Source: an uncultured Bacilli bacterium
GTDB lineage: Bacteria > Bacillota_I > Bacilli_A > RFN20 > DUOF01
Length of the DNA stretch: 64,000 bases
Assembly (NCBI GenBank): GCA_934183255.1
Contig: CAKPSD010000003.1
Location: 18,789-82,788, forward strand
Direction of reading: 5' to 3'
In this document: positions 1 through 64,000 of the stretch, in pieces
Numbering within the stretch: position 1 is the stretch's first letter
Layout: each line of letters opens with the position of its first letter
Position numbers and translations under genes: made by a program
The notes under the pieces: model-generated
Told to the model about the DNA's origin: nothing
What the model saw: only the letters and a program-made list of their open reading frames with translations
Databases searched by the model: none

Positions 1-3940
<3,940 letters not shown>

Positions 3941-4022
3941 TATAGTTTAACATTATAATTTGCAACTGTCAATTTACTTTTCATTTATTTTTAAAATTAT
4001 TTACTTACTTTAAATAGAATAT

Positions 4023-4637
4023 TTAACTAATTATTTTTTTAATTGCTCTCAAAACATAAAAGCCACTATCTCTTTTAACTATAGTAGCATTACCAAAAAC
4101 TCTTTCAATCTCTTTTTTAGCACTATCAGCGCCATGACTTTTTCTTATAACAATCCATAATTCTCCAAAATCATTTAAATAATCATATGCTTTGTCAAAT
4201 ATTTCAAAAACTATCTTTTTGCCCGCTCTAATTGGTGGATTACTTATAATTACATCATATTTATCGCTTGCTTTTTCATAAAGATTACTTTCATATACTT
4301 TGCATTTATTAGTTTTATTTAATTTAATATTTTCTTCACACAAAGAAATAGCTCTTTCATTAATTTCTAACATATCCACATCTTCATTATTAATCTTAGA
4401 AATAACTATTCCAAGTAAACCTACACCTGCTCCAACATCTAGCGTCTTTCCTTTTTTACCTATTTTTAAATAATTTTCTAAAAGAATAGAACTACCTTCA
4501 TCAATTTCATTTTTAGAAAACACACCATTATCACTAAAAAACTCAAAAGAAACATTATTATAACTATAATAAAGTTTTCTTTTTTCACTTTTTAAATTAT
4601 TATCATTTATAAAATAATGAGACATAGATATCACCAT
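4023..4637 (-). CDS. Class I SAM-dependent methyltransferase (RsmC/YbxB-like small rRNA methyltransferase)
   Basis: Contains the SAM-binding loop LDVGAGVGLLG and the NPPIRAGK motif (NPPxxxG type). It occupies the B. subtilis ybxB position between rplL and rpoB. The start may be the ATG at comp. 4623-4625 (MSHYF...), which follows GGTGA. Confidence 0.8.
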   Translation of the reverse strand: MVISMSHYFINDNNLKSEKRKLYYSYNNVSFEFFSDNGVFSKNEIDEGSSILLENYLKIGKKGKTLDVGAGVGLLGIVISKINNEDVDMLEINERAISLCEENIKLNKTNKCKVYESNLYEKASDKYDVIISNPPIRAGKKIVFEIFDKAYDYLNDFGELWIVIRKSHGADSAKKEIERVFGNATIVKRDSGFYVLRAIKKIIS

Positions 4638-4651
4638 AAAAATTATACAAA

Positions 4652-4676
4652 TAAAAAAAGTCTAATTAAAGACTTT
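4652..4676 (-). terminator. Rho-independent terminator after the Zn-ribbon gene
   Basis: On the minus strand the stem AAAGTCT/AGACTTT (4657-4663 / 4670-4676) has a 6-nt loop and is followed by a U-run (plus-strand A-run 4653-4659). Confidence 0.6.
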
Positions 4677-4686
4677 ATTAATATTT

Positions 4687-5208
4687 TTATAATTCTTTCC
4701 CACAATTTCTGCAGAATTTATCACTAACTTCATTTTGCTCCCCACAACTAGGACATTTAGTTTTCACTTTTAATGGTGTGCCACACTTACTACAAAACAT
4801 TTCATTTTCATCTATTTGATCACCACATTTTGGACATTTTTCATCTGTGTCCATTAGTTTAGAACTAACATCTACAACCACAATCATAAAACCCGCTCTT
4901 AACATTGTAATACCAATGGCTAACACAATAGCACCCGCAAATATAAAACAAAATCCAGAAAGAGCATGAACAATAATATTTCCCGAAGATATTTCGTTAT
5001 TTTCTATATTGTTAAAATTATCTTTAATGATATCATTAATAGGATCAAACATAACAGCAAATCCAGAAATTAAGCCGGCTACACCGACAATAATTAAAAT
5101 TATCCCCCATATAATAAAATGCTTTCTAATTTTTTTTGCCTTTTCTGAACTAAAAGTTTTCCCAACATTTCTATTAATTTCTCTAGCGTAATTTGTAAAA
5201 TGCCACAT
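4687..5208 (-). CDS. Membrane protein with a C-terminal double zinc-ribbon
   Basis: Two hydrophobic helices (IIWGIILIIVGVAGLISGFAVMF and CFIFAGAIVLAIGITMLRAGFMIVVV) are followed by CPKCG...CSKCG...CPSCG...CRNCG (four CxxC pairs). I trimmed the start to the ATG at comp. 5206-5208 (MWHFTNY...), which follows AAGGAG with an 8-nt spacer. The longer tracked ORF (to 5277) overlaps the rplL terminator. Confidence 0.75.
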   Translation of the reverse strand: MWHFTNYAREINRNVGKTFSSEKAKKIRKHFIIWGIILIIVGVAGLISGFAVMFDPINDIIKDNFNNIENNEISSGNIIVHALSGFCFIFAGAIVLAIGITMLRAGFMIVVVDVSSKLMDTDEKCPKCGDQIDENEMFCSKCGTPLKVKTKCPSCGEQNEVSDKFCRNCGKEL

Positions 5209-5273
5209 ATCTTCAGCTCCTTTGCAACCAATAACATAGTAGCATATATTAAACAATTTTAATATAAATTGTA

Positions 5274-5299
5274 ACAAAAAAAGAGCTCAATGAGCTCTT
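5274..5299 (-). terminator. Rho-independent terminator after rplL
   Basis: On the minus strand, AAGAGCTC-att-GAGCTCTT (5281-5299) is followed by TTTTTTT (plus-strand A-run ending at 5280). Confidence 0.7.
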
Positions 5300-5322
5300 A
5301 ATAATCGCTAATTAAAGTTAAA

Positions 5323-5700
5323 TTACTTAACTTCTACTTCAGCACCAGCTTCAACTAATTTAGCTTTTACTTCTTCAGCAGCAGCAGGTGAAACTTTTTC
5401 TTTAATTACAGAAGGAACAACATCAGTTAATTTTTTAGCATCTCCTAGTCCTAAACCAGTGATAGCTTGGATAGCTTTAACAACAGCTAACTTAGAAGCA
5501 CCAACAGCCTTTAAGTAAACAGTTACTTCGCTAGGTCCTTTTGAAGCTTCTTCTTCAGCTGGAGCAGCACCTGCAGCAGCTACTGGAGCAGCAGCAGTTA
5601 CACCAAATTCCTCCTCTATTGCTTTAACTAAATCGTTTAATTCTAATATTGTCATTTCCTTTAAACTTGCGATTAAATCAGTTGTATTAATTTTTGCCAT
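5323..5700 (-). CDS. rplL: 50S ribosomal protein L7/L12
   Basis: 125 aa with the Ala/Glu-rich hinge ([16 protein letters not shown]) and a C-terminal domain reading [22 protein letters not shown]...EAGAEVEVK. Confidence 0.97.
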
Positions 5701-5723
5701 TTTTTATTTCCCCTTTCTTTTAA

Positions 5724-6212
5724 TTAATTTTTTTGATCGGCAACAGCTTTTACAGCACATGCAAATTTTCTAACTGGAGCTTGTAAACAACCAAGTAACA
5801 TAGAAATCATACCTAACTTATCAGGTAATGTAGCTACAACCTTCATATCTTTTGCATCTACATACTTTCCTTCTACGATACCACCTTTAACTACTAGCTC
5901 ATCATTTTTCTTTGCAAACTTTGTTAAAAGTTTAGCAGCACTTGTAGAATCCTTAGAAAATACAATTGCGTTTGGCCCAGTAAGTTCACCATTTAACTCA
6001 CTATAGCCAGCTTTTTCAGCAGCTCTAGAAACAATTGTGTTCTTGTAAACTTTCATAGAAGCATTTTCTTTTCTTAAATTTCTTCTAAGTTCGCTGATCT
6101 TATCAACAGTTAAGCCACGATATTCAACAACGATTGTAGAAGCACTATTTTTCATTTCTTCACTTACTTCGTTTACTAAGTTTTCTTTTTGTTCAAAAAC
6201 ACTTTTGTTCAC
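5724..6212 (-). CDS. rplJ: 50S ribosomal protein L10
   Basis: 162 aa with an L10-like sequence (VVEYRGLTVDKISELRRNLRKENASMKVYKNT). It lies immediately upstream of rplL. Confidence 0.95.
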   Translation of the reverse strand: MNKSVFEQKENLVNEVSEEMKNSASTIVVEYRGLTVDKISELRRNLRKENASMKVYKNTIVSRAAEKAGYSELNGELTGPNAIVFSKDSTSAAKLLTKFAKKNDELVVKGGIVEGKYVDAKDMKVVATLPDKLGMISMLLGCLQAPVRKFACAVKAVADQKN

Positions 6213-6365
6213 TATGTGTGCACCTCCTCTTTCTTTTTTTTATAATAAGCCAATTACCTTATTCAATAAAAAACCTCGTGTTACCACGAGGAAATAAATC
6301 AAGTTTATTTTAACCTCGGCAACCTTATTAAGTCTATCGACCGTTGCTGTCTTTGGTAATTAAGC
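6213..6365 (-). promoter_or_regulatory. Putative ribosomal protein L10 leader with an intrinsic attenuator hairpin
   Basis: This ~150-nt 5' UTR is relatively G+C-rich and lies between a good promoter and rplJ. On the minus strand it ends with CCTCGTG-gtaa-CACGAGG (6274-6291) followed by UUUUUU (plus-strand A-run 6268-6273), about 50 nt before the rplJ SD. The layout matches Firmicutes L10-leader attenuation. Rfam RF00557 was not run. Confidence 0.55.
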
Positions 6366-6371
6366 ATCATT

Positions 6372-6400
6372 ATTTTAATTGTTTATTTTATATTTGTCAA
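6372..6400 (-). promoter_or_regulatory. Sigma-A-type promoter for rplJ-rplL
   Basis: The minus strand reads TTGACA (6395-6400) - 17 nt - TAAAAT (6372-6377). Confidence 0.55.
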
Positions 6401-6405
6401 CTAAA

Positions 6406-7089
6406 TTAGAAGTTAACATCAACTTTAATACTAGGTCCCATAGTAGTTGTTATAGTTAAACTATTCATATAGTTACCTTTAACAGCAGTAGGTCTAGCCT
6501 TTAATACTATATCATAGATAGTCTTAAAGTTTTCATATAACTTATTAGCATCAAAAGATACTCTACCAATTGTAACATTGATATTTCCTTCTTTATCTGC
6601 TCTATATTCAACTTTACCAGCTTTAACATCTTTAACAGCTTTAGCTATATCCATTGCTACAGTACCAGTCTTAGGGTTAGGCATTAATCCTTTAGGTCCT
6701 AAGATTCTACCAATCTTACCTAGTTCACCCATCATATCAGGTGTAGCTACGATTACATCAAATCCAAACCAGTTTTCTTTTTGGATTTTTTCGATCATAT
6801 CTTTACCACCAACAAAATCTGCTCCAGCATTTTTAGCTTCTTCAGTTTTATTAGTAATTGCTAATACAGTTTTAGATTTTCCTGTACCATTTGGTAATAC
6901 TACAGCACCTCTAATTTGTTGATCAGCATAACGAGTATCAATGTTTAAATTGAAAGCTACATCTACGCTAGCATCAAACTTAGTTGTACTTGTCTTCTTA
7001 ACTAGTTCACAAGCTTCTTGTGCGCTATAAACTTTATTCTTTTCTACTAAAGCACTTGCTGCCTTATATTTTTTTCCTCTTTTTATCAT
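6406..7089 (-). CDS. rplA: 50S ribosomal protein L1
   Basis: 227 aa with L1-like sequence (GKKYKAA...[20 protein letters not shown]...[15 protein letters not shown]). Confidence 0.96.
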
Positions 7090-7151
7090 ATCTTTCTATC
7101 CTCCTTGTGGTTCTAACGGACGAGTTTATCCTTCCACCTGTTTTATTTTAA

Positions 7152-7565
7152 TTATTCTTCTACTTCTACGCCCATGCTACGAGCACTACCAGCAACGATT
7201 TTCATTGCTGCATCTATATCGTTAGCATTCAAATCTGGCATCTTATATTCAGCAATCTTTCTAGCATCTTCTTTAGATAACTTAGCAACTTTTGTTTTCT
7301 TAGGGTTACTAGATCCACTCTTGATGTTACAAGCCTTTTTAATCATGTTAGTAACAGGACTTGTTTTGATTACGAAATCAAATGACTTATCTTCATATGC
7401 AGTGATAATAACAGGAACTACATCACCTTTTCTATCTGCTGTTTTCTCATTGAATTCAGTACAGAACTTAGGCATAACGATACCAGCACTTGCTAATGCT
7501 GCTCCTGGTTTTGCTTCTCCTGCAGGAAGTTGAAGCTTAACAACTTTTGCGATTTTTTTAGACAT
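7152..7565 (-). CDS. rplK: 50S ribosomal protein L11
   Basis: 137 aa with L11-like sequence (VKLQLPAGEAKPGAALASAGI...FCTEFNEKT...ITAYEDKSFDFVIKTSP). Confidence 0.96.
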   Translation of the reverse strand: MSKKIAKVVKLQLPAGEAKPGAALASAGIVMPKFCTEFNEKTADRKGDVVPVIITAYEDKSFDFVIKTSPVTNMIKKACNIKSGSSNPKKTKVAKLSKEDARKIAEYKMPDLNANDIDAAMKIVAGSARSMGVEVEE

Positions 7566-7655
7566 ATATTTACCTCCTTCTAAATTTAAGGCTGTGGTTC
7601 AAACAGAATAAAATTCTTCCCACTGCGCAAAAGTGCATTTTCATACACCTTGGAT

Positions 7656-7684
7656 ATATTACAATAAATTATAAATATTTTCAA
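7656..7684 (-). promoter_or_regulatory. Candidate sigma-A promoter for rplK-rplA
   Basis: The minus strand reads TTGAAA (7679-7684) - 17 nt - TAATAT (7656-7661). About 90 nt of structured leader lies before the rplK SD (GAAGGAGG). Confidence 0.4.
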
Positions 7685-7745
7685 TAGCAAAATATGATTT
7701 TTTTGTTTTTAACAAGAATAAAAAAGAAGAAGCAAATTCTCCTTC

Positions 7746-8300
7746 TTATTTATTAACCTTATCTACATCTGCAAAGTCAACTTCAACAGATGTTTCTCTA
7801 CCAAAGAATACTGAAGTAACCTTAACTAAACTCTTAGCTACATCAACACTTTGAATAACTCCTTCACTTCCCATTAAAGGACCGCGAAGAATCTTAACTA
7901 CATCACCAACATTGTAATCAGAATACATATCGTCTTCAACAACGCCAATGCCTTTAAGAACTGATTCAATTTGTTCTTTAGGAACTGGGAATGGTTTAGC
8001 ACCTCTACCACTTGATCCAATAAATCCAGTAACACCAGGAGTATTACGTACAACATACCAAGCTTCATCAGTCATGATCATTTCAATAAACAAATATCCA
8101 GGATATGTATTTTTCATTTTAATCTTATCAGTAGGTAAACCATCTTTTAAAACTGGAACTGGATGTTCTGCAACAATTACTCTAAAAATGTAATCTTGCA
8201 TATTCATTGTTTCAATTCTTCTTTCAAGATTTATTTTAACTTTATTCTCATGTCCAGAATATGTATTAACAACATACCATTTTTTCTCTACGTTTTCCAT
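7746..8300 (-). CDS. nusG: Transcription termination/antitermination factor NusG
   Basis: NGN domain (KKWYVVNTYSGHENKV) and a KOW region (VGDVVKILRGPLMGSEGVIQSVD). I moved the start to the ATG at comp. 8298-8300 (MENVEKKWY), which follows GGATGGGAG. The tracked ORF extends to 8315 with no RBS. Confidence 0.93.
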   Translation of the reverse strand: MENVEKKWYVVNTYSGHENKVKINLERRIETMNMQDYIFRVIVAEHPVPVLKDGLPTDKIKMKNTYPGYLFIEMIMTDEAWYVVRNTPGVTGFIGSSGRGAKPFPVPKEQIESVLKGIGVVEDDMYSDYNVGDVVKILRGPLMGSEGVIQSVDVAKSLVKVTSVFFGRETSVEVDFADVDKVNK

Positions 8301-8316
8301 TTTCAAAACTCCCATC

Positions 8317-8544
8317 CTAATATTTAATCATCTTTAATAATTTAGCAATTATAAAATCATCTAGAACAATATATAACCCAAATAATAGTATAAATGTCAA
8401 AACAACTTTAGAGGCTGTCTTCATAGTTTGCTTATTTGGCCATCTAACCATTTTCATTTCTCTAACTGTCAAAACAAAGAATTTAGCAATTGAAAATCCA
8501 ACTTTTTTAAAGAATCTTCCAATAGAACAAAAAAACTTCTTCAT
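8317..8544 (-). CDS. secE: Preprotein translocase subunit SecE
   Basis: 75 aa with a single C-terminal TM (VVLTFILLFGLYIVLDDFII) preceded by REMKMVRWPNKQ. It sits in the conserved rpmG-secE-nusG position, with RBS AAGGAGG. Confidence 0.85.
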   Translation of the reverse strand: MKKFFCSIGRFFKKVGFSIAKFFVLTVREMKMVRWPNKQTMKTASKVVLTFILLFGLYIVLDDFIIAKLLKMIKY

Positions 8545-8555
8545 ATTTAGCCTCC

Positions 8556-8705
8556 TTACTTACTTTCCTTATGAAGTGTATGCTCATTACATTTAGGGCA
8601 ATACTTCACAATTTCTATTTTTTTATTAACATCATATTTTTTTCTAGATGAAGAATAATTTCTAGATAAACACTTACTACAAACTAGTATAACTTTTTCT
8701 CTCAT
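8556..8705 (-). CDS. rpmG: 50S ribosomal protein L33 (49 aa; below the ORF-track length cutoff)
   Basis: My translation is MREKVILVCSKCLSRNYSSSRKKYDVNKKIEIVKYCPKCNEHTLHKESK. It has the CxxC...CxxC zinc knuckle and the HTLHKE(S/T)K ending typical of L33. RBS AGGTGA lies upstream, and synteny with secE-nusG fits. Confidence 0.9.
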   Translation of the reverse strand: MREKVILVCSKCLSRNYSSSRKKYDVNKKIEIVKYCPKCNEHTLHKESK

Positions 8706-8752
8706 ATATTAATCACCTATTACGCCTATAAACTTTAACATAAAATTTTTGT

Positions 8753-9331
8753 TTAGTCAATTTTTTCTATTATATCTTTTAGAATGTTCTTTATTTTAGA
8801 TGCTCTACTATAAATGCTACCTCTTGTTAAACCTAACATCTTTGCAATTTCATTATATGTATACCCATCAATTTTATAATCCACAATTAACTTATTAACA
8901 TCATCTAATTTATTAATAAGTTTCTCATATAATGTACTATCACAAAAATCATTCTTTTCTTCTGCTATATAATCAACATAACTTTCTCTACTATCCTCAT
9001 AAACCATATTATCAATAGATTTAATTTCCATATATCTCATATTTTTCTTAATATAATTAATCAAAGCCCTTTCAACAGATCTCCTAACAAAGAAATAAAA
9101 ACAACCATTTTCCTCATCATAACTTTCAATGCATCTTAAAAAAGCCATAAATGACTCTTGATATAAATCTGCATAATCAAAAAACTTATCATATTTATTT
9201 AAAATATCTTTAATAATGCCAAATATAAAATAATTATATCTATTTTGAAGAAGATCAAATGCATCTTGATTTTTCTCTCTCCATAAGCATACAAGTAAAT
9301 CATCGCTTATTTTATCTAAGCCTAAGAACAA
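8753..9331 (-). CDS. Sigma-70 family RNA polymerase sigma factor (occupies the SigH position)
   Basis: 192 aa. A region-2-like segment (YQESFMAFLRCIESYDEENG...FVRRSVERALINYIKK) and a region-4 HTH (YTYNEIAKMLGLTRGSIYSRASKIKNIL) are present. It has a TTG start after GAGGT. Its location between rlmB and rpmG-secE-nusG matches B. subtilis sigH. Confidence 0.75.
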   Translation of the reverse strand: MFLGLDKISDDLLVCLWREKNQDAFDLLQNRYNYFIFGIIKDILNKYDKFFDYADLYQESFMAFLRCIESYDEENGCFYFFVRRSVERALINYIKKNMRYMEIKSIDNMVYEDSRESYVDYIAEEKNDFCDSTLYEKLINKLDDVNKLIVDYKIDGYTYNEIAKMLGLTRGSIYSRASKIKNILKDIIEKID

Positions 9332-9343
9332 TTACCTCACTCC

Positions 9344-10069
9344 CTATAAAGGGAATCTATTATTGTATATTTGATATAAAAGAACAGCACATGCAACTGA
9401 TACATTTAATGAATTAACTTTTCCAACCATTGGAAGTCTCACTTTATAATCACAATTTTCACTAACAAGTCTAGAAATGCCTTTACCCTCAGATCCAACT
9501 ATTAAAACAATTTTACCATCATAATTAACTTCTCTATAATCAAGCGAATTACTTGCCTCTGCACCAACAATCCAATATCCTTCATCTTTCAATCTTTTAA
9601 TTGCTGAGTTTAAGTTAACTACTTCAACTACCTTTACAAGTTCAATTGCTCCAGTAGATGTTTTTGCAACAGTAGAATTAAGTGGACAAGAGCCATACTT
9701 TGAAATTATTACTCCATCAACACCAATTGCTTCACAACTTCTAAGAATAGCTCCAAAATTATGAGGGTCCTCAACGCCATCTAGCATTACTAGCAATGGA
9801 TTTTCCTTGCCTTTTAAATCATCTATTATTCTATCAAAATCATAATATTCATAAGTATGAACCTTAGCAACTATTCCCTGATGAAATTCATTACCCGCTA
9901 AATTATCTAGTTTACTCTTTTTACAAAAAAATGTTTTTATATTATTTTTCACCACTAAATCTAATATATTTTTATCTTTAAAAGTGTCTTGTATATAAAT
10001 TTCATCAATATCTTTTGCTTCTTTTATTCTAGAAACAATAACATTCCTCCCATATATATATTGTGACAT
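9344..10069 (-). CDS. rlmB: TrmH/SpoU-family 23S rRNA (Gm2251) 2'-O-methyltransferase
   Basis: An N-terminal SpoU substrate-binding-like domain is followed by SpoU motifs (DPHNFGAILRSCEA, LIVGSEGKGIS, NSLNVSVACAVLLYQ). It matches the B. subtilis yacO position. I trimmed the start to the ATG at comp. 10067-10069 (MSQYIYGRN), which follows AAGGAGAG. Confidence 0.85.
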   Translation of the reverse strand: MSQYIYGRNVIVSRIKEAKDIDEIYIQDTFKDKNILDLVVKNNIKTFFCKKSKLDNLAGNEFHQGIVAKVHTYEYYDFDRIIDDLKGKENPLLVMLDGVEDPHNFGAILRSCEAIGVDGVIISKYGSCPLNSTVAKTSTGAIELVKVVEVVNLNSAIKRLKDEGYWIVGAEASNSLDYREVNYDGKIVLIVGSEGKGISRLVSENCDYKVRLPMVGKVNSLNVSVACAVLLYQIYNNRFPL

Positions 10070-10118
10070 ACTAATCTCTCCTTTTTTTCTAACATTTATT
10101 TCAATACAGTTCCATATT

Positions 10119-10805
10119 CTATTCACGAGAAAGTTTTAACTCTATTGGATTATATTTTTTTTCAATTTCATCAATAAAAGCGTGGATATTATTTAAATCA
10201 GAATCTTTTTCAAAATCAATCAACACTTCAAAGCAACTATTTCCTTTAATTTTATGTTCAAAATTATTAACAAATAAATTGTTTTTTTCTAAACATTCTT
10301 TAAATTCTTTTATTGAATATTCCTCGTCTTTTATTACCATATAAACACTAGATATATATTTACTAGCATAAACCATTTTAGTTTCTACTTTTCTAAATGC
10401 AGTAAGTACAATTAGTGCTAATATAGTAGTTAAAATAGCTCCAAAATATAACCCATTACCACAAGCAAGTCCAATAGCAGCACTCATCCATATAGTAGCG
10501 GCAGTAGTAATACCCTTTATGTCTCTATCACTTCTAAGAATTGCACCAGCTCCTAAAAAACCTATACCACTAACAACTTGAGCAGCAACTCTACCAGGAT
10601 CACCACTACTAAATCCATACATTGAAATAAGCATTATAAGACAAGAAGCAACACAAACTAAAATATGTGTTCTAAGTCCTGCTGGTCTCTTGTATAGTTC
10701 TCTTTCAAAGCCTATAACAAAGCCTAAACCTGCAGATAACAAAATTCTAAAAACAACTAAAAGTTCAACACTTTTATTTAAAAACGAATTAATCCATGCA
10801 TCCAT
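10119..10805 (-). CDS. MgtC/SapB-family membrane protein
   Basis: Family signature GFERELYKRPAGLRTHILVCVASCL ... DPGRVAAQVVSGIGFLGAGAIL ... GITTAATIWMSAAIGLACGNG, plus a soluble C-terminal domain. Confidence 0.88.
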   Translation of the reverse strand: MDAWINSFLNKSVELLVVFRILLSAGLGFVIGFERELYKRPAGLRTHILVCVASCLIMLISMYGFSSGDPGRVAAQVVSGIGFLGAGAILRSDRDIKGITTAATIWMSAAIGLACGNGLYFGAILTTILALIVLTAFRKVETKMVYASKYISSVYMVIKDEEYSIKEFKECLEKNNLFVNNFEHKIKGNSCFEVLIDFEKDSDLNNIHAFIDEIEKKYNPIELKLSRE

Positions 10806-10985
10806 AAAAAAACTCCCCCATTACAAAAAAATTATAGCAAATAATTTCCAGTTCAATAAATATTTATCTTAAATATTTTAATAAATACCAATATATAAAG
10901 CATTTATTATCTTTTTTATTAAAAACAAAACATAAATAAATAAAATTAAAATAATATATGTTAAAATTAAGATGAGGTGAATTGA

Positions 10986-11471
10986 ATGATTTGTGCCAAA
11001 AATTTACAAGCAATAAATGAAATCATAGAGAAAAGAAAAAACATGGAAACTCCATTAATGATGATATTAAGTGATATTCAACATAAATATGGATACATTG
11101 ACTTAGAAGTACAACAAATAGTAGCAGATGCTTTAAATATACCTGTAAGTGAAGTATATGGAGTAGTAACATTCTACTCATACTTTTCATTACAACCAAA
11201 AGGCAAATATGTAATCGGCATATGCTTTGGTACTGCTTGCTATGTAAAAGGTAGTCAATCATTGTTAGATGCTTTCTCAAATAGGCTTGGAATAAAAGAG
11301 GGAGAAACCACTAAAGATGGTTTATTTACTATTGATATTTTAAGATGTATAGGAGCATGTGGACTAGCACCTGTTGTTAGTGTAAATGGCAAAATATATC
11401 CTCATGTTGCTATAAAAGATGTAGATAAAATAATTGAAGACTGCAAAAAGGAGGAAGCAAATAATGCCTAA
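10986..11471 (+). CDS. [FeFe]-hydrogenase NuoE-like [2Fe-2S] subunit (HydC/HndA type)
   Basis: Thioredoxin-like 2Fe-2S motif: CFGTAC ... CIGACGLAPVV. RBS GAGGTGA. It is translationally coupled to the next gene. Confidence 0.85.
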   Translation: MICAKNLQAINEIIEKRKNMETPLMMILSDIQHKYGYIDLEVQQIVADALNIPVSEVYGVVTFYSYFSLQPKGKYVIGICFGTACYVKGSQSLLDAFSNRLGIKEGETTKDGLFTIDILRCIGACGLAPVVSVNGKIYPHVAIKDVDKIIEDCKKEEANNA

Positions 11472-13341
11472 AATAAATAGTATTAATGAATTAGAAAAAA
11501 TAATTTATGATTGGGAAAATAATATTCGTGTTACTAAAAAATTATTAACTTTTTGTTGTTCTAGTGGATGTACAGCTAATAAATCTTTAAATATTAAAGA
11601 AATGTTTGATAATTTAATAAAAGAAAATAATTTACAAGATAAAGTTGAAACTAAAACTGTAGGTTGTTTTGGCTTTTGCTCACAAGGACCTTTTGTAAAG
11701 ATTTATCCTGATAATGTAACTTATAAATTAGTAAAAGAAAAAGATGTACAAGAATTATTCTCTTCTCATATTTTAAACAATCAAATCGTAGAAAGATTAG
11801 TATTTAAGAATGATAAAGGGCAAGTAGAAACTAATTACAATAATTTAGAGTTCTTTAAAAAGCAAAAAAGAATTGCGCTACAGGGGTGTGGTGAAATAAA
11901 TCCAAATAAAATAGAAGAAGCCTTTTCAAAAGGAAGTTATCTTGCTTTTGCTAGATGCTTAGGTAAATTAACTAGAAAGCAAGTAATTGATGAAGTAAAA
12001 GAAAGTGGACTTAGAGGAAGAGGCGGAGGTGGTTTTCCAACAGGAAGAAAATGGGAAACTGCTTATAATGCTACTGGAGATATAAAGTATGTTATATGTA
12101 ACGGCGATGAAGGAGATCCTGGAGCATTCATGGATCGTTCTATATTAGAAAGTAATCCTCACTCTGTAGTAGAAGGAATGTTAATTGCAGGATATGCTAT
12201 TGGTGCTTGTAAAGGATTTATATATGTTCGTGCAGAATATCCTCTTGCAGTAGAAAAGTTTACTAATGCAGTAGAAAGTGCAAGAGAGTATGGATTACTT
12301 GGAAATAATATCTTAGGAACTGATTTTAACTTTGACATAGAAGTAAGATTAGGCGCAGGAGCATTTGTTTGTGGAGAAGAAACTGCTCTTATTGCTTCAA
12401 TTGAAGGAAAAAGAGGAATGCCTACTGCTAAACCTCCTTATCCTGCAAATAAAGGATTATGGGGAAAACCTACAATAATTAACAATGTAGAAACATTTGC
12501 AAACTTACCTTTCATTTTAAAAGAAGGTGGAGTTGAAAAGTTCAAATCTGTAGGAACAGAAAAATCAAAAGGCACAAAAGTATTTGCCCTTGCTGGTAAA
12601 GTTAAAAATGTTGGATTAGTAGAAGTGCCAATGGGAATCACTTTAAGAGAACTTATTTATGATATAGGTGGAGGAATAGCTAACGATAAAGAATTCAAAG
12701 CTATTCAAACAGGCGGTCCCAGTGGTGGATGTCTTACAAAAGATGATTTAGACACTAAAATAGATTTTGATAACTTGATTGCTAAAGGATCAATGATGGG
12801 TAGTGGTGGTGCTATCGTTATGGATGAAGATAACTGTATGATTGATGTTGCTAAATTCTATTTAAATTTTATATGTGAAGAATCATGTGGTAAATGTTCT
12901 CCTTGTAGAATAGGCACTACTAGAATGCTAGAAATATTAGAAAAAATAAGTAATGGTAAAGGTGAAGAAAAAGATTTAGACGAGCTTGAAGAACTTGCTC
13001 ATCATATCAAAAAAGCTTCTTTGTGTGGATTAGGTCAAAGTGCTCCTAACCCAGTATTATCCACCTTAGCAAAATTCAAAGATGAATATATAGAACATAT
13101 AAAAGAACATAAATGCCGTGCCAAAGTATGCAAAGCAATGATTGAATATCATGTTGATTCAGAAAAATGTAGAAAATGTGGTTTGTGTGCTAGAAACTGT
13201 CCAGCACAAGCAATCCATGGTGTTTTAGGAAAAGAGCCATTCGCTATAGATCAAACTAAATGTATTAAATGTGGTTTATGTATGAATAGTTGTAACTTTA
13301 AAGCTATAAATAAAACAACAGGAGGAAATAATAATGGTTAA
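11464..13341 (+). CDS. [FeFe]-hydrogenase NuoF-like NAD(P)H/FMN subunit (HydB/HndC type)
   Basis: FMN/NAD motifs GRGGGGFPTGRKW and GDEGDPGAF. NuoF 4Fe-4S motif ESCGKCSPCRIGT...SLCGLGQSAPNP. C-terminal 2x[4Fe-4S] ferredoxin motifs CRKCGLCARNCP and CIKCGLCMNSC. I set the start at ATG 11464 after GGAGGA; the tracked ORF starts at 11434. Confidence 0.9.
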   Translation: MPKINSINELEKIIYDWENNIRVTKKLLTFCCSSGCTANKSLNIKEMFDNLIKENNLQDKVETKTVGCFGFCSQGPFVKIYPDNVTYKLVKEKDVQELFSSHILNNQIVERLVFKNDKGQVETNYNNLEFFKKQKRIALQGCGEINPNKIEEAFSKGSYLAFARCLGKLTRKQVIDEVKESGLRGRGGGGFPTGRKWETAYNATGDIKYVICNGDEGDPGAFMDRSILESNPHSVVEGMLIAGYAIGACKGFIYVRAEYPLAVEKFTNAVESAREYGLLGNNILGTDFNFDIEVRLGAGAFVCGEETALIASIEGKRGMPTAKPPYPANKGLWGKPTIINNVETFANLPFILKEGGVEKFKSVGTEKSKGTKVFALAGKVKNVGLVEVPMGITLRELIYDIGGGIANDKEFKAIQTGGPSGGCLTKDDLDTKIDFDNLIAKGSMMGSGGAIVMDEDNCMIDVAKFYLNFICEESCGKCSPCRIGTTRMLEILEKISNGKGEEKDLDELEELAHHIKKASLCGLGQSAPNPVLSTLAKFKDEYIEHIKEHKCRAKVCKAMIEYHVDSEKCRKCGLCARNCPAQAIHGVLGKEPFAIDQTKCIKCGLCMNSCNFKAINKTTGGNNNG

Positions 13342-15067
13342 TGTAAAAATAAACAATCAAGAATATTCCTTTGAAGAAGGTTTAACAATACTTGAAGCCT
13401 GTAGAAAAGTTAACATTGATATCCCTACCCTTTGCTATTATAAAGGATTAGTAGAATCGGGAAATTGTCGTGTATGCTTAGTTGAAGTAAAAGGTGCTAG
13501 AAATTATGTAACTGCTTGTAACTATAAAATTTATGATGGGATGGAAGTGTTCACTAATACTTTAGAAATAATAGAAGCAAGAAAAAAATCAGTAGAGTTA
13601 ATAATATCTAACCATTCAATGGAATGCCTAAACTGTAGTGCTAATCATAATTGTGAATTACAATCATTAACAAAAAGATTAAATGTTGAAGAAAGATATT
13701 ATGGTAAAAAAACAGAAAGAACATTAGATGATTTTTCTGGCATTTTAATTAGAGATACTTCTAAATGTATATTATGTGGAAGATGTATTGAAATGTGTAA
13801 AAATACACAAGGAATAGGAATCCTTAACTTTGAAAATAGAGGCTTAAAAACAATTGTAGCTCCTATTGCTAACAAATCATTTAAAGATGTGCCTTGTACT
13901 TATTGTGGGCAATGTACTAAAGTGTGTCCAACTGGTGCACTTACTATAAAAGAAAATATTAGAGACTTACTAGTAGCACTTAAAGAAGGAAAACATGTAG
14001 TAGCACAAACTGCCCCTGCAGTAAGAGCTGCTTTAGGAGAAGAATTTGGTTATAAAATAGGTACTAATGTTGAAGGTAAAATGGTCGCAGCATTAAGAAA
14101 AATTGGTTGCTCAAAAGTATATGATGTTAACTTTGGAGCAGATTTAACAATAATGGAAGAAGCTAGTGAATTTATAGAAAGATTTACTAACAAAGAAAAC
14201 TTACCTCTTATAACTTCATGCTGTCCTGGTTGGATAAGATATATAGAAACATATTATCCAGAATTATTAAATCATTTATCAAGTTGTAAATCTCCTCACA
14301 TGATGGAAGGAGCAATCATTAAATCTTATTATGCTAAAAAGAATAATATAGATCCTAAAGATATAGTAGTAGTTTCAATCATGCCTTGTAGTGCTAAAAA
14401 AGAAGAAAAAGATCGCAATGATAATGATGTTGATATTGTCTTAACAACCGTAGAGTTAGCAAACTTAATTAAACTATTTGGAATCTCATTTGAAGATTTA
14501 GAAGATGAAAAATTTGATGCTGATTTATTAGGAGATTTTTCAGGAGCAGGAGTTATCTTTGGTGCAAGTGGTGGAGTCATGGAAGCTGCTTTAAGAACTG
14601 CTTATCATTCTCTTACAAATGAAGAATATGAAACTATTGAATTTAATAAAGTAAGAGGAATGGAAGGAATAAAAGAAGCAACATTAACTATAAATAAAAA
14701 GAAAGTAAATGTCGCAGTAGTTCACTCTTTATCTAATGCTGCTAAATTATTAAATGAAATTAAAAACGAGAAAAGCAAATATCATTTTATTGAAGTAATG
14801 GCTTGTCCTTTAGGATGTATAAATGGCGCAGGTCAACCAAAAATATCATCTAATAAACTAAATGTAAAAGAAAAAGATAATATCTTACTAAACACTTATA
14901 AAAGAGCTAATGCTTTATACAAGGAAGATGAAAAATTGCCTATTAGACAATCACATAACAATCCTCAAATAATTGAATTATACAAAAATTATTTAGATAA
15001 ACCTAATTCAAAATTAGCTCATAAACTATTACATACTACATATAGTAAAAAAAGTAAAAATATTTAA
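13334..15067 (+). CDS. hydA: [FeFe]-hydrogenase catalytic subunit (HydA, long form with N-terminal Fe-S domains and a C-terminal SSU-like domain)
   Basis: All three H-cluster motifs are present: TSCCPGW, MPCSAKKEE and EVMACPLGCINGAGQP. The N-terminus has a 2Fe-2S ferredoxin fold (CRVCLVEV) and CxxCxxCxxxC clusters. The C-terminus reads RQSHNNPQIIELYKNYLDKPNSKLAHKLLHTTY. Confidence 0.93.
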   Translation: MVNVKINNQEYSFEEGLTILEACRKVNIDIPTLCYYKGLVESGNCRVCLVEVKGARNYVTACNYKIYDGMEVFTNTLEIIEARKKSVELIISNHSMECLNCSANHNCELQSLTKRLNVEERYYGKKTERTLDDFSGILIRDTSKCILCGRCIEMCKNTQGIGILNFENRGLKTIVAPIANKSFKDVPCTYCGQCTKVCPTGALTIKENIRDLLVALKEGKHVVAQTAPAVRAALGEEFGYKIGTNVEGKMVAALRKIGCSKVYDVNFGADLTIMEEASEFIERFTNKENLPLITSCCPGWIRYIETYYPELLNHLSSCKSPHMMEGAIIKSYYAKKNNIDPKDIVVVSIMPCSAKKEEKDRNDNDVDIVLTTVELANLIKLFGISFEDLEDEKFDADLLGDFSGAGVIFGASGGVMEAALRTAYHSLTNEEYETIEFNKVRGMEGIKEATLTINKKKVNVAVVHSLSNAAKLLNEIKNEKSKYHFIEVMACPLGCINGAGQPKISSNKLNVKEKDNILLNTYKRANALYKEDEKLPIRQSHNNPQIIELYKNYLDKPNSKLAHKLLHTTYSKKSKNI

Positions 15068-15161
15068 ATTGACATTATTAAGGAAATGTATATTTCAGAT
15101 ATATTTACAAATAAAATAAAAATATAATAAAATGGTTCTAAAGAAAGGAAAGATAAAATAT

Positions 15162-16364
15162 ATGAAGAAAATTTTAAGTACAGTTTGCATGTTTCTACTT
15201 TTATTATCTACCCTAACATTATCAGGATGTAAAAAGGCTAAAAAAGAAGAAACAATAATGAACATTAGTTGTAACCCTAGTGTTGAATTTATCTTAGATA
15301 AAGATAATAAAGTTGTTAGTGTTACTGCCCTAAATGAAGATGGAAATGTAATTTTAGTTGGAGAAACTTTTGTTGGTTTAACTGCTGATGAAGCTGCTAA
15401 ATTATTTGTAAAAATTTCTACTGAAACAGGATTTATAGTAGAAGGAAGTACATCTAATAATGAAGTAAAAGTATCTATTTCAGGAGACAATAAAAAAGCT
15501 AATCAAATATATGATGATGTTAAATCAAAAGTATCAAAATACTTAAGCGATAACAACATTAATGTAAATTTAAAAAATATTGAAGCTCCTACACTAGATG
15601 AATTAAAAGCATTAGTAAAAGATGCTTATCCTACTATTAAAGATGAAATTTTAAATAGTTTAAGTGAATCAGAACTAATAAAATATTTAAAAGAAGTTAG
15701 AATTCTAACTAAAGATTTATTCTCTCAAGGATTAAAAGATGCTTTCGTAGCTATGAAAGATTATGAAATAGAATTTGCTAAAGATGAAAAAACTTTAGAA
15801 ATAATTAATACCCTAGATAGCACTTATTCTCTAGTTATATCTCAATATTCTGAAGCTATTAAAAATTTAAACAGCGCTAAAGTAAAACTAGAAGATGCTA
15901 GAAATAAATATTTATTAAGTGAAACAAGTGATTATCAATTAAAATTAAAAGAATTAAATGATGCTAAAGATAAACTATTAAAAGCAAAAAATGAATTAGC
16001 TAATATGGAAGAAGGATTAGCAAAACAAGCTAAAGCAATAGAAGTTGCTACTTTAGAAACTGCTTATGGATTAGAAGAAACTGCTTATAATACTTATTAC
16101 AATTCAGCAAATATTGCAATTGATAGTAGTCTATTAGCTATTAATACAATAATCAAATCACTAGAAACATTAAAAGAGAATATGCCTGAAGAAATAAAAA
16201 CTATTTTGCAAAATAAAGCAAATGAAATAGAAAATGCCGCTAATACTGCTAAAAATAATTTACTTGAATCATTTGAAAATTCATATAACAAACAAATTGA
16301 AGCTGCTAGAGATGCAGCACTTGCTAGAAAAACTGCTTTAAAAAATGCTGTTTCTGCTAACTAG
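15162..16364 (+). CDS. Lipoprotein with a long A/E/K-rich predicted coiled coil, function unknown
   Basis: Signal peptide plus lipobox: MKKILSTVCMFLLLLSTLTLSGC. I set the start at ATG 15162 rather than the tracked 15132. The C-terminal ~250 aa are heptad-like and rich in A/E/K/L. Confidence 0.75.
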   Translation: MKKILSTVCMFLLLLSTLTLSGCKKAKKEETIMNISCNPSVEFILDKDNKVVSVTALNEDGNVILVGETFVGLTADEAAKLFVKISTETGFIVEGSTSNNEVKVSISGDNKKANQIYDDVKSKVSKYLSDNNINVNLKNIEAPTLDELKALVKDAYPTIKDEILNSLSESELIKYLKEVRILTKDLFSQGLKDAFVAMKDYEIEFAKDEKTLEIINTLDSTYSLVISQYSEAIKNLNSAKVKLEDARNKYLLSETSDYQLKLKELNDAKDKLLKAKNELANMEEGLAKQAKAIEVATLETAYGLEETAYNTYYNSANIAIDSSLLAINTIIKSLETLKENMPEEIKTILQNKANEIENAANTAKNNLLESFENSYNKQIEAARDAALARKTALKNAVSAN

Positions 16365-16384
16365 TAAAGAAAAAAATTAATCAA

Positions 16385-16416
16385 CAAAAAAAGGATTGCA
16401 CTGCAATCCTTTTTAT
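16385..16416. terminator. Bidirectional intrinsic terminator between the convergent lipoprotein gene and pta
   Basis: AGGATTGC-act-GCAATCCT (16392-16410) is flanked by an A-run (16385-16391) and a T-run (16411-16414). Confidence 0.7.
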
Positions 16417-16432
16417 TTGCTTATACAAAAAT

Positions 16433-17404
16433 TTAATTACTTTGAGACAAACTTAAGATAGCCATCTTATAAACTTCTTCTTCATTACATCCTCTACTCA
16501 AATCATTAACAGGCATTCTAACACCCTGTAAAATTGGTCCTAAGGCCTCATAATCACCTAAACGTTGCGCTATCTTATAACCTATATTCCCAGCATCTAA
16601 ATTAGGAAAAATAAAGACATTAGCTTTACCTGCTACTGGTGAACCTGGATCTTTCTTATCCCCTGTTGCTTTATCATATGCTGCATCAAATTGAAGTTCT
16701 CCATCATATGGAAAATCTACATTTTTATCTTTCATTAATTCTACTGCTTTTTGCATCTTTTCTACTTCAGGCCCTTTAGCACTACCTTTAGTTGAAAAAG
16801 ACAAGAAAGCAACATAAGGATTCATATCAAATACTCTAGCAGTTTCTACACTACTAACCGCAATATCAGTTAACTCTTCACTACTAGGATTAATATTAAC
16901 ACCACTGTCTGCAAAGATAAGAGTAGGATATCCCTCTTTTAGTAAAGCAAAGCAAGAAGAAACAATATTACAACCTGGTTTAGTCTTTAATATTTGTAAA
17001 GCTGGTCTAACTGTATCAGCAGTAGAATAAGTTGCTCCTCCAAGTGCTGCATCTGCTCTTCCAGTATAAAGCATCATAATTGCATAGTAATTTCTACCAC
17101 TTAACATTTTCTTACAATCTTCTAAAGTATTTTTGCCCTTTCTAAGTTCAAACATCTTATTAACATTATTATCAAATTCTTTATCTTTTAAATGATCTAA
17201 TATTTCTAGTTTAGTAATATCTAAATTATTTTCTTTTGCTAATTTAGATATTTTATCTACATCACCTAATAATAAAGGCTTACATAAATTTTCTTTTTCT
17301 AATCTAACAGCAGCCTTTAATATCCTAATATCATCACCTTCAGGCAAAACAATAACTTTATTTTTACCTCTAATTTTATCTCTCATTGAATCAAAAACAC
17401 TCAT
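16433..17404 (-). CDS. pta: Phosphate acetyltransferase
   Basis: 323 aa, short PTA_PTB type. Motifs: VIVLPEGDDIRILKAA, GGATYSTADTVRPALQILKT, FIFPNLDAGNIGYKIAQRLG, PVNDLSRGC. Confidence 0.9.
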   Translation of the reverse strand: MSVFDSMRDKIRGKNKVIVLPEGDDIRILKAAVRLEKENLCKPLLLGDVDKISKLAKENNLDITKLEILDHLKDKEFDNNVNKMFELRKGKNTLEDCKKMLSGRNYYAIMMLYTGRADAALGGATYSTADTVRPALQILKTKPGCNIVSSCFALLKEGYPTLIFADSGVNINPSSEELTDIAVSSVETARVFDMNPYVAFLSFSTKGSAKGPEVEKMQKAVELMKDKNVDFPYDGELQFDAAYDKATGDKKDPGSPVAGKANVFIFPNLDAGNIGYKIAQRLGDYEALGPILQGVRMPVNDLSRGCNEEEVYKMAILSLSQSN

Positions 17405-17441
17405 TACATATCTCTCCTCTTCTTAATATTATCATACCCAA

Positions 17442-17470
17442 TAAAAAAAGGACTAATTTAAGTCCTTTTT
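17442..17470 (-). terminator. Rho-independent terminator after the 1163-aa gene
   Basis: On the minus strand, AAAGGACT-taaatt-AGTCCTTT (17447-17468) is followed by a U-run (plus-strand A-run 17443-17449). Confidence 0.65.
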
Positions 17471-17489
17471 ATTATTTTTTTCTAACTTT

Positions 17490-20400
17490 CTATATTGTTG
17501 GTATAGATGATACAGCCTCCCTAAATGCTTCACTCCAAGTAGAATGTTCACCTTTACTAATAGAAGTAACAGTACCACTAGTTAATTGACTAATAACTTC
17601 ATTTGCAATAGTTTGAGCTTGATTTTCACCTAAGAATGCACTTGCTTCAATTGCATCAAGTGTACTTCCTACAACTCCTACTGTAGTATTTCTCTTTTCT
17701 TCAGTCTTTATATCATCACTTGTATATCCCTTAACAGTAGCAATATTTTCATTAATAGTAATTAAATTATCGATTTCTGTAGCCCATACTATATTTTTAT
17801 AATTATTAGTTTCTTCTTTTGTTTTAACATGAACACCATAATCATTTAAACTAGTATTACTATTTATTCCTCCCATTGCACTATCAAGTGTGCTTACATA
17901 CTTACCTTCTAATATTTTACTTAACTTCATAGCATCTAACATTGTAGCTACTCCTACTTTAGTTTCACCTGTTAAAGAAGTAATATCAGTTAAATTATCT
18001 ATTACACTTCTATTTTTAGCATATGCTTTAAATACCGCTGTTTCATTAGAATATTGTAAATAACTATTATACATTAATGTTGCTACACTAACGCCACTAG
18101 AACTAACACCTTCCATATTAATAGTATCTACAGCCTTTATTAATAAATGTGCTCTAGTATTAGATAATAATGTACTATTATCAATACTATTAAACATATT
18201 TTCTAATCTAGTAACACCATTAGTGTCAACATCACTAAAGTTAGATGATGTCATATTTACCATAGATTTAATTATTCCAAGTTCATTAGTCCAATCACTA
18301 ACACTAGCTATACTATTCTTTAAATTAGTTGTGCTATCACTTGCATCTCTATCATCTTTTACACCATTACTTACTAGTAAATCAGTTACCTTATTAACAA
18401 CTATTTGCTTCAATATCTTAGATTTCATAACTTCATTTACTAATCCCCCAACCTTAACTACATCCATTGTCTCAATATCAAGGTTAACTAAATCAGTAAT
18501 TGTATTCTTCTCATCAGCTATATTAAGTAATACACTAGTCTCATTATCCCAGAACGCATCTATCTCTTCTTGATTAGATGTACTAGGCCATTCTATACTT
18601 TCATATTCTTCATTTGTCAATAAAGTACTATTCTTAACTGCATATTTCAAAATATCCACTTTTTTAGTTTTAAATAATTCCATTGCATCTACTGCATCAA
18701 ATACAGTTTCTAAATTAGCTTTAGTAATATTATCACTAACACTAAAATCAACACTTAATACTTCATTAATATTAGTAAATTCATTTTTCCATTTTTCTTT
18801 AGTATCTATAGCAAGTAATTCTTCCTTAGTAAATGATACATCATATTCACTAACAAAATTATTAACTGTATCTTTCATATAATCTACAAAAGGATCCTTT
18901 AACATACTAGACTTATAAACTTCTCCCATAATAATACTCAAAGCATCTACTTTAGTATCTTCTTTCAATAAATCAGTAGAAATATCTCCTAATGATTGAA
19001 GTTCTAATGTACCAGCTGCATCTGCAATTTTCTTTAATAATACTAATTCACTTTCCCATGTATTATAGAAAACTTCTTTAGTAGAATCTTCATTATCTTC
19101 ACCAAAGTTAATCACAGGCATACCATTAATATCTATCTCAAGTCCAATCTTAGGTAATACATAACTATAACTAAATGGTAAGATTGATAATAATGCTTTA
19201 GTGCCTGATAATTCATTTAATAATGCTGTTACATTATTATAATTAACTTTCTCACTATTTTTATATTCATCATATAAAGCATATCCTTTTTCTAATACAT
19301 CAAGCTCCTTAATCCATGCTTCTTTACTATCTACATATTTAAGAACTCTAGCATCAACTTTATAATTCTTTCCTTCTAATTTCTTATTAATTTGCGTACT
19401 TACTACATCTTTAAATAAATAAGAACTATTTAATTCATTTAATAATGTAGCCAAACTATCTTTACTATTATCTTTAATTGCTCCACTTACAAACAACTTA
19501 CTAGCAACATTACTTACAACATCACCATCAGTTATTTCTTTCAAATTAGTAATTTCCATAGTTTTAACAAACTTAATTGCATCTCCAAGTAAATTAGAAA
19601 CTTCATTATTTAAAGCTTCAGTCATTTCACTAGGAACAGTAGCTCCATATTTACCAATATAATTTTCTATTAATCCAGGCATTGCTTTGCTTACTATTCT
19701 AATATTTAACACTTTAGTTATTAATGTTTCTAATTTACCTTCATCTATATTGTTAATAACAGTCATATAGTTATCTTTATTATCCATAATTGTATCAAAC
19801 AAGCCACTAGTAACAGCATACTTAATCGCACCAATTGCACTACTAATATCGGTCTTTAACTCTTGTAAATTAGTATAGCCAATAGTATCAAGTATGTTTT
19901 CATCATTAAATAGTTTAACTAAAGATTCCTTAGATGCATCCATCGCATATTTAACACCAGCATCTAGTGCTTCAGATAATAATTTAGAACTCATTAAATA
20001 GTTAAGTCCTTTTTCTACTTTATCAAAATCCACTGTAGAATAATCTGCCTTTTCAGGATCAAAGTTTTTATCTGTTAATAACTTGATAAGTCCTGAATCA
20101 TTAATAATTGCAAAACTTACTAATAAAGTAGACATTTCTGTTTCAAGACTCATTTTTTCACCATTTATCTTAGCTGTTGTAAGCCTATCACTAACTAATT
20201 TATCTAAACTATGTTTACCACCAATCTTAGCAAAAATAGTATCACCATACATGTCTAAATATTTACAAATAACATCTGAATTTTCAATCCCTGTATTAGA
20301 GCAAATACTAACTTCTGTCTCTAACTCGCTCTCTTTTTTAGCTTTATTATACATTCTATTCACTAAATTAAGTGGTACTAAAATTAAACTAGTTAAAGTT

Positions 20401-20981
20401 AATCCCTGAACTATTCTAATAAGACCGCCTTGTAAACGATGCTTTCTTCTATAAACCTTAACTTTCTTTCCTTTATCATTTCTAAGAACATTACCATCTT
20501 CATCAAATTCATATTTATTTCTATGAAATACATTTTTAGAAATAATACTATAAATTATTAAATATATCCAATAAATAGGAAACAAAAAAGATAAAGGTAG
20601 CCCAACTATCATTAAAGCTAAAAATAATACTGGTGCTGCTATTAATTCAGGCATTGCTATTACCATATTTCTTAAATTATCAGAATAACTAAAAAACTTA
20701 GCAACTTCATCATTTTGTTCTATTTGATAAATAATAAAATTTCTAACACCTTGAATACCATTTATAGTAATATTCATATCTAATACTTTTTTAGTAATAG
20801 GTATTATTGTAAATAAAAGTATAGTCGTATACAAAAACGCCCATATAAATCTTCTAAGAACTTTATATCTACCCCTAATTACTCCAGCCACAAAAAAGTA
20901 AAGAGAAAGCACTAATATTAATGCCCATGGTCCCCACTTAAACAACATCTCAATAGTTTTTTCGCTCACCTGAAACACCAC
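17490..20981 (-). CDS. Large multi-pass membrane protein with an ~950-aa helical repeat domain, function unknown
   Basis: 1163-aa ORF. It has 4-5 N-terminal hydrophobic helices (WALILVLSLYFFVAGVI, FIWAFLYTTILLFTIIPI, IAAPVLFLALMIVGLPLSFLFPIYWIYLIIYSII, LTLTSLILVPLNLV). The long D/E/K/N/L-rich domain that follows has a recurring W-x-x-E-(L/I/F) motif. No catalytic motif was recognised. Confidence 0.8.
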   Translation of the reverse strand: MVFQVSEKTIEMLFKWGPWALILVLSLYFFVAGVIRGRYKVLRRFIWAFLYTTILLFTIIPITKKVLDMNITINGIQGVRNFIIYQIEQNDEVAKFFSYSDNLRNMVIAMPELIAAPVLFLALMIVGLPLSFLFPIYWIYLIIYSIISKNVFHRNKYEFDEDGNVLRNDKGKKVKVYRRKHRLQGGLIRIVQGLTLTSLILVPLNLVNRMYNKAKKESELETEVSICSNTGIENSDVICKYLDMYGDTIFAKIGGKHSLDKLVSDRLTTAKINGEKMSLETEMSTLLVSFAIINDSGLIKLLTDKNFDPEKADYSTVDFDKVEKGLNYLMSSKLLSEALDAGVKYAMDASKESLVKLFNDENILDTIGYTNLQELKTDISSAIGAIKYAVTSGLFDTIMDNKDNYMTVINNIDEGKLETLITKVLNIRIVSKAMPGLIENYIGKYGATVPSEMTEALNNEVSNLLGDAIKFVKTMEITNLKEITDGDVVSNVASKLFVSGAIKDNSKDSLATLLNELNSSYLFKDVVSTQINKKLEGKNYKVDARVLKYVDSKEAWIKELDVLEKGYALYDEYKNSEKVNYNNVTALLNELSGTKALLSILPFSYSYVLPKIGLEIDINGMPVINFGEDNEDSTKEVFYNTWESELVLLKKIADAAGTLELQSLGDISTDLLKEDTKVDALSIIMGEVYKSSMLKDPFVDYMKDTVNNFVSEYDVSFTKEELLAIDTKEKWKNEFTNINEVLSVDFSVSDNITKANLETVFDAVDAMELFKTKKVDILKYAVKNSTLLTNEEYESIEWPSTSNQEEIDAFWDNETSVLLNIADEKNTITDLVNLDIETMDVVKVGGLVNEVMKSKILKQIVVNKVTDLLVSNGVKDDRDASDSTTNLKNSIASVSDWTNELGIIKSMVNMTSSNFSDVDTNGVTRLENMFNSIDNSTLLSNTRAHLLIKAVDTINMEGVSSSGVSVATLMYNSYLQYSNETAVFKAYAKNRSVIDNLTDITSLTGETKVGVATMLDAMKLSKILEGKYVSTLDSAMGGINSNTSLNDYGVHVKTKEETNNYKNIVWATEIDNLITINENIATVKGYTSDDIKTEEKRNTTVGVVGSTLDAIEASAFLGENQAQTIANEVISQLTSGTVTSISKGEHSTWSEAFREAVSSIPTI

Positions 20982-21039
20982 CTTACAATTATATTTTATT
21001 ACAATAAGTTAAAATGTTAAACATAATTTGTGTAATTCG

Positions 21040-22146
21040 TTATTTACCATAGTTTAAAAATTCTAATTCTTTTAATACAAATCTTCCATTTTTTCTAATT
21101 AAAACATCATCAAAATATATTTCTCCACCATTAACTTGCATACAAACTAAATCCCAGTGAATTATAGAATCATTACCATTTTCTGCCTCTCCTTTATAGC
21201 ATTGACCAGGAGTAAAATGAAAAGATCCCCATATTTTTTCATCAAATAAAATACTACCAACTGGTTCATTAACCATAGGATTTAACCCTAATGCAAATTC
21301 ACCAACATATCTACTGCCTTCATCACTATCAAATATTTTATTTAATTCCTCGTTACTACCACCTTCGCAAGTAGCGTTAACAATCTTACCATCTTTAAAT
21401 TCTAATCTAATATTCTTATATATTTTTCCATCATAAGGAGAATCAGTATTGTATTGAATAACTCCATTTACACTATCCTTGACAGGTGCAGTAAATACTT
21501 CACCATCAGGAATATTACACTCACCAGCACAAATAATCGCAGGAATACCTTTTATAGAAAAACTTAAATCTGTCCCAGGACCTACAATATGTACTTTATC
21601 TGTTTTTTCCATTAATTCTTTTAACGGTTTGCATGCTTCATACATTGCCTTATAATCAACATTACATACATCTAAAACAAAGTCCTTATAAACCTCAGTA
21701 GGTTTACCTGCTTTATGCGCTGCAAGTGAATTAGGCCATTCAAGTAATACCCATTTTTTATGTTGCGTAATCATATCATTTAAATCTTTATTTATTTTTC
21801 TTGATAGTTTACTCTTCTCTAAAATAACAGGCTCAGAAAATTCATATTCGTTATCGCATCCATCAATAATAACTTCTGCATCCATATCTTCCCACTTACA
21901 TTTATTCCACTTATAAGAATACTTCATCTTTTCTTCTTCATTATAAAGTGCAAGTAGCCTAGCAGTAGTGTCATCTAAAAAATACTCTACAAAAGGATAT
22001 GCTCCTACTTTATGACACTCCTCAATTATCTCCCACACTAACTCTTTACTACCAAAGTATGCTCTAATTAAAACTTTACTCCCCTTACCTAACTTAAGTG
22101 AATGATTAACTATCGTATTAGCTAACTTATTTAATCTACTATCCAT
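21040..22146 (-). CDS. M29-family aminopeptidase (AmpS/PepS/aminopeptidase T type)
   Basis: M29 signature blocks: NIPDGEVFTAP, VGEFALGLNP, FHFTPG, SIIHWDLV. Confidence 0.8.
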   Translation of the reverse strand: MDSRLNKLANTIVNHSLKLGKGSKVLIRAYFGSKELVWEIIEECHKVGAYPFVEYFLDDTTARLLALYNEEEKMKYSYKWNKCKWEDMDAEVIIDGCDNEYEFSEPVILEKSKLSRKINKDLNDMITQHKKWVLLEWPNSLAAHKAGKPTEVYKDFVLDVCNVDYKAMYEACKPLKELMEKTDKVHIVGPGTDLSFSIKGIPAIICAGECNIPDGEVFTAPVKDSVNGVIQYNTDSPYDGKIYKNIRLEFKDGKIVNATCEGGSNEELNKIFDSDEGSRYVGEFALGLNPMVNEPVGSILFDEKIWGSFHFTPGQCYKGEAENGNDSIIHWDLVCMQVNGGEIYFDDVLIRKNGRFVLKELEFLNYGK

Positions 22147-22210
22147 TTCTTTTTCCTCCCTCTCTATCTAATTATGGACATTATTTATAAATTTATTATA
22201 TAAAAATAAA

Positions 22211-24298
22211 TTAAAATTTAAAAATAACCTTACCATTTTCTATAACTAAATATGCATCAAACTTTTTACCATTTTTAGAAGTAAACCCTTCAATTTTAGC
22301 GCTACTACCATCTCTTAACATTTTTATAACATTATTTTTAGAAATAACTCTCTCACAAATATAATCACTAACTCTAAACTTACATCCTTCTTTATAGCCA
22401 CTACATCCATATCCATATTTATCTCTAATTACTTTATTACCACACAGAGGACATACTCCTACAATTTCTCCATAAAACCCTGTATCAGTATCCCTCTCTA
22501 AACACTCTCTTTTAACATTAAATATTTCTTTTATCTCATTTTTAGCCATACTAACAGCCTCATCAATACTCGATGTTCCTTTAAAAACTTTTTTTAATTC
22601 TTTACCCATTTCACTAGTCTTATATTTATTCATATTAATATTCATTTTATTTAAAGAATTAATTAAATATTCTCCTCCTGGAAGTATATAATAAACATCT
22701 TTTTTTAAACTAATATATTCACTTTTAATAGCATTATCAATAATACCAGTTCTAGTAGCTTCAGTACCTAACTCAAGTCCCTCTAACATTGCTTTATAAT
22801 CTTCACTATCATCTTCTTCATTGATATTATTTTTATCTTCTTTAAAAGGATTCTTCAAATAGTTATTTAAAGTTTCAATTGTATAATGTTTAGGTGGAGT
22901 TGTTTTCTTTTCTTTAACTTCAAAGTTAACACTAAACTCATCACCTTTATTCAAATTAGGTAATAATTTATCATTTTTATTATAATCATCATATTTAGTC
23001 CATCCTTTTTGCACTATCACATTACCCTTCAAAACAAACTCCTCTAAATCACCTAAATTAACTTTAATTTCACTCTTTTCAATCTTACAATCTTCCTCGC
23101 AAAAGACTGCTAAAAATCTTTTCAAAATAGTAGAATACACAACTAATTCATCACTACTAAGATTATTCTTGTTAGGTATCTTATAAGTAGGAGTTAAAGC
23201 ACTATGTGACTCAATCTTACTGTCATCAAATATTGTTTTCTTATCCTTAAATTTTACTTCATAGCCTATCTTTTTAACTACATTTAAAATATTCTTGACT
23301 TTATCCTTTTCATTACTAGCCATATATTCAGAGTTAGTTCTTGGATAAGTAACATAACCCTCTTCATATAACTTTTGCACAATTGATAAAGACTTATCCA
23401 TAGGCATCTTATATTTCTTACCTAAAACATTTTGAAGTGTTGATAACGAATATAATTTACCAGCATCTAAAATATCCTTCTTCACACTTTTACTAACTAC
23501 TTTAGCCTTATATTCATTATACTTATCACACATTTCTTTAGCCTTATCAAAACTATCTTTATCAAATTTAAGTTTAGAATTTAATTCAATGCCATCATTA
23601 CTTGATGTAATTCCATAATATATCTCACTAACAAAATTTCTAATACTAAGATCTCTATCATAAATAGCTTTAACTATAGGCACTATAACTCTACCAACTC
23701 TAAGTAACACACCACTCTTTAAAGTTGCATATCTAGTAAGATTAACCCCATATAACCAATCAATATATGTTCTAGCAAATCCCTCATTAGCTAAATTATC
23801 ATATTCATATTCTTCTTTTAAATTTTCAAGTGCATTTCTAACAGTAACCTCCGTTTGATCAGGAAGCCATAATCTAGTAAACTTCTTTTTATCATTTAAA
23901 GCATTATTAACACATAATCTAACAATAATTTCTCCCTCTCTATCAGCATCTCCTGCATTAATAATTTCATTAACATCACTTCTATTAACTAATTCCTTAA
24001 TAATATTAAATTGCTTTAAAACTCCTTCATCTACTTTCTTATTCTTATCCTTCTTTAATCCAAATTTAAACTTGCTAGGAAAACAAGGAATATTATCTAA
24101 TCTCCATTTAGTATTAGAATCATTAGAGTATTCCTCAATATCATACAAGGAAAAAAGGTGACCAAAAGCCCAAGTAACTAGATATTCTTTATTCTCCAAA
24201 TACCCATCTCTTCGCTTACAATCACCTATTGCATTCGCTATATTCCTAGCTAAACTAGGCTTTTCCGCTATAATAACCTTCACTAAAATCACCAACAC
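22211..24298 (-). CDS. topB: DNA topoisomerase III
   Basis: Toprim motifs (IIAEKPSLARNIA, DADREGE). The active-site Tyr context is YVTYPRTNSEY (topo III type SYPRT). C-terminal Zn-ribbons: CPLCGNKV...YGCSGYKEGCKF. The start is uncertain (GTG at 24298 or GTG at 24283). Confidence 0.85.
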   Translation of the reverse strand: MLVILVKVIIAEKPSLARNIANAIGDCKRRDGYLENKEYLVTWAFGHLFSLYDIEEYSNDSNTKWRLDNIPCFPSKFKFGLKKDKNKKVDEGVLKQFNIIKELVNRSDVNEIINAGDADREGEIIVRLCVNNALNDKKKFTRLWLPDQTEVTVRNALENLKEEYEYDNLANEGFARTYIDWLYGVNLTRYATLKSGVLLRVGRVIVPIVKAIYDRDLSIRNFVSEIYYGITSSNDGIELNSKLKFDKDSFDKAKEMCDKYNEYKAKVVSKSVKKDILDAGKLYSLSTLQNVLGKKYKMPMDKSLSIVQKLYEEGYVTYPRTNSEYMASNEKDKVKNILNVVKKIGYEVKFKDKKTIFDDSKIESHSALTPTYKIPNKNNLSSDELVVYSTILKRFLAVFCEEDCKIEKSEIKVNLGDLEEFVLKGNVIVQKGWTKYDDYNKNDKLLPNLNKGDEFSVNFEVKEKKTTPPKHYTIETLNNYLKNPFKEDKNNINEEDDSEDYKAMLEGLELGTEATRTGIIDNAIKSEYISLKKDVYYILPGGEYLINSLNKMNINMNKYKTSEMGKELKKVFKGTSSIDEAVSMAKNEIKEIFNVKRECLERDTDTGFYGEIVGVCPLCGNKVIRDKYGYGCSGYKEGCKFRVSDYICERVISKNNVIKMLRDGSSAKIEGFTSKNGKKFDAYLVIENGKVIFKF

Positions 24299-24370
24299 AT
24301 AAATAATAACATATTTATGTCTTTATTTCTTACTAACAAACCAATTATTTAACTTTTTATTTAATAACCA

Positions 24371-24402
24371 CAATAAGTCCCTAATTAAAGGGACTTATTT
24401 GT
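24371..24402 (-). terminator. Hairpin after the giant ORF (possible terminator)
   Basis: A perfect 10-bp stem AATAAGTCCC/GGGACTTATT (24372-24381 / 24390-24399) with an 8-nt loop lies 10 nt after the TAG stop. The trailing U-tract is weak. Confidence 0.45.
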
Positions 24403-24409
24403 AGTATTA

Positions 24410-27400
24410 CTAAGCTGCTCTTACTTTCTTTCTAAGTTTTAGAATTAAGAATCCACCACCTACTGCAGCAATTCCTCCTAATACATAGAAGATCCATGTG
24501 AAGTTACCTCCACCTTTATTCTTATTATTATCTGGATTTACTGGATTATCTGGATTTACTGGATTATCATTAAATCCATTATTCACTATTCCAATAAGAA
24601 TATAACTCTCATCATCAAAGTTAATTAAGTAGTCTGTTATACCATATAATTCCTTATTAATAACACTCTCAACATTAGAATCTACATTAATTTGGAATGA
24701 TATAGCATTTAATTTAAATGTTTTACCATTAACAGCACCACTAGATAAAATTGAGAAGATAGTATGTTCTTTATCAGGAATAACACCCATAAAGTAAATC
24801 GCATCATTATCACTAATAGAATCTATATCATCAAATTCAAGATATGCTCTACTACTACTCAATTTTTGTAATATTACTCTATCAAATTTAATAGGAGATC
24901 CAGAAGTAACAGTAGTATCAGCTACATTATCTCTATCAATAACATTAAATGTATATTTATCTTCATCTGTTTCTAATTCTTTAGTATCTGGAGCAAGTAT
25001 AACAAATTCATAAACATACCTATTACCAGCTACATCTGTAATAACAAATCTATAATGTCCAAATCCTTCAACAGGTACTCCAGTATCACTATAACATTGC
25101 ATATCTACAAATAGTTTGTTATTCATATAACCTTGTACTCTCATACTTCCACTATCATCAATAAATGATATAGTGAATGAATCAACATCTTTATAAATAT
25201 CATCAATAGGTTTATCAAGAATATTATTATCCTTTATGATATTAACCATTGGAGCCATCTTATCAAATATAAATGTAGCAGTAGTAACTTCTCCAGATAC
25301 ATTTCCTACAGTATCAACTAATCTAAAGTATAGTTTTACTCTAGTTAATGGATCATTTAAGTTAGCTGTATATGCTAAGTTATAAGTATCACCTTCACAT
25401 ACACTCCAATTAGATTCATCCCTGTTATTATTTATAACAACTAAACATTCATAATGATATCTATTGGTGTTATCACTACCACCAGTTATTTTATAATATA
25501 ACTCATCACTATTTGTATAAATACTATCACTAGTTATATCCAAAGTATTTCTTCCATCATAACTTAATTCAATCTTGCTACCAGCTTCATTAGGATTTGT
25601 ATTATCTATTATACTAAAGTATATTTCTAGATATTGTATATTTCCACTTGCATCTGTTACTTTCAAATTAGCTTTAAATCTAGCATATTCTTGATTGCTT
25701 ACAGAATCAGTAGCTGAAATAGAATCAATTATGTATGCTAAGTTTGTATCATAATTATCTCTAACAAAAATATTAGTACGTATCCAACCAGCATCATTAG
25801 ATAAATATTTCATCATCTTTTCATGTTCATTCGATCCTGAATATATTGACCAGTTAACCTCATTATAATTGAATGATTTTTCAATACTACTAGTAGTGAT
25901 ATCATCATTATTCATAGTAAATGTAGGAGAAGTAGTATCTTCAACAAAGATAACATATTCTATTTCACTACTATTCTTACTATCATCATAACAAATCATA
26001 ATGATCTTATAATAACCTGTTCTAGTAAGTTTAATCTTATAATTTTCTTTGTCTTCACTAGATAACTCTATTTCACTAAAGTTAACACCATCATTTGAAT
26101 ACATTAAACTCTTTATAGTTACTTCATGATATTTATCATCTTCATGATCTTTTGAAGTTGGTTTATTTAATTTCAAATCACAAATGTCTTCTTCATTAAA
26201 GCAAACTGTAGGTCTATTTTCGTTGTCTCTAATATTAAGAACAAAGTATATAAATGCTGTATCTCTACTTATAATATATTTAACACCATTAATTTCAAAC
26301 ATGTTATTAGCAGTAATACTTGCAACTTTATTTCCATTACTATCTACAATCTTTTTATCAGTTATATCACTAACATCAATAGTATATTTTACATCACCTA
26401 TAGTAAAGTATTTTCCTTCACTAATAGCTATGATATTATCATCTATTATATCAGGAGAATGCTTATCACCAATATTTAATGTGATACCTATATTAGCATC
26501 ATCAGCTAATGCTTTATTACCAGTTGAATCGATTACTTCATAAATAATTCTATATGAACCAGGCAACATAAATGTAAAGCTATTTCCTTCATTTACAATA
26601 TATAGTCTATCGTTATAGTAGTACTTATTATTTTCAAATGTTATTTCTTCATATTCATTATTTATCTTAAATTTAATAATTCTTCTAACACCAATACATT
26701 CACCATCAGCAGTATTACAAGTAACAATATTGCCTTCACTATCAAATCCATAATTATCACTAACTGTAATTCCTGCATCAGTATATGTGTAGCCATTAAC
26801 ATTAGTTATATCATAATAATAAGCTTTTCCATATGCATAAGTTCCATTTACTCTAAACTCTGGTTTTGCTTCATCAACTACTTTTATAGTTAATGTAACA
26901 GTATTTGATTTATTTCCAGCAACATCGCTATAAGAAACATCAAAATTATAATCACCAATCTTATTAAATATAAAGTCAGTTTCACTAAATACCCATTCAC
27001 TATCATTTGCAGATACTTTATGATTGTTGAATGAAATTAATAATCTAGATTTTTCATCTATTGTTAAGTTACTATAAAATTTTCCATCTACTTGATTAAT
27101 AAAGTATCCTGATATTATTTCTTTTATTTTAGAACTTGAAAGAGATATGTTATTAATACTCTTATTTACAACAACTAATAATGTACAATTTGAAGTATTC
27201 TTAGAATCACATTCAATTTTCTTACTACTATAATAACTATTTGTTTTAACTTTTATTTCAGGACTTATAAAATCAAGTTTGATTTCTGATTCATTTGAAA
27301 CACCAGCTGAGTTATATGATGTTATAACTAATGAGCTAAGTTTATAATCAGAAGCTTTTAAAGCATCAGCATATATAGAACTTACTAAGTTACTTAATAA

Positions 27401-30400
27401 TCTCTTACCACTAAAGCTAGAATCTAATCTATATGATTTAGAACTATTACCATATTTAAATGTAAATTCTATTCTACTTATATTTGTTTCTAACATTTCA
27501 ATATATAAGCCATCAAATTTAGATTTACTAAAGTAATCATTTTCACTATAAACAACTTCATCACAACTAGTAGAAGTACAATTCTCTAATATTCTAAATC
27601 CACTATTAACTTGATCTATTACAACTTTTATAGAAGACTCATTTCCTGCTTTATCTTTAATCACAACGTTGTATTCACCATCAACATTAATAGTCATACA
27701 ATAACCTGTTCTTCCACCAGAACAACTAGCTACAGTTCTTTTTTGATTATTAACATATACATTTTCAGTATCAAATCCACTAACATATCCTCCATTAGCA
27801 TCATCGTTAAACACAAATCTTACACTCTTAGAGAAGTAATATCTTCCTTCTTCATCAATCATATATTCATATGTTCCATCAATACCTAAAGCACTTATAG
27901 TAGGTCTTTCATTATCAATATAAATATTAGATATTGTAGATATGTTTTCATTTCCATACATATCTATACCTTTAACAATAAGTCTATATGTTCCACTAAT
28001 TAAAGTATCTGTACTATAAATTACCATTGTATATTCTTTTTGACCTGATTTATTAATATCTTCTCTAACAATACAATTTGCAGTACATTTAGCAACTTCA
28101 TCAAAGTTATTTAAAGTAATACCTGAAGTACCACCACTTATAAGTTGTAAAATATATTTTACAGATCTTAAATTTTTATTACCAGTTACTTTAAATTCAA
28201 TATTATCTCTACTTAATCCATATAGATTATTAGAAACACTTAATTCAATTTCTGGTCTATTAGTATCAAATTCACCTAAAGCAAATACTTCTTCGCCTAA
28301 TACGTTATTTCCTTCGGATACATAATCATCAGTAACTTTAATTCTTAAGTCAGCCTTAATTATACCATCTGTAAACAAACTCAAGTATGTGCTTCCTCTC
28401 ATAGAATAAGTAATAACATTTCCTATTCTATTTTGAGTAAATCTATCTGTAATATCTGTTACATTATCCCATTCATTAGTATCAGAATTCTTAGTTACTG
28501 TATATATTGTAGTTTTTGGAGTTCCTACTACACCATTCATAGTAACAGTGAATGAAACTATACCATTATTATCAACATAATTAGGAGTATATTTCATATT
28601 ACCAATAGTAATACTTCTTCCCTCTACATACATAATCTTATATGAAATCTTGTGTTTATCATTCATATTCATATTGCCAACTTTATCTTTGATTCTTGTA
28701 TAGAAGTTAAAGTAACTATCTTCATCTAGCATTTCATTAGTAATTTCTTTGCTACAATAAGAAGCTGTTTCCATACTATCATCACTGATTTCGCAATACA
28801 TAACTTCATTATTATTTTCATCTAAGTAATATACAACAATAATATTATCATCTTTAACCTTGTTAGTGTAACTTAAGTGAACTCTTCCAAGTTCATCTTT
28901 AACTAATATAAAGTCTATAAGATCTCTAGAATTATTAGGCGCTACATTATCTACACTTATAGCAGTATTTGTAGTTACCTTATTACCTAATTTATCTGTA
29001 TATTCAACAACTAAATCATAAGCACCATCAAGAGCAACATCTGAACATACTACATCATAATAACTATCGCTACTTATAGAAGTTATTGTATTTGAACATC
29101 TCTTATTATTACCATCTTTCAAATAATAATTTAATGATTTAAACATATCTCCATATTCACTAAACTTAAAGGCAATCTTTAAACTAGTTCCATATGTATC
29201 ACTACCATTAATACCTTCATCTAATTTTTTATCATTGTATTTAAACATAGAATCAATTTTAACTTTACTTGAAGATACATTTTCAACAGTAAATGTCAAA
29301 CTATCATCACTTACTTTTCCAGATCCATCTTTAGCATATATAGTAATAACTTTTATTGCTTTATCATTTAAAGTTCTTAATGCTATACTTTGTAAGTTTC
29401 TACTATCAATACCTGTTAAATCAATAACATCACATTCATCATCATAACAGACATATAAGTATTTTTGTAAATTATCTTCATCAACAATAGCATTTTCTCC
29501 TAAATTAATAATTAGTTTGCCATTATACATGTATTGAGCATTATTAATTATAACTTGTTTATTTACTAAATTATAATTGCCATCTAATATATTACCTTCT
29601 ATAGTAAATTTACTTACATCCATTACTGGCTTATATGCATCAATATTCTTAGCTAAAATACTCTTATATGAAGCAGTTCCCCATTTATCTTCAATTTTAA
29701 ATACATAATATCCATTTTTAGAAACATTAGAAATATATTCATTTGATCCCTCAGATACTGTAAGCTTACTAGCTGAGTCCCATGCTAATTTAGAATAATC
29801 AGAAGCATTAACAAATGTTTCACTATAAACATAGAATATCTCTCTTCTACCAAGAGTAGTCTTTATATTAGAAATAGCACTATTTAATTTAATATTTAAA
29901 GGTTGATTAGTACTATAACTTATTGTCTCATCAGTTGTAACTTCATAATCGAATAAAGATGTACTATAAGAGCCTGTTATATTAATAATAGCTTTAATAG
30001 TATTACCAGCTTTATCCATAGCAATTATATTAATATAGTTATGAATAAGATTAATACTACTTCCACTTCTAAATGATTTACATCCACCATTATTTACTTC
30101 AACATTTTCACTTGACCATACGCATAACTTGCTAAGACCTGAATTGCCTTTATCCTTTGAATTAATAACAATAGAAGATACATCTGATGGAATAACATCA
30201 CTTACAACTCCATTTTCACTAGAATAATATAATTGTCTAGGTTTATTAGTATAATAACCATTGCCTGTTAAAGAATATTCTTCTTTAACAACACATTCTA
30301 AGCTATTTTTAGAACTACACTCTAATTTATAATTTTCTAAATTCTTACCATTAAAGTTATTTAATGAAACTATGATACTTGGTTTCTCATTATCATATGT

Positions 30401-33400
30401 AATATCAATAAATTTATAATATCTAGTATTACCAAACTTATCTACTACTTTTACAAATGCTGCTTTATCACTAGTAATAAGTGATGGCTTTTCATTTAAT
30501 GTAAATGTACCATTTTCAACAAGATTCATAGTTACATTACTACATGCACTTTCAAAATCTTCAAAAGTATTACTAGCAATACAATATCCAACTTTTGTCT
30601 CACCATTATTTAAATCACTAACAGTATATGAGGCAGGTTCACTATTATAAGTGTTTTTACCATTATTTCTTTCCATTTTTGGAGCTTTATTATCAATCTT
30701 ATAATAGCTTTCTGATACTTCAGTTACTACATTACCAACATTATCATATGCTGTAACTTTAATTCTGTATTCTCCCTCAAGTTCTTCTTTTAAGTTATAT
30801 TCTTTATTGTTTGTATCAACTAACTTATATATTGTTTTTTCTTCATTAACACCTGATTGATCTTCACCATCTACAATAGTTACAAGATTCTTAATATCTG
30901 TCTCTTCATATTTTCTATACTCTTCACTAGCATTAGCAAAACTAATCAAAGAAGCAGTATTATCAAGTTGTACAAATATTTTGCTAAATATACCATTACC
31001 TGACTTAGTTACCATCTTTACATATAAAACATATGTTCCTGTATAAGAAGAATTATTAATGTTAACATTGAAGTTAGTAGAAGTTCCAACACCACCATTA
31101 AATAAAATGTCATTGCTAGAATAGATTTGATCGAAGTTATCTTCAGTAACATCAATTGTTCCTTTTTTAACAAATAAGTATTTTACATCACTAACTGTAT
31201 TTCCACCTTTATTACAGAAAGTATTATTACATACATAAGTTACATTAACATTATTATTTTTTTGCCATCCTTCATTTCTAAATATAACTTTAGCATCATA
31301 TCCACCAGTTTCTGTATTATCAATTCTAATAGTTACAGATTTAACACTTGCTTCGTTATTAGCAGCATCTCTAACCCATATCTCATAAGTTCCATATTCT
31401 GTTATTTCAATATTAAAGCCATTAATCTTACCTTCAGATAGATATTTAGTACCTTCTTTAACAATTGTTTTTCCAACCTTCACATACGCCATAACAATTC
31501 CACTTGAATCTTGATTATTAGCTATATTTACATCAATAGTAACACTCTTTTCATTTGTCCAATTTTCATTAGCAGTAACATTAATATTGCTTGTTGTAGC
31601 TAAGTTATCAAAATATAATTCTTTATTCTTAGTTAAACAATAAGAATTATCATTCTTCATACAAACTTTAACTTCTAGATTCTTAATACCATTTAAGTTA
31701 TTGTTAGTAATATTTATTAAACTACTATTATCTACAGTTGTATATGAATTGCTATTAAACTTATATGTAGCATTTACTACACTACTTAAGTCTTCTAAAT
31801 TAAACTCTACTTTTGCAGTATGTGTCTGTCTATAATCATCTAATTTATAGTCATCACCTGAAACAATATCAAATCCAACATATACCAATTCTACACTATT
31901 AGAACTTTCATTACTTGAGTAATCTCTAACAGTAATACTATATTTCATATTAGCATCTAATGTATAATTATCATTTTGATTTTTACTAATGCAAGTATTA
32001 GAACCTTCTAATGATACACAAATTTCCTTAATATCAGAACTAATCTTATTTACAACTAATTCTATATTTTCATTAAATGAATAATACTTTTTATCAGTTG
32101 CTTTAAGGGCTTTTCCATTGTCCTTTATAGTAATATTGAAATCTGGTGCAACATTATCTACTTCAACTACATAAGTCTTTTCTGTAGTATTACCAACTCT
32201 ATCAGAAATCACTACTTTAATTGTAGAATTTTCTTTAAATTCATAAGTAAGAATATCTTCATAATTATATATTACATCATTAATATAATATATAGTTGAA
32301 ACAATACTTTCCTTATCATTATTTTCAAATATATTTAATATAATTTCAGTAATCTTAGTAGGATTATTTTTATGATCATTATCTACCTTTACAGTTAGAT
32401 TAGTAATTTCAATGTAGTTATCAATAATCAACTTGCTATCAACTTCATTTATATTAACTAAATCAGAAACATTAAGAGCCAAATCAGTTAATGAAACATT
32501 AATAGTAGGATATAGTGCATTAGCTTTAGCTAATTTGTTAGCTCCTGCAGTTACACTAACACTCTTTCTATCATCACTAATAGTAATATCACTAAATACT
32601 AGCATATCACTAGTAAAGTTAGCTTTAGTTATAATATCTCCATTAGTTTTAACTACAATATTTATTTGTCCTTTACCATTATAGTAATTTCCATTAATAA
32701 CACAATTAGTTCCTTCTACACAAGTAATACTATCTATATAGTATCCTGAAATTGGTGTATTATCAACTTCAATAGTAGTATCTATAACAAGTTCAGCTGA
32801 TACATTATTAACATTATCACTAACAGGATTAATGTGTAATTTGTATCTTCCATCACCTGCAGGTAAAGTAATTACAGCAACATTATTTGTTAATTTAGCT
32901 TCACCTGTATAAGTAGTACAATCATTATTTTCATCACACCACTTATAGCTTATAATAGAATCCTTTATTCCACTTAAATCATCATTAAATGTAATCTTAA
33001 CAATCTTATCATTAACATTATTTCTAGTAATATATTCATTACCATTAGTAATTAAACCGCTATAATCAACGCTACTAATACTTGGAGCAGCATTATCATA
33101 AGTATACACTAGTGTATATTCTGTTATATTACTAGCATTATCTTTAACTTGATAATTAATATTAATAGTTTTATTATTATTTAACATATATTCTTCAATA
33201 ACAAAATTGTTACATTCAAATGAATCATCATTTCTAACACATGTTAATTCAGTAATTTCATTATCTCTGTTTACAGATACTATAACACTACTATAATCTA
33301 TACCACTTGAATACTCAGCACTTCCATCAGTAACATCAAATGATAAAGAAAGTGTTTTTCCTACATAAGTTACTGCATTTCTAGTGTAAACATTTGCTAT

Positions 33401-36400
33401 GAAATTATTAACATTAGGTTTTTCAACATCAAAGTATAATTTTTCATTTAATGTTATATTCTTAGTAATTTTACCATTAATTCCAACAATTCCATCATTA
33501 GAACCAACAACCAAACTAATTACAGAGCTCTTTGTAGCATTTACAGCAAAGTCCTTAATAGTATAAGTAATATAATCTTCAGTTGTTAATGTAAACGTTT
33601 GTGAATTAATAGTAACTTGAATATCACTATTACCACTTACATATGACTTATTACCATTCTTCAATTCACCATTAAATGTAACTGTTAGACTATTACAACT
33701 AGCGCCACTAGTAATAAATTCTTTACCATTTATAGACTTACATCCAATTAATTCAGTAGAAACTATATTTCTAACTAAATTATCATAACGAACATCAGTA
33801 AATAATTCATTATCAATATTTACTTTATTTCCTGCTAAATCTTCAATATCACCATTATACTTAACAGCTAAATCTAACATTATTCCTGTTTCATTTTCAG
33901 AAACACTACCTTTTAAGATTATTTGAATAGTATTATTTTCACCTTTGCTTACAACAATATTAACATTAATATCTCCACTAGAACTACAATCTCTCTCATC
34001 TAATGTATGACATACTAAACTAAAGCTATTTTTAATCTTATTAAATATATCATCATAAGCATATGAGTTAATACCATTTAATACATATACAACTTTACCT
34101 GCACTCAACTCTTTATCATTTATAATCTTAATATTTTGCTTAATAACCTCAATATTATAACCACCAGTAATAGCAACTACATTATAAGCATATGCATAAC
34201 TAATAGTATTTGTATTTCCTAACACATCTTGTACTTCACCTAATGAAATATTTTCTAATAATCCCTTATCTTCATTAGTAATAGTATAACTGTATTTATA
34301 TGTTGTACCATTAATATATTCAACTACTACATTAGCACTTTCACTAAAGTTAAATGATAACTTAGGAGCTGCTTTTAATGCCTTATTAAAGGTAATATAG
34401 AAGTCTAATACAGTACCTTCTTTTACATAAGTATTTGCTTTAACTTCATTTTCTCCATTTTTAATAACAAAATTAGTAATTTCTGGTCTAGAATTATCAA
34501 TTTCAAAATCATAAGTAAATTTAGATGTTGAAACATCAATTTCATTTTCTAATTCTATATCTTTAAAACCATTAACACTTGTTAATAATATTTTCTTTAA
34601 TTTGCCACTATCACTAGAATTAACATCATAACTATATACAACTACATTATCAACACTTTGTTTTTTATAACCATTGTTAAACACTATATTTGAATTAAAT
34701 ACAGCAGTTAATGTAGGAAGATTATCATTAACATTCTTACTAAATGTAATTTCAACTGTTATAGTATCAAACTCTTTTGCTTTATTAGTAACTTCATTAC
34801 TACTATATACATTTATATTAGTTATCTCTGCCTTTTCACTAGATACAACAACTTCTTTTTCTGCACTAGTATTAGTTATTCCAGAAATACTTTCAAATAT
34901 TCCAAGAACTTCTAATCTCACTTTTTCTGCCTCTTGAGAATTAACAACAACATTAATGTATGCCAATGCCCCACTTGCATCATATCCTTCAGAAATACTA
35001 GCATCAGCACTAACATTTCCTCCACCAATAGTTCTATAAGCCTTAATATTATTTTTATAGTTTTCTACTAATGTAACGCCATTAATAATATTAGAGTCAA
35101 CTAATTCAATTCTAAATGTAATATCTTTATTAATACCATATGTTTCTTTTGAAGTAATAATATTTAAATTACCAACCTTAATATTCGAACATTTAATACT
35201 ACTATCTTTATATTCAATATCTTTATTAACAAACTCTGTATATGTATTTTCGCCAAATTCAAATCCAGCAATAGCAAAATTATCATTGCTTTGTACTTTA
35301 TAAACATAAACATGTTTTCTAACTGCACTATTTGTAGAATCTATTTTAACAGTTAATTTTACTCTAGAACCATCTTCATTGAATTTATCAGTACTAATAA
35401 TTAATGAATTATCCACATTATAACTATAATCATTATTAAATCCTACAGTAACTTTAATAGTTGTTCCTTCTTTACAGTATCTTGCTTCTCCATAAATCTT
35501 ACATTCACTAGCATCTATTTCTATGCTATTTATTCTTAATACATTAACAGTTTTACTTATTTCAACAGTATTTGAAATACCTGATAAATCTTTTACAAAC
35601 TCTTTATAAATAGCTAAAGTGATAGCATCACTAGAACCTATATTTGCTTTCAAATAAATTGTTTGAGCACTAACATCCTTACAATCTCCATAAAAACCAT
35701 CTTCACTTAAAGAGCATGTTATATCTGCAGCTATACTAATCTTTGTAATATCCATATAACTAATTTGTTTAGTAGAACTAATTTTAAAGATCAATTCTTC
35801 AGTTTCATTAATAAGCGATTTAGAAGTAATACTAATAACTGGTGCTACAACATAATACTTAATTTGATCATTCTCATGAATTGGCTCTTCTACCGTTGCA
35901 TTCATATTAAGATCTAAACTATTACCAGCCTTGTCTACTACAATACCAGTAATTTTATTTATAACTAATTTTTCGATATCACTAATAGATTCACTAGCAA
36001 TATTAAATACAAATACTAATTTATTAGAGATAGAACTTGAAGATGTAGGAGAAACATTTCCCATATTAGTATTAATAATAATGTTATTATAACTACTTAT
36101 AACCTCATTAAATGTTAATTGTAGTGTAATAGTTTGAGAATTACTCAATTTGCTACAATAACTAATACCATTAACATCATTACATCCATTAGCGGTAGAT
36201 TCAATCATTTTTAACTCAGGTTTTTTAGTATCAATTTTAATACTATTATCTAATGATTCAATATAGCCATCACTAATTACACCACTATACATTCCTGTAT
36301 TAAATGATAGATATTCAATAACATAATCTAAGTTTTCACTAGCTGTATAACTATACTTATGAGTATTTGTTCCATTTCCACTTGCAAATCTTAATACAAC

Positions 36401-39400
36401 ACCTTCTATATTAGTTTTAATATAGTAATTACTAATATTTTCATCCTTTATAGAAATAGGATTATAGAAAGTAATTGCATATTCAATAACTTTGCAATAC
36501 TCATTATCACTAGTACAGCTAGAAGCTACAACCTTATCTTCCTTAACTCTTGTAATAACAAATTGATCACTAGTAAATGTTTTATCATTTGTATTATAAG
36601 CACCATCAATTAAGAATCCTTCTTTAATTTGAATATCAAATACATTACTCATATTATTATTTAAAGTTCCTTTAATAATTAACTTTGTTAAGAAAAGATT
36701 TTCAATTGAATTAAATATTGTAACATCATTTGAATAAGTTATATTTTCTAATCCTAAATCCAAAATATTTGATTTAGTTAAATCAAAACTAGATGCTTTT
36801 GTAGTTTCTATTGCAATAGTTAACTCATTTCCATCATAATTATAAGAGTATTCACTATTACTAGTAATGCTAACAGTAAATTCAGGTCTAGTAGCATCTA
36901 CTACAATGTCATAAGTAACATTTTCATTTGTATTGTGAGCTTCATCCTCAACAATACCACCAACAGTTAATGTTAATGTACCATTTACATTTCTAGTATT
37001 AACTTCAATATCAAATTCATTGTTATTAACATTTGATATACTTACTATCTCTCCACCACTAACACTAATTAAGTCTCTATAATTAGAAAGAATACTACCC
37101 TCTACAATGCTAACTTTAAATCTTACAATATTATTTATACCATAAGTTGGTTTTGCATCACTTATACTTATTTCAGGCCCTGCTACTCTATCAGTAACAA
37201 CATTAATTACGTCATAATCAAATGTAATCTCTTTAAGTGTTACATTTTCATATAACCCATTATAATCAAATCCACCAACTTCAAAGTTATCTCCATCTTT
37301 AACAGTATATACATACACATGATTTCTATTGCTTCCTAATGATGTATCTATATTTATATTAATAACTTCATATACTAATAATTCACTTTCATCGCCTAAT
37401 AAAACATAATAAGTAGTATTTGTCGTATCAGTAAACTTATTGTCTTTAAAGTTAGATACTTCCTCTTCTACTATTTGAGTCAAATCTTCATTATTATAAG
37501 AAGTAACAATATAAAGTTTATTATTTACTTCATCATATCTATATACATTTTCTCCTAATGAGAAATATGTTAAACCATTTAATTCAGCAGTTACATACTC
37601 TGCAATTTTTAACATATCCAATTTATTTGAAGCATCTCTACTTACATCATAGTTAAATACTATTTCTACTTTTATTTTTGTGCCTTTATTACAATAAGCA
37701 ATATTATTTATTTCATTACAAGTAGTAGACACTATAGTATTAACTACTCTTAAAACTTTTATCTCTTCAGATTCAGCTGCACTAGTATTTTGATTACTAG
37801 CAGCATCAGTTATAAATCCATCATTAAATACTACAGTAAACGCATCTGCACTTAAATTTGTTGCCTTAACTTTTACATATAAAACATTAGAGCTTATTGT
37901 TTTATCAAAAGTAGAAGTAAATGTTTGATTATCTATAGAATATCCAATAACATTTGCGCCCTTTGCATTAATTCTAGAAACATCAAAAGTAACATTTTCT
38001 TCAATATTTACAGTTAATACAAACTCTTCTCCTTCTTTAACCATAGTCTTATCTGAAGTAACACTACTAATTACAGGAACTATATTATCTACTTCTATAG
38101 TTGTAGTAGTCCACTCACTATCAGTACCCTTTTGGTTACCTGCTAAATCAGTAATAATGCCTAGTTTATACATTAATACACCATTTTGTTTTCCAATAGT
38201 AATTGTAAATTTAACCTTATAAACTTCCCCATCAAGATAAGGAGTTGCAGTTAATTCTTCTATATCATCATTGTTTCCATACTTATAAGATAAAGATACA
38301 TTAGCATCTACTCTCTCACTTAATGTAAAGATAATAGCTACTTTTTTACCTTCTTTTACTTGTCCTGTTGTGCTATATTCAACACCACTAATTGAAGGTA
38401 CAGTCTTATCAACTATATAATTAAATACACGTTCTGATGTTAATTCATACTCCTTATTATCATTTACAAATTTAACTTTAATTCCAATTAATGAAATCGA
38501 TTGACTTCCTTCATTTAATTTAGTTTTTCTAGTCAATATAATAATATTTTTCCCACTAACATTTTCAATTTGAGAAGTATATTCTTCTGCTAAATCACCT
38601 AAATTTATAGTTTCAAATGATTTAGTGCTAGATTCAAGTTTTAAAATAACCTGACCAGTTTTAGTATAATATACATATTCACCATTATCTAAAACAGTAA
38701 CTGCATCACCACTTGGAATAATACTATAGTCCTCACTTCTTACAACTATAGTTACATCAAACTTAGCACTTTCATTTCCTAATTCATCAGCAAATGAAGG
38801 AATATGTACTACATAACTTCCACTAACATTAGGAGTAATACTTCTAACAACTGTTAATACGCCATTAGAATATGAATAAGTTGTATCAGTAGTATTAGTT
38901 AATTCATAAGAATCTTTTAATAGTGTATCTGTAACATCGAATGTTAATGTAATAGATGTATTAGAAGTAACACCATATTCAGTTGAAACTCCAGGTTGTA
39001 ATTTAACTGAAGGAGCTATATTATCGCGTTCTACATTAATGTTAATATTAATTGTATCTCCAAAATAGTTATATACAACTAATGTATATGTACCAATAAG
39101 TTTATTCAAAGTAATTTCTTTAACTCCAACTTTATTAATATTTGTTACATAATTATTTTGATAACTATATTTTTGAACATCATGGTTAAATGTATATGTT
39201 AAATCTATACTAGATTCTTTAATATATAATTTACCACCTTTTTCAACTATTGTTTGATTAGTTTTTCTTGTATAAGTAAACACACTTGTATTAACAATTA
39301 ATACATGTTTATTTAAACTGCTATAATTTAATGATGCATTACCATATTCATTAATAGATACATCACCATTTATTACAAAATAGTATTCGGTATTTTCACT

Positions 39401-42400
39401 AACAATAGCATCATCCTTTAATGAAATAGTAATATTCTTAGAAGAATCCATTGAACAATTAAAGATATTAACCTCTTCCTCATCATTTACTCTATAGAAC
39501 TTGATGTGAGTACCACAACTTGTTAATTCCTCTAAAGTATTATTATTAACAGTAAACTTCAATTCACCATTTTTATTTGCACCACCAAAGTAATAGTGCT
39601 TAATAGAACTGCCATCTTTTGCATAACCACTACTTATAATATTTATTTGTAAAGGATTACCGTCGTTACTAATAGTTATTGTTTTACTTAAATCAGCATT
39701 TAAAGTATTATTAGCTTTATCTACGATAGCTTCTTTATTAACAGTAATAGTATAATTACCGTTCTCTAGTGAATCTAATAATGTAATATTAGTAGTTCCT
39801 TTTCCACTTTCAAGAGTAACATTTTGATCAGCATTTAAACATATGCTTCCATCATAATTGCATAGTTTTATCATATCTTTACTTATTTCAGTATTATAGT
39901 TTTCATTTGCTATAATATCTAAAGTAACTACATCTTTATTCTTAGCACTATATTTAACATTAGCAATACTTAATATAGCTGTAGGTTTTGTATTATCAAT
40001 AACTATATTAGAATTATTATAACTATTAGAAATACTTAATATTGTAGTATTATTAGTAGAATCCGTAACTGTACCACTTATATTAGTAATAGTAAAGTTA
40101 TCAACATTTACATTTGTAGGTACAGTAATAGTAAACACAATGCTTCTTTGATTAGCATCATTTATTGTACCTGATACATTAGCAACATTTGTAACAATTC
40201 TAAGATTTGAATATTTAGAAATAATTTCATCAAATGTTACTGTAACTAGTATTTGTGATCCACCTTTACAATAACTAACACCACTAACTTCATTACACTC
40301 TCTAGCAGCAACATCTACACTAATAATCTTAGGTCCAAATCCATCTACGATATATTCAAATTCACTTAAAACATTTGTATAGATAGCCTCATTAGTATTA
40401 CTAATTGCAGTCTTAACAAATCCACTTTCAAATATTACTTTAGTACCAAAGATATATGTTTTATATGTATTTGTATTAGTAGAAGCATCATATGAATCTA
40501 CAACATCCTTTATTTCAAATAATACTTTTACATAATCATCACCTAAAGTAAATTTACCATCTTTAATTTGTGTTTCACCATTAATAGAAGTTCTAGTCTC
40601 ATTAATAGTATATGTTACACCATTAATTTCAAATGAATATGTATTATCTCCATTTTTAATTAATTCATATTGAACTTTTCCAATAACACATACATCTCTA
40701 GCGTTCTCACATTTACTAAATCCTAAAATATTGTTTTCAATAGTCCATGAACTAGAAATAGAATTAATATTAGAAGAAATTACAAATTGGGCATTGCCTG
40801 TTTGTGTATAAGGTTTGCCATTTTCATCTTTATTATCTTTAGATTTAATTTCAATTACAGAAGGTTCTAAAATAGTAATTGTATATTGATATTCACTACT
40901 ATTAACACCAAACGCATCTTTTAATAATCCTGCTTTTATAGTAAAGTATTGTTTTCCTTTTTTACCTGCTTCAATTACATTAGTTACAGTAAGAGTAAGT
41001 GAAGCATTATCAACTGTATATATTGGACTTACAATGATTCCTTCACTTATAACACTATTTTCATTAATTTCATATGTATTTCCATTAAATTCAAATGAAT
41101 TAGAAGAAATAGTTGTACCATTTTCACTACCATCACAATAAACCTTATTATCTTTAACACCACAAGCAGTACTATTTATCATGAATACTTTCTCATACTT
41201 AGAAGCAAACAACTTATTAGACTTAATTTTGAAAACAGATTTTGCTAATATCTCATTTGTCAATGAATAATCGTAATATAATTTATTATTTTCATCGCTA
41301 GTATATGTAACGCCTTCTTTTAATGTTTCAGTAGCTAATTCAATAGATGCAATTCCTCCACCAGCAAATTCAACTTTTATAGTTTTAGTCCTATTTACAA
41401 CAATACTTGTTTCATATTCATATACATTAGATGGCCCAGCAATTACTTTATCATCAATTTTAAATATATGTCTTCCTTCAGGAATTATTATTTTTCCTTT
41501 AATACTATTTTCATTATTCTTTATATAATAAACATTATCTTTTACTATAACATCACTAGCAGAAACAAAATTCCATGCAACACTAGAAAGATTAATACTA
41601 TCATCATATACAACATATTTTACACCTATTGTTTTTTTACTTGAAGGAACAGTCGTGCTGCTAATTAAGAAGCCTTCTTTTATTTGTATTTCATATATAC
41701 CAATATTTAATAATCTAGTTCCTTCATTTACAGCTTTTATTTTAAATGTTACTTTAGAATTATTACTATCAATAGATGATTCACATGCTTCACTACTAAT
41801 TGGCTCACCATTAACTAATATAAAGTTGCATAATTCACTAGTTAGAGTAGGTGTAAATCCATAACTTCCTTTTGAAATATATAATTCAAAATAATCAGCA
41901 AAATATTTATATTTTTGAGTATTGTTTGCAAAAGTATATGATGTACTTAAACTATCTGTAATCATACCATCACTTATTGTAGGCACATTGTTATTAATAA
42001 CAATAGTTTTTAAATTATCAACTTTATCAGTAACATTATTGTTATCATCAACAACTAAACCACTTGCTGCTTTTAAATTATAAGTGCCAGCAATTAAATT
42101 ATTTAATTTTATAGTTAATGTAAGAACATTTTCGCTTAACGCAATATTACTTATAATAACATTTTGTTCAATTCCACCTTGAGTATTAATATAGAAATAT
42201 AAATTATTAAGATTTATACCCTTATATTTTAATTCATAGCAAGGAGCATCTTCTCCATAAGCATATACTTTACCAGCAATCATTTTATATACATTTTTAT
42301 TATAATAAACAATACCACTATTACTAGAATCAATATCCATCGTACCTGATACTTGATTACCACTTATTACCAAACTACCATTAGCATATTCTCCTATATT

Positions 42401-45400
42401 AGTAGTAGCAAGTTTATATACTTTACCATTCTTAACAACATATTCATTACCATCTACAGTAAATGAGCCATCTTTATTAAATGTAGCATTAACTTTAACA
42501 CCATCTAAATATACCCCAAACTCTTCATTAGTATAAGTAATATTTTTATCAATAATACTTAAATCAAATACTAATTCTCTAGCACTATTGAAGTTTTCAG
42601 AAGTATTAATATAACTTAATCTAGGTTTTACATTATCTATTTTTATATTAATAGATTTTTCAATAGTATGTTCTCTAGCAAATGAATCAGTAATACTATT
42701 TACCTTAAATTCATAATCATTTTCTAAATTAGTACCATTAGAAAGATCACATGTTATTACAGTTGTTATATCATTACCATTAATTGTATAACTTACTGAA
42801 CATGCATTAACTGTAACAGCAGTTGTACTAGCACCAGATAAGTATGCAATAGCGCTCATCTTATTTCCACTCTTATAAGGAACATTTGTACCATAATATA
42901 ATGCTTTATTATAACTACCATTATAAGTAATAACTAGTTTATCTTTACTACTATCTAAGAATGAACCCATTTCAGGTATATCTACAGTAATGTTATCAAG
43001 GTCTAATGCTGTTGTATCAATATAATAATTAGTATTTGCTTTTATTGATGCATTAGTTGTATCATCTTCAGTTGCTCTACCATATATTTCATTTACGTAT
43101 TCTACATTTAAATTATCTTTAACATTTAATTTTAATCCTTCAATTACAAGCGCGCCACTTAACTCTCCTGTTAGTGAAATAGTAAATGTAATCACATTAT
43201 CTTTAATAGTAACAGCAGTTGTATTTTCAAATTTATTACCAATTGAATAATATAATGTATTAATAGAAGTAACATCTATTATAGAAAGATTTCTGTTAAA
43301 TACAAATTCTACATATATATTTTGAGCATTATTAAAGTATTTGTTATCACCATTTGCTATATGATAATCATTTGTATTTGTAGTTCTAACACAAGATAAA
43401 GTATCATTAACAAAAATGCATTCATTATCTTTTGAAATTACATTTGTTTGAAGAATAGATAAACTACTATTATCAAATGTAATACTAAATTCATTAGAAC
43501 TAGAACATTCAGTTGTAGCATAGTTCTTTAGCATTTCATTTCTTAATCTAAATGTTATTTTTTTAGAATCTGATCCTATATAATTTATACTTAATTTACC
43601 ATTATTAGAAATTATAGTAACTAGTGAAGATACATCTTCTTCTTTTGAAGTAATTTCAAAGTAACTAGTAACATCTCCTGTTAATCCTGCACCTAAATAT
43701 GTATTTTTAATAGTATATGAAACTGTTGCACTACCTTTAATAGTTGAAGTAGGCACATTTGTAAAGCTAACATCAAATGTTCTAGGATCAACATATATAT
43801 TAGTATATGAAGAACTATTTTCTGTTTCATAAGATAAAGAAATTTCTTTATTTATCTCATAGAATTTTCCATTAGCATGAGTAAATCTTACATTTCCATT
43901 TTGAACATTTAATACTCCATCTATAAATGAAACTAGTCCATCATATGTAGCAGTAAATGTTTTATTCTCACTATTATAAGAAAGGGATTTACCATTAATA
44001 CTCATATTTCTAGTAATAGAAACAGCAAACTCACTTAGTGAATAATCTTTAGCAGCATCGCTAAACATAAATGTAAATGTAACATTACCATTATTTGTAT
44101 AGCAAATCTTGTCTACTACATTACAAGATTTAGTAGACACTAATAACTTTAACGATAGTTCACTAGTATTAATTGTAATACTATTTTCATTATCTAAAGT
44201 AAACACTTTAGTTTCTGATTCATAAGAGTGACCCCATAAATCTTTAATTTCATTTAAAATATTTGTTAAATCAATTTTATTATATACATTGTATTCTAAA
44301 ATTGCATTACTAGGAACTTTGTATGTATAAGAAATTGTATCATTACGTAAAGTACAATTAGTAATTTCATATCCTTCTAATTCACTATTAAATAGTCTTA
44401 AACTATTACCATTACATACAGTAGTTTCATCAATATATGCTGATAGTTTAACATTTATTGTTACACTATCGCCAACTTTATATAAAGTAACATTATTTCC
44501 AGCTACTAAATTAGAAACAACAGTTAACTTCGATGAATTATAATTGAATGTAACTTGCTTAGTAACTGATACTCCTGAAGGATTAGCTACTGAAACATAA
44601 ATTGTATATACACCATTATTTTCAAATGTTGTAGTATATGTAGATTCAGTTTGTAAACAATTTCCCTCTTCCTTGTAGAAACAGAAAGTATGATTAGAAC
44701 TATTTCCTGTAATATTTGAAACAGAAACATCAACATTTTCTTTAATATAATAAATACCATTTCTATTTATAGAATTTGAAGAAACAACTACATCAAAATT
44801 AAACTCAGAAGAATCCTCTACAATTGTTCCTGAATTTTCTAATAAAATATATCCATCATTTACTTGATTACTAATTTCAAAGTTGTTAGTTAAATCATTT
44901 AAAACATTAGTAATTACTAAATTATAAAGTTTAACAGAGTGTTTTCCAATAGTAGCTATTTCCTTTCCTTCGCTATCAACATATTTACCATTACCCCATG
45001 AGAAATCAAAAGTATAACCATTTATTACATTATTCTTACTTTCTACTTGTATAACATTTGCATTTCCATCCATATACTTAGTTATATTAACAATAGAGTT
45101 AATAGTAATCATAAATGGAGTAATATTACCATTCCCACTTCCAACAAGTTCAGAATCAGAAATTGTATAGTTATTATTATTTGTTACAGTAATTCCTCTA
45201 AATGTAAATTCTTTATTTCCTACATTAGCGTCATTAAATTGAACATTCCCCTTAATAGTAACCTCTTCACCATCTAAAATATCACTACTATTATCTTTAT
45301 TAATAGTCATACTAACATTTGAATATATTCCTGTTTTATTGTACACAGCATTATATGTTAGTAAACCAATGTCGTTAATAGTTCTAGGTGTAATAGTATA

Positions 45401-48400
45401 AGCAAAATTATCATTAAATGATATAGCATATACACTATTAACATTATATGTCTTATAATTTGAAATTGTAGCATCATTAATACTAAAATATGAACTATCA
45501 TATTTTCCTACATTTATAGCATCTTTTTCTGTATTAGCAATTATCTTACCACTTAAGGCATTTATTATTTCTTGTTCTAAATTGAAAGTAGTTAAACTAT
45601 CTTTACGGCATTCCAAGTAACTGCCTTTACTACAACCATTAATTCTCATTAATAAAGTTTGATAACTAGAAGGTAAATCAATGTTTGCTATATCACTAGC
45701 ACTAATAGAAGTTACTTTCTTACCATCGTATATCTTACCAAGACCATCTTTAAAATTAACTTTAAATGATCCATTTACTAAAATACTAATTTTAAGATCT
45801 TTAGTTGTATAATTACCAGCTAGGTCGGTTGCTTTCATAGTAATTGTAATTTCATTAGCTATTTTAGAAAAATATTCATTGTTGTATAAATAACTTAATA
45901 CATTTGTATAATCATTAGAATATAACACAACACTAGTTGGCATATTAGCACTTCTTGCATTCCAATATGTTGATGATTCTAATTTATTTCTAAGTTCAGT
46001 AAATGAACTTCCAATATTTGTTGAAACATTAGTTGGAATATACTCATTAAATACTGGAGCAGTAACTAAAGCATAATATCCACCCATATCAGCATTCAAA
46101 CTACCTACTGCATAATTAGCTATATTTCCTGCCATATCAGTAACTCCACCAATATTCATTGATCCATAGCCTTGAAGAATCATGTTTTCAGTTATATTTT
46201 CTAATGAATAAATTACTTCAATAATTCCAGTATTTTTATCATAATTAGAAGAAACAAATTTTAATTGTAAATTATTTTTAGTTAATGAAACATAATTTAC
46301 ATTATTAACCCAATCTTTTAATTCTCTATTAGTTTTATATTTAACTTTTATTTTTGCATCTTTAGTACAATAATATTTACCATCACTTGAATTTTGTGTA
46401 CATCCGCTTTCAGGGCTCATTTCACTATATGTTAAAGTATAATTACCATATAATATAGCAACATCTGTTGAAAGTGGATTATTTCCTTCATATGCACTAC
46501 CATCTAATGCTGTAATATTACTTATGTTAATAAATAATGCAGTTTCTACACTCTCTTTATTTTCAGCAATTGTAATTGTAACATAAACTTTTGTTGGATC
46601 TTCTGCATCAACTTCTACAGTCCTATTAGCAGTAACATTAGCTGTAAATGCAGAATTAGCACTTACCCCATTAACAAATTTAAATTTCTTATTAAATTTA
46701 ATAGTAATTTTTACACTATTTGAGCCATCTGGGCAAGTAGATGAATTACATCCTTTAACAAACTTTTTACTAACATTAATAACTTCAGCCATCAAAGAAT
46801 CTGCATCTATAAACATCTCAGTTAAAATACTTTCTGTATCTAATACATTTCCTGCATAATCTTCAAAAATATCCCCTTTAACAACAATAGTTACTTGCCC
46901 AGTTTTACTACATGAATACTTAAATTTAAGTACATTAGTACCACTAGTAAATTTAATTGAATCAGTATCAATTGTACATTTGTTATTGCTATTAGAGTAT
47001 GCTTCTAATGCAGAAGTTACTTTTTTACCAGCAATTAAATAAACATTTTCACTAAATTCAATAGTAATTTCATCACTAGCAACATTTTTACCATATATAG
47101 CATTATAAGAATTAGAAACGCTAGCAATTGGCTTAATGTTATCAAATTCTACAACTTTTTCTAAAACTAAATATCCTTCATTTAAATTCAAGCAATCATT
47201 AACATGATCTACACTACAAATTCTTTCATTTATAGTAATTGAATTACCTTTTAATACTTTAACTTTAAATGATAACTTACTATCAACACCATTTTGTATA
47301 GCGCCAACATAATTTCCTTCTTCTAATGTATAACATCCAACTTCTTTGCCTTCTTCATTATAAGCACAAACCTCAAAAGTATAAGTATCATTTAATGCTT
47401 TAGTAAATGTTAATTTATTAGAATTAATTGAATTATAAATTTCATTTTTGATAGTTCCAACTATTTCATGATTATAAGATAATCTAGTAGGCACAAAAGT
47501 AAGATTAACCTCTATATTAGTATTTTCATCTAATCCTAAACCATTAATAGTAATAAAATCAGCATTTTCTGTTTGACTTAACTTAAATACTTCATCATGT
47601 TTTTCTGTTACTACATCGTTTATATATTTAACACGCAAATGATATATTTTATTATTAGAATCACTAACATTTTGTTTATTAACAACTTGTAGTTTTGCTC
47701 CACCAATGCTTATTTCATTTTTAAACAATGGATCTGATGTTGAAAAACTTTCATATACTACTTTAATACATGCTTCTTTTTCCATTAAGAAAGAATATGA
47801 ATCATTAAATTCACTATCACATGTATCTGCAAATTGTATACTATTAATTTTTGGATTAGTAAAGTTAGGATTATATCTAAACTCTAGATTTTCTTGACCT
47901 ACAACTCCAACATATTGTGTTCTTGTATTATTCAATTTAAATACAGGTGGATTATTAATAACATCATTACTAGTACTATATACAAAGTTACCACTATATT
48001 TTAAATTAACAGAATCTACTAAATTCAAAATAACTCCATCATAACCTTCTTTAGACTCTAATAATCCATATTTTTTATTATCAACTAACAAATATAAACT
48101 ATTAGATTCTGATTTAAACCCTGTAACTTCACATGATCTTTTATTTTCATCGTAAGAACATGAATAAGGTAAATAAACAATCTCACCATTATTCTTTTTA
48201 ACAACAGGGAAGTATACATTATCATTTGTTATACTTGCATTATAAGAGTAATTAGCAATAGAGCTAGTTATTGTTTCATAATTTATATTTGATTCTAGTA
48301 AAACTTTCATTCTATTAATCATATTAGAATCAACAAATTTAACATCAAATCCAGCTGTTGTTTTTGTAATTTCATAATAAGAACTATCAATTACAAAGCC

Positions 48401-51400
48401 ACTAGAATCATTACTATTTATAAGCATGTTTACAATTAATTTATTAATTATTTCAACTTTCATTTCATTAATAAATTCTTCAGGAATAGCAACGTTTTTA
48501 TCATTATATGCAACTGTTAATGTATAATTTATAGTTGTATTATAAAATTCATTAACTTTTTGTAATCCACTTATAGAAATATTAACTTTTTCACTATCAA
48601 ATAAATATGCATAAATAGTCTTAGTATATTCATATCCACTTCTAAATACTATTTTATGAGAATAAGTTTTAATATTATCTTTAGAAATTTCATTAGAGCA
48701 GCTTTCTTCATTCTTATTAAATGTACATTCTAACACATTTGTTGTTTCATCATATAAATCATGATTTACTTTTATTACATAAGAGCCATTAGAAGCATCC
48801 TTATCTATATAATAATAAGTAGTACCATTACTATTCTTAATCTGTGTTTTTTCTGCAGTAGAAGTAACATCCACTCCAACTTTACTAACATCACTTACTA
48901 TAACATTAAATTTTTCTTGTTTTGTGATTTGTCTTCCATATTTATCATAATATCCTAAATTTAAATCAACAGCATTATCTCCAATTTTTAATCCTTTTAC
49001 TTTAATTTGAGTATCACTATACTTTTCACAAGACACACTCAAAAGATCACAAACTACTTTACTATTATTTTGATAAGTATTTTCATTAAGATAATAAGCA
49101 TCAAATGATTTATTTGCTACTTTTAAAATAGCATTTCCATCATTTTCAGTTAACTTATATCCATAATTTTGATTTTCAAAAATATCTTCATAACTATTTG
49201 GTACTTCTATAATTCCTACTTTTCCATATTCATCACTAGGCATATTAGTAGCAATATTATTATTTATAAAGTTCTGATTTATTCTAATTTCTAGTTGATT
49301 ATTTGCATCCTTATTCAAATCATTTATTTTAATTTTAAGATAATCTGTACAAGTAGCAAATCCATCTTTTTTGTTTTTATCAAGAATTGAATCATTATCT
49401 TCATCTCGAGTACAACTGAAACTTACATTTGTAGTGTATCTTCCTACTACTTCATAGTTTGTTCCATTTGCATAATTTAATTTTTCTAATAAGTTATATG
49501 CATTTTTATTTCCAACATAAGTAGAATATACAACTTTAATAACCAAAATTAGATTATCTTCACTATAATAGTAAACATCACCATCATGAATTGAAAATTC
49601 TATATTATTTAAATATGTATGAAGAGTTGTGTTTTCAGTAGTTTCATTGCTACTTATTATTGATGTATTTACATTAGCAAATGTCATCGAATTTTTAACT
49701 TCTACTTCTGTTTCTTCTTTTACTTTAATACTACTTGTTTCAACAAAAGTTTTAGTAGTATCATCATATTTTCCATTAACTGTATTTAAATTAACACTAC
49801 CATAGTTAGCAAGCATATTTGCAGTATCTACAAGATATCTATTATTTATATCTTCAATAATTGCATCCGTACCTATATGACAATATGTAACATCACAACT
49901 AGCAGAATCATCAGAGAAGTATCCTAATGTCACAACATTAAATCTTCCAACATCATCGTTTGAAACTTTAATAGTATATTTAAGTACATTTACTAGAACA
50001 CTTATATTTTCTGATGGTTGGAATGTTACAGTAGTTTCTTCTGGAGTTGATATTTTTTTATCTTCCCCATTACCAAATTTATAAATAATTGTAGGGTATT
50101 TTGTATTTGCGCTTTCCTTATCATAGTGAATTCCATCAGAGAAAGAAACATAAAGTACAATTGACTCTCCTGTATAGAAAATTTTTCTATCAGGTAATAA
50201 TTGATTCTCATCATACCATATTGAAACTATACTAGTATTTTTATTAATAATATATAGAAGTTTATTTTCTATAGTTTCTTCTGGTTTTACAACTAGCTTA
50301 AAGTATTTCACTGAATCTTGAACTTCTTCAAGATAAATTTTATCAGAATAAGATGCTGCAGAAGTAGAAACAACATCAGATATATTAGGCTTATTACTAG
50401 CCAAATCACAAAATCCTGATTCAACCAAATAAATAAAAGCTTGTCCTTCATCTACAGAACATCCAGAAATAAAGAAAGTAACATTCTTTCCTTTACTATC
50501 TGATAATTCTTTTAAAGTTATTGTACAATTAGTAGTTGCACCTGGATTAGGTTTATCATCATCTAATTTAAAATAATTTGAAACTTTATCTTCATTGAAA
50601 GTCATATGCTCTTCATCATAGTAAACAACTATTTTTGCAGTATAACTTGCGTTTATTTTCAATCCATTAGGTATTGCTACAATTTCAGTAATTTTTAATG
50701 GTGTATTATCAACTACTATTTCAGTTCGATTATATTCAAACCCTCTATTTTGGTTATTAGCTTCATCTACTATTGTATTAGAATTTATATGTAATCTAAA
50801 ATCTCCATTTCCTGTACAATTGCTAATTATAACTGTTTGTGTTTTTGTTGATTTGTTTAAATCTCCTATCGTTATAGAAGAACAATTTAAACTTCCATTA
50901 AGAACAACAATTTCCACATTAGAGCTATCAGTTAATGCTGAATATAAATTGTCTTCTGTATATTTTAATGTGTATGTAATTGTATGTGTGCTATTTACAT
51001 AAGTATTGTTTAATTCGTTTGTTGTTATTATTGATTGTATACTACCTGTAGGCAACTTATTATCAACTACGATTTTAGCATCTATTTCCTGTTCATCTAT
51101 CTTATATTTATCAAATGCAATTTCAGTATTTTTATTATTAGCCTTATCTATTATTACATCAGCGTTTACTTGTAATGCTACAGTTCCATCTCCATTACAG
51201 TCACTAACTTGTACTGTTTGTGTTAAACCATTTAAAGCTCCTACCACTACAGTAGAGCAAGAGACAGTTCCACTTTTATTAAGTGTTATTTGATTTTTAT
51301 TTGTTAATGCTGAATATAAATTTTCCTCAGTATATTCTAATGTGTATGTAATTGTATGTGTACTATTTACATGTGTATTGTTTAATGGGTTCGTTGTTGA

Positions 51401-52738
51401 GGGTAATGATTTTAATTTTATTGCTGGTGATGTATTATCAACATATATTACATCTGTTGTTTTTATAGCATTTTTATTATTAGCCTTATCTATTATTACA
51501 TCAGCGTTTATTTGTAACTTTAAAGTTCCATTTTCACTACAACCACTAACTCGTACTATTTGTTTCGAACTATTTAAACTGCCTATTTCTATAGTAGAAC
51601 AAGAAACTCCTCCAGTTGTGTTAAGCTTTATTTGATTTAACTTATAATCAGTTGTTTTTCCTGAATATTCAGTTAACCATGAATATAAATTTTTTTCTGC
51701 ATAATTCAATGTATATGTAATTGTGTGTGAACTATTTACATGTGTATTGTTTAATGAGTTCGTTGTTTCTAATGATGAAACTGTAATAGAAGGTGCTATT
51801 TGATCTGCTACAAACACTAAATTTGTAGTTGTTTTATTATTAACTTCATCATATACAAATACTAATATTTTATATGTTCCATTTTTTAGTTTATTTTGAC
51901 CATTTTCATCCATAAGTGTTAAGCCACTAATTTTATATGTAGGTCCTGCATCCTCAATAGTAATTTTTTTATTTTTGTATATTTTATTATCAGTTACTGT
52001 GCCTTCGCCAGAACAATCTGCAGTTGTAGTATCAACAATACAATATTCAATTCTATTTAAAGCAGAATCAGTACTTGAATTGTATGCAACATTAATTTCA
52101 AAACCTTTTTCACTTTTTGGACCATAAAATCCATTTGTATCATTTCCGACTTTTTTTGATTCATCTGCAATAATTTTATTAATAGTAGGAACTTTAGTAT
52201 CTATTTTTAAATTAGGAGTCGTAAATCCTTCTAAGTTTCCTGCACTATCAACAACAGCAATTACAAGTTTAAAAGTTTGTCCACTTATATTATCTGGAAC
52301 AACAAAAGCAGATTCAAACTCAACACTGGTGTTAGTTTTCATAAAGCCATTTTCACCAACTGGCCATGTATTGTTTTCACCTTTTATAACTACAAACCAT
52401 GTATTTGTATTAAATTTTTGTGTAGGTATATCTAATCTGTTAGTAGTAGGGAAAGAAAGTTCCTCATAGCTATCAATATTATAACTACACCCATCATCAG
52501 CTGTCCAACAAAAATATATAAAATCAATGTTAGTTTTGTTGAATTTTACATTGTATGCCATTCTAGTAGTATAATCATCTAATCTTCCATACCAAATATC
52601 CTCAGCATTTGCGCTAGTATCAAAAGTAATAACAGCATTTACTCTTTCACTAATACCAAAAAAACACATAAAAAAGGCAAATACCATTACTAAGTATTTT
52701 AAAATTTTTATAAGTTTACTATTAGATGATTTGTTCAT
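24410..52738 (-). CDS. Giant (9,442 aa, ~1 MDa) secreted, C-terminally membrane-anchored multi-Ig-like repeat protein (putative surface fibre/adhesin)
   Basis: A single uninterrupted 28,329-nt frame in AT-rich DNA. RBS GGGGAGAG lies 7 nt upstream of the ATG. The signal peptide is MNKSSNSKLIKILKYLVMVFAFFMCFFGISERVNA. Dozens of ~90-130-aa modules start with (V/I)D(N/T)xxP and carry a late DxAGN-type motif. The C-terminus is a TM helix plus LRKKVRAA. The function is inferred, not demonstrated. Confidence 0.93.
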   Translation of the reverse strand: MNKSSNSKLIKILKYLVMVFAFFMCFFGISERVNAVITFDTSANAEDIWYGRLDDYTTRMAYNVKFNKTNIDFIYFCWTADDGCSYNIDSYEELSFPTTNRLDIPTQKFNTNTWFVVIKGENNTWPVGENGFMKTNTSVEFESAFVVPDNISGQTFKLVIAVVDSAGNLEGFTTPNLKIDTKVPTINKIIADESKKVGNDTNGFYGPKSEKGFEINVAYNSSTDSALNRIEYCIVDTTTADCSGEGTVTDNKIYKNKKITIEDAGPTYKISGLTLMDENGQNKLKNGTYKILVFVYDEVNNKTTTNLVFVADQIAPSITVSSLETTNSLNNTHVNSSHTITYTLNYAEKNLYSWLTEYSGKTTDYKLNQIKLNTTGGVSCSTIEIGSLNSSKQIVRVSGCSENGTLKLQINADVIIDKANNKNAIKTTDVIYVDNTSPAIKLKSLPSTTNPLNNTHVNSTHTITYTLEYTEENLYSALTNKNQITLNKSGTVSCSTVVVGALNGLTQTVQVSDCNGDGTVALQVNADVIIDKANNKNTEIAFDKYKIDEQEIDAKIVVDNKLPTGSIQSIITTNELNNTYVNSTHTITYTLKYTEDNLYSALTDSSNVEIVVLNGSLNCSSITIGDLNKSTKTQTVIISNCTGNGDFRLHINSNTIVDEANNQNRGFEYNRTEIVVDNTPLKITEIVAIPNGLKINASYTAKIVVYYDEEHMTFNEDKVSNYFKLDDDKPNPGATTNCTITLKELSDSKGKNVTFFISGCSVDEGQAFIYLVESGFCDLASNKPNISDVVSTSAASYSDKIYLEEVQDSVKYFKLVVKPEETIENKLLYIINKNTSIVSIWYDENQLLPDRKIFYTGESIVLYVSFSDGIHYDKESANTKYPTIIYKFGNGEDKKISTPEETTVTFQPSENISVLVNVLKYTIKVSNDDVGRFNVVTLGYFSDDSASCDVTYCHIGTDAIIEDINNRYLVDTANMLANYGSVNLNTVNGKYDDTTKTFVETSSIKVKEETEVEVKNSMTFANVNTSIISSNETTENTTLHTYLNNIEFSIHDGDVYYYSEDNLILVIKVVYSTYVGNKNAYNLLEKLNYANGTNYEVVGRYTTNVSFSCTRDEDNDSILDKNKKDGFATCTDYLKIKINDLNKDANNQLEIRINQNFINNNIATNMPSDEYGKVGIIEVPNSYEDIFENQNYGYKLTENDGNAILKVANKSFDAYYLNENTYQNNSKVVCDLLSVSCEKYSDTQIKVKGLKIGDNAVDLNLGYYDKYGRQITKQEKFNVIVSDVSKVGVDVTSTAEKTQIKNSNGTTYYYIDKDASNGSYVIKVNHDLYDETTNVLECTFNKNEESCSNEISKDNIKTYSHKIVFRSGYEYTKTIYAYLFDSEKVNISISGLQKVNEFYNTTINYTLTVAYNDKNVAIPEEFINEMKVEIINKLIVNMLINSNDSSGFVIDSSYYEITKTTAGFDVKFVDSNMINRMKVLLESNINYETITSSIANYSYNASITNDNVYFPVVKKNNGEIVYLPYSCSYDENKRSCEVTGFKSESNSLYLLVDNKKYGLLESKEGYDGVILNLVDSVNLKYSGNFVYSTSNDVINNPPVFKLNNTRTQYVGVVGQENLEFRYNPNFTNPKINSIQFADTCDSEFNDSYSFLMEKEACIKVVYESFSTSDPLFKNEISIGGAKLQVVNKQNVSDSNNKIYHLRVKYINDVVTEKHDEVFKLSQTENADFITINGLGLDENTNIEVNLTFVPTRLSYNHEIVGTIKNEIYNSINSNKLTFTKALNDTYTFEVCAYNEEGKEVGCYTLEEGNYVGAIQNGVDSKLSFKVKVLKGNSITINERICSVDHVNDCLNLNEGYLVLEKVVEFDNIKPIASVSNSYNAIYGKNVASDEITIEFSENVYLIAGKKVTSALEAYSNSNNKCTIDTDSIKFTSGTNVLKFKYSCSKTGQVTIVVKGDIFEDYAGNVLDTESILTEMFIDADSLMAEVINVSKKFVKGCNSSTCPDGSNSVKITIKFNKKFKFVNGVSANSAFTANVTANRTVEVDAEDPTKVYVTITIAENKESVETALFINISNITALDGSAYEGNNPLSTDVAILYGNYTLTYSEMSPESGCTQNSSDGKYYCTKDAKIKVKYKTNRELKDWVNNVNYVSLTKNNLQLKFVSSNYDKNTGIIEVIYSLENITENMILQGYGSMNIGGVTDMAGNIANYAVGSLNADMGGYYALVTAPVFNEYIPTNVSTNIGSSFTELRNKLESSTYWNARSANMPTSVVLYSNDYTNVLSYLYNNEYFSKIANEITITMKATDLAGNYTTKDLKISILVNGSFKVNFKDGLGKIYDGKKVTSISASDIANIDLPSSYQTLLMRINGCSKGSYLECRKDSLTTFNLEQEIINALSGKIIANTEKDAINVGKYDSSYFSINDATISNYKTYNVNSVYAISFNDNFAYTITPRTINDIGLLTYNAVYNKTGIYSNVSMTINKDNSSDILDGEEVTIKGNVQFNDANVGNKEFTFRGITVTNNNNYTISDSELVGSGNGNITPFMITINSIVNITKYMDGNANVIQVESKNNVINGYTFDFSWGNGKYVDSEGKEIATIGKHSVKLYNLVITNVLNDLTNNFEISNQVNDGYILLENSGTIVEDSSEFNFDVVVSSNSINRNGIYYIKENVDVSVSNITGNSSNHTFCFYKEEGNCLQTESTYTTTFENNGVYTIYVSVANPSGVSVTKQVTFNYNSSKLTVVSNLVAGNNVTLYKVGDSVTINVKLSAYIDETTVCNGNSLRLFNSELEGYEITNCTLRNDTISYTYKVPSNAILEYNVYNKIDLTNILNEIKDLWGHSYESETKVFTLDNENSITINTSELSLKLLVSTKSCNVVDKICYTNNGNVTFTFMFSDAAKDYSLSEFAVSITRNMSINGKSLSYNSENKTFTATYDGLVSFIDGVLNVQNGNVRFTHANGKFYEINKEISLSYETENSSSYTNIYVDPRTFDVSFTNVPTSTIKGSATVSYTIKNTYLGAGLTGDVTSYFEITSKEEDVSSLVTIISNNGKLSINYIGSDSKKITFRLRNEMLKNYATTECSSSNEFSITFDNSSLSILQTNVISKDNECIFVNDTLSCVRTTNTNDYHIANGDNKYFNNAQNIYVEFVFNRNLSIIDVTSINTLYYSIGNKFENTTAVTIKDNVITFTISLTGELSGALVIEGLKLNVKDNLNVEYVNEIYGRATEDDTTNASIKANTNYYIDTTALDLDNITVDIPEMGSFLDSSKDKLVITYNGSYNKALYYGTNVPYKSGNKMSAIAYLSGASTTAVTVNACSVSYTINGNDITTVITCDLSNGTNLENDYEFKVNSITDSFAREHTIEKSINIKIDNVKPRLSYINTSENFNSARELVFDLSIIDKNITYTNEEFGVYLDGVKVNATFNKDGSFTVDGNEYVVKNGKVYKLATTNIGEYANGSLVISGNQVSGTMDIDSSNSGIVYYNKNVYKMIAGKVYAYGEDAPCYELKYKGINLNNLYFYINTQGGIEQNVIISNIALSENVLTLTIKLNNLIAGTYNLKAASGLVVDDNNNVTDKVDNLKTIVINNNVPTISDGMITDSLSTSYTFANNTQKYKYFADYFELYISKGSYGFTPTLTSELCNFILVNGEPISSEACESSIDSNNSKVTFKIKAVNEGTRLLNIGIYEIQIKEGFLISSTTVPSSKKTIGVKYVVYDDSINLSSVAWNFVSASDVIVKDNVYYIKNNENSIKGKIIIPEGRHIFKIDDKVIAGPSNVYEYETSIVVNRTKTIKVEFAGGGIASIELATETLKEGVTYTSDENNKLYYDYSLTNEILAKSVFKIKSNKLFASKYEKVFMINSTACGVKDNKVYCDGSENGTTISSNSFEFNGNTYEINENSVISEGIIVSPIYTVDNASLTLTVTNVIEAGKKGKQYFTIKAGLLKDAFGVNSSEYQYTITILEPSVIEIKSKDNKDENGKPYTQTGNAQFVISSNINSISSSWTIENNILGFSKCENARDVCVIGKVQYELIKNGDNTYSFEINGVTYTINETRTSINGETQIKDGKFTLGDDYVKVLFEIKDVVDSYDASTNTNTYKTYIFGTKVIFESGFVKTAISNTNEAIYTNVLSEFEYIVDGFGPKIISVDVAARECNEVSGVSYCKGGSQILVTVTFDEIISKYSNLRIVTNVANVSGTINDANQRSIVFTITVPTNVNVDNFTITNISGTVTDSTNNTTILSISNSYNNSNIVIDNTKPTAILSIANVKYSAKNKDVVTLDIIANENYNTEISKDMIKLCNYDGSICLNADQNVTLESGKGTTNITLLDSLENGNYTITVNKEAIVDKANNTLNADLSKTITISNDGNPLQINIISSGYAKDGSSIKHYYFGGANKNGELKFTVNNNTLEELTSCGTHIKFYRVNDEEEVNIFNCSMDSSKNITISLKDDAIVSENTEYYFVINGDVSINEYGNASLNYSSLNKHVLIVNTSVFTYTRKTNQTIVEKGGKLYIKESSIDLTYTFNHDVQKYSYQNNYVTNINKVGVKEITLNKLIGTYTLVVYNYFGDTINININVERDNIAPSVKLQPGVSTEYGVTSNTSITLTFDVTDTLLKDSYELTNTTDTTYSYSNGVLTVVRSITPNVSGSYVVHIPSFADELGNESAKFDVTIVVRSEDYSIIPSGDAVTVLDNGEYVYYTKTGQVILKLESSTKSFETINLGDLAEEYTSQIENVSGKNIIILTRKTKLNEGSQSISLIGIKVKFVNDNKEYELTSERVFNYIVDKTVPSISGVEYSTTGQVKEGKKVAIIFTLSERVDANVSLSYKYGNNDDIEELTATPYLDGEVYKVKFTITIGKQNGVLMYKLGIITDLAGNQKGTDSEWTTTTIEVDNIVPVISSVTSDKTMVKEGEEFVLTVNIEENVTFDVSRINAKGANVIGYSIDNQTFTSTFDKTISSNVLYVKVKATNLSADAFTVVFNDGFITDAASNQNTSAAESEEIKVLRVVNTIVSTTCNEINNIAYCNKGTKIKVEIVFNYDVSRDASNKLDMLKIAEYVTAELNGLTYFSLGENVYRYDEVNNKLYIVTSYNNEDLTQIVEEEVSNFKDNKFTDTTNTTYYVLLGDESELLVYEVININIDTSLGSNRNHVYVYTVKDGDNFEVGGFDYNGLYENVTLKEITFDYDVINVVTDRVAGPEISISDAKPTYGINNIVRFKVSIVEGSILSNYRDLISVSGGEIVSISNVNNNEFDIEVNTRNVNGTLTLTVGGIVEDEAHNTNENVTYDIVVDATRPEFTVSITSNSEYSYNYDGNELTIAIETTKASSFDLTKSNILDLGLENITYSNDVTIFNSIENLFLTKLIIKGTLNNNMSNVFDIQIKEGFLIDGAYNTNDKTFTSDQFVITRVKEDKVVASSCTSDNEYCKVIEYAITFYNPISIKDENISNYYIKTNIEGVVLRFASGNGTNTHKYSYTASENLDYVIEYLSFNTGMYSGVISDGYIESLDNSIKIDTKKPELKMIESTANGCNDVNGISYCSKLSNSQTITLQLTFNEVISSYNNIIINTNMGNVSPTSSSSISNKLVFVFNIASESISDIEKLVINKITGIVVDKAGNSLDLNMNATVEEPIHENDQIKYYVVAPVISITSKSLINETEELIFKISSTKQISYMDITKISIAADITCSLSEDGFYGDCKDVSAQTIYLKANIGSSDAITLAIYKEFVKDLSGISNTVEISKTVNVLRINSIEIDASECKIYGEARYCKEGTTIKVTVGFNNDYSYNVDNSLIISTDKFNEDGSRVKLTVKIDSTNSAVRKHVYVYKVQSNDNFAIAGFEFGENTYTEFVNKDIEYKDSSIKCSNIKVGNLNIITSKETYGINKDITFRIELVDSNIINGVTLVENYKNNIKAYRTIGGGNVSADASISEGYDASGALAYINVVVNSQEAEKVRLEVLGIFESISGITNTSAEKEVVVSSEKAEITNINVYSSNEVTNKAKEFDTITVEITFSKNVNDNLPTLTAVFNSNIVFNNGYKKQSVDNVVVYSYDVNSSDSGKLKKILLTSVNGFKDIELENEIDVSTSKFTYDFEIDNSRPEITNFVIKNGENEVKANTYVKEGTVLDFYITFNKALKAAPKLSFNFSESANVVVEYINGTTYKYSYTITNEDKGLLENISLGEVQDVLGNTNTISYAYAYNVVAITGGYNIEVIKQNIKIINDKELSAGKVVYVLNGINSYAYDDIFNKIKNSFSLVCHTLDERDCSSSGDINVNIVVSKGENNTIQIILKGSVSENETGIMLDLAVKYNGDIEDLAGNKVNIDNELFTDVRYDNLVRNIVSTELIGCKSINGKEFITSGASCNSLTVTFNGELKNGNKSYVSGNSDIQVTINSQTFTLTTEDYITYTIKDFAVNATKSSVISLVVGSNDGIVGINGKITKNITLNEKLYFDVEKPNVNNFIANVYTRNAVTYVGKTLSLSFDVTDGSAEYSSGIDYSSVIVSVNRDNEITELTCVRNDDSFECNNFVIEEYMLNNNKTININYQVKDNASNITEYTLVYTYDNAAPSISSVDYSGLITNGNEYITRNNVNDKIVKITFNDDLSGIKDSIISYKWCDENNDCTTYTGEAKLTNNVAVITLPAGDGRYKLHINPVSDNVNNVSAELVIDTTIEVDNTPISGYYIDSITCVEGTNCVINGNYYNGKGQINIVVKTNGDIITKANFTSDMLVFSDITISDDRKSVSVTAGANKLAKANALYPTINVSLTDLALNVSDLVNINEVDSKLIIDNYIEITNLTVKVDNDHKNNPTKITEIILNIFENNDKESIVSTIYYINDVIYNYEDILTYEFKENSTIKVVISDRVGNTTEKTYVVEVDNVAPDFNITIKDNGKALKATDKKYYSFNENIELVVNKISSDIKEICVSLEGSNTCISKNQNDNYTLDANMKYSITVRDYSSNESSNSVELVYVGFDIVSGDDYKLDDYRQTHTAKVEFNLEDLSSVVNATYKFNSNSYTTVDNSSLINITNNNLNGIKNLEVKVCMKNDNSYCLTKNKELYFDNLATTSNINVTANENWTNEKSVTIDVNIANNQDSSGIVMAYVKVGKTIVKEGTKYLSEGKINGFNIEITEYGTYEIWVRDAANNEASVKSVTIRIDNTETGGYDAKVIFRNEGWQKNNNVNVTYVCNNTFCNKGGNTVSDVKYLFVKKGTIDVTEDNFDQIYSSNDILFNGGVGTSTNFNVNINNSSYTGTYVLYVKMVTKSGNGIFSKIFVQLDNTASLISFANASEEYRKYEETDIKNLVTIVDGEDQSGVNEEKTIYKLVDTNNKEYNLKEELEGEYRIKVTAYDNVGNVVTEVSESYYKIDNKAPKMERNNGKNTYNSEPASYTVSDLNNGETKVGYCIASNTFEDFESACSNVTMNLVENGTFTLNEKPSLITSDKAAFVKVVDKFGNTRYYKFIDITYDNEKPSIIVSLNNFNGKNLENYKLECSSKNSLECVVKEEYSLTGNGYYTNKPRQLYYSSENGVVSDVIPSDVSSIVINSKDKGNSGLSKLCVWSSENVEVNNGGCKSFRSGSSINLIHNYINIIAMDKAGNTIKAIINITGSYSTSLFDYEVTTDETISYSTNQPLNIKLNSAISNIKTTLGRREIFYVYSETFVNASDYSKLAWDSASKLTVSEGSNEYISNVSKNGYYVFKIEDKWGTASYKSILAKNIDAYKPVMDVSKFTIEGNILDGNYNLVNKQVIINNAQYMYNGKLIINLGENAIVDEDNLQKYLYVCYDDECDVIDLTGIDSRNLQSIALRTLNDKAIKVITIYAKDGSGKVSDDSLTFTVENVSSSKVKIDSMFKYNDKKLDEGINGSDTYGTSLKIAFKFSEYGDMFKSLNYYLKDGNNKRCSNTITSISSDSYYDVVCSDVALDGAYDLVVEYTDKLGNKVTTNTAISVDNVAPNNSRDLIDFILVKDELGRVHLSYTNKVKDDNIIVVYYLDENNNEVMYCEISDDSMETASYCSKEITNEMLDEDSYFNFYTRIKDKVGNMNMNDKHKISYKIMYVEGRSITIGNMKYTPNYVDNNGIVSFTVTMNGVVGTPKTTIYTVTKNSDTNEWDNVTDITDRFTQNRIGNVITYSMRGSTYLSLFTDGIIKADLRIKVTDDYVSEGNNVLGEEVFALGEFDTNRPEIELSVSNNLYGLSRDNIEFKVTGNKNLRSVKYILQLISGGTSGITLNNFDEVAKCTANCIVREDINKSGQKEYTMVIYSTDTLISGTYRLIVKGIDMYGNENISTISNIYIDNERPTISALGIDGTYEYMIDEEGRYYFSKSVRFVFNDDANGGYVSGFDTENVYVNNQKRTVASCSGGRTGYCMTINVDGEYNVVIKDKAGNESSIKVVIDQVNSGFRILENCTSTSCDEVVYSENDYFSKSKFDGLYIEMLETNISRIEFTFKYGNSSKSYRLDSSFSGKRLLSNLVSSIYADALKASDYKLSSLVITSYNSAGVSNESEIKLDFISPEIKVKTNSYYSSKKIECDSKNTSNCTLLVVVNKSINNISLSSSKIKEIISGYFINQVDGKFYSNLTIDEKSRLLISFNNHKVSANDSEWVFSETDFIFNKIGDYNFDVSYSDVAGNKSNTVTLTIKVVDEAKPEFRVNGTYAYGKAYYYDITNVNGYTYTDAGITVSDNYGFDSEGNIVTCNTADGECIGVRRIIKFKINNEYEEITFENNKYYYNDRLYIVNEGNSFTFMLPGSYRIIYEVIDSTGNKALADDANIGITLNIGDKHSPDIIDDNIIAISEGKYFTIGDVKYTIDVSDITDKKIVDSNGNKVASITANNMFEINGVKYIISRDTAFIYFVLNIRDNENRPTVCFNEEDICDLKLNKPTSKDHEDDKYHEVTIKSLMYSNDGVNFSEIELSSEDKENYKIKLTRTGYYKIIMICYDDSKNSSEIEYVIFVEDTTSPTFTMNNDDITTSSIEKSFNYNEVNWSIYSGSNEHEKMMKYLSNDAGWIRTNIFVRDNYDTNLAYIIDSISATDSVSNQEYARFKANLKVTDASGNIQYLEIYFSIIDNTNPNEAGSKIELSYDGRNTLDITSDSIYTNSDELYYKITGGSDNTNRYHYECLVVINNNRDESNWSVCEGDTYNLAYTANLNDPLTRVKLYFRLVDTVGNVSGEVTTATFIFDKMAPMVNIIKDNNILDKPIDDIYKDVDSFTISFIDDSGSMRVQGYMNNKLFVDMQCYSDTGVPVEGFGHYRFVITDVAGNRYVYEFVILAPDTKELETDEDKYTFNVIDRDNVADTTVTSGSPIKFDRVILQKLSSSRAYLEFDDIDSISDNDAIYFMGVIPDKEHTIFSILSSGAVNGKTFKLNAISFQINVDSNVESVINKELYGITDYLINFDDESYILIGIVNNGFNDNPVNPDNPVNPDNNKNKGGGNFTWIFYVLGGIAAVGGGFLILKLRKKVRAA
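24413..24502 (-). other. C-terminal TM anchor plus basic tail of the giant protein
   Basis: FTWIFYVLGGIAAVGGGFLIL followed by KLRKKVRAA-stop. No LPXTG or similar motif lies upstream. Confidence 0.8.
24531..24566 (-). repeat. Exact 2 x 18-nt tandem duplication encoding (PDNPVN)2 just outside the TM anchor
   Basis: Plus-strand tctggatttactggatta occurs at 24531-24548 and again at 24549-24566. Confidence 0.9.
50714..51808 (-). repeat. Three tandem in-frame copies (366, 375 and 354 nt) of one Ig-like module near the N-terminus of the giant protein
   Basis: Copy boundaries are the codons for ADQIAPS (51808), VDNTSPA (51442), VDNKLPT (51067) and VDNTPLK (50713). All copies share TN(S/P/E)LNNT(H/Y)VNS(S/T)HTITYTL-Y-E-NLYS and a C-x19-22-C pair. 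Copies 1 and 2 share an exact run of ~40 nt (plus strand tttttattattagccttatctattattacatcagcgttta, near 51128-51167 and 51474-51513). Confidence 0.9.
52634..52738 (-). other. Sec-type signal peptide of the giant protein
   Basis: Basic n-region (KSSNSKLIKILK), a hydrophobic core (YLVMVFAFFMCFFGI), and RVNA followed by V as an AxA-like cleavage site. There is no lipobox. Confidence 0.7.
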
Positions 52739-52914
52739 ACATACACTCTCCCCATTAAACTACATCTTAATAATAAAACAAAAAAAGTAAATGAACAATA
52801 AAACGAAGATATTTTGTCGCCTTTTGTTGAAAAACAAGCACTAAATTTATATATAATATAAATTAAAGTAAAAAAAACAAAATAATTTAAGTTTTTATTT
52901 GATATTTTATTGCA

Positions 52915-52944
52915 TTAAAAAACCCATTATTTCTAATGGGCTTT
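52915..52944 (-). terminator. Rho-independent terminator after the 158-aa gene, separating it from the giant gene
   Basis: On the minus strand, CCCATTA-gaaa-TAATGGG (52923-52940) is followed by UUUUUU (plus-strand A-run 52917-52922). Confidence 0.7.
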
Positions 52945-52946
52945 TA

Positions 52947-53423
52947 TTAATCATCATTAAACCAATCGTCAAACGACATTGAACTAAACTTTTTATCTAC
53001 TTTCTTTTTCTTATTAGGATTTTCAATGCCTAATTCATCCATAATATCCTTCAAAACTCTCTCTCTCAAATCTGTATCATTTGAAACAAGTTTTATTAAT
53101 TCTTGTTGAATATCTGGAATCATTTCAATAGAATTCATTAAAGTTTCAACTTTTCTACTATCTTTGCAAGAAACACTAGAAACTCTATTAACTTCTTGCA
53201 TTAAATCAAATCCCTTATTTAAAACTTCATTAGTATTAATAGTTGTCGTGGATAAATGCGCTAGCCACATAAAAATCTTTTTATTACAATCAAATAATAC
53301 ATCAATATTACCTTGATTTTTCATAAAGTTAGGTTTATCCAAAACATCTAGTATTTTAGGGTATTCTCCCTTAATTGCCATCACAATGTTTTTTACTTTT
53401 GCTTTTTCTCCACCAGTTAACAT
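52947..53423 (-). CDS. Hypothetical cytoplasmic helical protein (158 aa) with a Lys-rich stretch and an acidic aromatic C-terminus
   Basis: The ORF has a strong RBS (AGGAG, 7-nt spacer) 13 nt after the stop of the upstream gene. It has no signal peptide and no TM. It ends ...NPNKKKKVDKKFSSMSFDDWFNDD. No family was recognised. Confidence 0.7.
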   Translation of the reverse strand: MLTGGEKAKVKNIVMAIKGEYPKILDVLDKPNFMKNQGNIDVLFDCNKKIFMWLAHLSTTTINTNEVLNKGFDLMQEVNRVSSVSCKDSRKVETLMNSIEMIPDIQQELIKLVSNDTDLRERVLKDIMDELGIENPNKKKKVDKKFSSMSFDDWFNDD

Positions 53424-53436
53424 ATTAAACTCCTAA

Positions 53437-54486
53437 TTAAGCTGACTTTCTTGAAGTTAAATGATTTTTCTCACTTTTACGAGATAATACTAAATCAAAA
53501 CTTCTCTTTGTAAGTAAAGTAACATTGTTTAAATCTGCTGTATTATTAGCTTTAATAACACCAAATGGCCATTCGCCTTGTTTTTGGCAATCAATTACTC
53601 TATAAGCTTTATTTTTTCCAGTAACAAAGTAAACAACGCCTTGTAAACTTTGTCTAGCTATTTTTTCTGCTTGCTCATAGAATGGTTCCATATCTACAAT
53701 CACATTGCTAGAAGTAGCACCATAATCTTCTCTTAAAATATCTATTAATTCACTAGCAGAAATCATTCCTACTATCTCAATTGGTTTTCCTTTATATGTA
53801 CTTACAACAGGATAAATTTTCTTAGGAATTTCTTTTTCATCTTTAAATGGGATATTGATAATTACAGGAACAGTAACACTAGAAGGATTAGTTACTGCAG
53901 CAGCACTACTAATCTTACCTCTATACATATCATTACCATCAATTTGAATAAATTTACCATCACCATTAGGTAATCTAAGCCCCATCTTAGAATAATCATC
54001 TTTAACTCCAGATAATACTGTAACATTATCTAATGCTGTTTCAAAAGAGAAACTAGCTCCTTTTCTTTTTATAGGAACGCCTTCTCCTTGTTCTGCCTTT
54101 AATAAAGCTTCTTTCAAACTATTTGTTACTGAATAATTATAACGATAGAATAATTTGAAATATTCAAATCCTTTATTACTACTATTACTTTCATATACTT
54201 TCTTTAAATCATCATAGTACTTACTAGCTTCAGGTAAATTAATTAAGTTCTCTTCTCCCATATAGTAGAAACTATCTTTAATATTTTCACTATATCCCTT
54301 AACTAAAATTGAAGAGTACTCTGTCGAAATAAAATCAGTAGAAATACTAGTTGCAATAGCAGCCAAATTAGTATTTTCACCTAAATCACTTGTTTTTATA
54401 ATTTTAAGTTCACACAATTTATCTCTAATTACACTTAAATCTTTTAAAATTTCTTTGGTATAATACCTACCTTTATAATTTAACAT
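53437..54486 (-). CDS. Hypothetical cytoplasmic protein (~349 aa), family not recognised
   Basis: The tracked ORF runs 53437-54537 from a TTG with no RBS. The ATG at comp. 54484-54486 (MLNYKGRYY...) follows GAGGAG and is preferred. It has no signal peptide or TM and has a mixed alpha/beta-looking composition. Confidence 0.7.
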   Translation of the reverse strand: MLNYKGRYYTKEILKDLSVIRDKLCELKIIKTSDLGENTNLAAIATSISTDFISTEYSSILVKGYSENIKDSFYYMGEENLINLPEASKYYDDLKKVYESNSSNKGFEYFKLFYRYNYSVTNSLKEALLKAEQGEGVPIKRKGASFSFETALDNVTVLSGVKDDYSKMGLRLPNGDGKFIQIDGNDMYRGKISSAAAVTNPSSVTVPVIINIPFKDEKEIPKKIYPVVSTYKGKPIEIVGMISASELIDILREDYGATSSNVIVDMEPFYEQAEKIARQSLQGVVYFVTGKNKAYRVIDCQKQGEWPFGVIKANNTADLNNVTLLTKRSFDLVLSRKSEKNHLTSRKSA

Positions 54487-54566
54487 TTTATCTACACTCC
54501 TCGTTTGTATATTATCATAAATTAAAGAAATACTCAATTGTTTTTTTAATTCTAAGCTTATTTTTA

Positions 54567-57500
54567 TTATGCTGCTCTAACTCTTCTTCTAAGTCTTATA
54601 ATTTGATAGCCTAAGAACAATGTAGCAAGAGCACCAGTGATAATAAGAACAGTACCAAGCGCGCCATTCTTTTCACTCTTTTTATCCTCTTTATCTATTA
54701 TTGTAGGTTCATTAACATCTGTCTTAACAATTACATATGCATAATAAGATTCATTAAAATTCAAGAAATAATCCATACTCTTATATCCATCAATAAATTT
54801 CTCACCATTGCTTATAAGCGTAATCTTATTAGCTCCAGCAACATCTTTTCCACTCATGCTATACATAACAAATACATTTTCCGTATTAGGAACAAGACCT
54901 AAAACATACACGATATCTTTAGAAGTTATATTTAGGACGCTTAAATCAGTATTCACATTAATATAACCATTAGCGTCATATTCTGTATTAACCTTAACTA
55001 ATAATCTCTTATCAAATGAAACTGAAGTAGTAATGGAATCCTTATCTTTTATATCATTTACTACATTTACATATTTATTAGTATTTATAACAAAATCAAC
55101 AATTGTAGTATTACCATAACTATCTAATGCTTCAATCCTATATGTACCATTCTTACTAAGTTTGCAAGGTAAATCTTCTTTAGTTAAATCTAATAATTCA
55201 TTATTTAGCCATATCTTAACACTAGCTAAGCTATTATCGGTAACATTTACTTCAACTTCTGTTTCTACTATTTCATTATTATCTACTCCACTTATAATAG
55301 GATTAGAAGTATCTACAATTATTGTCTTACAACTAATATTGTCACTAATGTTTTGATAAGAATCAACCGCTCTAATACAAACTCTTACTTCAGAATTTAA
55401 ATTATTACCAAATTCTAATTTAGAATTTTCTGTATAACGTATCCAATCTCCATTTTGGACACTATATTCATGCCACCAGTTACTAGAGTTATCATCTCCA
55501 CCAACAATAGCTATAGCTATACTAGTAGAATTAGTTGATTCAGGTAATACAAGTTCACCAGCAACAGGCTTAGTAGTATCAACAAATCTAACATAAATAC
55601 TTATACGAGTTTCATTAAGTGATAAATCTTTAGCAATTAAAACAACTTCATAATCATAAATATTATTATCCTTTATTTCATAAGTTATATTAACATCAGA
55701 ATAATAATTATCTACAGCATAAACATTATATTTATCAATAATATCCCTTACAACATCAAAATTATAATCAAGATCTAACTCTATAACTGTATTTTCATTT
55801 ATTCCTTTTATTTCTGGTTTAGTATTATCAATAACCTTTACTTCATATTCAAATGTAGACATATGATTAGTAGAATCAGTAGCTGTAAATCTAATATAAT
55901 AATTTCCCACTTTTGTAAACTTAAATTTCAATCCATTAGCATCTTCACTAACCAAATGTGTTTCATTACTTTTTGCCTTAGTACCTATATTATTAGAAAC
56001 ATAAACTCCAGCAAATAACACATCAATAAACTTATCTTCTCCCTCATCATAACTAGAAGGTTTCTTTAATGTTTGAGTAGGAATAGTAACTTGTCCTAAA
56101 GCATTTCTATTACCAACAATAACTTCAAATGAATTAGTATCTCCATATGCACTTGTAATAACAGGAGCCTTATTATCACTAACAGTAATAGTTTGTTCAA
56201 TAGCAGCTTCATTATTTGAAGCATCATAAACAGTATAAGTAAATTTATATACTCCTGGTTTACTAAACTTATAAATATTATCGCTAACTTTAACAATATT
56301 TAAGCAATATTTTCCACTACAAACAGCTTTATCTAAAGAATAAATTTTATTTTTAACTAATGTTCCAGAAATATTTTCCATTGCGTAATTGTCAATAGCT
56401 TCAACTCCTAGTATTTCTACCTTTTCATTTAATTCAACATTATTTACATTAGTAATGATTCTTAATTCAGGAGCTAAAGTATCTACTACATTAACCTTAA
56501 ATATCTTCTCTTCTGCTTTATTAAGAGATATACTAGTATAATTAATCTTAATAGTATAATTTCCTATACTATCAAATAAATTACTAGAATAAAGATTCTC
56601 ACCACTATATACATCTACTTTAAGCTTAGAATCATTAACTAAATCATTATAATTCATACCATTAATATTTAAATTCAAAGCTCTTAATAAGTCACCTAAA
56701 TCAATATTATCTTTCCCAATTTCAACATTCAAAGCTTCATTCTTTATAGTATAACTACTATTACCTAATGTAATAATATTACCCTCGATATCATCTATAT
56801 AAATATTAGGTATCTTACTATCATAATTAATAATAGTTTCTGCTACTCTATTAGCTTTATCTGTGACTTTAATAGTAATCTTATCATATTCCTCTGCACT
56901 ACTATTAATAAGATCTAGAATGCTAACACCATATTCACATATACTTCTATTAACTAAGCATTTACCAATATTACTCATATAACTATAATTCAAATATGTT
57001 TTATTTGAACCATTAGAAACAATAATATCAATAACACTAAAGTTTTCTTCACTAACGCTTATATATAGTCCCTCTAATGATCCATATATATTTGCTACAA
57101 CAGCTTGGTAATAATAAGTATCATTTATTTTCTTATACACATTAATAACAGGGCTTACCATATCAGTAATAATCTTCACTTCTTTTTCATTATTAGAAAT
57201 ATCATAAACTTTTAAAATATAATTCCCTGTTTCTAAACGATAAAATAAAGTATTACCATTTATTTCTATATTATCTCTATTACAATTATAATCACTTGCA
57301 CTATCATTAAAATAACATGTAGATAATAAAGTATTATTTTCAAAATCATATAATTCAAAATAATTAATTTGCTTATTATCAGTCATTTTAACTTTTATTG
57401 AACTGCTAACATAGACTAAATCACCACTAATAAGTGTATAGTTAGAATTATAATTTCCAGAACTATTCTTTAATGAATAATAAACGCTAGGAGCTTCATC

Positions 57501-60500
57501 ATCAAAACGTGTAACTACTTCAACTAAATCAATAAGATTATTATCAACATAAACAAAGAAAGTAATCTTTTTATCTTCATTTATAGATATTGTATAAACA
57601 TTATTAGAAACACTATAAGATTCACTCTTACATATTGAAGATACACTAACACCACAAGATTCAATTGTATCTATATCATATGTTTGTGTAGATGTAATGT
57701 TATCATCTACTACATATATAAATCTAGTAACGCTCTTACTTCCTAAATTATTTATAACTACTTTTATATTCTTATTTTTAGCATTGAAGTATGCTTTAGC
57801 ACTTACACTACTAGTAATAGAACTATAATCATAATTTCTAATACTCTCATTTTTTGCCTCATCAACTAATTTTAAAACAAACATAGCAGATGTATCATTT
57901 CTATTAAATGTATATACATACTCACCATTATTACTAGTAAACTCTACTTTCTCATAACTACCATTTATATTAATATATAATTCTTCTACTAATTCACTAT
58001 ACATAATAAGCGAATAAGTATTATCACTATTTTTAATGGTATCAATAATAATTTCATCAAAACTAGGACTAATTGTATCCATATTAATATTCTTATCAAT
58101 CTTCTTAAGAATATAATTACCTATTTCATTTCTAACATATATCCATAAATAATATGAATCATCTACATTATTTTTACTAATAATTTGATTATTAATTGAA
58201 AGCTTATTAAATCCATAATAATTTAAAAAATTAGATATTGTTCCACTATAGTTTTCTTTTTCTTGTTCTAAATTAATATTTTTAGATACAAGTGCATATT
58301 GTATATATCCTTTTTCAATTAAATAATTAACATTGCTATTTTCAATATTTAATATTATTTTATTATATTTTTTACTTTCATCTATTAAGTTATTATTAGA
58401 ATCATATATATTAACTCTAATTTCTCCAACACTAGCAGAGTATCTAACATTAAATGCATATGTTTCACTAGCATTACCTGCTTCATCATATAAATAATAA
58501 GAAATAACTCCTGTAAAATTAATTGGTGAACTAATACTTAATTCTCTATTAACATAATATCCATCTTTAAGATAACTAGAAATATTATATGAATTACAAG
58601 AAGATTTAAAACAAACATACGCTTTTAAATTACTATTATTTCCATTAGCTATATCAAATAAACTATTTTGAACAAATTTCAATTTAATTTGAGTCTCATT
58701 TGAATAATTATAAATTTTCTTACCATCTTCAATTGTAATATATAAGTTATTAGAATTATTAGTGTATAAAGTTACAGATTCATTATTAATAATAGGATTA
58801 ATACTATCGTAATATATTTTAATAATTTCTAATTTATCATTACCATATACATCAATAGCGTATACATATAAACTATTTTCTCCTTCAATTAAAGATAAAT
58901 CGCTTAAAGAATAACTATTTGAACTACTAACATCTAAATTAACAAAGCCTGAAGACAATTCTTTATTAACATAAGAACAATTATTTAAGCAATATGCTAC
59001 TCTTTCTATATCTTCATAAGAATTACTATGAGTAACACTAAAACTTATATTTCTATTATTAGTAAATTTATTTTGATCAAAACTAGAAGTGACAGCTAAT
59101 GTTGGAATTCTAATATATAATTTATTACTTGAATAAGTAGCGCTATTGCCAGCACTATCTTTAGCGTATACTTTAAACTTATAAGCTACACCATTTTCAA
59201 ACTTACTTGAATCTATTTGTACTTTATCAATAACGCATAAATTAGAACCAAGATTACAGCTTTCATATTTAACACGTTGAACACTAACATTAGTATCATA
59301 CACTACAAATTCATAATATATTTCATCAATATTTATAAAACTTAACACATCGCTTATTTCTACTTGATATGTAAAGTTAGTAATATACTCTGAACTATTG
59401 CCATTAGTAATGTTTCCTTCACCATCTCTCATAGCAATAGCAGGCGCTTCTTTGTCTACAAAGATATCTTCAACATATGCATATGAAACATTATTAGCTG
59501 AATCAATAGCTCTAATATATAAATTATATTTACCAGTACTATTTGGACTAGTAATAATTAATTGCTTACTAGATAATATAGAATTATCAGTTATGTTTCT
59601 ACTAATTGTAGTATCACTACTATAAAAATAATTGTTAAAGTTTTCTTCACTGTAGAAAACACTTATATTGTTTGATCTATCAACACTATATTTTTTAGTA
59701 GTAAAGAAATATGAATATCTAGCATGCTTACTACCTGTAGTTTCCTTTTCATCAAACATAACTTTAAATCTATGTTCATTCTTGTAAACATCATTTTCTA
59801 AATTACTTTCCCCATTTTCCTTATATACATTTATAGAAATTTCTTCTCTATCTATACTTTCAATAACATATGTTAACTTTTTAAAATTACCAATTATATC
59901 TTCTATATAGAATGTATATTCACCATTTTCTGAAATAGCATATGCACTAATAGGACTACCAAAATCGCTACCATCATAATAAGTAACATTATTTTTTCCT
60001 CTTTCACAATTTACATTTGAAACATTTTTTCCAACAGCTACACACTTAATTGTACTAATATCATTGAATTCTATTAATGTGCTAATAACATCATTAGTAT
60101 ATGCATTAGAAGCATCAACTTGCACTCCATCAACCATAAAAGCAACGTTAAACTCATCTATATCATTATCAAACTTCAAATAATCTCCACAAATAACTTT
60201 ATCATTTTGTTTAACACATAACATATAACTGCCATTTAGATTAACATTTCCCTCAATTAATATCGAAGATGAATTCTTTTTAATAACATTTGTAAAGTTA
60301 TTAACACTATTTCCTTCTTTTATCCATTTATAATAAAAGTCTGTTCCATCTTCAAACATAAATGCATTAACTTCAACAGAATGATTCTTTCTAACTTCTT
60401 TTCCACTCTTATAATCAAAAGCCATATTAACTTCTAAACTTTTATTAACACAAGTTATGTTAAGTGCATAATCTCTTATACACAAATAAATATTATATGT

Positions 60501-62687
60501 GCCATTTTCTAAATCACTAGGTAATGAATAAGCAAATTTTGTATTTTCTTCTATGCTTTTCCACTCACTACATTCACTACTTGTATTAGATAAGCAATAT
60601 GATTCTAAATCCTTATCATTACTAGATAACTCTACATCAATTTTATTACCACTAACTAAATAGTTTTTATCATTAGAAGAAATACCTTTATACAATGGAT
60701 AATTAAAGTTCATATTAATATTAGGATTACTATCATCTAACGTATAACTTTGTACATAATCTTGAGCAAATTCATTCTCAAATACATCTTTGGCAAACCC
60801 TTTTTCTATAACTAAAGAGAAAGAATTAAGTCCCGCTAATACATCACTTGTAATATTAACTATTAATTTATTATTCTCTAAAGAAATATTTTCCTTACTA
60901 ACACTTATAATTTGAGTTCCACTCTTAATATATACTTTTGATAAATCATAAGTTAATTCGCTTATATCTTCTATTAATAATTCAAAAGTAATTTTTGTAG
61001 AATCACCACTATAAATTATATTATCAATTTCTTTACCATTTTCTATAACTATATTTTCACTAGAAAATATAGGATTTTTATTATCAGAATATAATTCAAG
61101 ATCTATATTGTAATTAACAATTTTATCTAATCCATTTTCTCCAGTTATAACAAAACCATCAAAATTAATATTAAGTTTTCCATTATATGATTCTAAAACA
61201 GTAATATCTATAACTAAATTAGAAGCCATAAATGAAATTACTGGAGAAGCACTAACATTACCAAATGTAACCTTTATTTTATTAATATCAGCACTAGAAA
61301 CACTAATACCATCTTTAACAGGAATAACAATGTTAATATTATCTCCTTTTTTAACATATTTACTAGATGTCAAAATACCATCTCTAGTAACCTTATATGT
61401 TATTGATTCAAAGTTTAAATCAGGATCTTTAGAATTTATATGAACGCCTTTATCTTCTAGAACATCTCCATTATTATCAACTACTGTAAATTCATATGTT
61501 GCATTTTTTATCGCATCTAAAATATTACCATTTAAATCATAAATATATGAATAGTCATAATTAACTTTAGCACTACTTACATAACCATTCTTTTCTATAG
61601 ATCTAACACGACAAGAATAAATTATTGCATTACTAGAACTACTACTATATGTACAAGTAGCATAATCATCAATTGTAATTACAGGCAAATCATTTTTTAT
61701 AGCATTTATATCCTCACTAAAAACCATCTTTATTAGTAAAGGATTAGTGATTGAATAAATTCCTTTTACTACCTCTAATCTTGATATTACTGGTTTTAAT
61801 CCATCAACTTTAAAATTCTTATTTATAGCAATATTACTTACATCAATATTTCCCCTAATTTTATTATTATATCTATCTTTTATTTGATTATTATTAGAAA
61901 TACTAGTAACAGAAAAATTTCCCTCATCTCCAGAAGCTATAGTATAAGAACATTCAATATAAGATCTAATAGAATAAAGATTGTTATTACAAGTAACTGA
62001 TCTAGAAGACTCTCCTATTTTAAATTTAAGAACACTAACTTTATTAAATATTTCTTCATTAAAATTAATTGTAAATTTAATAGTATCTCCAATTCTTAAA
62101 GTTCTAGAAGAACTATCATTTACTATAGCTAAATCAACACTAGTAACGCTAGGAGCTACCACATCCAAACTTAAATCTCCATTTTTATTAGTTTTACCGC
62201 CACCAAGTGGAATAAAACCAATTGCTTTTTTCACATTATCTGCTTCTATATATAAAACAACAACACCAGTTTTTGTTCCATCATAAGTACTATTTGGTTT
62301 AAAAACATTAGTTATACTTGATTTTGGTATAGTATATTCTCTAAGTATTTGTGCACAAGTACCACCATTATATTTATCACAAATTTGTTTTTTAGTAAGT
62401 CCATTAGAATAAGAAGTAGTACCACTATTAATATCTATACTATTATCTATACTACTAGATGTAAATCCATATTTTATATAATTAAAATTATTTTCATCAT
62501 ATCCTATATATACTTTTAAATCGCCATCATCTAATTTGTAATCATTAGGTATAATAATAACTGGGCCATCATCTTTTGCTTCTACTTTAATTGAATTGCA
62601 TACAAACCCTGTACAAATTAGCATAAATAAAAACAACACATACTTAAATATGTCGTTAAAATTCATCTTATTTTTTTGTTGAACCAT
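54567..62687 (-). CDS. Large (2,706 aa) secreted, C-terminally membrane-anchored multi-Ig-like repeat protein, paralogous in architecture to the giant ORF
   Basis: RBS AAGGAG. Signal peptide MVQQKNKMNFNDIFKYVLFLFMLICTGFVCNSIKVEA. Module starts of the xDxxxP type: LDVVAPS, VDGLKPV, VDKEAPA, VDTLAPE, IDNTKPE, VDTTKPV, VDTSNPI. DxxGN-type motifs: AKDSAGNSAT, LYDEAGNASE, ALDSYGNTTI. The C-terminus is the TM helix GALGTVLIITGALATLFLGYQII plus RLRRRVRAA. Confidence 0.93.
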   Translation of the reverse strand: MVQQKNKMNFNDIFKYVLFLFMLICTGFVCNSIKVEAKDDGPVIIIPNDYKLDDGDLKVYIGYDENNFNYIKYGFTSSSIDNSIDINSGTTSYSNGLTKKQICDKYNGGTCAQILREYTIPKSSITNVFKPNSTYDGTKTGVVVLYIEADNVKKAIGFIPLGGGKTNKNGDLSLDVVAPSVTSVDLAIVNDSSSRTLRIGDTIKFTINFNEEIFNKVSVLKFKIGESSRSVTCNNNLYSIRSYIECSYTIASGDEGNFSVTSISNNNQIKDRYNNKIRGNIDVSNIAINKNFKVDGLKPVISRLEVVKGIYSITNPLLIKMVFSEDINAIKNDLPVITIDDYATCTYSSSSSNAIIYSCRVRSIEKNGYVSSAKVNYDYSYIYDLNGNILDAIKNATYEFTVVDNNGDVLEDKGVHINSKDPDLNFESITYKVTRDGILTSSKYVKKGDNINIVIPVKDGISVSSADINKIKVTFGNVSASPVISFMASNLVIDITVLESYNGKLNINFDGFVITGENGLDKIVNYNIDLELYSDNKNPIFSSENIVIENGKEIDNIIYSGDSTKITFELLIEDISELTYDLSKVYIKSGTQIISVSKENISLENNKLIVNITSDVLAGLNSFSLVIEKGFAKDVFENEFAQDYVQSYTLDDSNPNINMNFNYPLYKGISSNDKNYLVSGNKIDVELSSNDKDLESYCLSNTSSECSEWKSIEENTKFAYSLPSDLENGTYNIYLCIRDYALNITCVNKSLEVNMAFDYKSGKEVRKNHSVEVNAFMFEDGTDFYYKWIKEGNSVNNFTNVIKKNSSSILIEGNVNLNGSYMLCVKQNDKVICGDYLKFDNDIDEFNVAFMVDGVQVDASNAYTNDVISTLIEFNDISTIKCVAVGKNVSNVNCERGKNNVTYYDGSDFGSPISAYAISENGEYTFYIEDIIGNFKKLTYVIESIDREEISINVYKENGESNLENDVYKNEHRFKVMFDEKETTGSKHARYSYFFTTKKYSVDRSNNISVFYSEENFNNYFYSSDTTISRNITDNSILSSKQLIITSPNSTGKYNLYIRAIDSANNVSYAYVEDIFVDKEAPAIAMRDGEGNITNGNSSEYITNFTYQVEISDVLSFINIDEIYYEFVVYDTNVSVQRVKYESCNLGSNLCVIDKVQIDSSKFENGVAYKFKVYAKDSAGNSATYSSNKLYIRIPTLAVTSSFDQNKFTNNRNISFSVTHSNSYEDIERVAYCLNNCSYVNKELSSGFVNLDVSSSNSYSLSDLSLIEGENSLYVYAIDVYGNDKLEIIKIYYDSINPIINNESVTLYTNNSNNLYITIEDGKKIYNYSNETQIKLKFVQNSLFDIANGNNSNLKAYVCFKSSCNSYNISSYLKDGYYVNRELSISSPINFTGVISYYLYDEAGNASETYAFNVRYSASVGEIRVNIYDSNNNLIDESKKYNKIILNIENSNVNYLIEKGYIQYALVSKNINLEQEKENYSGTISNFLNYYGFNKLSINNQIISKNNVDDSYYLWIYVRNEIGNYILKKIDKNINMDTISPSFDEIIIDTIKNSDNTYSLIMYSELVEELYININGSYEKVEFTSNNGEYVYTFNRNDTSAMFVLKLVDEAKNESIRNYDYSSITSSVSAKAYFNAKNKNIKVVINNLGSKSVTRFIYVVDDNITSTQTYDIDTIESCGVSVSSICKSESYSVSNNVYTISINEDKKITFFVYVDNNLIDLVEVVTRFDDEAPSVYYSLKNSSGNYNSNYTLISGDLVYVSSSIKVKMTDNKQINYFELYDFENNTLLSTCYFNDSASDYNCNRDNIEINGNTLFYRLETGNYILKVYDISNNEKEVKIITDMVSPVINVYKKINDTYYYQAVVANIYGSLEGLYISVSEENFSVIDIIVSNGSNKTYLNYSYMSNIGKCLVNRSICEYGVSILDLINSSAEEYDKITIKVTDKANRVAETIINYDSKIPNIYIDDIEGNIITLGNSSYTIKNEALNVEIGKDNIDLGDLLRALNLNINGMNYNDLVNDSKLKVDVYSGENLYSSNLFDSIGNYTIKINYTSISLNKAEEKIFKVNVVDTLAPELRIITNVNNVELNEKVEILGVEAIDNYAMENISGTLVKNKIYSLDKAVCSGKYCLNIVKVSDNIYKFSKPGVYKFTYTVYDASNNEAAIEQTITVSDNKAPVITSAYGDTNSFEVIVGNRNALGQVTIPTQTLKKPSSYDEGEDKFIDVLFAGVYVSNNIGTKAKSNETHLVSEDANGLKFKFTKVGNYYIRFTATDSTNHMSTFEYEVKVIDNTKPEIKGINENTVIELDLDYNFDVVRDIIDKYNVYAVDNYYSDVNITYEIKDNNIYDYEVVLIAKDLSLNETRISIYVRFVDTTKPVAGELVLPESTNSTSIAIAIVGGDDNSSNWWHEYSVQNGDWIRYTENSKLEFGNNLNSEVRVCIRAVDSYQNISDNISCKTIIVDTSNPIISGVDNNEIVETEVEVNVTDNSLASVKIWLNNELLDLTKEDLPCKLSKNGTYRIEALDSYGNTTIVDFVINTNKYVNVVNDIKDKDSITTSVSFDKRLLVKVNTEYDANGYINVNTDLSVLNITSKDIVYVLGLVPNTENVFVMYSMSGKDVAGANKITLISNGEKFIDGYKSMDYFLNFNESYYAYVIVKTDVNEPTIIDKEDKKSEKNGALGTVLIITGALATLFLGYQIIRLRRRVRAA
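54570..54662 (-). other. C-terminal TM anchor plus basic tail of the 2,706-aa protein
   Basis: ALGTVLIITGALATLFLGYQII followed by RLRRRVRAA-stop. The tail matches the giant protein's LRKKVRAA. Confidence 0.8.
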
Positions 62688-62726
62688 TAACCATCAACTC
62701 CTTAGATATTATAAATATCTACTTAA

Positions 62727-62755
62727 ATAATATAATATTTACATGACAATTTCAA
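62727..62755 (-). promoter_or_regulatory. Candidate sigma-A promoter of the 2,706-aa gene operon
   Basis: The minus strand reads TTGAAA (62750-62755) - 17 nt - TATTAT (62727-62732), about 40 nt upstream of the ATG. Confidence 0.4.
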
Positions 62756-62787
62756 CTTTTTTATAAGTTACCAACATTACCAAACAA

Positions 62788-62812
62788 TTAAAAAGCCATT
62801 ATAAATGGCTAT
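62788..62812 (-). terminator. Rho-independent terminator after tsaD
   Basis: On the minus strand, AGCCATT-tat-AATGGCT (62794-62810) is followed by UUUUU (plus-strand A-run 62790-62794). Confidence 0.65.
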
Positions 62813-62853
62813 TAATAAAATTAATATTAAAATAAAAAGTTTTTTGTCTAATT

Positions 62854-63858
62854 TTATAAGTTTAAACTAGGATCTACTCCCATATCTAAGCTACTTACTT
62901 CTTCATTACTATAATAAGCTGCCATTGCAAGCATCGCTGCATTATCAGTGCAACACCACATTGGAGGTATAACAACATCTATATTTTTATATTTACTAGT
63001 TACTCTATTTTTAATAGTTTCTCTTAATTCTTTGTTTGCGCTTACTCCTCCAGCTACTAACACTTGATTAACGTTATACTCATCTAGTGCTAACATAACC
63101 TTATCAGTTAAAATCTCTATTACCTTTTTTTGGAAAGAACAAGCAATATCTTCATTTTTAAAAGTTTCATTTTTCATTTTCATACCATTAACTAAATTAA
63201 GCACCGCTGTTTTAAGACCACTAAAAGAAAAGGCATACTTTTCATTAATTTTAGGATAAGGAAGTTCATACTTATTTTCTCCTATACTAGCTAACTTATC
63301 AATCACTGGGCCTCCTGGATAACCAAGATTTAAAACTCTACTAACCTTATCATAAACTTCACCAACTGCATCATCTCTAGTCTCTCCTAAACACTTAAAA
63401 TCATATTCTTTGTTCATCAAATATAATTGAGTATGTCCACCACTAACAACAAGAGTTAATACAGGAAATTTAAAATCACTTACATACTTATTAGCATATA
63501 TATGACCTGCCATATGATTAACTCCTAAAAGAGGAATATTATATGCAATAGAAATAGCTTTTGCAGCTTGTAACCCTACATGTAATGCCCCAATTAATCC
63601 AGGTCCTTTAGTAACAGCAATTAAAGTAATATCCTTATAATCTAGTTTAGCATCTTCCATAGCCTTACTAATACATAAAGTTATATTTTCTACATGTAAC
63701 CTAGAAGCAACTTCAGGCATTACTCCTCCAAACTTCTTATGAGTTTCAATTTGAGTTGACACTACATTTGCAAGTAATTCTTTACCATTTCTAAGTATAG
63801 CAACACTAGTCTCATCGCAACTTGTTTCTATCGCTAATATAACACTTTTATCCATCAT
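62854..63858 (-). CDS. tsaD: tRNA N6-adenosine threonylcarbamoyltransferase
   Basis: Motifs: ILAIETSCDETSVAI, GVNHMAGHI, VSGGHTQL, LVAGGVSANKELR. I set the start at the ATG at comp. 63856-63858, after GAGGTG; the tracked ORF begins 6 nt earlier at GTG. Confidence 0.93.
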   Translation of the reverse strand: MMDKSVILAIETSCDETSVAILRNGKELLANVVSTQIETHKKFGGVMPEVASRLHVENITLCISKAMEDAKLDYKDITLIAVTKGPGLIGALHVGLQAAKAISIAYNIPLLGVNHMAGHIYANKYVSDFKFPVLTLVVSGGHTQLYLMNKEYDFKCLGETRDDAVGEVYDKVSRVLNLGYPGGPVIDKLASIGENKYELPYPKINEKYAFSFSGLKTAVLNLVNGMKMKNETFKNEDIACSFQKKVIEILTDKVMLALDEYNVNQVLVAGGVSANKELRETIKNRVTSKYKNIDVVIPPMWCCTDNAAMLAMAAYYSNEEVSSLDMGVDPSLNL

Positions 63859-63865
63859 CTTCACC

Positions 63866-64000
63866 TCATAATTCTTTACACAAAATCAAAGCATCTTCAT
63901 TTTTACCATAATAATCTTTTCTAACTATAACTTCTTTAAAACCATATTTTTTATATAAGTTAATTGCTCTAAAATTATCTACTCTAACTTCTAGATTAAT
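63866..64000 (-). CDS. rimI: GNAT acetyltransferase, RimI-like (C-terminal 44 codons; the gene starts beyond the window)
   Basis: My reverse-strand translation is ...INLEVRVDNFRAINLYKKYGFKEVIVRKDYYGKNEDALILCKEL-TGA, a typical RimI C-terminus. It lies directly upstream of tsaD, as in the tsaB-rimI-tsaD cluster. Confidence 0.75.
   Translation of the reverse strand: MNLEVRVDNFRAINLYKKYGFKEVIVRKDYYGKNEDALILCKEL

What the first reader, a model, noticed from the sequence alone, without database searches (positions are those of the whole stretch)
24410..52738. Uninterrupted 28.3-kb ORF encoding a 9,442-aa exported protein
In DNA this AT-rich, stop codons are frequent in random frames; the other five frames of this interval hold only short ORFs of <=119 aa in the supplied track. 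A 9,442-codon open frame therefore cannot be chance. It has an RBS, a Sec-type signal peptide, a C-terminal TM anchor and a consistent internal module grammar. At ~1 MDa (9,442 aa x ~110 Da) it would rank among the largest bacterial proteins. I saw no catalytic motif, no RTX GGxGxD nonapeptides and no LPXTG. It looks like a very long, membrane-tethered fibre built from beta-sandwich modules. What such a fibre binds, and how it is folded and exported, is unknown.
Basis: partly seen in the sequence, partly recalled or inferred. Interest (0 to 1): 0.85.

Follow-up and report, generated by a model that had tools for sequence, protein, structure and literature searches.

The report
Giant membrane-anchored Ig-module surface fibre
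A real, intact 28-kb gene in an uncultured human-gut bacterium encodes a 1.05-MDa surface protein made of dozens of very divergent immunoglobulin-like modules tethered by one membrane helix; it is a giant adhesin-type fibre of an undescribed family, and it lies in a genomic slot whose content differs between closely related lineages.

Summary
Window 24410-52738 (minus strand) is one 9,442-codon ORF with an RBS, a Sec signal peptide and a single C-terminal TM helix. At least six metagenome assemblies call the same gene at 9,441-9,442 aa, and there are no DNA-level repeats that could collapse. The host is an uncultured gut Bacilli MAG (Hadza samples).

The protein passes no Pfam, NCBIfam or PDB-sequence threshold. 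An exhaustive HMMER search found a small family (75 of 1.84 billion representatives), with members up to 5,920 aa that are colinear with it over about 3,400 aa. AlphaFold of the last 544 aa (pLDDT 85.7) gives tandem beta-sandwich modules, a disordered linker and a TM helix. The best fold matches are stalks of giant adhesins (SiiE, MpIBP, GhpA).

The module grammar is real but not repeat-like: 55 close Cys pairs, D-x-x-G-N strands and D-x-x-x-P linkers. The TM/"KLRKRVRAA" tail is the best-conserved part and matches no known sorting signal.

A near-conspecific relative carries a 781-aa gene in the same slot and two more distant relatives carry nothing. A relic of the 781-aa gene's 3' end survives downstream of the giant. 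Verdict: a real new variant of giant fibrillar surface proteins; ligand unknown; moderate interest.

The parts
24410..52738 (-). Giant ORF, 9,442 aa plus stop; 1.05 MDa, pI 4.7
   Evidence: same gene called in independent assemblies
52746..52753 (-). Ribosome-binding site GGGGAGAG, 7 nt before the ATG
   Evidence: upstream sequence
52739..52946 (-). 208-bp intergenic region upstream of the giant. It starts with the terminator hairpin of the 158-aa gene (52923-52940) and should hold the giant's own promoter. It is part of the variable cassette.
52634..52738 (-). Sec-type signal peptide, aa 1-35: K-rich n-region, h-region YLVMVFAFFMCFFGI, c-region SERVNA. It carries the family motif (I/L)(L/F)KY(L/I/V).
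51749..52633 (-). N-terminal (membrane-distal) region, aa 36-330. It is relatively Trp-rich (4 of the 26 Trp within aa 49-125) and has no detectable homologue except faint similarity to the 781-aa protein of L109. It is the candidate ligand-binding tip but was not modelled.
50603..51754 (-). Three to four tandem ~123-aa modules (aa ~329-712), 40-57% identical, each with a C-x19-21-C pair
34229..40621 (-). Central region (aa ~4040-6170) with weakly recurring module types (3-7 copies each, ~25-40% identical)
24413..34642 (-). C-terminal third (aa 6033-9442), colinear with family members P0001 (32% id), P0003, P0011 and P0002
26705..26965 (-). Module aa 8592-8678, related to PF16403-type bacterial surface Ig-like domains (profile E = 5e-18 against a small local set of ~165 sequences; below Pfam's own threshold)
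24413..26044 (-). aa 8899-9442, modelled at pLDDT 85.7: about five beta modules, one of them the family-wide membrane-proximal domain, then linker and TM helix
24503..24565 (-). Disordered Pro/Asn/Asp-rich linker (NPVNPDNPVNPDNNKNKGGGN) before the TM; encoded by a 9/18-bp tandem repeat
24413..24502 (-). Family-signature TM helix FTWIFYVLGGIAAVGGGFLILKL plus basic tail RKKVRAA. It is the best-conserved segment of the family (56% mean pairwise identity).
24372..24399 (-). Terminator-like hairpin just after the stop codon
24323..24364 (-). Relic of the last 14 codons (LNKKLNNWFVSKK*) of the 781-aa-type gene that occupies this slot in relatives
24365..52946 (-). Variable cassette. Homology to the near-conspecific L109 stops at 52947 and resumes at 24364.
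54567..62687 (-). Paralogue (2,706 aa): signal peptide, 16 Cys pairs, C-terminal ~600 aa 25% identical to the giant, same TM/RRRVRAA tail
52947..54537 (-). Two soluble proteins of unknown function (366/349 aa and 158 aa) between the paralogues. They are syntenic in all relatives examined, with or without the giant.

Best explanation
The gene encodes a type-I membrane-anchored giant surface fibre of an uncultured anaerobic gut Bacilli. Shown: an N-terminal Sec signal peptide; one C-terminal TM helix with a basic cytoplasmic tail; tandem Ig-like beta-sandwich modules at the C-terminus; and sequence hallmarks of such modules along the whole length. Inferred: the protein is exported N-terminus first through Sec, the signal peptide is cut after VNA, and the chain stays tethered by the C-terminal helix. 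Roughly 65-95 modules would then form a stalk a few hundred nanometres long that holds the unique N-terminal region (aa 36-330) far from the cell. Most modules carry a C-x3-28-C pair on what look like neighbouring strands, most simply a staple disulfide that stiffens the module. The most likely job is attachment to host, mucus, food-particle or other-cell surfaces. Being exposed, the protein would be under diversifying pressure, which fits its position in a replaceable cassette slot next to a fast-evolving paralogue. A TM anchor rather than LPXTG would suit the peptidoglycan-poor, Mollicutes-related gut Bacilli to which its relatives belong.
For: The ORF is intact and reproducible. The topology signals are clear. 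The AlphaFold model of aa 8899-9442 (pLDDT 85.7) is all-beta modules, a linker and a helix. Foldseek top hits are SiiE 2yn5, MpIBP 4p99/5irb, GhpA 9flw and related entries, the Lactobacillus large adhesion protein 6xi3, SbsC, cadherins and FN3 arrays. Sub-threshold Big_13, PKD, Big_12 and Big_3_2 traces appear and no other domain type is seen. A PF16403-type profile hits aa 8592-8678 at 5e-18. A family-tuned module HMM finds 16 modules from aa 155 to 9183 and none in block-shuffled controls. Motif excesses are strong, and composition is homogeneous and beta-biased. The Cys-pair pattern is shared by all long homologues. In the good model C9098 and C9114 sit on adjacent strands E196-204 and E214-216; a staple disulfide of this kind (C-x7-C) was demonstrated in the Mobiluncus giant adhesin (PMC10619420). 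The slot is variable and holds a relic of the displaced gene. The n2706 orthologue is 67% identical where flanking proteins are 96-99%. One family member comes from an Acholeplasmatales MAG, and uncultured gut Bacilli orders include peptidoglycan-deficient species (PMC10868615).
Against: No adhesive or ligand-binding domain was identified, and the N-terminal 6,000 aa have almost no homologues. The tip could not be modelled. The second model (aa 7043-8242) was low-confidence, so most of the stalk is inferred from motifs. There are no expression data. Disulfides are unproven, and Firmicutes generally avoid Cys in exported proteins (PMC2823432). The order-level taxonomy and wall status of the host were not determined. 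The very high conservation of the TM and tail suggests more than passive anchoring.
Confidence: 0.62

Rival explanations
1. The protein is a protective surface coat or spacer rather than an adhesin. Together with the 2,706-aa paralogue it would form a dense brush, a functional substitute for a wall or S-layer, that keeps phages, immune effectors or other cells away from a fragile membrane. The variable cassette would then reflect phage or immune evasion.
For: No adhesive domain was found. Two co-located paralogues of different lengths share one anchor. Family members range from ~800 to 9,442 aa. Fold hits include S-layer proteins SbsC and Sap, and there is a marginal profile hit to the Deinococcus HPI layer protein. 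The locus is hypervariable.
Against: A near-conspecific relative (L109) lacks the giant entirely and has an unanchored 781-aa protein instead, so the giant is dispensable for envelope integrity. No self-assembly or lattice domain is evident. One very long protein is an expensive way to build a coat.
Confidence: 0.2
2. The conserved C-terminal segment (FTW..LGGxGAxGGGFLIMKLRKRVRAA) is a new sorting signal. A dedicated membrane enzyme or partner, analogous to the sortase, exosortase or rhombosortase systems, would recognise it and cleave, transfer or oligomerise the protein.
For: The TM and tail are the most conserved part of the family: 56% identity against 31% for the adjacent domain and 14% for the linker. 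The terminal RAA is near-invariant and the helix holds a glycine-zipper-like run. The layout of disordered linker, TM and basic tail mirrors known C-terminal sorting domains, and there is a marginal match to the TM/tail part of the LPXTG_anchor model (15.4 against 15.9 bits).
Against: No curated CTERM or sortase signal model matches. No sortase-, exosortase- or rhomboid-like gene lies in the 64-kb window. There is no conserved cleavage-type motif upstream of the helix. A conserved helix could simply mediate oligomerisation.
Confidence: 0.12
3. The ORF is an assembly artefact, a pseudogene or a non-expressed relic.
For: All evidence is metagenomic short-read assembly. No expression data exist. 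Many contigs from other samples break near this locus.
Against: A 9,442-codon open frame in 26% GC DNA cannot persist without selection, since the other frames carry 374-2,114 stops. The gene is identical across several assemblies and has no DNA repeats. It has an RBS, a signal peptide, an anchor and a terminator in place. Homologues in other organisms are colinear over ~3,400 aa.
Confidence: 0.03

Closest known systems
Giant fibrillar adhesins with Ig-like stalks in Gram-positive bacteria (e.g. the Mobiluncus mulieris 7,651-aa adhesin, S. aureus Ebh, the Lactobacillus large adhesion protein 6xi3)
   Same: They are exported through Sec with an N-terminal signal peptide. They have dozens of tandem Ig-like modules and are usually the largest protein of the proteome. 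The Mobiluncus protein has a C-x7-C staple disulfide linking adjacent strands of a module (PMC10619420). 6xi3 is among the fold hits.
   Different: Here there is no LPXTG or cell-wall anchor and no thioester motif or recognisable adhesive head. The modules have diverged beyond Pfam thresholds and are mostly not recognisable as repeats of each other. Anchoring is by a family-specific TM helix and tail.
T1SS/RTX giant adhesins of Gram-negative bacteria (SiiE, MpIBP, LapA)
   Same: They give the best fold matches for the modelled region (2yn5, 4p99, 5irb). They too have a long extender of BIg modules that projects a distal binding region.
   Different: Those proteins lack a Sec signal, carry C-terminal RTX repeats and a T1SS signal, are retained at the outer membrane by their N-terminus, and have near-identical repeats. 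None of these features is present here, and the polarity is reversed.
PF16403 (Bact_surface_Ig-like, formerly DUF5011) and PF19077 (Big_13) repeat proteins
   Same: Several modules are detectably related to these domains. They share the Y.I.V.D.AGN strand and the D.T.P linker signature.
   Different: No module reaches the curated Pfam threshold (best 26.2 against 27 bits). The typical PF16403 proteins recovered here have 7-28 clear repeats and other anchors such as CHU_C/T9SS.
Giant genes of Omnitrophota and other phyla (10.1101/2023.11.21.568195)
   Same: Both are very large, poorly annotated bacterial ORFs recovered from metagenomes and proposed to act at cell surfaces.
   Different: According to that preprint, the full-length Omnitrophota giants have numerous TM regions and most have divergent SecA DEAD helicase domains, and they reach 30,000-85,000 aa. 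The protein here has two hydrophobic segments only and no such domain.

Membership tests
Fibrillar adhesin (functional class: stalk repeats + anchor + adhesive domain) | Tandem stalk domains of Ig-like or beta-sandwich fold | tested here: met
   AlphaFold pLDDT 85.7 for aa 8899-9442 with tandem beta modules; Foldseek hits to adhesin stalks; module HMM and motifs along the whole length
Fibrillar adhesin (functional class) | Surface anchoring signal | tested here: met
   Single C-terminal TM helix plus basic tail. It is not one of the classical anchors.
Fibrillar adhesin (functional class) | Recognisable adhesive or ligand-binding domain | tested here: not met
   No lectin, CBM, vWA, thioester or other binding domain in Pfam, NCBIfam or PDB-sequence searches. 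The N-terminal tip is an orphan and was not modelled.
LPXTG/sortase-anchored Gram-positive surface proteins | LPXTG-type motif before the C-terminal hydrophobic segment and basic tail | tested here: not met
   No LP.TG, [LIV]P.[TAS]G or NP.TG anywhere. TIGR01167 matches only its TM/tail positions 9-33, below cut-off.
RTX / T1SS giant adhesins (LapA, SiiE, MpIBP type) | C-terminal RTX GGxGxD nonapeptides and T1SS signal; no Sec signal peptide | tested here: not met
   Zero GG.G.D motifs; a clear N-terminal Sec signal and a C-terminal TM helix
Pfam PF16403 Bact_surface_Ig-like / PF19077 Big_13 | Score at or above the curated gathering threshold | tested here: not met
   No hit at E<=0.01 on halves. 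Best on 945-aa pieces: Big_13 at 26.2 bits against a cut-off of 27. Homology is supported only through intermediates.
TIE proteins (thioester / isopeptide / ester cross-linked adhesins) | Thioester Cys-Gln motif in an N-terminal domain | tested here: not met
   No C[GA]Q or TQxA(I/V/L)W motif
TIE proteins (thioester / isopeptide / ester cross-linked adhesins) | Intramolecular isopeptide or ester bonds in stalk domains | not testable with these tools
   Needs model coordinates or mass spectrometry; the tools returned only secondary structure and confidence.
Known C-terminal sorting signals (PEP-CTERM, GlyGly-CTERM, PGF-CTERM and related NCBIfam CTERM models) | Match to a curated NCBIfam sorting-domain model | tested here: not met
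   Only PFE_CTERM at 13.1 against 24 bits and LPXTG_anchor at 15.4 against 15.9 bits for the 57-aa tail; nothing for a homologue's tail
Omnitrophota-type giant proteins | Numerous TM regions and divergent SecA DEAD helicase domains (per 10.1101/2023.11.21.568195) | tested here: not met
   Only two hydrophobic segments; no Pfam domain of any kind
The new family defined here (giant, n2706, P0001-P0009 and others) | Membrane-proximal domain plus the signature TM/tail ...LGGxGAxGGGFLIMKLR(K/R)(K/R)VRAA; paired-Cys Ig modules | tested here: met
   Alignments A1-A3; colinearity; Cys pairs in all long members

The most novel reading that the evidence does not exclude
The giant belongs to an undescribed family specific to uncultured, probably wall-poor gut Bacilli. 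In it, ancient non-recombining arrays of disulfide-stapled Ig modules are tethered by a new, highly conserved C-terminal signal ('KLRKRVRAA-CTERM'), which a dedicated membrane partner recognises. The genes behave as swappable cassettes at a fixed chromosomal slot and set strain-specific host or phage interactions. Paired cysteines in an exported protein of an anaerobic Firmicute would also imply an unrecognised extracytoplasmic oxidative-folding capacity in this lineage.
Probability: 0.2. Interest if true: 0.65.

Novelty: new variant of a known kind. Interest (0 to 1): 0.5.

Why it matters
Uncultured reduced-genome Bacilli (the RF39, RFN20 and ML615J-28 orders and Acholeplasmatales-like lineages) are common gut inhabitants, and how they interact with the host is essentially unknown. 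A gene of this size is a heavy investment for an organism of a lineage with reported small genomes (PMC10868615), so the product is likely central to its lifestyle. It gives a concrete handle: a surface antigen, adhesin or spacer with a unique conserved anchor that could serve as a family marker. It also gives a natural present/replaced/absent polymorphism that can be correlated with host, diet or phage data. More generally, it shows that giant surface proteins can be completely invisible to Pfam and NCBIfam. A non-repetitive Ig array may also be a useful test case for how very long modular proteins evolve without concerted evolution.

Tried and rejected
1. Word-indexed homology searches failed. 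The N-terminal 1,200 aa, the C-terminal 1,200 aa and a C-terminal profile gave 0, 0 and 4 hits. The 8,000-candidate list was evidently saturated by chance words from this N/S/T/I-rich sequence, because the exhaustive search did find relatives.

2. A genome-contig scan with the C-terminal 4,000 aa found no relative. The metagenome-contig scan gave a single 1.1-kb locus. Alignments A1 and A2 were too divergent for pattern design.

3. Pfam and NCBIfam on the halves, and PDB sequence searches, gave nothing. Family profiles against PDB gave only marginal hits: SraP at 0.0025, an IgA Fc receptor and the HPI layer protein.

4. The second AlphaFold job (aa 7043-8242, five sequences) gave pLDDT 51.9. 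Its fold hits (mastigoneme, alpha-2-macroglobulin, FN3) are treated as weak support only.

5. The N-terminal tip against the N-termini of P0003, n2706 and P0070 gave no significant similarity (z 0.6-3.9), so no alignment could be built to model it.

6. A mobile-element origin found no support: tblastn against phages and plasmids gave no match, and there is no tRNA or integrase in the window.

7. The neighbours n158, n366 and n1163 had no informative hit in Pfam, NCBIfam, PHROGs, PADLOC or PDB.

8. A ~30-bp imperfect direct repeat flanks the giant, but p is only about 0.02 in AT-rich DNA, so it is not relied upon.

9. Strict positional conservation of Cys against homologues is 37-50% of aligned Cys, only modestly above overall identity (31-36%). 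The pairing pattern is conserved; exact positions are not.
Full report

Yes. The ORF listing gives one ORF at 24410..52738 on the minus strand, 9,442 aa with an ATG start. My own translation confirms a single terminal stop. The other five frames of the interval carry 374-2,114 stops, and their longest open stretch is 131 codons. GC is 25.8%, so an open frame of this length cannot be chance.

The sequence GGGGAGAG lies 7 nt upstream of the ATG. A terminator-like hairpin follows the upstream 158-aa gene (52923-52940) and another follows the giant's stop (24399-24372). The gene therefore looks monocistronic.

That is answered in two ways. First, Tandem Repeats Finder sees only five tiny arrays inside the gene. 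Second, exact-protein look-ups of the two flanking genes returned contigs from several metagenome assemblies in which the same gene is called at 9,442 aa (ERZ27286922, ERZ4559868, ERZ28614047, ERZ27287395) or 9,441 aa (ERZ4559945/ERZ28613922). These contigs are base-identical to the window over the 5' 9.8 kb, and one 84.8-kb contig is also identical over the 3' 7.7 kb plus flank. Some are re-assemblies of the same samples, so the number of truly independent samples is smaller, roughly three to four.

**2. Host and context**

The neighbours are core chromosomal genes: rpoB, L10/L1, NusG, a HydABC-type [FeFe] hydrogenase, pta, an M29 peptidase, topA and TsaD. The hydrogenase points to an anaerobe.

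rpoB is 100% identical to a contig of an 'uncultured Bacilli bacterium' MAG from Hadza gut metagenomes, and 93% and 83% identical to two other gut Bacilli MAGs. Cultured Bacilli reach only about 60%. I could not assign the order. One family member (P0011 = MBQ3253595.1) comes from an Acholeplasmatales MAG. The uncultured gut Bacilli orders are reported to have small genomes and to include peptidoglycan-deficient species (PMC10868615).

**3. Anatomy**

The protein is 1.051 MDa, pI 4.7, net charge -381, and rich in N, S, I, T and V. There are only two hydrophobic segments. One is aa 7-37, a signal peptide with a K-rich n-region, h-region YLVMVFAFFMCFFGI and c-region SERVNA. The other is aa 9413-9435 (FTWIFYVLGGIAAVGGGFLILKL), followed by RKKVRAA. 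This gives a type-I topology with a huge ectodomain.

There is no LPXTG-like, RTX, HExxH, CxxC, Walker A or thioester motif.

No family reaches threshold in Pfam or NCBIfam on the halves, nor in PDB sequences. On 945-aa pieces only sub-threshold Ig-like traces appear: Big_13 at 26.2 bits against a cut-off of 27, plus PKD, Big_12 and Big_3_2.

BLAST self-comparison finds clear repeats only at aa ~240-712 (about 123-aa period, 40-57% identity) and weak ones at ~4040-6170. The protein is thus not a conventional repeat array.

The 'grammar' is a set of short signatures:

- 55 close Cys pairs (C-x3-28-C) with a median spacing of 141 aa, against 28 expected and a maximum of 38 in 2,000 shuffles.
- The strand motif D-x-x-G-N, 24 times against 3.5 +/- 2 expected, usually preceded by an alternating hydrophobic strand.
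- The linker motif (I/V/F/Y/L/M)-D-(N/T/K...)-x-x-P, 21 times against 1.4 expected.

Composition is homogeneous and beta-biased along the whole length, with no alpha-rich stretch (a crude measure).

**4. Relatives**

The word-indexed searches failed because they were saturated by chance words. The exhaustive HMMER search with the C-terminal 1,200 aa found 75 hits among 1.84 billion representatives. These fall into two classes.

The first is a true family. It includes P0001 (a 3,334-aa fragment), P0003 (5,920 aa, full length with a signal peptide), P0002, P0011 and many short C-terminal fragments. P0001 aligns colinearly to giant aa 6033-9442 at 32% identity. P0003 aligns to 6516-9442 and to 2089-2611. 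The module order is therefore old and stable, and individual modules are orthologous between species. That is the opposite of the concerted evolution seen in most giant adhesins.

The second class consists of proteins with 5-28 PF16403 (Bact_surface_Ig-like) repeats that hit giant aa ~8592-8687. A profile built from about 500 such repeats hits that module at E = 5e-18 and eight others more weakly (E-values are relative to a small local set). A family-tuned version finds 16 modules between aa 155 and 9183, and none in block-shuffled controls.

The upstream 2,706-aa gene (54567-62687) is a paralogue. Its C-terminal ~600 aa are 25% identical to the giant, it has the same tail, and it carries 16 Cys pairs. 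All long homologues show the paired-Cys pattern far above random.

The family's most conserved segment is the TM plus tail...FTW(I/V)FY(V/I)LGGxGA(V/I)GGGFLI(M/L)KLR(K/R)(K/R)VRAA. Its mean pairwise identity is 56%, against 31% for the adjacent domain and 14% for the linker. It matches no curated sorting-signal model.

The four available N-termini (giant, n2706, P0003 and the 781-aa protein described below) share (I/L)(F/L)KY(L/I/V)(V/L)F in the signal peptide.

**5. Structure**

AlphaFold2 was run on aa 8899-9442 with a 20-sequence family alignment. It gave mean pLDDT 85.7. The model shows about five beta modules (one with a short helical insertion, the last a mixed membrane-proximal domain), a disordered linker (model residues 494-517) and a C-terminal helix (517-543).

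Foldseek against the PDB returns the stalks of giant adhesins: SiiE 2yn5, MpIBP 4p99/5irb, the Aureispira grappling-hook protein GhpA and the Lactobacillus large adhesion protein 6xi3. It also returns S-layer SbsC/Sap, cadherins and FN3 arrays. TM-scores are low, as expected for flexible multi-domain chains.

C9098 and C9114 lie on adjacent strands (E196-204 and E214-216). This is compatible with the staple disulfide (C-x7-C linking adjacent strands) demonstrated in the Mobiluncus mulieris 7,651-aa adhesin (PMC10619420).

The second job (aa 7043-8242, five sequences) was poor, with pLDDT 51.9. Its better parts are all-beta and its fold hits are again beta-sandwich arrays. I count this only as weak support.

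**6. The locus is a variable cassette slot**

Look-ups with >=90%-identical variants of the downstream M29 peptidase gave syntenic loci from relatives.

- **L109.** Flanking DNA is 94.7% identical; topA is 97.8% and M29 99.2% identical at protein level. A 781-aa gene occupies the place of the giant. It has the same kind of signal peptide, Cys pairs and D..GN / D..P motifs, but no TM anchor. It shows only faint similarity to giant aa 176-441 and 7320-7399.
- **L107/L108.** At about 88-90% DNA identity, these carry the 3' end of the same 781-type gene.
- **L102 (GCA_045128835.1) and L106.** At about 74-80% DNA identity, the slot is empty. In L102, 88 bp separate the 158-aa gene from topA.

Homology between L109 and the window stops exactly at the stop codon of the 158-aa gene (52947). 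It resumes at 24364, just after the giant's terminator. At 24323-24364 the window still encodes LNKKLNNWFVSKK*, a relic of the 781-type gene's C-terminus (LNKKQNKWIVSKK* in L109). The giant cassette therefore displaced a 781-type gene in an ancestor of this lineage.

The paralogue also evolves much faster than its surroundings. It is 67% identical in L109 and 38% in L102, where housekeeping neighbours are 96-99% and 75-90% identical. In another sample an IS110-like transposase follows the 158-aa gene. This pattern is typical of exposed proteins that interact with hosts or phages.

**7. Mechanism**

*Shown:* the export and anchor signals; beta-sandwich modules at the C-terminus; module signatures throughout; family membership; and the variable slot.

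*Inferred:* Sec export with cleavage after VNA, then retention by the C-terminal helix with the basic tail inside. Some 65-95 modules would form the stalk; 66 comes from the Cys-pair spacing and about 95 from the ~98 aa per module in the good model. By scaling from SiiE-type stalks (from my own knowledge, not tested) the stalk would be a few hundred nanometres long. Staple disulfides would stiffen the modules. The orphan, relatively Trp-rich N-terminal region (aa 36-330) would be the distal functional end.

I favour adhesion (confidence about 0.6 for the whole statement). The rivals are a protective brush or spacer (0.2), a true cleaved or recognised sorting signal (0.12; compatible with either function) and an artefact or pseudogene (0.03).

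**8. Comparison and novelty**

The protein works like a fibrillar adhesin, and it meets the stalk and anchor criteria of that functional class. It fails the tested defining features of the following:

- LPXTG proteins;
- RTX/T1SS adhesins;
- curated PF16403/Big_13 membership;
- TIE proteins (no thioester motif);
- known CTERM signals;
- Omnitrophota-type giants.

Giant proteins as such are not new: proteins of more than 30,000 aa, up to 85,804 aa, are reported. I therefore rate it a new variant of a known kind. It is an undescribed family with non-repetitive Ig modules, paired cysteines in an exported Firmicute protein (unusual given the cysteine exclusion reported for Firmicutes, PMC2823432), a unique conserved TM/tail, and cassette-like presence, replacement or absence. 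Interest is 0.5: solid and useful for gut-microbiome surface biology, but a specialist would not be very surprised by a giant Ig-like surface protein.

Noticed in passing
window 24323-24364 (-): Downstream of the giant's terminator, a relic of the last 14 codons (LNKKLNNWFVSKK*) of the 781-aa gene that occupies this slot in relatives L109 and L107. It shows the giant cassette displaced that gene.
   Followed up: yes
window 54567-62687 (-): A 2,706-aa paralogue with the same signal-peptide motif, Cys pairs and TM/RRRVRAA tail. Its positional orthologues are 2,702 aa (67% id), 3,035 aa (38% id) and 2,998 aa in relatives, so it diverges far faster than the flanking genes.
   Followed up: partly
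window 17490-20981 (-); L094 2172-5649; L102 11178-15161: A 1,163-aa protein with four N-terminal hydrophobic segments and no database match. It also evolves fast (49% id in L102 against 80-90% for its neighbours), varies in length (1,159-1,327 aa), and is split into 241 + 927 aa in one assembly.
   Followed up: partly
L090 6292-7323: In sample SAMN11098199 an IS110-like (DEDD) transposase gene follows the 158-aa gene where the giant starts in the window; the contig ends inside it.
   Followed up: partly
L109 8612-9973; L107 2516-3877; L110 2313-3674: Close relatives carry an extra 453-aa AAA_14/DUF4143 ATPase gene between topA and the M29 peptidase gene. It is absent from the window, so this is a second indel in the neighbourhood.
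   Followed up: no
whole window (22 ORFs of >=150 aa): Stop codons are TAA 17 times and TAG 5 times, with no TGA. All 26 Trp of the giant are necessarily TGG. TGA seems avoided, but 22 genes in 27% GC DNA are too few to conclude anything about the genetic code.
   Followed up: partly
window 52634-52738 and 62580-62687 (-); P0003; L109 3951-4080: The signal peptides of four family-related proteins share (I/L)(F/L)KY(L/I/V)(V/L)F at the boundary of the n- and h-regions. This may be a lineage-specific signal-peptide motif analogous to YSIRK or KxYKxGKxW.
   Followed up: partly
window 52876-52904 and 24335-24366: A ~30-bp imperfect direct repeat lies about 42 nt after the stop codon on each side of the giant gene (p about 0.02 by shuffling). 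The downstream copy overlaps the relic of the 781-type gene.
   Followed up: partly
window 52947-54537 (-): Two soluble proteins (366/349 aa and 158 aa) have no hit in any library. They always lie between the n2706-type gene and the variable slot in every relative examined, so they may be functionally linked to the surface proteins.
   Followed up: partly
window 10986-15067 (+), 15132-16364 (+), 6259-6374 (-): A HydABC-type (NuoE/NuoF/HydA) [FeFe] hydrogenase operon, an RsgI-like anti-sigma factor gene (replaced by a Peptidase_C39-like gene in L102), and an L10 leader as the only Rfam hit.
   Followed up: no
window 50001-52000: GC skew (-0.07) and AT skew (-0.17) differ from the rest of the giant gene (about -0.3 and -0.05). 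The region corresponds to the ~123-aa repeats near the N-terminus.
   Followed up: no

Follow-up and report, generated by a model that had tools for sequence, protein, structure and literature searches.

A conserved operon predicted to encode a membrane-tethered Ig-like surface fibre, with an accessory megadalton paralogue in a variable slot, in an uncultured clade of gut Bacilli

Introduction

What do two giant genes of a low-GC gut bacterium encode, and do the two small genes lying between them serve the same purpose? Devoting 36 kb to two proteins is a very large investment for a probably small genome, and since no curated family recognises the giants, they are true sequence "dark matter" of a human-gut lineage for which MAGs (Hadza and other cohorts) are the sole source. 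An original prediction, made from the DNA sequence alone, described all four genes as a single locus and suggested a self-contained system for producing membrane-tethered fibres. Here, we analyse the locus within the whole 64-kb stretch of DNA in which it lies (the window) and compare it with its counterparts in related lineages and with known giant adhesins.

Results

Gene layout and transcription signals

The locus is read from the minus strand and is flanked upstream by tsaD (62854-63864) and downstream by topB (22211-24298). Between them follow a gene for a giant of 2,706 aa (mid; 54567-62687), genes for two cytoplasmic orphan proteins of 349 aa (s2; 53437-54486) and 158 aa (s1; 52947-53423, 13 nt downstream of s2), a terminator, a gene for a giant of 9,442 aa (big; 24410-52738), and a hairpin. 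The mechanical ORF of s2 (53437-54537) reaches a TTG at 54537, but homologue alignment supports the ATG at 54486 and hence 349 aa. Together, the mid and big ORFs comprise 36,450 nt or 57% of the window, and gene order, ORF sizes and this share all agree with the original prediction when recomputed. Pfam scans of all window ORFs of at least 100 aa reveal no integrase, transposase, sortase or secretion-system gene, no tRNA is encoded in the window, and no repeats flank the giant-gene block, whose GC content (0.23-0.28) is similar to that of the rest of the window (0.26-0.35). The predicted lack of mobile genes and of nearby export or sortase genes, as well as the window-like composition, are therefore borne out. 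A prophage or a defence island was also considered and rejected, there being no PHROG or PADLOC matches and no integrase.

The promoter, terminator and hairpin that had been predicted can each be located in the sequence. Upstream of mid, a terminator-like hairpin (62794..62810, minus strand; AGCCATTTATAATGGCT then TTTTAATTGT) seems to end the tsaD transcript and is followed by a promoter-like site, TTGAAA-17-TATTAT (62727..62755, minus strand). This site is a consensus match only and constitutes weak evidence, because the number of such sites in the region equals the expectation from shuffled sequence. In the window, mid, s2 and s1 lie on one strand with no terminator until s1 ends, where an intrinsic terminator with a 7-bp GC-containing stem (52913..52940, minus strand; CCCATTAgaaaTAATGGG then T6) closes the unit; 10 same-species assemblies have it in identical form, and the sister lineage L026 conserves it as well. 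Past the stop codon of big by 14 nt, a hairpin without a clear T run can be read from the sequence (24375..24396, minus strand; AAGTCCCT-ttaatt-AGGGACTT). Intergenic regions are identical in the 10 same-species assemblies, with no variation in tract length that would be a sign of phase variation, and inverted-repeat searches identify no inverton-like pairs flanking promoters. These signals indicate that mid, s2 and s1 form one operon and that big is transcribed separately. Instead of the single four-gene locus originally proposed, we find a three-gene unit closed by a terminator and, in a slot that varies among relatives, big as a gene transcribed on its own.

Domain architecture of the giants

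Both giants possess two hydrophobic segments, an N-terminal signal peptide and a C-terminal helix. With curated families, neither giant yields a domain match above the family cutoff, Pfam Big_13 reaching 26.2 bits (cutoff 27), and big has no curated domain match even at E≤0.01. An in-house iterated profile for domains of about 115 aa identifies 19 copies in mid and 32-41 in big (19 and 32 at a domain E≤0.01), and 0 in locally shuffled and reversed controls. A profile built from 40 window domains matches the BIg domains of SiiE (2yn3) at E=2.4e-10 and also R28, Bap (1.7e-3), Hpi, GspB and SraP; single-sequence PDB searches with mid and big return nothing. AlphaFold models one domain as a beta-sandwich, with PKD and cadherin domains as best Foldseek neighbours; confidence of this model, as of that of s2, is moderate (pLDDT 72-73), and no Foldseek match reaches E<0.01. 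The domains are highly divergent from one another, with a mean column identity of 15%. As judged from these profile comparisons, the giants are arrays of very divergent bacterial Ig-like domains, which probably form extended fibres. At full extension, mid would measure roughly 100 nm and big several hundred nm, as estimated from about 19 and 80 domain-lengths of some 4 nm each.

Both giants had been described as anchored repeat proteins. Anchoring is supported by the C-terminal features presented below, whereas repeats are visible at the profile level only and few can be detected pairwise. By windowed BLASTP and DNA repeat search, mid has no detectable repeats, and big contains three copies of about 123 aa at aa ~240-712 and a few weak repeat pairs at aa 4100-5900. 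The only DNA-level repeats of the locus, three copies of about 370 nt that are 80-88% identical (50926..51767, minus strand), encode three Ig-like domains of big, close to its N-terminus, that arose by recent duplication. Serine-rich repeat regions and low-complexity tandem repeats are absent from the giants. Recognisable domains cover about 80% of mid but only about 40% of big; when the remaining 5.7 kaa of big was searched for another domain family, only 4 weak pairs emerged. Unclassified regions of big include aa 687-1865, 2322-3118 and 3251-4131. No domain model accounts for some 60% of big and 20% of mid, which leaves room for further activities.

The C-terminal anchor module

The two C-termini share one layout. 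In mid, the transmembrane helix (aa 2675-2693, nt 54609-54665, minus strand) follows the residues EKNGALGT and precedes the tail RLRRRVRAA (nt 54570-54608, minus strand); in big, the helix (aa 9415-9433, nt 24440-24496, minus strand) follows NKGGGNFTW and precedes KLRKKVRAA (nt 24413-24439, minus strand), so that both proteins end in L[RK][RK][RK]VRAA at the stop codon. A membrane-proximal module of about 200 aa is colinear and end-aligned in both giants of the window, in all orthologues and in the remote giants. Neither giant has LPXTG or a variant pentapeptide ahead of the helix. With a signal peptide and a single C-terminal helix each, both giants are predicted to be surface-exposed and tethered to the membrane by their C-termini without LPXTG, as originally claimed.

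One might suspect that helix and tail are a new type of sorting signal, cleaved or recognised by an enzyme encoded elsewhere as in the LPXTG/sortase or PEP-CTERM/exosortase systems. Paralogues that are only 25% identical both keep a hydrophobic segment and, after it, a basic cluster as their very C-terminal end, and the tail of big scores 15.7 bits against TIGR01167 (LPXTG_anchor; cutoff 15.9), aligning only with model positions 9-33, which cover the hydrophobic segment and the basic residues; with Pfam Gram_pos_anchor, E is 0.53. However, no conserved motif precedes the helix across the family members compared, and when the C-terminal 46-51 residues of four members of the family were scanned, no NCBIfam sorting-domain model scored above cutoff, the best model other than TIGR01167 being PFE_CTERM with 13.5 bits (cutoff 24). 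In remote lineages the tail has changed to KVKAA and SVKVA, and the window encodes no candidate processing enzyme. Moreover, scanning GTDB representatives with the anchor-module alignment, a pattern-based approach of limited sensitivity, yields 3 loci, all of them belonging to this giant family and all accompanied by s2 and s1, so that the tail is found on this one family only. We therefore consider a sorting signal quite improbable and favour simple tethering by the helix. When a metagenome collection was scanned for YTTARRARRARRGTWAGRGCNGCNTAR, the DNA pattern that encodes the tail, two chance matches came up, neither within an ORF, so that collection evidently lacks this clade. The last 500 aa of mid, used as query in a word-indexed search for homologues, found no match.

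Conservation of the mid-s2-s1 trio

A giant of about 2,600-3,070 aa, a 349-aa protein and a 158-aa protein are encoded together in every relative examined, the mid orthologues measuring 2,611-3,067 aa. MAGs with the locus include, besides that of the window, GCA_045128835.1, GCA_944363575.1 and GCA_025563055.1. Every contig with s2 also carries s1, 12-16 nt downstream, and wherever sequence upstream of s2 exists it encodes a giant that shares the C-terminal anchor module, also in three remote lineages. The trio is kept in remote lineages in which s2 is only 26-33% identical, and among about 14 distinct lineages there is no case of s2 and s1 without an anchor-module giant. The original claim that the block is resident is upheld for this mid-s2-s1 core, which lies in the chromosome, and the proposed co-occurrence of the small genes with giants is confirmed for mid.

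The small proteins s2 and s1

Neither s1 nor s2 contains a hydrophobic segment, and s1 ends in an invariant acidic-aromatic motif, SFDDWFNDD. Searches of both against Pfam, NCBIfam, PHROG, PADLOC and PDB profiles, and of the s2 model by Foldseek against PDB and BFVD, give no credible match; the best family or fold matches show an rmsd of about 20 Å or amount to sub-threshold coiled-coil-like noise. Because neither has a detectable family or fold match, any role for them has to be inferred. Their likeliest role would be to engage the giants at the conserved cytoplasmic tail or anchor, or to escort the huge precursor to the Sec machinery, a suggestion that we hold tentatively and at somewhat below an even chance.

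Alternatively, s1 and s2 could be lineage-specific cytoplasmic proteins of housekeeping type, unrelated to the giants and adjacent to them through conserved regional gene order. The dN/dS of s2 against L026 (0.055) is close to that of tsaD (0.06), and no similarity of s1 or s2 to secretion, chaperone or anchoring families, including the Asp families, is detected with Pfam and NCBIfam. In addition, giant and s2 are interrupted by a rubrerythrin gene in the remote lineages L034, L035 and L037 and by two unrelated genes in L011. On the L034 contig, an orphan membrane protein gene, pta, mgtC, spoU and a sigma factor gene are syntenic beyond the trio, so adjacency may reflect the inheritance of gene order instead of a functional link. 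On the other hand, the trio is unbroken in the roughly 14 lineages, including L036, where s2 is 26% identical and the stop codon of the giant lies 115 nt upstream of s2. Also, s2 and s1 occur only where this giant family occurs, a profile search with s2 over 1.84 billion representative proteins finding 13 clusters, and in the window the trio shares one strand with its first terminator after s1. Unrelated bystanders are thus a real possibility, if on the whole a doubtful one. To speak of a self-contained fibre-producing system goes beyond these data, as s1 and s2 are at most candidate helpers of the giants and pta, mgtC, spoU and the sigma factor gene are syntenic in a remote lineage as well.

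The accessory giant and its slot

The slot between s1 and topB is empty or otherwise filled in most sister lineages. Among ten main-clade lineages sampled, five (L001, L009, L011, L028, L031) lack big; L031 has an unrelated 940-aa gene in this place, and in L013 a different ORF replaces big. We find big only in the present lineage and in its closest sister. Co-occurrence of the small genes with a giant thus fails for big, an outcome that the original prediction itself had named as speaking against it, and since big is missing in five of ten main-clade lineages, the four genes do not make up a self-contained system.

A variable slot, which in one same-species contig (L025) carries an IS110 element with its transposase between s1 and big, might suggest that the giant ORFs are recently acquired mobile cargo or else decaying pseudogenes or assembly artefacts, the more so as neither giant has a curated domain match above cutoff. 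However, big is intact (9,441-9,442 aa) in at least six independent assemblies and has an orthologue of 9,385 aa in a sister lineage, dN/dS of the giants is below 1 (0.21-0.49), and both ORFs display a coherent succession of signal peptide, domains and anchor. GC content like that of neighbouring genes and the lack of integrase, tRNA and flanking repeats in the window argue in the same direction. Intact big in independent assemblies together with dN/dS<1 largely refutes the pseudogene or artefact reading, and the whole alternative is scarcely credible.

Evolutionary rates

Compared with the sister lineage L026, dN/dS is 0.16 for s1, 0.21 for mid and 0.49 for big, next to the low values of tsaD and s2 given above. 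Identity among mid orthologues is 30-42% where that of s2 is 78-88%, and the ectodomains are at 30-42% where housekeeping genes are at 80-90%. The giants evolve fast, whereas s2 evolves at the pace of housekeeping genes. Anchor module, s1 and s2 are conserved while the ectodomains diversify, and such rapid diversification is expected for exposed surfaces facing host, phage or immune system.

Discussion

Taken as a whole, the locus probably comprises a conserved operon for a tethered Ig-like surface fibre and an accessory paralogue in a variable slot. The operon, from promoter through mid, s2 and s1 to the terminator, would encode a Sec-exported protein of about 300 kDa whose roughly 19 divergent Ig-like domains end in the membrane-proximal module, a stop-transfer helix and a short basic cytoplasmic tail with V(R/K)AA at its end. 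Its product would be a membrane-tethered surface fibre or adhesin with sortase-free anchoring, and big would be a separately transcribed paralogue of about 1 MDa with the same anchor module.

In its overall build, the locus product resembles staphylococcal Ebh, but seems to be made from Ig-like domains of the SiiE/Bap type. The likeness to Ebh and Embp concerns architecture only: a single polypeptide of about 1 MDa, a gene of about 30 kb, a signal peptide and a C-terminal membrane anchor. The C-terminal hydrophobic anchor of Ebh has a positively charged cytoplasmic end. Ebh is not known to have a conserved neighbouring pair of cytoplasmic orphan genes. Ebh consists of alpha-helical FIVAR/GA and DUF1542 repeats, whereas the giants described here are predicted beta-sandwich Ig-like arrays with almost no sequence repetition, and pieces of about 945 aa show no Pfam match to FIVAR, GA-module or DUF1542 even at E≤1. 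Ebh itself has been described as a fibre-like protein with a membrane anchor and a mass of 1.1 MDa, for which 33 kb of DNA code (PMC3868527).

In their proteomes, giant adhesins of the SiiE/Bap/LapA type rank as the largest proteins (PMC6272769, PMC4647330). With them the present giants share tens of tandem bacterial Ig-like domains of about 100 aa, although these domains are far more divergent from one another here. SiiE and LapA leave the cell by type I secretion, and ABC, MFP and OMP genes lie next to theirs (PMC6272769). In contrast, the present giants carry an N-terminal Sec signal and a C-terminal transmembrane anchor, with no secretion genes in 64 kb; Pfam finds no T1SS components among the window ORFs. 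Similar to LPXTG substrates, they combine an N-terminal signal, a tandem Ig-like stalk and, at the C-terminus, a hydrophobic segment with a basic tail after it, but they lack the pentapeptide, the window contains no sortase, and the tail ends in conserved V(R/K)AA. Tails of the giant family match none of the curated sorting domains (PEP-CTERM, GlyGly-CTERM, PGF-CTERM and others) above cutoff. Features of accessory Sec systems (SecA2/SecY2/Asp1-3) are missing as well, since the giants have no SRR regions and no secA2 or secY2 is encoded in the window.

In Mycoplasma mobile, the clustered genes gli123-gli349-gli521-gli42 encode huge membrane-anchored surface proteins that are co-translated with a protein of about 42 kDa (PMC7052211). 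The parallel is drawn by description, not by sequence: a low-GC lineage derived from Bacilli, clustered giants and, in s2, a protein of about 40 kDa. Gli349, however, is anchored N-terminally and the present giants C-terminally, and Gli motility uses an F1-ATPase-like internal motor, to which nothing in the window is comparable. The locus is a variant within the known theme of giant adhesins and not a proven new machine, with s1 and s2 as candidate helpers.

A bolder view, which we judge unlikely, is that the membrane-proximal domain, the helix with its [KR]3-V-[KR]-A-A-COOH tail, and s1/s2 constitute an undescribed sortase-independent module for handling or anchoring fibres, specific to this uncultured clade of low-GC gut Bacilli. 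In such a module, the SFDDWFNDD end of s1 and/or s2 would bind the basic cytoplasmic tail, and binding could position, stabilise or quality-control the fibre. C-terminal degrons of the ClpX type include -LAA and RRKKAI, and as the tail of the giants resembles them, masking and unmasking of a degron is one concrete possibility. Should s1 and s2 turn out to be bystanders, the finding would shrink to two new, unusually divergent members of the giant Ig-like adhesin class. The anchor module and its candidate partners s1 and s2 offer a handle on sortase-free membrane attachment of megadalton fibres in Bacilli. Rapidly evolving ectodomains, combined with a slot that gains and loses a 28-kb gene, make the locus a likely determinant of strain-level interaction with host or phage.

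Organization of the Locus

The observation behind the original prediction is largely correct and its interpretation is supported in part only: what was taken for a four-gene machine for surface fibers is actually made up of three genes that form a conserved unit and, in a variable slot, an accessory paralogue of 28 kb. A mechanical list of open reading frames (ORFs) reproduces the proposed gene layout on the minus strand, i.e., between tsaD (62854-63864) and the topoisomerase gene topB (22211-24298), both identified by Pfam, it places mid, coding for a giant of 2,706 aa (54567-62687), s2 (53437-54537 as mechanical ORF), s1, coding for 158 aa (52947-53423), and big, coding for a giant of 9,442 aa (24410-52738). 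Because all homologues of the s2 product begin with MLNYKG, its start is assigned to the ATG at 54486, which gives a protein of 349 aa. The terminator of tsaD and a promoter-like site are both situated upstream of mid, a canonical intrinsic terminator is found 3' of s1, and a hairpin 3' of big. The genes fall into two units: mid, s2, and s1 together, closed by a terminator, and big on its own.

The remainder of the window is core genome, comprising rpoB, the genes for ribosomal proteins L7/L12, L10, L1, and L11, nusG, and genes for a sigma factor, a SpoU methylase, MgtC, an [FeFe] hydrogenase, an RsgI-like anti-sigma factor, Pta, and an M29 peptidase. The reported absence of tRNA, integrase, sortase, and secretion-system genes is confirmed for the 64-kb window. 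The only Rfam family reaching the gathering threshold in the window is the ribosomal protein L10 leader (RF00557, 72 bits) upstream of rplJ (6259-6374, minus strand). The sigma-70-family factor (8753-9331, minus strand) and the RsgI-like anti-sigma protein (15132-16364, plus strand) are encoded within the same 64 kb; RsgI systems serve in extracellular signal sensing in some Firmicutes.

Giant Proteins with Ig-like Domains

Mid and Big are Sec-type precursors. Apart from the N-terminal signal peptide, each has exactly one hydrophobic segment, a helix at the extreme C-terminus, which is followed by a positive tail ending in L[RK][RK][RK]VRAA. Since the C-terminal helix precedes a positive tail, the positive-inside rule places the bulk of each giant outside the cell, tethered by a single helix. 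The tail resembles an LPXTG sorting signal minus LPXTG, and it could be a relic of such a signal or a plain stop-transfer anchor. That it constitutes a new sorting signal recognized by an enzyme is possible but unsupported and seems highly improbable; none of the curated C-terminal sorting models matches the tails.

The external part of the giants consists largely of Ig-like domains in series. Pfam yields zero matches for Big at E ≤ 0.01, only sub-threshold Big_13 and Bact_surface_Ig-like matches for Mid, and, when Big is searched in pieces of ~945 aa, a single Big_13 match (26.2 bits versus a cutoff of 27). Windowed BLASTP and DNA repeat finding identify in Big three recently duplicated units of ~123 aa (aa ~240-712; nt 50926-51767; 80-88% identical) and a few repeat pairs of 27-39% identity at aa 4100-5900, and no internal repeats in Mid, such that the description of both as repeat proteins holds at the level of HMM profiles only. 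An iterated HMM seeded by the motif D-x-x-x-P-x-[IVL], which recurs at ~110-aa spacing, converged on a ~115-aa domain. Mid contains 19 of these domains, which cover 80% of its length, and Big 32 at E ≤ 0.01 (41 at E ≤ 1, ~40% of its length); locally shuffled or reversed controls gave no matches at E ≤ 0.01. The profile of 40 domains, derived from the window only and with a mean column identity of 15%, matches among solved structures the BIg domains of Salmonella SiiE (2yn3; E = 2.4e-10), and also streptococcal R28, Bap, the Hpi S-layer protein, GspB, and SraP. An AlphaFold model of a single domain, for which paralogous domains served as alignment, is a β-sandwich of moderate confidence (pLDDT 72.5), whose best Foldseek neighbors are PKD, cadherin, and FnIII, none below E = 0.01. 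About 5.7 kaa of Big are unclassified and essentially non-repetitive. Mid and Big would be extended surface fibers or adhesins.

Among known proteins, staphylococcal Ebh, which has been described as a fiber-like protein of 1.1 MDa that is anchored in the membrane and encoded by a 33-kb gene (PMC3868527), comes closest to the giants in architecture, but they lack its FIVAR, GA, or DUF1542 repeats. The BIg adhesins SiiE, Bap, and LapA are closest in domain type (PMC6272769, PMC4647330); in contrast to these, the giants carry no T1SS signal and no T1SS genes are present here. Unlike sortase substrates, they are devoid of LPXTG, and unlike serine-rich repeat adhesins, they have neither serine-rich repeats nor aSec genes in this region. 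The giants therefore fall outside each compared family, a defining feature being missing every time. The gli123-gli349-gli521-gli42 cluster of Mycoplasma mobile is a parallel in organization only (PMC7052211). As surface-attachment proteins already form the second main class of huge bacterial proteins after NRPS/PKS (PMC11573180), giants of this kind are known; what is new lies in this specific anchor module with its tail, in the extreme degree to which the domains have diverged, and in the conserved orphan gene pair.

Unequal Evolutionary Rates

Between the window and the closest sister lineage (L026), dN/dS and amino acid identity are 0.06 and 93% for tsaD, 0.055 and 96% for s2, 0.16 and 92% for s1, 0.21 and 79% for mid, and 0.49 and 59% for the N-terminal third of big. 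Across the clade, Mid orthologues are as little as 30-42% identical, compared with 78-88% for S2 and 80-90% for TopB and PepM29. Therefore, the giants are genuine genes that evolve under selection and whose ectodomains diversify rapidly, and s1 and s2 are under housekeeping-level constraint. The most conserved part of the giants is the C-terminal anchor module, a membrane-proximal stretch of ~200 aa that is followed by the transmembrane (TM) helix and the basic tail.

An orphan protein of 1,163 aa (17490-20981, minus strand) with four to five N-terminal TM segments and without Pfam, PHROG, or PADLOC match is a second fast-evolving envelope protein of this neighborhood; it is just 48-49% identical among relatives in which PTA and PepM29 are 77-90% identical. 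Its counterpart in the remote lineage L034 (5340-9839) has 1,499 aa and still adjoins pta.

The Conserved Gene Pair s2-s1

Homologues of S2 amount to only 34 clusters, all at least 62% identical, in a set of 5.8 billion proteins, and to 13 clusters when 1.84 billion representatives are scanned in full with an HMMER profile. S1 is distributed equally narrowly. The carriers are gut MAGs labeled 'uncultured Bacilli bacterium', and public sources never name the homologues beyond 'hypothetical protein'. All contigs long enough to show it preserve the order tsaD, giant (2,611-3,067 aa), s2 (345-352 aa), and s1 (158-159 aa). In remote lineages, where PTA is 50% and S2 26-33% identical to those of the window, giant C-termini are homologous to the last 200-470 residues of Mid and Big, with which they are colinear and aligned at the ends (E 1e-6 to 1e-35). 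In L036, a C-terminus ending in KARKSVKVA is followed after 115 nt by s2 and s1. In L034, one ending in RRKVKAA is followed by rubrerythrin, s2, an s1 fragment, a 344-aa gene, the 1,499-aa membrane protein, and pta. L035 and L037 show rubrerythrin, s2, and s1 before their contigs end. Among the contigs examined, no s2-s1 pair was found to lack a giant, and no giant with the anchor module to lack s2 and s1 in its vicinity; in a GTDB-wide pattern scan the pair was present in 3/3 loci. The anticipated co-occurrence of pair and giant has no exception in this sample, remote lineages included. Rubrerythrin lies at 1945-2472 in L034, 64-591 in L035, and 46-585 in L037, and in the relative L011 a 137-aa ORF and a Cys_rich_CPCC protein (8827-9804) separate giant and s2. 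As unrelated small genes are inserted there, strict giant-s2-s1 co-transcription is not universal.

Neither S1 nor S2 has a signal peptide or TM segment, and neither gave a credible match to Pfam, NCBIfam, PHROGs, PADLOC, or PDB profiles. The S2 model, of moderate confidence (pLDDT 73, pTM 0.48), shows an N-terminal helical bundle and a β-rich C-terminal domain, and neither the PDB nor a viral structure library contains a meaningful match to it. S1 carries an invariant N-terminal GGEK-K motif, and its strikingly conserved C-terminus, ...VLKDIMDELGIE...SFDDWFNDD, is retained in a remote lineage, where the end reads SIDDLFADLED. Judged by residue charge, this acidic-aromatic end (52947-53000) appears complementary to the basic [KR]3V[KR]AA tails of Big (24413-24439) and Mid (54570-54608), tails which also resemble ClpX-type C-terminal degrons. 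From within the cytoplasm, S2 and S1 may assist the giants in tail or anchor engagement, precursor escort, or turnover control, which we regard as a realistic if tentative possibility. As the main rival explanation, itself rather doubtful, they would be conserved genes unrelated to the giants and kept in place by regional synteny, which in L034 demonstrably reaches pta, mgtC, spoU, and the sigma factor. The most far-reaching reading, a cytoplasmic module dedicated to handling or anchoring fibers of megadalton size, is unlikely.

The Variable Slot

In the species of the window, the slot after s1 holds a gene for 9,441-9,442 aa that is intact in at least six independent assemblies, and in L026 a 9,385-aa orthologue. 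The exact 9,442-aa sequence is absent from a collection of 15 billion proteins and near-identical products of 9,441-9,442 aa are called on several contigs, therefore some allelic variation exists within the species. The slot is empty in the relatives L001, L011, and L028, with topB directly next, and holds an unrelated 940-aa secreted protein in L031 and a different signal-peptide Ig-like ORF in L013, whose S2 is 96% identical to that of the window. Gain and loss of this second gene, like the rapid divergence of the giants, might reflect pressure from host, phage, or immunity.

In L013, a 765-aa ORF upstream of the mid orthologue is paralogous to the slot ORF (223-2520 and 12470-13852) and has the same signal peptide and no anchor, which points to recombination between, or duplication of, genes for surface proteins. 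In L009 (GCA_944363575.1), the slot is empty and s1 is followed (11540-11617) by the M29 peptidase gene without topB, which other relatives have; it was either relocated or lost. In L025, of the same species as the window, an IS110-family transposase (DEDD_Tnp_IS110 and Transposase_20; 6292-7323) 3' of s1 replaces the start of big and marks the slot as an insertion target.

Follow-up and report, generated by a model that had tools for sequence, protein, structure and literature searches.

A near-invariant nine-residue basic tail ends the putative C-terminal membrane-anchor module of giant surface proteins in uncultured faecal Bacilli

Two giant surface proteins, termed A and B here, are encoded in the window (i.e., the whole 64,000-nucleotide stretch of DNA from an uncultured Bacilli bacterium that was analyzed), and both end in a transmembrane (TM) helix followed by a nine-residue basic tail. 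We consider it fairly probable that the last ~30 residues of A and B are a permanent type I membrane-anchor module and not a cleaved sorting signal. What we observed are the topology elements of these proteins, the conservation and the distribution of the tail, and the absence of known sorting models. According to our explanation, Sec would export the giant Ig-repeat ectodomain, the C-terminal helix would then partition into the membrane, and the nine-residue tail would stay in the cytoplasm, where its basic cluster would stop transfer. The tail may form a short amphipathic extension of the TM helix, with one face that may contact the inner leaflet or a putative conserved cytoplasmic or membrane partner. 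This anchor module would have been passed by descent within one giant adhesin-like family.

The A-type gene (24410–52738, minus strand; 9,442 aa) and the B-type gene (54567–62687, minus strand; 2,706 aa) were delimited from the ORF list and their N-termini. Each starts with a predicted Sec signal peptide, at ~52634–52738 in A (cleavage after VNA, judged by eye) and at ~62577–62687 in B (cleavage after VEA, also by eye). Judging from the translations, A ends in ...GGGNFTWIFYVLGGIAAVGGGFLILKLRKKVRAA and B in ...GALGTVLIITGALATLFLGYQIIRLRRRVRAA, each followed directly by the stop codon. The C-terminal TM helix of A, FTWIFYVLGGIAAVGGGFLIL, is encoded at 24440–24502 and that of B, ALGTVLIITGALATLFLGYQII, at 54597–54662 (hydropathy scan and orthologue sequences), while the predicted cytoplasmic tails, K-L-R-K-K-V-R-A-A-COOH in A and R-L-R-R-R-V-R-A-A-COOH in B, are encoded at 24413–24439 and 54570–54596, respectively, all on the minus strand. 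The shared ending of helix and tail reported in a preliminary description of this DNA was thus confirmed for both genes at the coordinates given there, where the plus strand yields no meaningful translation. The hydropathy scan gave just two hydrophobic segments per protein, the N-terminal signal peptide and the C-terminal helix, and the same combination was found in the orthologues of A and B. With a Sec signal peptide, one C-terminal TM helix and a net positive flank, A and B have a type I layout, which fits the topogenic stop-transfer signal that the preliminary description had offered as its second choice. The A-type helix is glycine-rich, and its FTW start is kept within the A subfamily. 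A terminator-like hairpin (24372–24399, minus strand; hairpin scan) lies immediately 3' of the A-type stop codon, and similar hairpins with T-runs were also found 3' of the A-type genes in L004, L008, and L010. The A-type protein has no Pfam domain at threshold, and the only Pfam matches of the B-type protein are weak ones to Ig-like domains. The C-terminal ~600 aa of A and B are 25% identical (E 1e-27), by which we judge the two to be old paralogues; the paralogy extends over this whole region, so the shared ending is not an isolated module grafted onto unrelated proteins.

The tail is near-invariant across the family. In 32 family representatives, which were collected from fragmentary metagenome assemblies independently of the tail, the nine C-terminal positions read [KR][LFM][RK][KRN][KR][VI][RK]A[AVI]-COOH, with 4–5 Lys/Arg per tail and, in the C-anchored conservation table, a fixed length with zero indels. 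Ala is at position -2 in 31 of the 32 sequences and Arg or Lys at -3; 27 end in Ala-Ala and the remaining five in Val or Ile. Entropy is 0.2–1.3 bits at positions -9 to -1 versus 2–3 bits upstream, and over the last 450 residues of 27 diverse members the tail was the lowest-entropy 9-column window among 363 (0.75 bits versus a mean of 2.12). Mean pairwise identity is 0.67 in the tail, compared with 0.30 in the ectodomain and 0.29 in the TM helix. The helices have nevertheless not diverged almost completely, as had been claimed, since G(-22), G(-14), an aromatic residue at -13, and I(-11) are kept family-wide.

Judging from these alignments, the family-wide conservation of the tail is far beyond chance. 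Because the tail is near-invariant in both orthologues and paralogues, although their ectodomains and TM helices share only ~30% identity, it is under real selection, in agreement with the preliminary description, and the free variation among orthologues that would have spoken against its idea was not found. Synonymous codons differ at the tail Val, Ala, and Arg among copies. The protein itself is thus what is selected, and the same variation rules out an overlapping element maintained at the RNA or DNA level. It could be argued that no selection is involved and that the tails are identical by chance or because the two genes were recently duplicated or underwent gene conversion; A and B are indeed paralogues, and from the two window sequences alone, 6 of 9 tail residues are identical against a 25% background (binomial P ~0.01). 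This is extremely unlikely, because the paralogues are just 25% identical elsewhere and ~40 sequences from many species retain the tail at an average identity of 30% in the ectodomain and TM helix, while codons that differ between copies argue against gene conversion. The codon variation, the conservation table and the entropy-window result together refuted this explanation.

Since only nine residues follow the helix, the basic cluster would be essentially the only barrier that keeps the C-terminus from slipping through the translocon, and this role would account for the free interchange of Lys and Arg and for their almost never being lost. However, a plain positive-inside stop-transfer signal needs no invariant V-R-A-A, no exact length of nine residues and no Ala at -2. 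Distant homologues of the ectodomain repeats end either in LPXTG signals or in generic TM anchors with basic tails, and the tails of these generic anchors are free in both length and sequence; by comparison with them, something more specific than stop-transfer appears to select the invariant tail. Hydrophobic tail residues are placed at -8, -4, and -1 (4,3 spacing), which, together with the fixed length and Ala at -2, suggests an amphipathic continuation of the TM helix, and contact with the tail from the cytoplasmic side is probable. Listeria ActA and the P1-type adhesins of Mycoplasma are likewise type I proteins with a C-terminal helix anchor and a short cytoplasmic tail, and the mycoplasma adhesin tail ties the adhesin to internal structures. 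We think, by analogy, that the A/B module may work like this tail, although the tails of ActA and the mollicute adhesins are longer and are not polybasic nonapeptides, and no sequence relationship is to be expected. A. kunkeei Giant1-5 were rejected as comparators because their C-termini are SH3b-like and a TM helix is missing (PMC12863079).

The tail motif is restricted to one protein family, with two or three paralogues per genome, in metagenome-assembled genomes (MAGs) of uncultured faecal Bacilli. A HMMER scan of 1.84 billion representatives gave ~30 proteins with the C-terminal module, and the tail pattern was present in all of them but the most distant, P0104. A profile without the TM helix and tail, used as a tail-independent probe, recovered P0003, which ends in FRKKIRAA, and the tail was also present at all ten loci that were located via the neighboring s366 gene (see below). 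Among 185,579 species genomes (GTDB), a DNA scan for [LF]R[KR][KR]VRAA-stop, which covered only AGR codons for Arg and only Val at -4, found the A and B paralogue types in low-GC Bacilli MAGs, with one or two exact matches per MAG, all A- or B-type; six further matches of the same motif, in high-GC DNA and lacking a TM helix, were due to chance. No other tail-bearing ORF was found in ~200 kb of sequence from the lineage. A word-indexed protein search with the C-terminal 150 aa yielded no more than two fragments, which reflects how few sequences of this lineage the database contains, and in metagenomes a loosened DNA pattern of the tail gave nothing but chance matches, one of which, L014, is a real PEP-CTERM protein that ends in FRKKVRAA by coincidence. 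Judging from these searches, the family does not extend beyond one lineage of uncultured faecal Bacilli with low GC content, and a family described as ending in ...[VI]RAA-COOH is not known to us. The preliminary description had reasoned that recent paralogy would suffice if no other proteins carried the tail; the tail is indeed not carried outside the A/B family, but the paralogy is ancient and not recent.

The preliminary description had favored a sorting signal of the sortase, exosortase, archaeosortase, or rhombosortase type, by which an as yet undiscovered enzyme of such a kind would remove the helix and tail and attach the protein to the envelope. A TM helix followed by a basic C-terminal cluster is actually the layout common to all such signals. 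The LPXTG signal (TIGR01167/PF00746) in particular ends large secreted surface proteins of Firmicutes that have Ig repeats; its motif is followed by a hydrophobic helix, often glycine-rich as in A, and a short basic tail, by which the precursor is retained in the membrane. True LPXTG signals are also present on distant homologues of the same repeats (P0062, P0066, P0074, P0115, P0118, and P0149), indicating a family history of C-terminal sorting, and the A/B module may be an LPXTG derivative whose cleavage motif was lost. We nevertheless regard a cleaved signal as quite unlikely, since the architecture is reversed. In the known systems the basic tail is variable, while in the A/B family the cytoplasmic tail, fixed in length and sequence, is the conserved element and the extracytoplasmic side, where the cut would be made, has no conserved motif: entropy is 2.2–3.1 bits at -40 to -29, and the conservation table gave no signature motif in this outer juxtamembrane region across the 32 family members. 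As the preliminary description had noted, no LPXTG-type or related pentapeptide precedes either helix (the upstream sequences are ...NPDNNKNKGGGN and ...KEDKKSEKNG), and none was found in the 32 members.

Searches with curated models point the same way. The 200-aa and 40-aa C-termini of A and B, as well as four other family members, were scanned against NCBIfam at E<=10, and Firmicu-CTERM (TIGR04145), which the preliminary description had named as a candidate, gave no match, provided that the release contains this model, nor did PEP-CTERM, GlyGly-CTERM, PGF-CTERM, MYXO-CTERM, or similar NCBIfam and Pfam models. The sole match of exosortase-class type was PFE-CTERM, at 10–14 bits against a cut-off of 24. 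A scored 12.9 bits on LPXTG_anchor (TIGR01167) as a 200-aa query and 16.6 bits as a 40-aa query (cut-off 15.9), i.e., below or barely at the cut-off, and the alignment covers only model positions 9–33 of 34, which are the helix and basic tail; its score on the Pfam model PF00746 was 13.4 against a cut-off of 20, and B did not match LPXTG_anchor at all. In the same kind of search the positive controls were above cut-off, namely the LPETG protein P0062 with 33 bits over positions 2–34 and the PEP-CTERM protein L014 with 21.2 bits against a cut-off of 16.

Firmicu-CTERM is, like the A/B ending, an uncharacterized C-terminal domain with a TM helix and basic tail in some Firmicutes, and its system consists of a CTERM protein encoded beside the XrtG exosortase and two glycosyltransferases (PMC12854382), whereas neither exosortase G nor such glycosyltransferases were found in the window (Pfam scan of ORFs >=150 aa). 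The PEP-CTERM/exosortase, PGF-CTERM/archaeosortase, GlyGly-CTERM/rhombosortase, and MYXO-CTERM systems resemble the A/B ending in the idea of a tripartite C-terminus (motif, helix and basic cluster). In these systems a signature motif lies on the extracytoplasmic side, each genome has many unrelated proteins with the signal, and a dedicated polytopic enzyme co-occurs; none of these features was seen for A and B. The tail is carried by only two or three paralogues per genome and not by assorted cargo; in addition, no exosortase, sortase, or rhomboid was found among the window ORFs in the Pfam scan (ORFs >=150 aa), and no candidate sorting enzyme in the window or in the flanks of related loci. 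The neighboring genes of the window encode TsaD, topoisomerase, M29 peptidase, Pta, hydrogenase, ribosomal proteins, and RpoB.

A permanent anchor would leave a free C-terminus in the cytoplasm, and the basic run and terminal Ala-Ala of the tail remind us of ClpX degrons, of which ssrA (...ALAA), cleaved RseA (...GVAA), and MuA (RRKKAI) are listed, and B. subtilis ClpX also recognizes C-terminal poly-Ala tails (PMC8138137). The tail could accordingly act as an inherent degron at the C-terminus, read by ClpXP or another AAA+ protease of the cytoplasm, but we consider this very unlikely. The resemblance is compositional only. An ssrA-like degron ends in a hydrophobic residue and Ala-Ala, whereas the 27 family members (of 32) that end in Ala-Ala have Arg or Lys at the antepenultimate position, the other five end in Val or Ile, and so do, with Val, 3 of the 10 s366-linked loci (L005, L025, and L028). 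A constitutive degron on a protein of 9,442 residues also seems wasteful, and nine residues are short for engagement by a membrane-proximal unfoldase. Such a degron would allow the membrane stub to be cleared once the ectodomain has been shed, or mis-inserted copies to be removed.

If the tail of a permanent anchor is contacted from inside, a partner may be sought among the neighboring genes. An orphan protein, s366 (53437–54537, minus strand; an alternative call gives 349 aa from ATG at 54486), is encoded immediately downstream of the B-type gene, and the small helical orphan s158 (52947–53423, minus strand) always directly follows it. Both are predicted to be cytoplasmic, with neither a signal peptide nor a TM segment. 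This order was found at all ten loci, including those where s366 is 44–53% identical to that of the window and the upstream (L025) or downstream (L028) neighbors are unlike those of the window. Homologues of s366 form 37 clusters and are absent from a JGI metagenome scan, and s366 had no sequence match in Pfam, NCBIfam, PHROGs, or PDB. Its AF2 model is confident (pLDDT 86, pTM 0.85) and yet has no fold match in PDB or the viral structure library BFVD at E<=0.001 (TM-scores ~0.1–0.2), while the single-sequence AF2 model of s158 (pLDDT 45) was too poor to use. Between the same genomes, s366 is far better conserved (80–96%) than B (38–65%).

Judging from this arrangement, the tail might bind s366 and s158 as a lineage-specific cytoplasmic module that couples the giant proteins to the cell interior, which would extend the anchor explanation without contradicting it. 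This is rather unlikely in our estimate; such a coupling might serve, for example, insertion or late secretion, positioning, or signaling. The ten loci are independent, no terminator-like site was found by the scan between the B stop codon and s366, and the heptad-like hydrophobic stripe with basic flanks in the tail would suit a short docking helix. On the other hand, adjacency is the sole link, and the A-type gene, with the same tail, is not next to s366 in L004, L005, L011, and L033. The housekeeping neighbors tsaD, topoisomerase, and M29 peptidase are also syntenic in most loci, so part of the adjacency of s366 may be plain conserved gene order, and a conserved AATTGAGTATTT element 3' of the B stop codon might provide s366 with a promoter of its own. 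We take s366 and s158 as candidate partners of the tail.

Uncultured Bacilli with reduced genomes are common in human and animal guts, and we are aware of no knowledge on the way in which their surface proteins are displayed. In the A/B family, a single protein takes up as much as 28 kb of a small genome, and the most conserved part of its anchor would face the cytoplasm. If the tail serves stop-transfer only, the outcome is a tidy annotation, a definable C-terminal anchor domain that can be converted to an HMM and would end the "hypothetical" labels on these giant proteins. If a partner reads the tail, it would offer a small, mutable handle of nine residues on the link between a giant adhesin and the cell interior, with the two conserved orphan proteins s366 and s158 as the first candidates. 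That the tail, in the form ...[KR][LFM]R[KR][KR][VI]RA[AV]-COOH, is the cytoplasmic handle of a previously undescribed three-part system, composed of giant type I adhesins, s366, and s158, in reduced-genome gut Bacilli is a tentative and, in our judgment, rather improbable proposal. If it were true, binding of the tail by s366 and s158 would serve the insertion, positioning, or regulation of the adhesins from the cytoplasmic side, and the system would functionally take the place of anchoring by sortase in bacteria of a lineage whose wall may have been reduced or lost.

The A-type giant surface protein (9,442 aa; 24410..52738, minus strand) ends in ...NKNKGGGNFTWIFYVLGGIAAVGGGFLILKLRKKVRAA-stop and the B-type protein (2,706 aa; 54567..62687, minus strand) in ...KNGALGTVLIITGALATLFLGYQIIRLRRRVRAA-stop, the last nine residues, here called the tail, being KLRKKVRAA and RLRRRVRAA, respectively. 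Translation confirmed the common ending of the two large proteins reported in a preliminary description; both genes lie on the minus strand, and plus-strand translation of its coordinates is meaningless. Typical Sec signal peptides are found at both N-termini (MNKSSNSKLIKILKYLVMVFAFFMCFFGISERVNA/ in A and MVQQKNKMNFNDIFKYVLFLFMLICTGFVCNSIKVEA/ in B, with cleavage sites judged by eye), and besides these the C-terminal segment was the sole hydrophobic one in either protein in a hydropathy scan; both are predicted to have type I topology, in which one helix joins a huge external ectodomain to the nine residues on the inside. BLASTP aligns A and B as paralogs across their C-terminal ~600 residues (25% identity, E 1e-27), so the ending that they share is not a module grafted in isolation. 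In the final 30 residues, the helices are identical at 4 of 21 positions, which is the background level, and the tails at 6 of 9, the other three being K/R exchanges. For two sequences only, this tail identity is modestly unusual (binomial P ~0.01, our own arithmetic), and relatives were therefore needed.

In 32 family sequences, gathered by searches that did not require the tail, anchored at the C-terminus, and numbered backward from the last residue (-1), no length variation was found in the tail, which was composed of K22 R8 (-9), L20 F10 M2 (-8), R28 K4 (-7), K16 R14 N2 (-6), R20 K12 (-5), V28 I4 (-4), R30 K2 (-3), A31 V1 (-2), and A27 V4 I1 (-1). Entropy was 0.2–1.3 bits at these positions versus 2–3 bits in the helix and outer juxtamembrane region. 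The helix has features of its own: G(-22) and G(-14) recur, as do an aromatic residue at -13 and I(-11). When the last 450 residues of 27 members were aligned with MAFFT, the tail was the lowest-entropy of 363 9-column windows (0.75 vs. a mean of 2.12), and mean pairwise identity was 0.67 in the tail, compared with 0.29 for the helix and 0.30 for the ectodomain. The tail codons vary across species and paralogs (GTA/GTT/GTG, GCA/GCT/GCG/GCC, and AGA/AGG), so that the constraint is on the peptide; neither gene conversion nor an element overlapping at the nucleic-acid level would account for the constancy. The earlier proposal that selection acts on the tail itself is upheld.

A profile built from the 450 membrane-proximal residues, without helix and tail, recovered P0003, a homolog ending in FRKKIRAA, as well as distant relatives with ordinary TM-plus-basic endings. 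The orphan gene s366, downstream of B (53437..54537, minus strand; called as 349 aa elsewhere), has homologs in 37 clusters, and every homolog with upstream sequence available is preceded by a giant gene whose product ends in the tail (the window, L003, L005, L011, L025, L026, L028, L029, L031/32, and L033/34), even at loci where s366 is just 44–53% identical (FRKRVRAA, MRRRVRAV, IRRKVRAV, LRRKVRAA, LKRRVRAA, and LRKRVRAA). A five-sequence C-terminal profile, run with HMMER against all 1.84 billion cluster representatives, yielded 3,908 matches, most via Ig-like repeats; the C-terminal module occurred in ~30 representatives, with A-like (FLIMKLRKRVRAA), B-like (YQIIKFRKRVRAA), and third-group (LIIKLRRRVRAV) endings. 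The pattern was lost in P0104, the most distant module-bearing protein. Two giant proteins matched via internal repeats only, P0121 (5,063 aa) and P0138 (3,957 aa), have a TM helix followed by ...KGHRIKAA and ...RGRRIKAA, and a looser [RK][IV][RK]AA ending may exist beyond the core family.

The pattern [LF]R[KR][KR]VRAA-stop was found at 12 places in the DNA of 185,579 species genomes, a scan which measures distribution, not conservation, because the tail was required by the search. Four low-GC faecal MAGs labelled "uncultured Bacilli" accounted for six of the 12; these were all A or B orthologs, with no genome having more than one of either, and the remaining six were high-GC chance matches without a helix. 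Three high-GC Acidobacteria/Vicinamibacteria MAGs (L002:5638-5664, L006:2871-2897, and L007:5212-5238) have in common ...Q[KN]R[SR]FRKKVRAA-stop in reading frames without a TM helix, suggesting a conserved sequence of another kind, unrelated to the giant-protein tail.

The preliminary description also raised a non-LPXTG sorting signal, perhaps Firmicu-CTERM. In NCBIfam scans (E<=10), Firmicu-CTERM, PEP-CTERM, GlyGly-CTERM, PGF-CTERM, and MYXO-CTERM did not match the C-termini, and the PFE-CTERM match was far below the cut-off. LPXTG_anchor aligned to A (12.9–16.6 bits) through the helix-plus-tail half of the model only and did not match B, while the LPETG ending of the distant homolog P0062 scored 33 bits in the same search and the metagenomic PEP-CTERM protein L014 scored 21.2 bits on PEP_CTERM. 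The latter (L014:1677-1703, minus strand; 51% GC contig; ...PIPEPCTMLLLGSGLVGLAAFRKKVRAA) is a genuine PEP-CTERM protein (TIGR02595), and its FRKKVRAA ending, the same eight residues, is a coincidence from a different sorting system. Firmicu-CTERM proteins have been described in a gene cluster that also encodes the exosortase XrtG and glycosyltransferases (PMC12854382); no such cluster was found near the A or B genes, nor any sortase, exosortase, or rhomboid among the window genes. All known cleaved C-terminal signals are defined by a motif on the extracytoplasmic side of the helix and have a variable basic tail, whereas in the A/B module the layout is reversed, the outer side being variable and the tail fixed. 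The tail is also confined to two to three paralogs per genome and not found on assorted cargo. The sortase-like interpretation, Firmicu-CTERM included, finds no support in these results.

Most likely, helix and tail permanently anchor the giant adhesin-like proteins in the membrane, as a module passed on by descent within this one family. As the helix is followed by just nine residues, helix and tail would probably still be inside the ribosome tunnel at termination, and the basic cluster would be the sole barrier keeping the C-terminus from passing through the translocon after the ectodomain, as expected from the established positive-inside and stop-transfer principles. Such a stop-transfer barrier accounts for the free exchange of K and R without charge loss; it leaves the invariant V-R-A-A, the fixed length, and Ala at -2 unexplained. 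The hydrophobic positions -8, -4, and -1 have 4,3 spacing, and in our reading of the sequence they may share one helical face with I(-11) and G(-22), flanked by basic residues, a pattern that would fit a helix extended by a short amphipathic stretch that packs on the inner leaflet or a partner. Because LPXTG signals occur on distant homologs of the same repeats, the module may be a sortase-signal derivative that lost the cleavage motif. Both walled and peptidoglycan-deficient species have been reported in novel gut Bacilli orders (PMC10868615).

The window (27% G+C) reads cleanly with genetic code 11, and its remaining genes belong to the ordinary chromosomal repertoire (rpoB, L1/L10, nusG, an FeFe-hydrogenase cluster, pta, topoisomerase, and tsaD), with an ordinary ribosomal protein L10 leader upstream of the L10 gene (6259..6374, minus strand; RF00557, 72 bits). 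The three-gene electron-bifurcating-type hydrogenase cluster (10986..15067, plus strand), encoding a 2Fe-2S thioredoxin-like subunit, a Nuo51-like subunit, and the Fe-only hydrogenase large subunit, together with pta (16433..17404), points to a fermentative organism producing hydrogen and acetate. A 1,163-aa protein (17490..20981, minus strand) combines four TM segments at the N-terminus with a ~960-aa domain without Pfam or NCBIfam match; in L025 and L033/L034, its homologs (1,314–1,388 aa) adjoin pta and are a few genes away from the B-s366-s158 cluster.

In 10 of 10 loci, the two orphan genes s366 and s158 (52947..53423, minus strand) follow the B-type gene. B and s366 are not separated by a terminator-like site. 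Neither product has a signal peptide or TM segment. s366, which is much more conserved than B, had no match in Pfam, NCBIfam, PHROGs, or PDB sequences, and its confident AF2 model (pLDDT 86, pTM 0.85) had no fold match in PDB or BFVD. The AATTGAGTATTT element (54520..54566, minus strand), ~25 nt after the B-type stop, is conserved at the same position in L003, L005, and L011, hence in four species; it was not flagged by a simple promoter scan and may serve s366 as a promoter or regulatory site. Only in the window is the junction between s158 and the topoisomerase gene interrupted by the A-type gene; in related genomes (L004, L005/L008, L010/L011, and L033) this junction is intact, with the A-type gene upstream of tsaD in L004 and at another site on the contig in L005/L008 and L010/L011, so the giant gene has relocated.

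In our view, the module is a membrane anchor at the C-terminus whose cytoplasmic nonapeptide is under unusual constraint, and it is specific to a single uncharacterised lineage. Adjacency to the B-type gene makes s366 and s158 the obvious candidate tail-binding partners, yet the A-type gene has the same tail and changes location, and we consider it rather unlikely that the tail is the handle of an s366/s158 module.

Follow-up and report, generated by a model that had tools for sequence, protein, structure and literature searches.

A self-contained two-gene operon beside giant surface protein genes encodes two new soluble protein families confined to a single clade of uncultured gut Bacilli

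A pair of genes lying next to the gene of a 2,706-aa surface protein, on a 64-kb stretch of DNA from an uncultured Bacilli bacterium (called here the window), forms a self-contained two-gene operon with its own promoter, two ribosome binding sites (RBSs) and its own terminator. The 349-aa and 158-aa products are both soluble, cytoplasmic proteins and constitute two new families that are restricted to one clade and strongly constrained. The coordinates of the pair, of its signals and of the neighbouring genes of interest are reported in Table 1.

Table 1. Features of the two-gene operon and of its neighbours in the window.
Feature	Position	Strand	Remarks
Promoter-like element of the pair	54509..54537	(-)	-35 TTGAGT 54537-54532, 17-nt spacer, extended -10 TGaTAATAT 54517-54509
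RBS of the 349-aa gene, GAGGAGTG	54495..54502	(-)	read from the sequence and aligned loci
Gene of the 349-aa soluble basic protein	53437..54486	(-)	pI 8.6
RBS of the 158-aa gene, AGGAG	53430..53434	(-)	within the 13-nt spacer between the genes
Gene of the 158-aa soluble acidic protein	52947..53423	(-)	pI 5.6
Intrinsic terminator closing the two-gene unit	52915..52945	(-)	-13.4 kcal/mol, z = -3.56, then UUUUUU
Gene of the 2,706-aa surface protein	54567..62687	(-)	signal-like N-terminal segment, Ig-like repeats, C-terminal TM helix + RLRRRVRAA
Gene of the 9,442-aa surface protein	24410..52738	(-)	TM helix + LRKKVRAA end
Gene of the 1,163-aa polytopic membrane protein	17490..20981	(-)	no Pfam family; downstream of the pair wherever a sublineage offers enough sequence

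The two open reading frames were found on the same strand where a preliminary description of this DNA had located them. The longest frame covering the 349-aa gene begins with a TTG at 54537 and encodes 366 aa, and the distance to the stop codon of the 2,706-aa giant had accordingly been given as 29 nt (TTG) to 80 nt (ATG 54486). Since the N-terminus MLNYKG is conserved and preceded by the GAGGAGTG RBS, ATG 54486 was taken as the start; on this sequence evidence, the alignments show that the predicted true start lies 80 nt past the giant's stop, and the 29-nt value was abandoned. The AGGAGTG of this RBS is unvarying in the alignment of eight lineage-A loci, and among 13 gaps compared only the two sublineage-D loci deviate, past the AAGGAG core. 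As first described, the 158-aa gene begins 13 nt past the 349-aa stop with an AGGAG of its own. This intergenic gap measures 1-30 nt in 14/14 relatives examined and carries a purine-rich site equivalent to AGGAG; the two genes were never found apart and their order is constant. The term "translationally coupled" applies to them loosely, as the spacing is tight but the genes do not overlap.

Upstream of the pair, a promoter and the AAGGAGTG RBS precede the 349-aa gene in 13/13 gaps examined. The layout TTGNNN-17-TGNTANNNT is present in all 13, behind a giant or a rubrerythrin gene alike, and an alignment of eight loci shows no variation in the -35, TG and -10 columns. It should be noted that this promoter scores under the 9/12 threshold of a simple scan and that the evidence for it is the phylogenetic footprint. 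Its motif matches once in the window, at the pair itself, and a regulon sharing this promoter was discarded on account of this single occurrence. In three relatives (L012, L021 and L019), an intrinsic terminator lies between the upstream gene and the promoter of the pair. None was found in the 80-nt gap between giant and 349-aa gene in the window, so that read-through from the 2,706-aa gene is possible there. At the other end, the terminator that had been proposed to close the pair was recovered as a hairpin followed by a U-run. The preliminary description had joined the pair and the 2,706-aa gene in a single operon; the conserved extended -10 promoter in the gap and the terminators preceding it in the three relatives contradict this assignment, and the 2,706-aa gene has its own terminator and promoter region upstream. 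No Rfam match was obtained for the region at E <= 1. The pair should not be annotated within an adhesin operon.

Neither protein had been attributed to a recognised family, and no curated-family match above threshold was obtained here. Searches of Pfam, NCBIfam, PHROGs and PADLOC with the two window proteins yielded chance-level matches only, as did Pfam and PADLOC searches with diverse members of both families, except for a recurrent sub-threshold match of the 158-aa family to HEPN_RiboL-PSP. Sequence-profile searches of the PDB with narrow and broad alignments returned nothing below E = 0.009, and Foldseek comparison of the AF2 models with the PDB (both proteins) and BFVD (349-aa protein) gave no match at E <= 0.001, with TM-scores of 0.1-0.46. 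The generic bundle matches (6iuh for the 158-aa model and 2lk4 for the 349-aa model; TM 0.16-0.41, E > 0.3) do not indicate homology, and the RF2 and GldM matches of the 349-aa model were rejected at TM-scores of 0.12-0.23. Inspection of the alignment by eye revealed no conserved NTPase or nucleotidyltransferase motif in the 349-aa protein, and paralogy of the two proteins was dismissed at an hhalign probability of 0.4%. Confident homology to a housekeeping family, which would have spoken against a giant-related role, was not found either.

The 349-aa family comprises 34 clusters at 90% identity. An exhaustive profile search of 1.84 billion protein representatives gave 13 matches, none of them outside this single clade of uncultured gut Bacilli, and a metagenome scan added one further locus. 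No homologue of the pair was detected by tblastn against 50,697 phage and 72,556 plasmid records, and literature searches on RF39 with giant proteins and on RiboL-PSP yielded nothing relevant. The dN/dS ratios were 0.05-0.21 for the 349-aa gene, about 0.10 for the 158-aa gene and 0.34 for the giant; given this strong purifying selection, both frames are far beyond chance open reading frames. Identities to the relative L007 were 83% and 75% for the pair, 80% for TopB, 78% for PTA, 49% for the membrane protein and 38% for the giant. As no known family or system could claim either protein as a member, the pair is new in this narrow sense; since uncultured lineages frequently hold such orphan families, no novel sort of biology follows from it.

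The absence of a signal peptide and of a transmembrane segment, claimed from the start for both proteins, is borne out by their maximum 19-residue Kyte-Doolittle values of 1.28 (349 aa) and 0.69 (158 aa), the cut-off for a membrane segment being 1.6 and the neighbouring membrane protein reaching 2.5. AF2 modelled the 349-aa protein in three parts, a helical N-terminal part (~1-132), a beta-rich middle (~142-262) and a poorly modelled C-terminal part with a basic end. For the 158-aa protein, which had been described as helical-looking, it gave a confident helical bundle (residues 4-131) followed by a disordered tail (131-158), which it did not place with confidence. The reported KKKKVDKK stretch and terminal SFDDWFNDD are both present, the tail consisting of a basic linker and this last motif. 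Tail endings vary between sublineages (...WFNDD, ...FADLED, ...HSLW): hydrophobic residues spaced i, i+3, i+4 in SFDDWF/SIDDLF form a pattern retained in sublineages A, B, C and F, and sublineage D carries KKHSLW in place of the acidic-aromatic tail. The SSB-type C-terminal acidic tip (D-D-D-I/L-P-F-COOH) ends with a Pro-Phe carboxylate after acidic residues; such a tip was rejected for the 158-aa tail, which lacks the terminal P-F and differs between sublineages.

The gene neighbourhood was compared across relatives. In every sublineage with enough flanking sequence the recurring order is giant, (rubrerythrin), 349, 158, ..., polytopic membrane protein (a family of ~1,200-1,500 aa), PTA. The linkage of the pair to giant genes expected from the preliminary description is conserved, a giant with a TM helix and RRRVRA[AI] lying upstream in 7/7 sublineages with a readable upstream gene. 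This 8-residue cytoplasmic ending is conserved while the rest of the giant falls to 26-40% identity, the invariant part being the extreme end R-R-x-V-R-A-A. By contrast, the picture of a pair wedged between two giants holds for the window and for L005, its nearest relative, where an open giant-like frame occupies the position of the 9,442-aa gene, and fails in other relatives, the downstream giant being absent in L001-L004, L006-L008, L014 and L027. Between the pair and the membrane protein the content varies (a 339-344-aa orphan, topB with an M29 peptidase, or a second giant), and in three sublineages a rubrerythrin gene separates the giant from the pair. In sublineage D the outer flanks differ (efp/TMEM164 on the left, HAD/ABC on the right), the block giant-347-140-membrane protein-PTA being intact. 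Stretches of more than 30 kb in which unrelated genes keep their order are shared between sublineages; since PTA, mgtC, the spoU methylase and a sigma factor are equally syntenic, the linkage between giant and pair is weak evidence of a common function.

What the pair does can be read in two ways that we consider almost equally likely. In the reading that we tentatively put forward, the products form a soluble two-protein complex that works on the cytoplasmic side of the cluster of giant and membrane proteins. That the 349-aa and 158-aa proteins would work together is suggested by their genes being always adjacent, in the same order and never separated, and by their pI values (8.6 versus 5.6). 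The 158-aa protein could serve as a helical-bundle adaptor whose flexible tail is tipped with a short amphipathic stretch, Phi-D-D-Phi-Phi (SFDDWF/SIDDLF, shortened to SLW in one sublineage), and this tail might dock in a helical groove, for example that of the 349-aa N-terminal helical domain or of another protein. More speculatively, the complex might act with the tail-anchored giant and the polytopic membrane protein and help to organise, anchor or regulate the surface structure. A more specific version, in which it would be a new cytoplasmic adaptor recognising the giants' RRRVRAA, maybe together with the ~1,300-aa membrane protein, to position, anchor or regulate the fibres, seems rather doubtful at present; the candidate peptide ligand would be ...QIIRLRRRVRAA. 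The chaperone, targeting or regulatory role for the fibre proteins suggested in the preliminary description draws weak support from the giant found upstream in all seven readable sublineages, and is weakened by the pair's own promoter, the terminators, the rubrerythrin insertion and the synteny of unrelated genes. Co-transcription with the substrate gene, looked for as the mark of a dedicated chaperone, was not observed, a promoter lying between giant and pair at 13/13 loci. The proposal that the acidic tail of the 158-aa protein pairs with the VRAA tails in a charge-complementary docking on the giants' basic end lost ground as well: the two tails do not covary, sublineage D having KKHSLW on the one side and keeping RRRVRAI on the other.

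The alternative reading is that of a clade-specific cytoplasmic module, such as a nucleic-acid- or protein-binding complex, whose role lies apart from the giants and whose neighbours reflect the stable gene order of small AT-rich genomes. The autonomous conserved promoter and terminator, conservation of the pair at the level of housekeeping genes, the insertion of unrelated genes on either side in different sublineages, the long collinearity of unrelated genes and the presence of tsaD, topB, ribosomal-protein and rpoB/C-type genes in the region all favour it. However, the sublineage-D block has stayed intact despite its rearranged outer flanks and, as far as visible, the family is seen only where such giants occur. 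We regard as improbable, and clearly more so than these two readings, a derivation of the pair from a HEPN conflict system in which the 158-aa protein would be a degenerate, catalytically inactive HEPN-like four-helix domain now having an RNA-binding or regulatory function. HEPN domains are up-down arrangements of four helices in which an insert separates helices 2 and 3, and they carry Rx4-6H where helix 4 begins (PMC3710099). Weak matches to PF18735 (RiboL-PSP-HEPN) were obtained for 15/21 members (best E = 3e-4, 21.2 bits), the order of helices in the model is compatible with theirs (two long ones, a helical insert and two more), and in sublineages A and D R120-x4-K125 starts the last helix at the place of the HEPN motif. 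Nevertheless, every match stays below the gathering score of 28.4 bits (12.5 bits for the window protein), and the 15 matches are not independent, as the members are mutually homologous. Moreover, no His is conserved, sublineages B, C and F have S, G, N or the like in place of R120, no HEPN structure occurs among the best 50 PDB matches of Foldseek, none of which reaches E < 0.06, and MNT, ParB, L-PSP or restriction-modification partners are absent. Insertion of an active toxin-antitoxin or anti-phage defence pair among giant genes, also envisaged initially, is by far the least probable reading, and a mobile module of either kind is unlikely: a tightly spaced two-gene cassette of no known family with a weak HEPN-like signal would fit it, but the pair is found at one and the same chromosomal position in every sublineage, even where identity is as low as 26-33%, and is under strong purifying selection. 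PADLOC found nothing for the 349-aa family and no consistent match for the 158-aa family (scattered weak ZorB, BrxF and JetA in 1-3 members), phage and plasmid homologues were not detected by tblastn, and there are no mobility genes nearby.

Among the closest known systems is the gliding locus gli123-gli349-gli521-gli42 of Mycoplasma mobile, where the gene of Gli42/P42, a 42-kDa protein of unclear localisation, comes right after those of giant surface proteins (PMC7052211). Both loci encode a protein of ~350 aa directly after giant membrane-anchored surface proteins, and at each of them evolution is faster in the surface proteins than in the internal components (PMC7052211). However, the profile search, which returned this clade only, speaks indirectly against a sequence relationship. 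Furthermore, Gli42 is reportedly translated together with the giants whereas the 349/158 pair has a promoter to itself, Gli42 has no described second small partner, and there is no evidence of motility here. The 158-aa family likewise resembles HEPN PF18735 as a small all-helical domain with a compatible helix order and repeated sub-threshold matches, and differs from it in lacking Rx4-6H, a structural match and conflict-system partners. As in LPXTG/sortase systems, the giants next to the pair have a hydrophobic helix and then a basic cluster at their C-termini, but none of the giant tails read shows an LPXTG-like motif ahead of the helix, and there is no resemblance to a sortase in either the 349-aa or the 158-aa protein. 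Finally, the FAT/GIT1 bundles, which bind LD motifs (short acidic amphipathic helices), offer a working analogy, and only that, for the tail docking proposed for the pair; 6iuh and 2lk4, the generic matches of the two models, are bundles of this type, and the i, i+3, i+4 spacing in SFDDWF/SIDDLF is the one such docking helices show.

If the pair has no link to the giants, it still represents two delimited orphan families under strong constraint, for which promoter, start codons and terminator are defined. If the adaptor reading is true, the problem met by the accessory proteins of Mycoplasma attachment organelles and gliding would here have been solved anew, by proteins with no relation to them in sequence or fold. 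Should the pair service the giants, it would provide two new families, each with a testable binding motif, and a handle on how a widespread clade of uncultured gut Bacilli manages surface proteins of 2,000-9,000 residues.

The gene that follows the 2,706-aa giant surface-protein gene can be opened at a TTG codon, as listed in the table of coordinates. Alignment of 26 homologues revealed that the N-terminus MLNYKG is invariant with no conservation upstream of it, and the ATG at position 54486 follows a GAGGAGTG ribosome-binding site. This ATG is therefore the true start, and the product comprises 349 and not 366 residues. Its stop codon lies 13 nt ahead of the start of the 158-aa gene, which has its own AGGAG; in 14 relatives this spacer measures 1-30 nt and nearly always contains a purine-rich ribosome-binding site. 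Both proteins of the pair lack hydrophobic segments; the pI is 8.6 for the 349-aa and 5.6 for the 158-aa protein. The preliminary description of these ORFs, starts, AGGAG, terminator and lack of hydrophobic segments was accurate. The G+C content of the window is 27%.

Coordinates of the features in the window and in the loci of relatives (L006-L028)
Feature	Locus	Position	Strand	Remark
2,706-aa ORF (giant)	window	54567-62687	minus	upstream of pair
366-aa ORF, TTG start	window	53437-54537	minus	directly after 2,706-aa ORF
158-aa ORF	window	52947-53423	minus	after 366-aa ORF
Terminator closing pair	window	52915-52945	minus	hairpin -13.4 kcal/mol, z = -3.56, then six U
9,442-aa ORF (second giant)	window	24410-52738	minus	after 158-aa ORF
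Giant C-termini	window	54567-54660; 24410-24500
tsaD to 2,706-aa gene	window	62688-62853
Membrane protein	window	17490-20981	minus
Membrane protein	L025; L023	11664-16163; 8901-12839
[FeFe]-hydrogenase gene set, RsgI-like protein	window	10986-16364	plus	between PTA and mgtC
Rubrerythrin gene	L025; L028; L021	8270-8797; 4375-4914; 2507-3046		between giant and pair
Soluble orphan	L025; L028	10508-11542; 6724-7743		directly after small gene
M29 peptidase gene region	L006	11540-12723		topB absent; directly after 159-aa gene
Broken 164-aa gene	L017	3661-4170		only C-terminal 133 aa in frame
Intact 164-aa gene	L025; L018	10001-10495; 1795-2289

The pair had been described as part of a single operon with the 2,706-aa gene, a proposal that the intergenic sequence contradicts. 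The 80-nt gap between the giant and the 349-aa gene holds TTGAGT, a 17-nt spacer and TGaTAATAT, which reads as a putative sigma-70-type promoter with an extended -10 element. When the gaps of eight loci were aligned, the -35, TG, -10 and ribosome-binding site were the invariant columns, the remaining spacer varying freely. This arrangement was found in all 13 gaps examined, across the recovered sublineages and irrespective of whether the giant or a rubrerythrin gene stands upstream, and the motif occurs once in the 64-kb window. In L012, L021 and L019, a clear intrinsic terminator separates the upstream gene from this promoter. The conserved promoter and the terminators of these three relatives therefore indicate that the pair is an autonomous bicistronic operon. 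No terminator was found within the window's own giant-to-349 gap, so that read-through from the giant gene may occur there. The interval that separates the 2,706-aa gene from tsaD contains a terminator made up of a hairpin and a T-run (AATAGCCATTTATAATGGCTTTTT) as well as a promoter region of the TTGAAA...TATTAT type, so that this giant, too, is apparently transcribed as a separate unit.

Searches of Pfam, NCBIfam, PHROGs and PADLOC gave no significant family match for either protein, nor did PDB sequence profile searches. A word-indexed search yielded 34 clusters for the 349-aa protein and 106-129 for the 158-aa protein, all unnamed or labelled 'hypothetical protein', and only 13 proteins emerged when 1.84 billion representatives were searched exhaustively by HMM. 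Where records carrying homologues are named, they are MAGs of an 'uncultured Bacilli bacterium' obtained from gut or faecal material; phage and plasmid collections contained no homologue. Comparison of the two proteins rejected the idea that they are paralogues. The two families are new only in the narrow sense that no known family or system matches them. Uncultured lineages often contain orphan gene pairs like this one, and nothing points to an unusual mechanism. The broken 164-aa gene of L017, an NCBI MAG contig, is an assembly error or a pseudogene, the gene being intact in near-identical contigs.

The 158-aa protein was modelled confidently as a helical bundle (helices 4-28, 37-54, 59-78, 89-114 and 119-131; pLDDT above 90 over about residues 10-110) followed by a disordered tail (residues 131-158). 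The 349-aa model (pLDDT 73, pTM 0.48) comprises a helical N-terminal domain, a beta-rich middle and a poorly defined C-terminal part with a terminal basic helix. Foldseek on both models, as proposed earlier, retrieved generic helical bundles only and nothing at E <= 0.001. In addition to the N-terminus, L24, D34, M76, N80, L81, Y109, G143, D164, N211, Y225, Y255 and Y270 are invariant throughout the 349-aa family; no recognisable catalytic set was found among them, and a binding or scaffold protein seems probable.

Gene orders around the pair in the sublineages
Sublineage	Loci	Gene order
A (62-99% identity to window), A'	L001-L016; L027	tsaD, giant (2,700-3,060 aa), 349, 158, topB, M29 peptidase, membrane protein (1,161-1,388 aa), PTA
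B, F	L017, L025; L028, L029	giant, rubrerythrin, 354/364, 161/164, orphan 339-344 aa, membrane protein (1,412-1,499 aa), PTA, cysS, mgtC, spoU, sigma
C	L020, L021	giant, rubrerythrin, 336, 159
D	L022-L024	efp, TMEM164-like, ..., giant (2,122 aa), 347, 140/144, membrane protein (1,312 aa), PTA, HAD, ABC
E	L019	giant-like C-terminus (...ARKSVKVA), terminator, promoter, 371, small protein

The 349/158 junction is unbroken in all sublineages. A giant with a TM helix and a basic ending always lies upstream, and a polytopic membrane protein lies downstream wherever the sequence extends far enough. The outer junctions on both sides admit inserted unrelated genes, and unrelated genes are equally collinear. 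The window keeps the PTA ... mgtC-spoU-sigma order of sublineages B and F. Since such inherited collinearity is common in the clade, adjacency alone is weak evidence for shared function. Sublineage D offers the strongest, though modest, argument for a meaningful cluster: the flanks on either side are different there, but giant-347-140-membrane protein-PTA is intact as a block. It should be noted that the rubrerythrin gene occurs in three sublineages, and that the additional orphan of B and F (pI 9.3) has no Pfam match and no similarity to the 349-aa protein. The absence of topB from L006 (sublineage A) indicates that this gene is dispensable or relocated in the clade. In B and F, cysS occupies the position of the window's hydrogenase genes.

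All giants end in a TM helix followed by [KR]x[KR][KR][KR][VI][RK]A[AI] or a close variant, an ending of the same kind being found in L005-L029. These almost invariant 8-residue cytoplasmic endings (RLRRRVRAA, LRKKVRAA, MRRKVKAA, RRRVRAI, ARKSVKVA) look like a clade-specific anchoring or recognition signal; elsewhere, the giants are only 26-63% identical, and no LPXTG-like motif precedes the TM helix in those adjoining the pair. Only the window and its closest relative L005 (96% identical) have the 9,442-aa gene between the pair and topB, which points to a recent insertion or expansion; in all other sublineage-A genomes, topB or the M29 peptidase gene directly follows the 158-aa gene. TM helices at the N-terminus of the membrane protein (1,161-1,499 aa; 1,163 in the window) are accompanied by a long body of helical, repeat-like character, and Pfam has no family for this protein.

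In the comparison with L005, the giant gene had a dN/dS of 0.34, against 0.05 and 0.10 for the 349-aa and the 158-aa gene, respectively. Amino-acid identity to L007 was 83% (349 aa) and 75% (158 aa), next to 88% for TsaD, 90% for the M29 peptidase, 78% for PTA and 38% for the giant, the fast-evolving membrane protein retaining 49% where TopB retains 80%. Both genes of the pair are thus constrained like housekeeping genes.

Three tail types occur in the small-protein family: ...IMDELGIENPNKKKKxDKKFSSMSFDDWFNDD in sublineage A, ...IMDELGIESP(Ser/Gly/Lys linker)YxSIDDLFADLED in B, C and F, and ...IMDELGIVDPNAKKKHSLW in D. Common to all are the final helix of the bundle (LKxIMDELG), a linker that is flexible and, at the very end, a patch of hydrophobic or aromatic character. 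The patch residues of A, B, C and F (F/I, W/L, F) are spaced i, i+3, i+4 in acidic surroundings, a putative signature of a short amphipathic docking helix. Binding of the acidic tail to the basic tail of the giant gains no support from covariation, because the giants of sublineage D end in RRRVRAI, unchanged despite the different small-protein tail.

The obligate adjacency and order, tight spacing and opposite net charge of the products suggest that they act jointly as a complex, in which the 158-aa protein would be an adaptor built on a helical bundle and carrying a tethered docking motif. It is conceivable, at clearly less than even odds, that the cytoplasmic face is the site of action of this complex, where it would be partnered by the neighbouring tail-anchored giant, by the polytopic membrane protein or by both; a clade-specific role in the cytoplasm that is unrelated to them is almost equally likely. 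A degenerate HEPN-like origin of the 158-aa protein is a lead rather than a finding, and a rather improbable one: 15 of the 21 small-protein members match PF18735, but every match stays under the threshold, the Rx4-6H motif is missing and no HEPN structure was recovered by Foldseek. An active toxin-antitoxin or defence module is very improbable, and the earlier alternative of an inserted module was rejected: PADLOC gave no consistent match, the phage and plasmid collections held no homologue, and the locus is the same in all sublineages. HEPN, TA/defence modules, operon-encoded chaperones, SSB-type tails and sortase-type signals were compared, and membership was demonstrated for none of them. 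The suggested chaperone or targeting role is neither refuted nor substantiated.

In gene organisation, the nearest analogue is the gli123-gli349-gli521-gli42 locus of Mycoplasma mobile, in which the gene for a 42-kDa protein, whose localisation is unclear, comes after those for giant surface proteins (PMC7052211); homology is not detectable and the operon logic differs. Taken together, these results show that the pair is an autonomous, constrained two-gene operon encoding two soluble proteins of new families.
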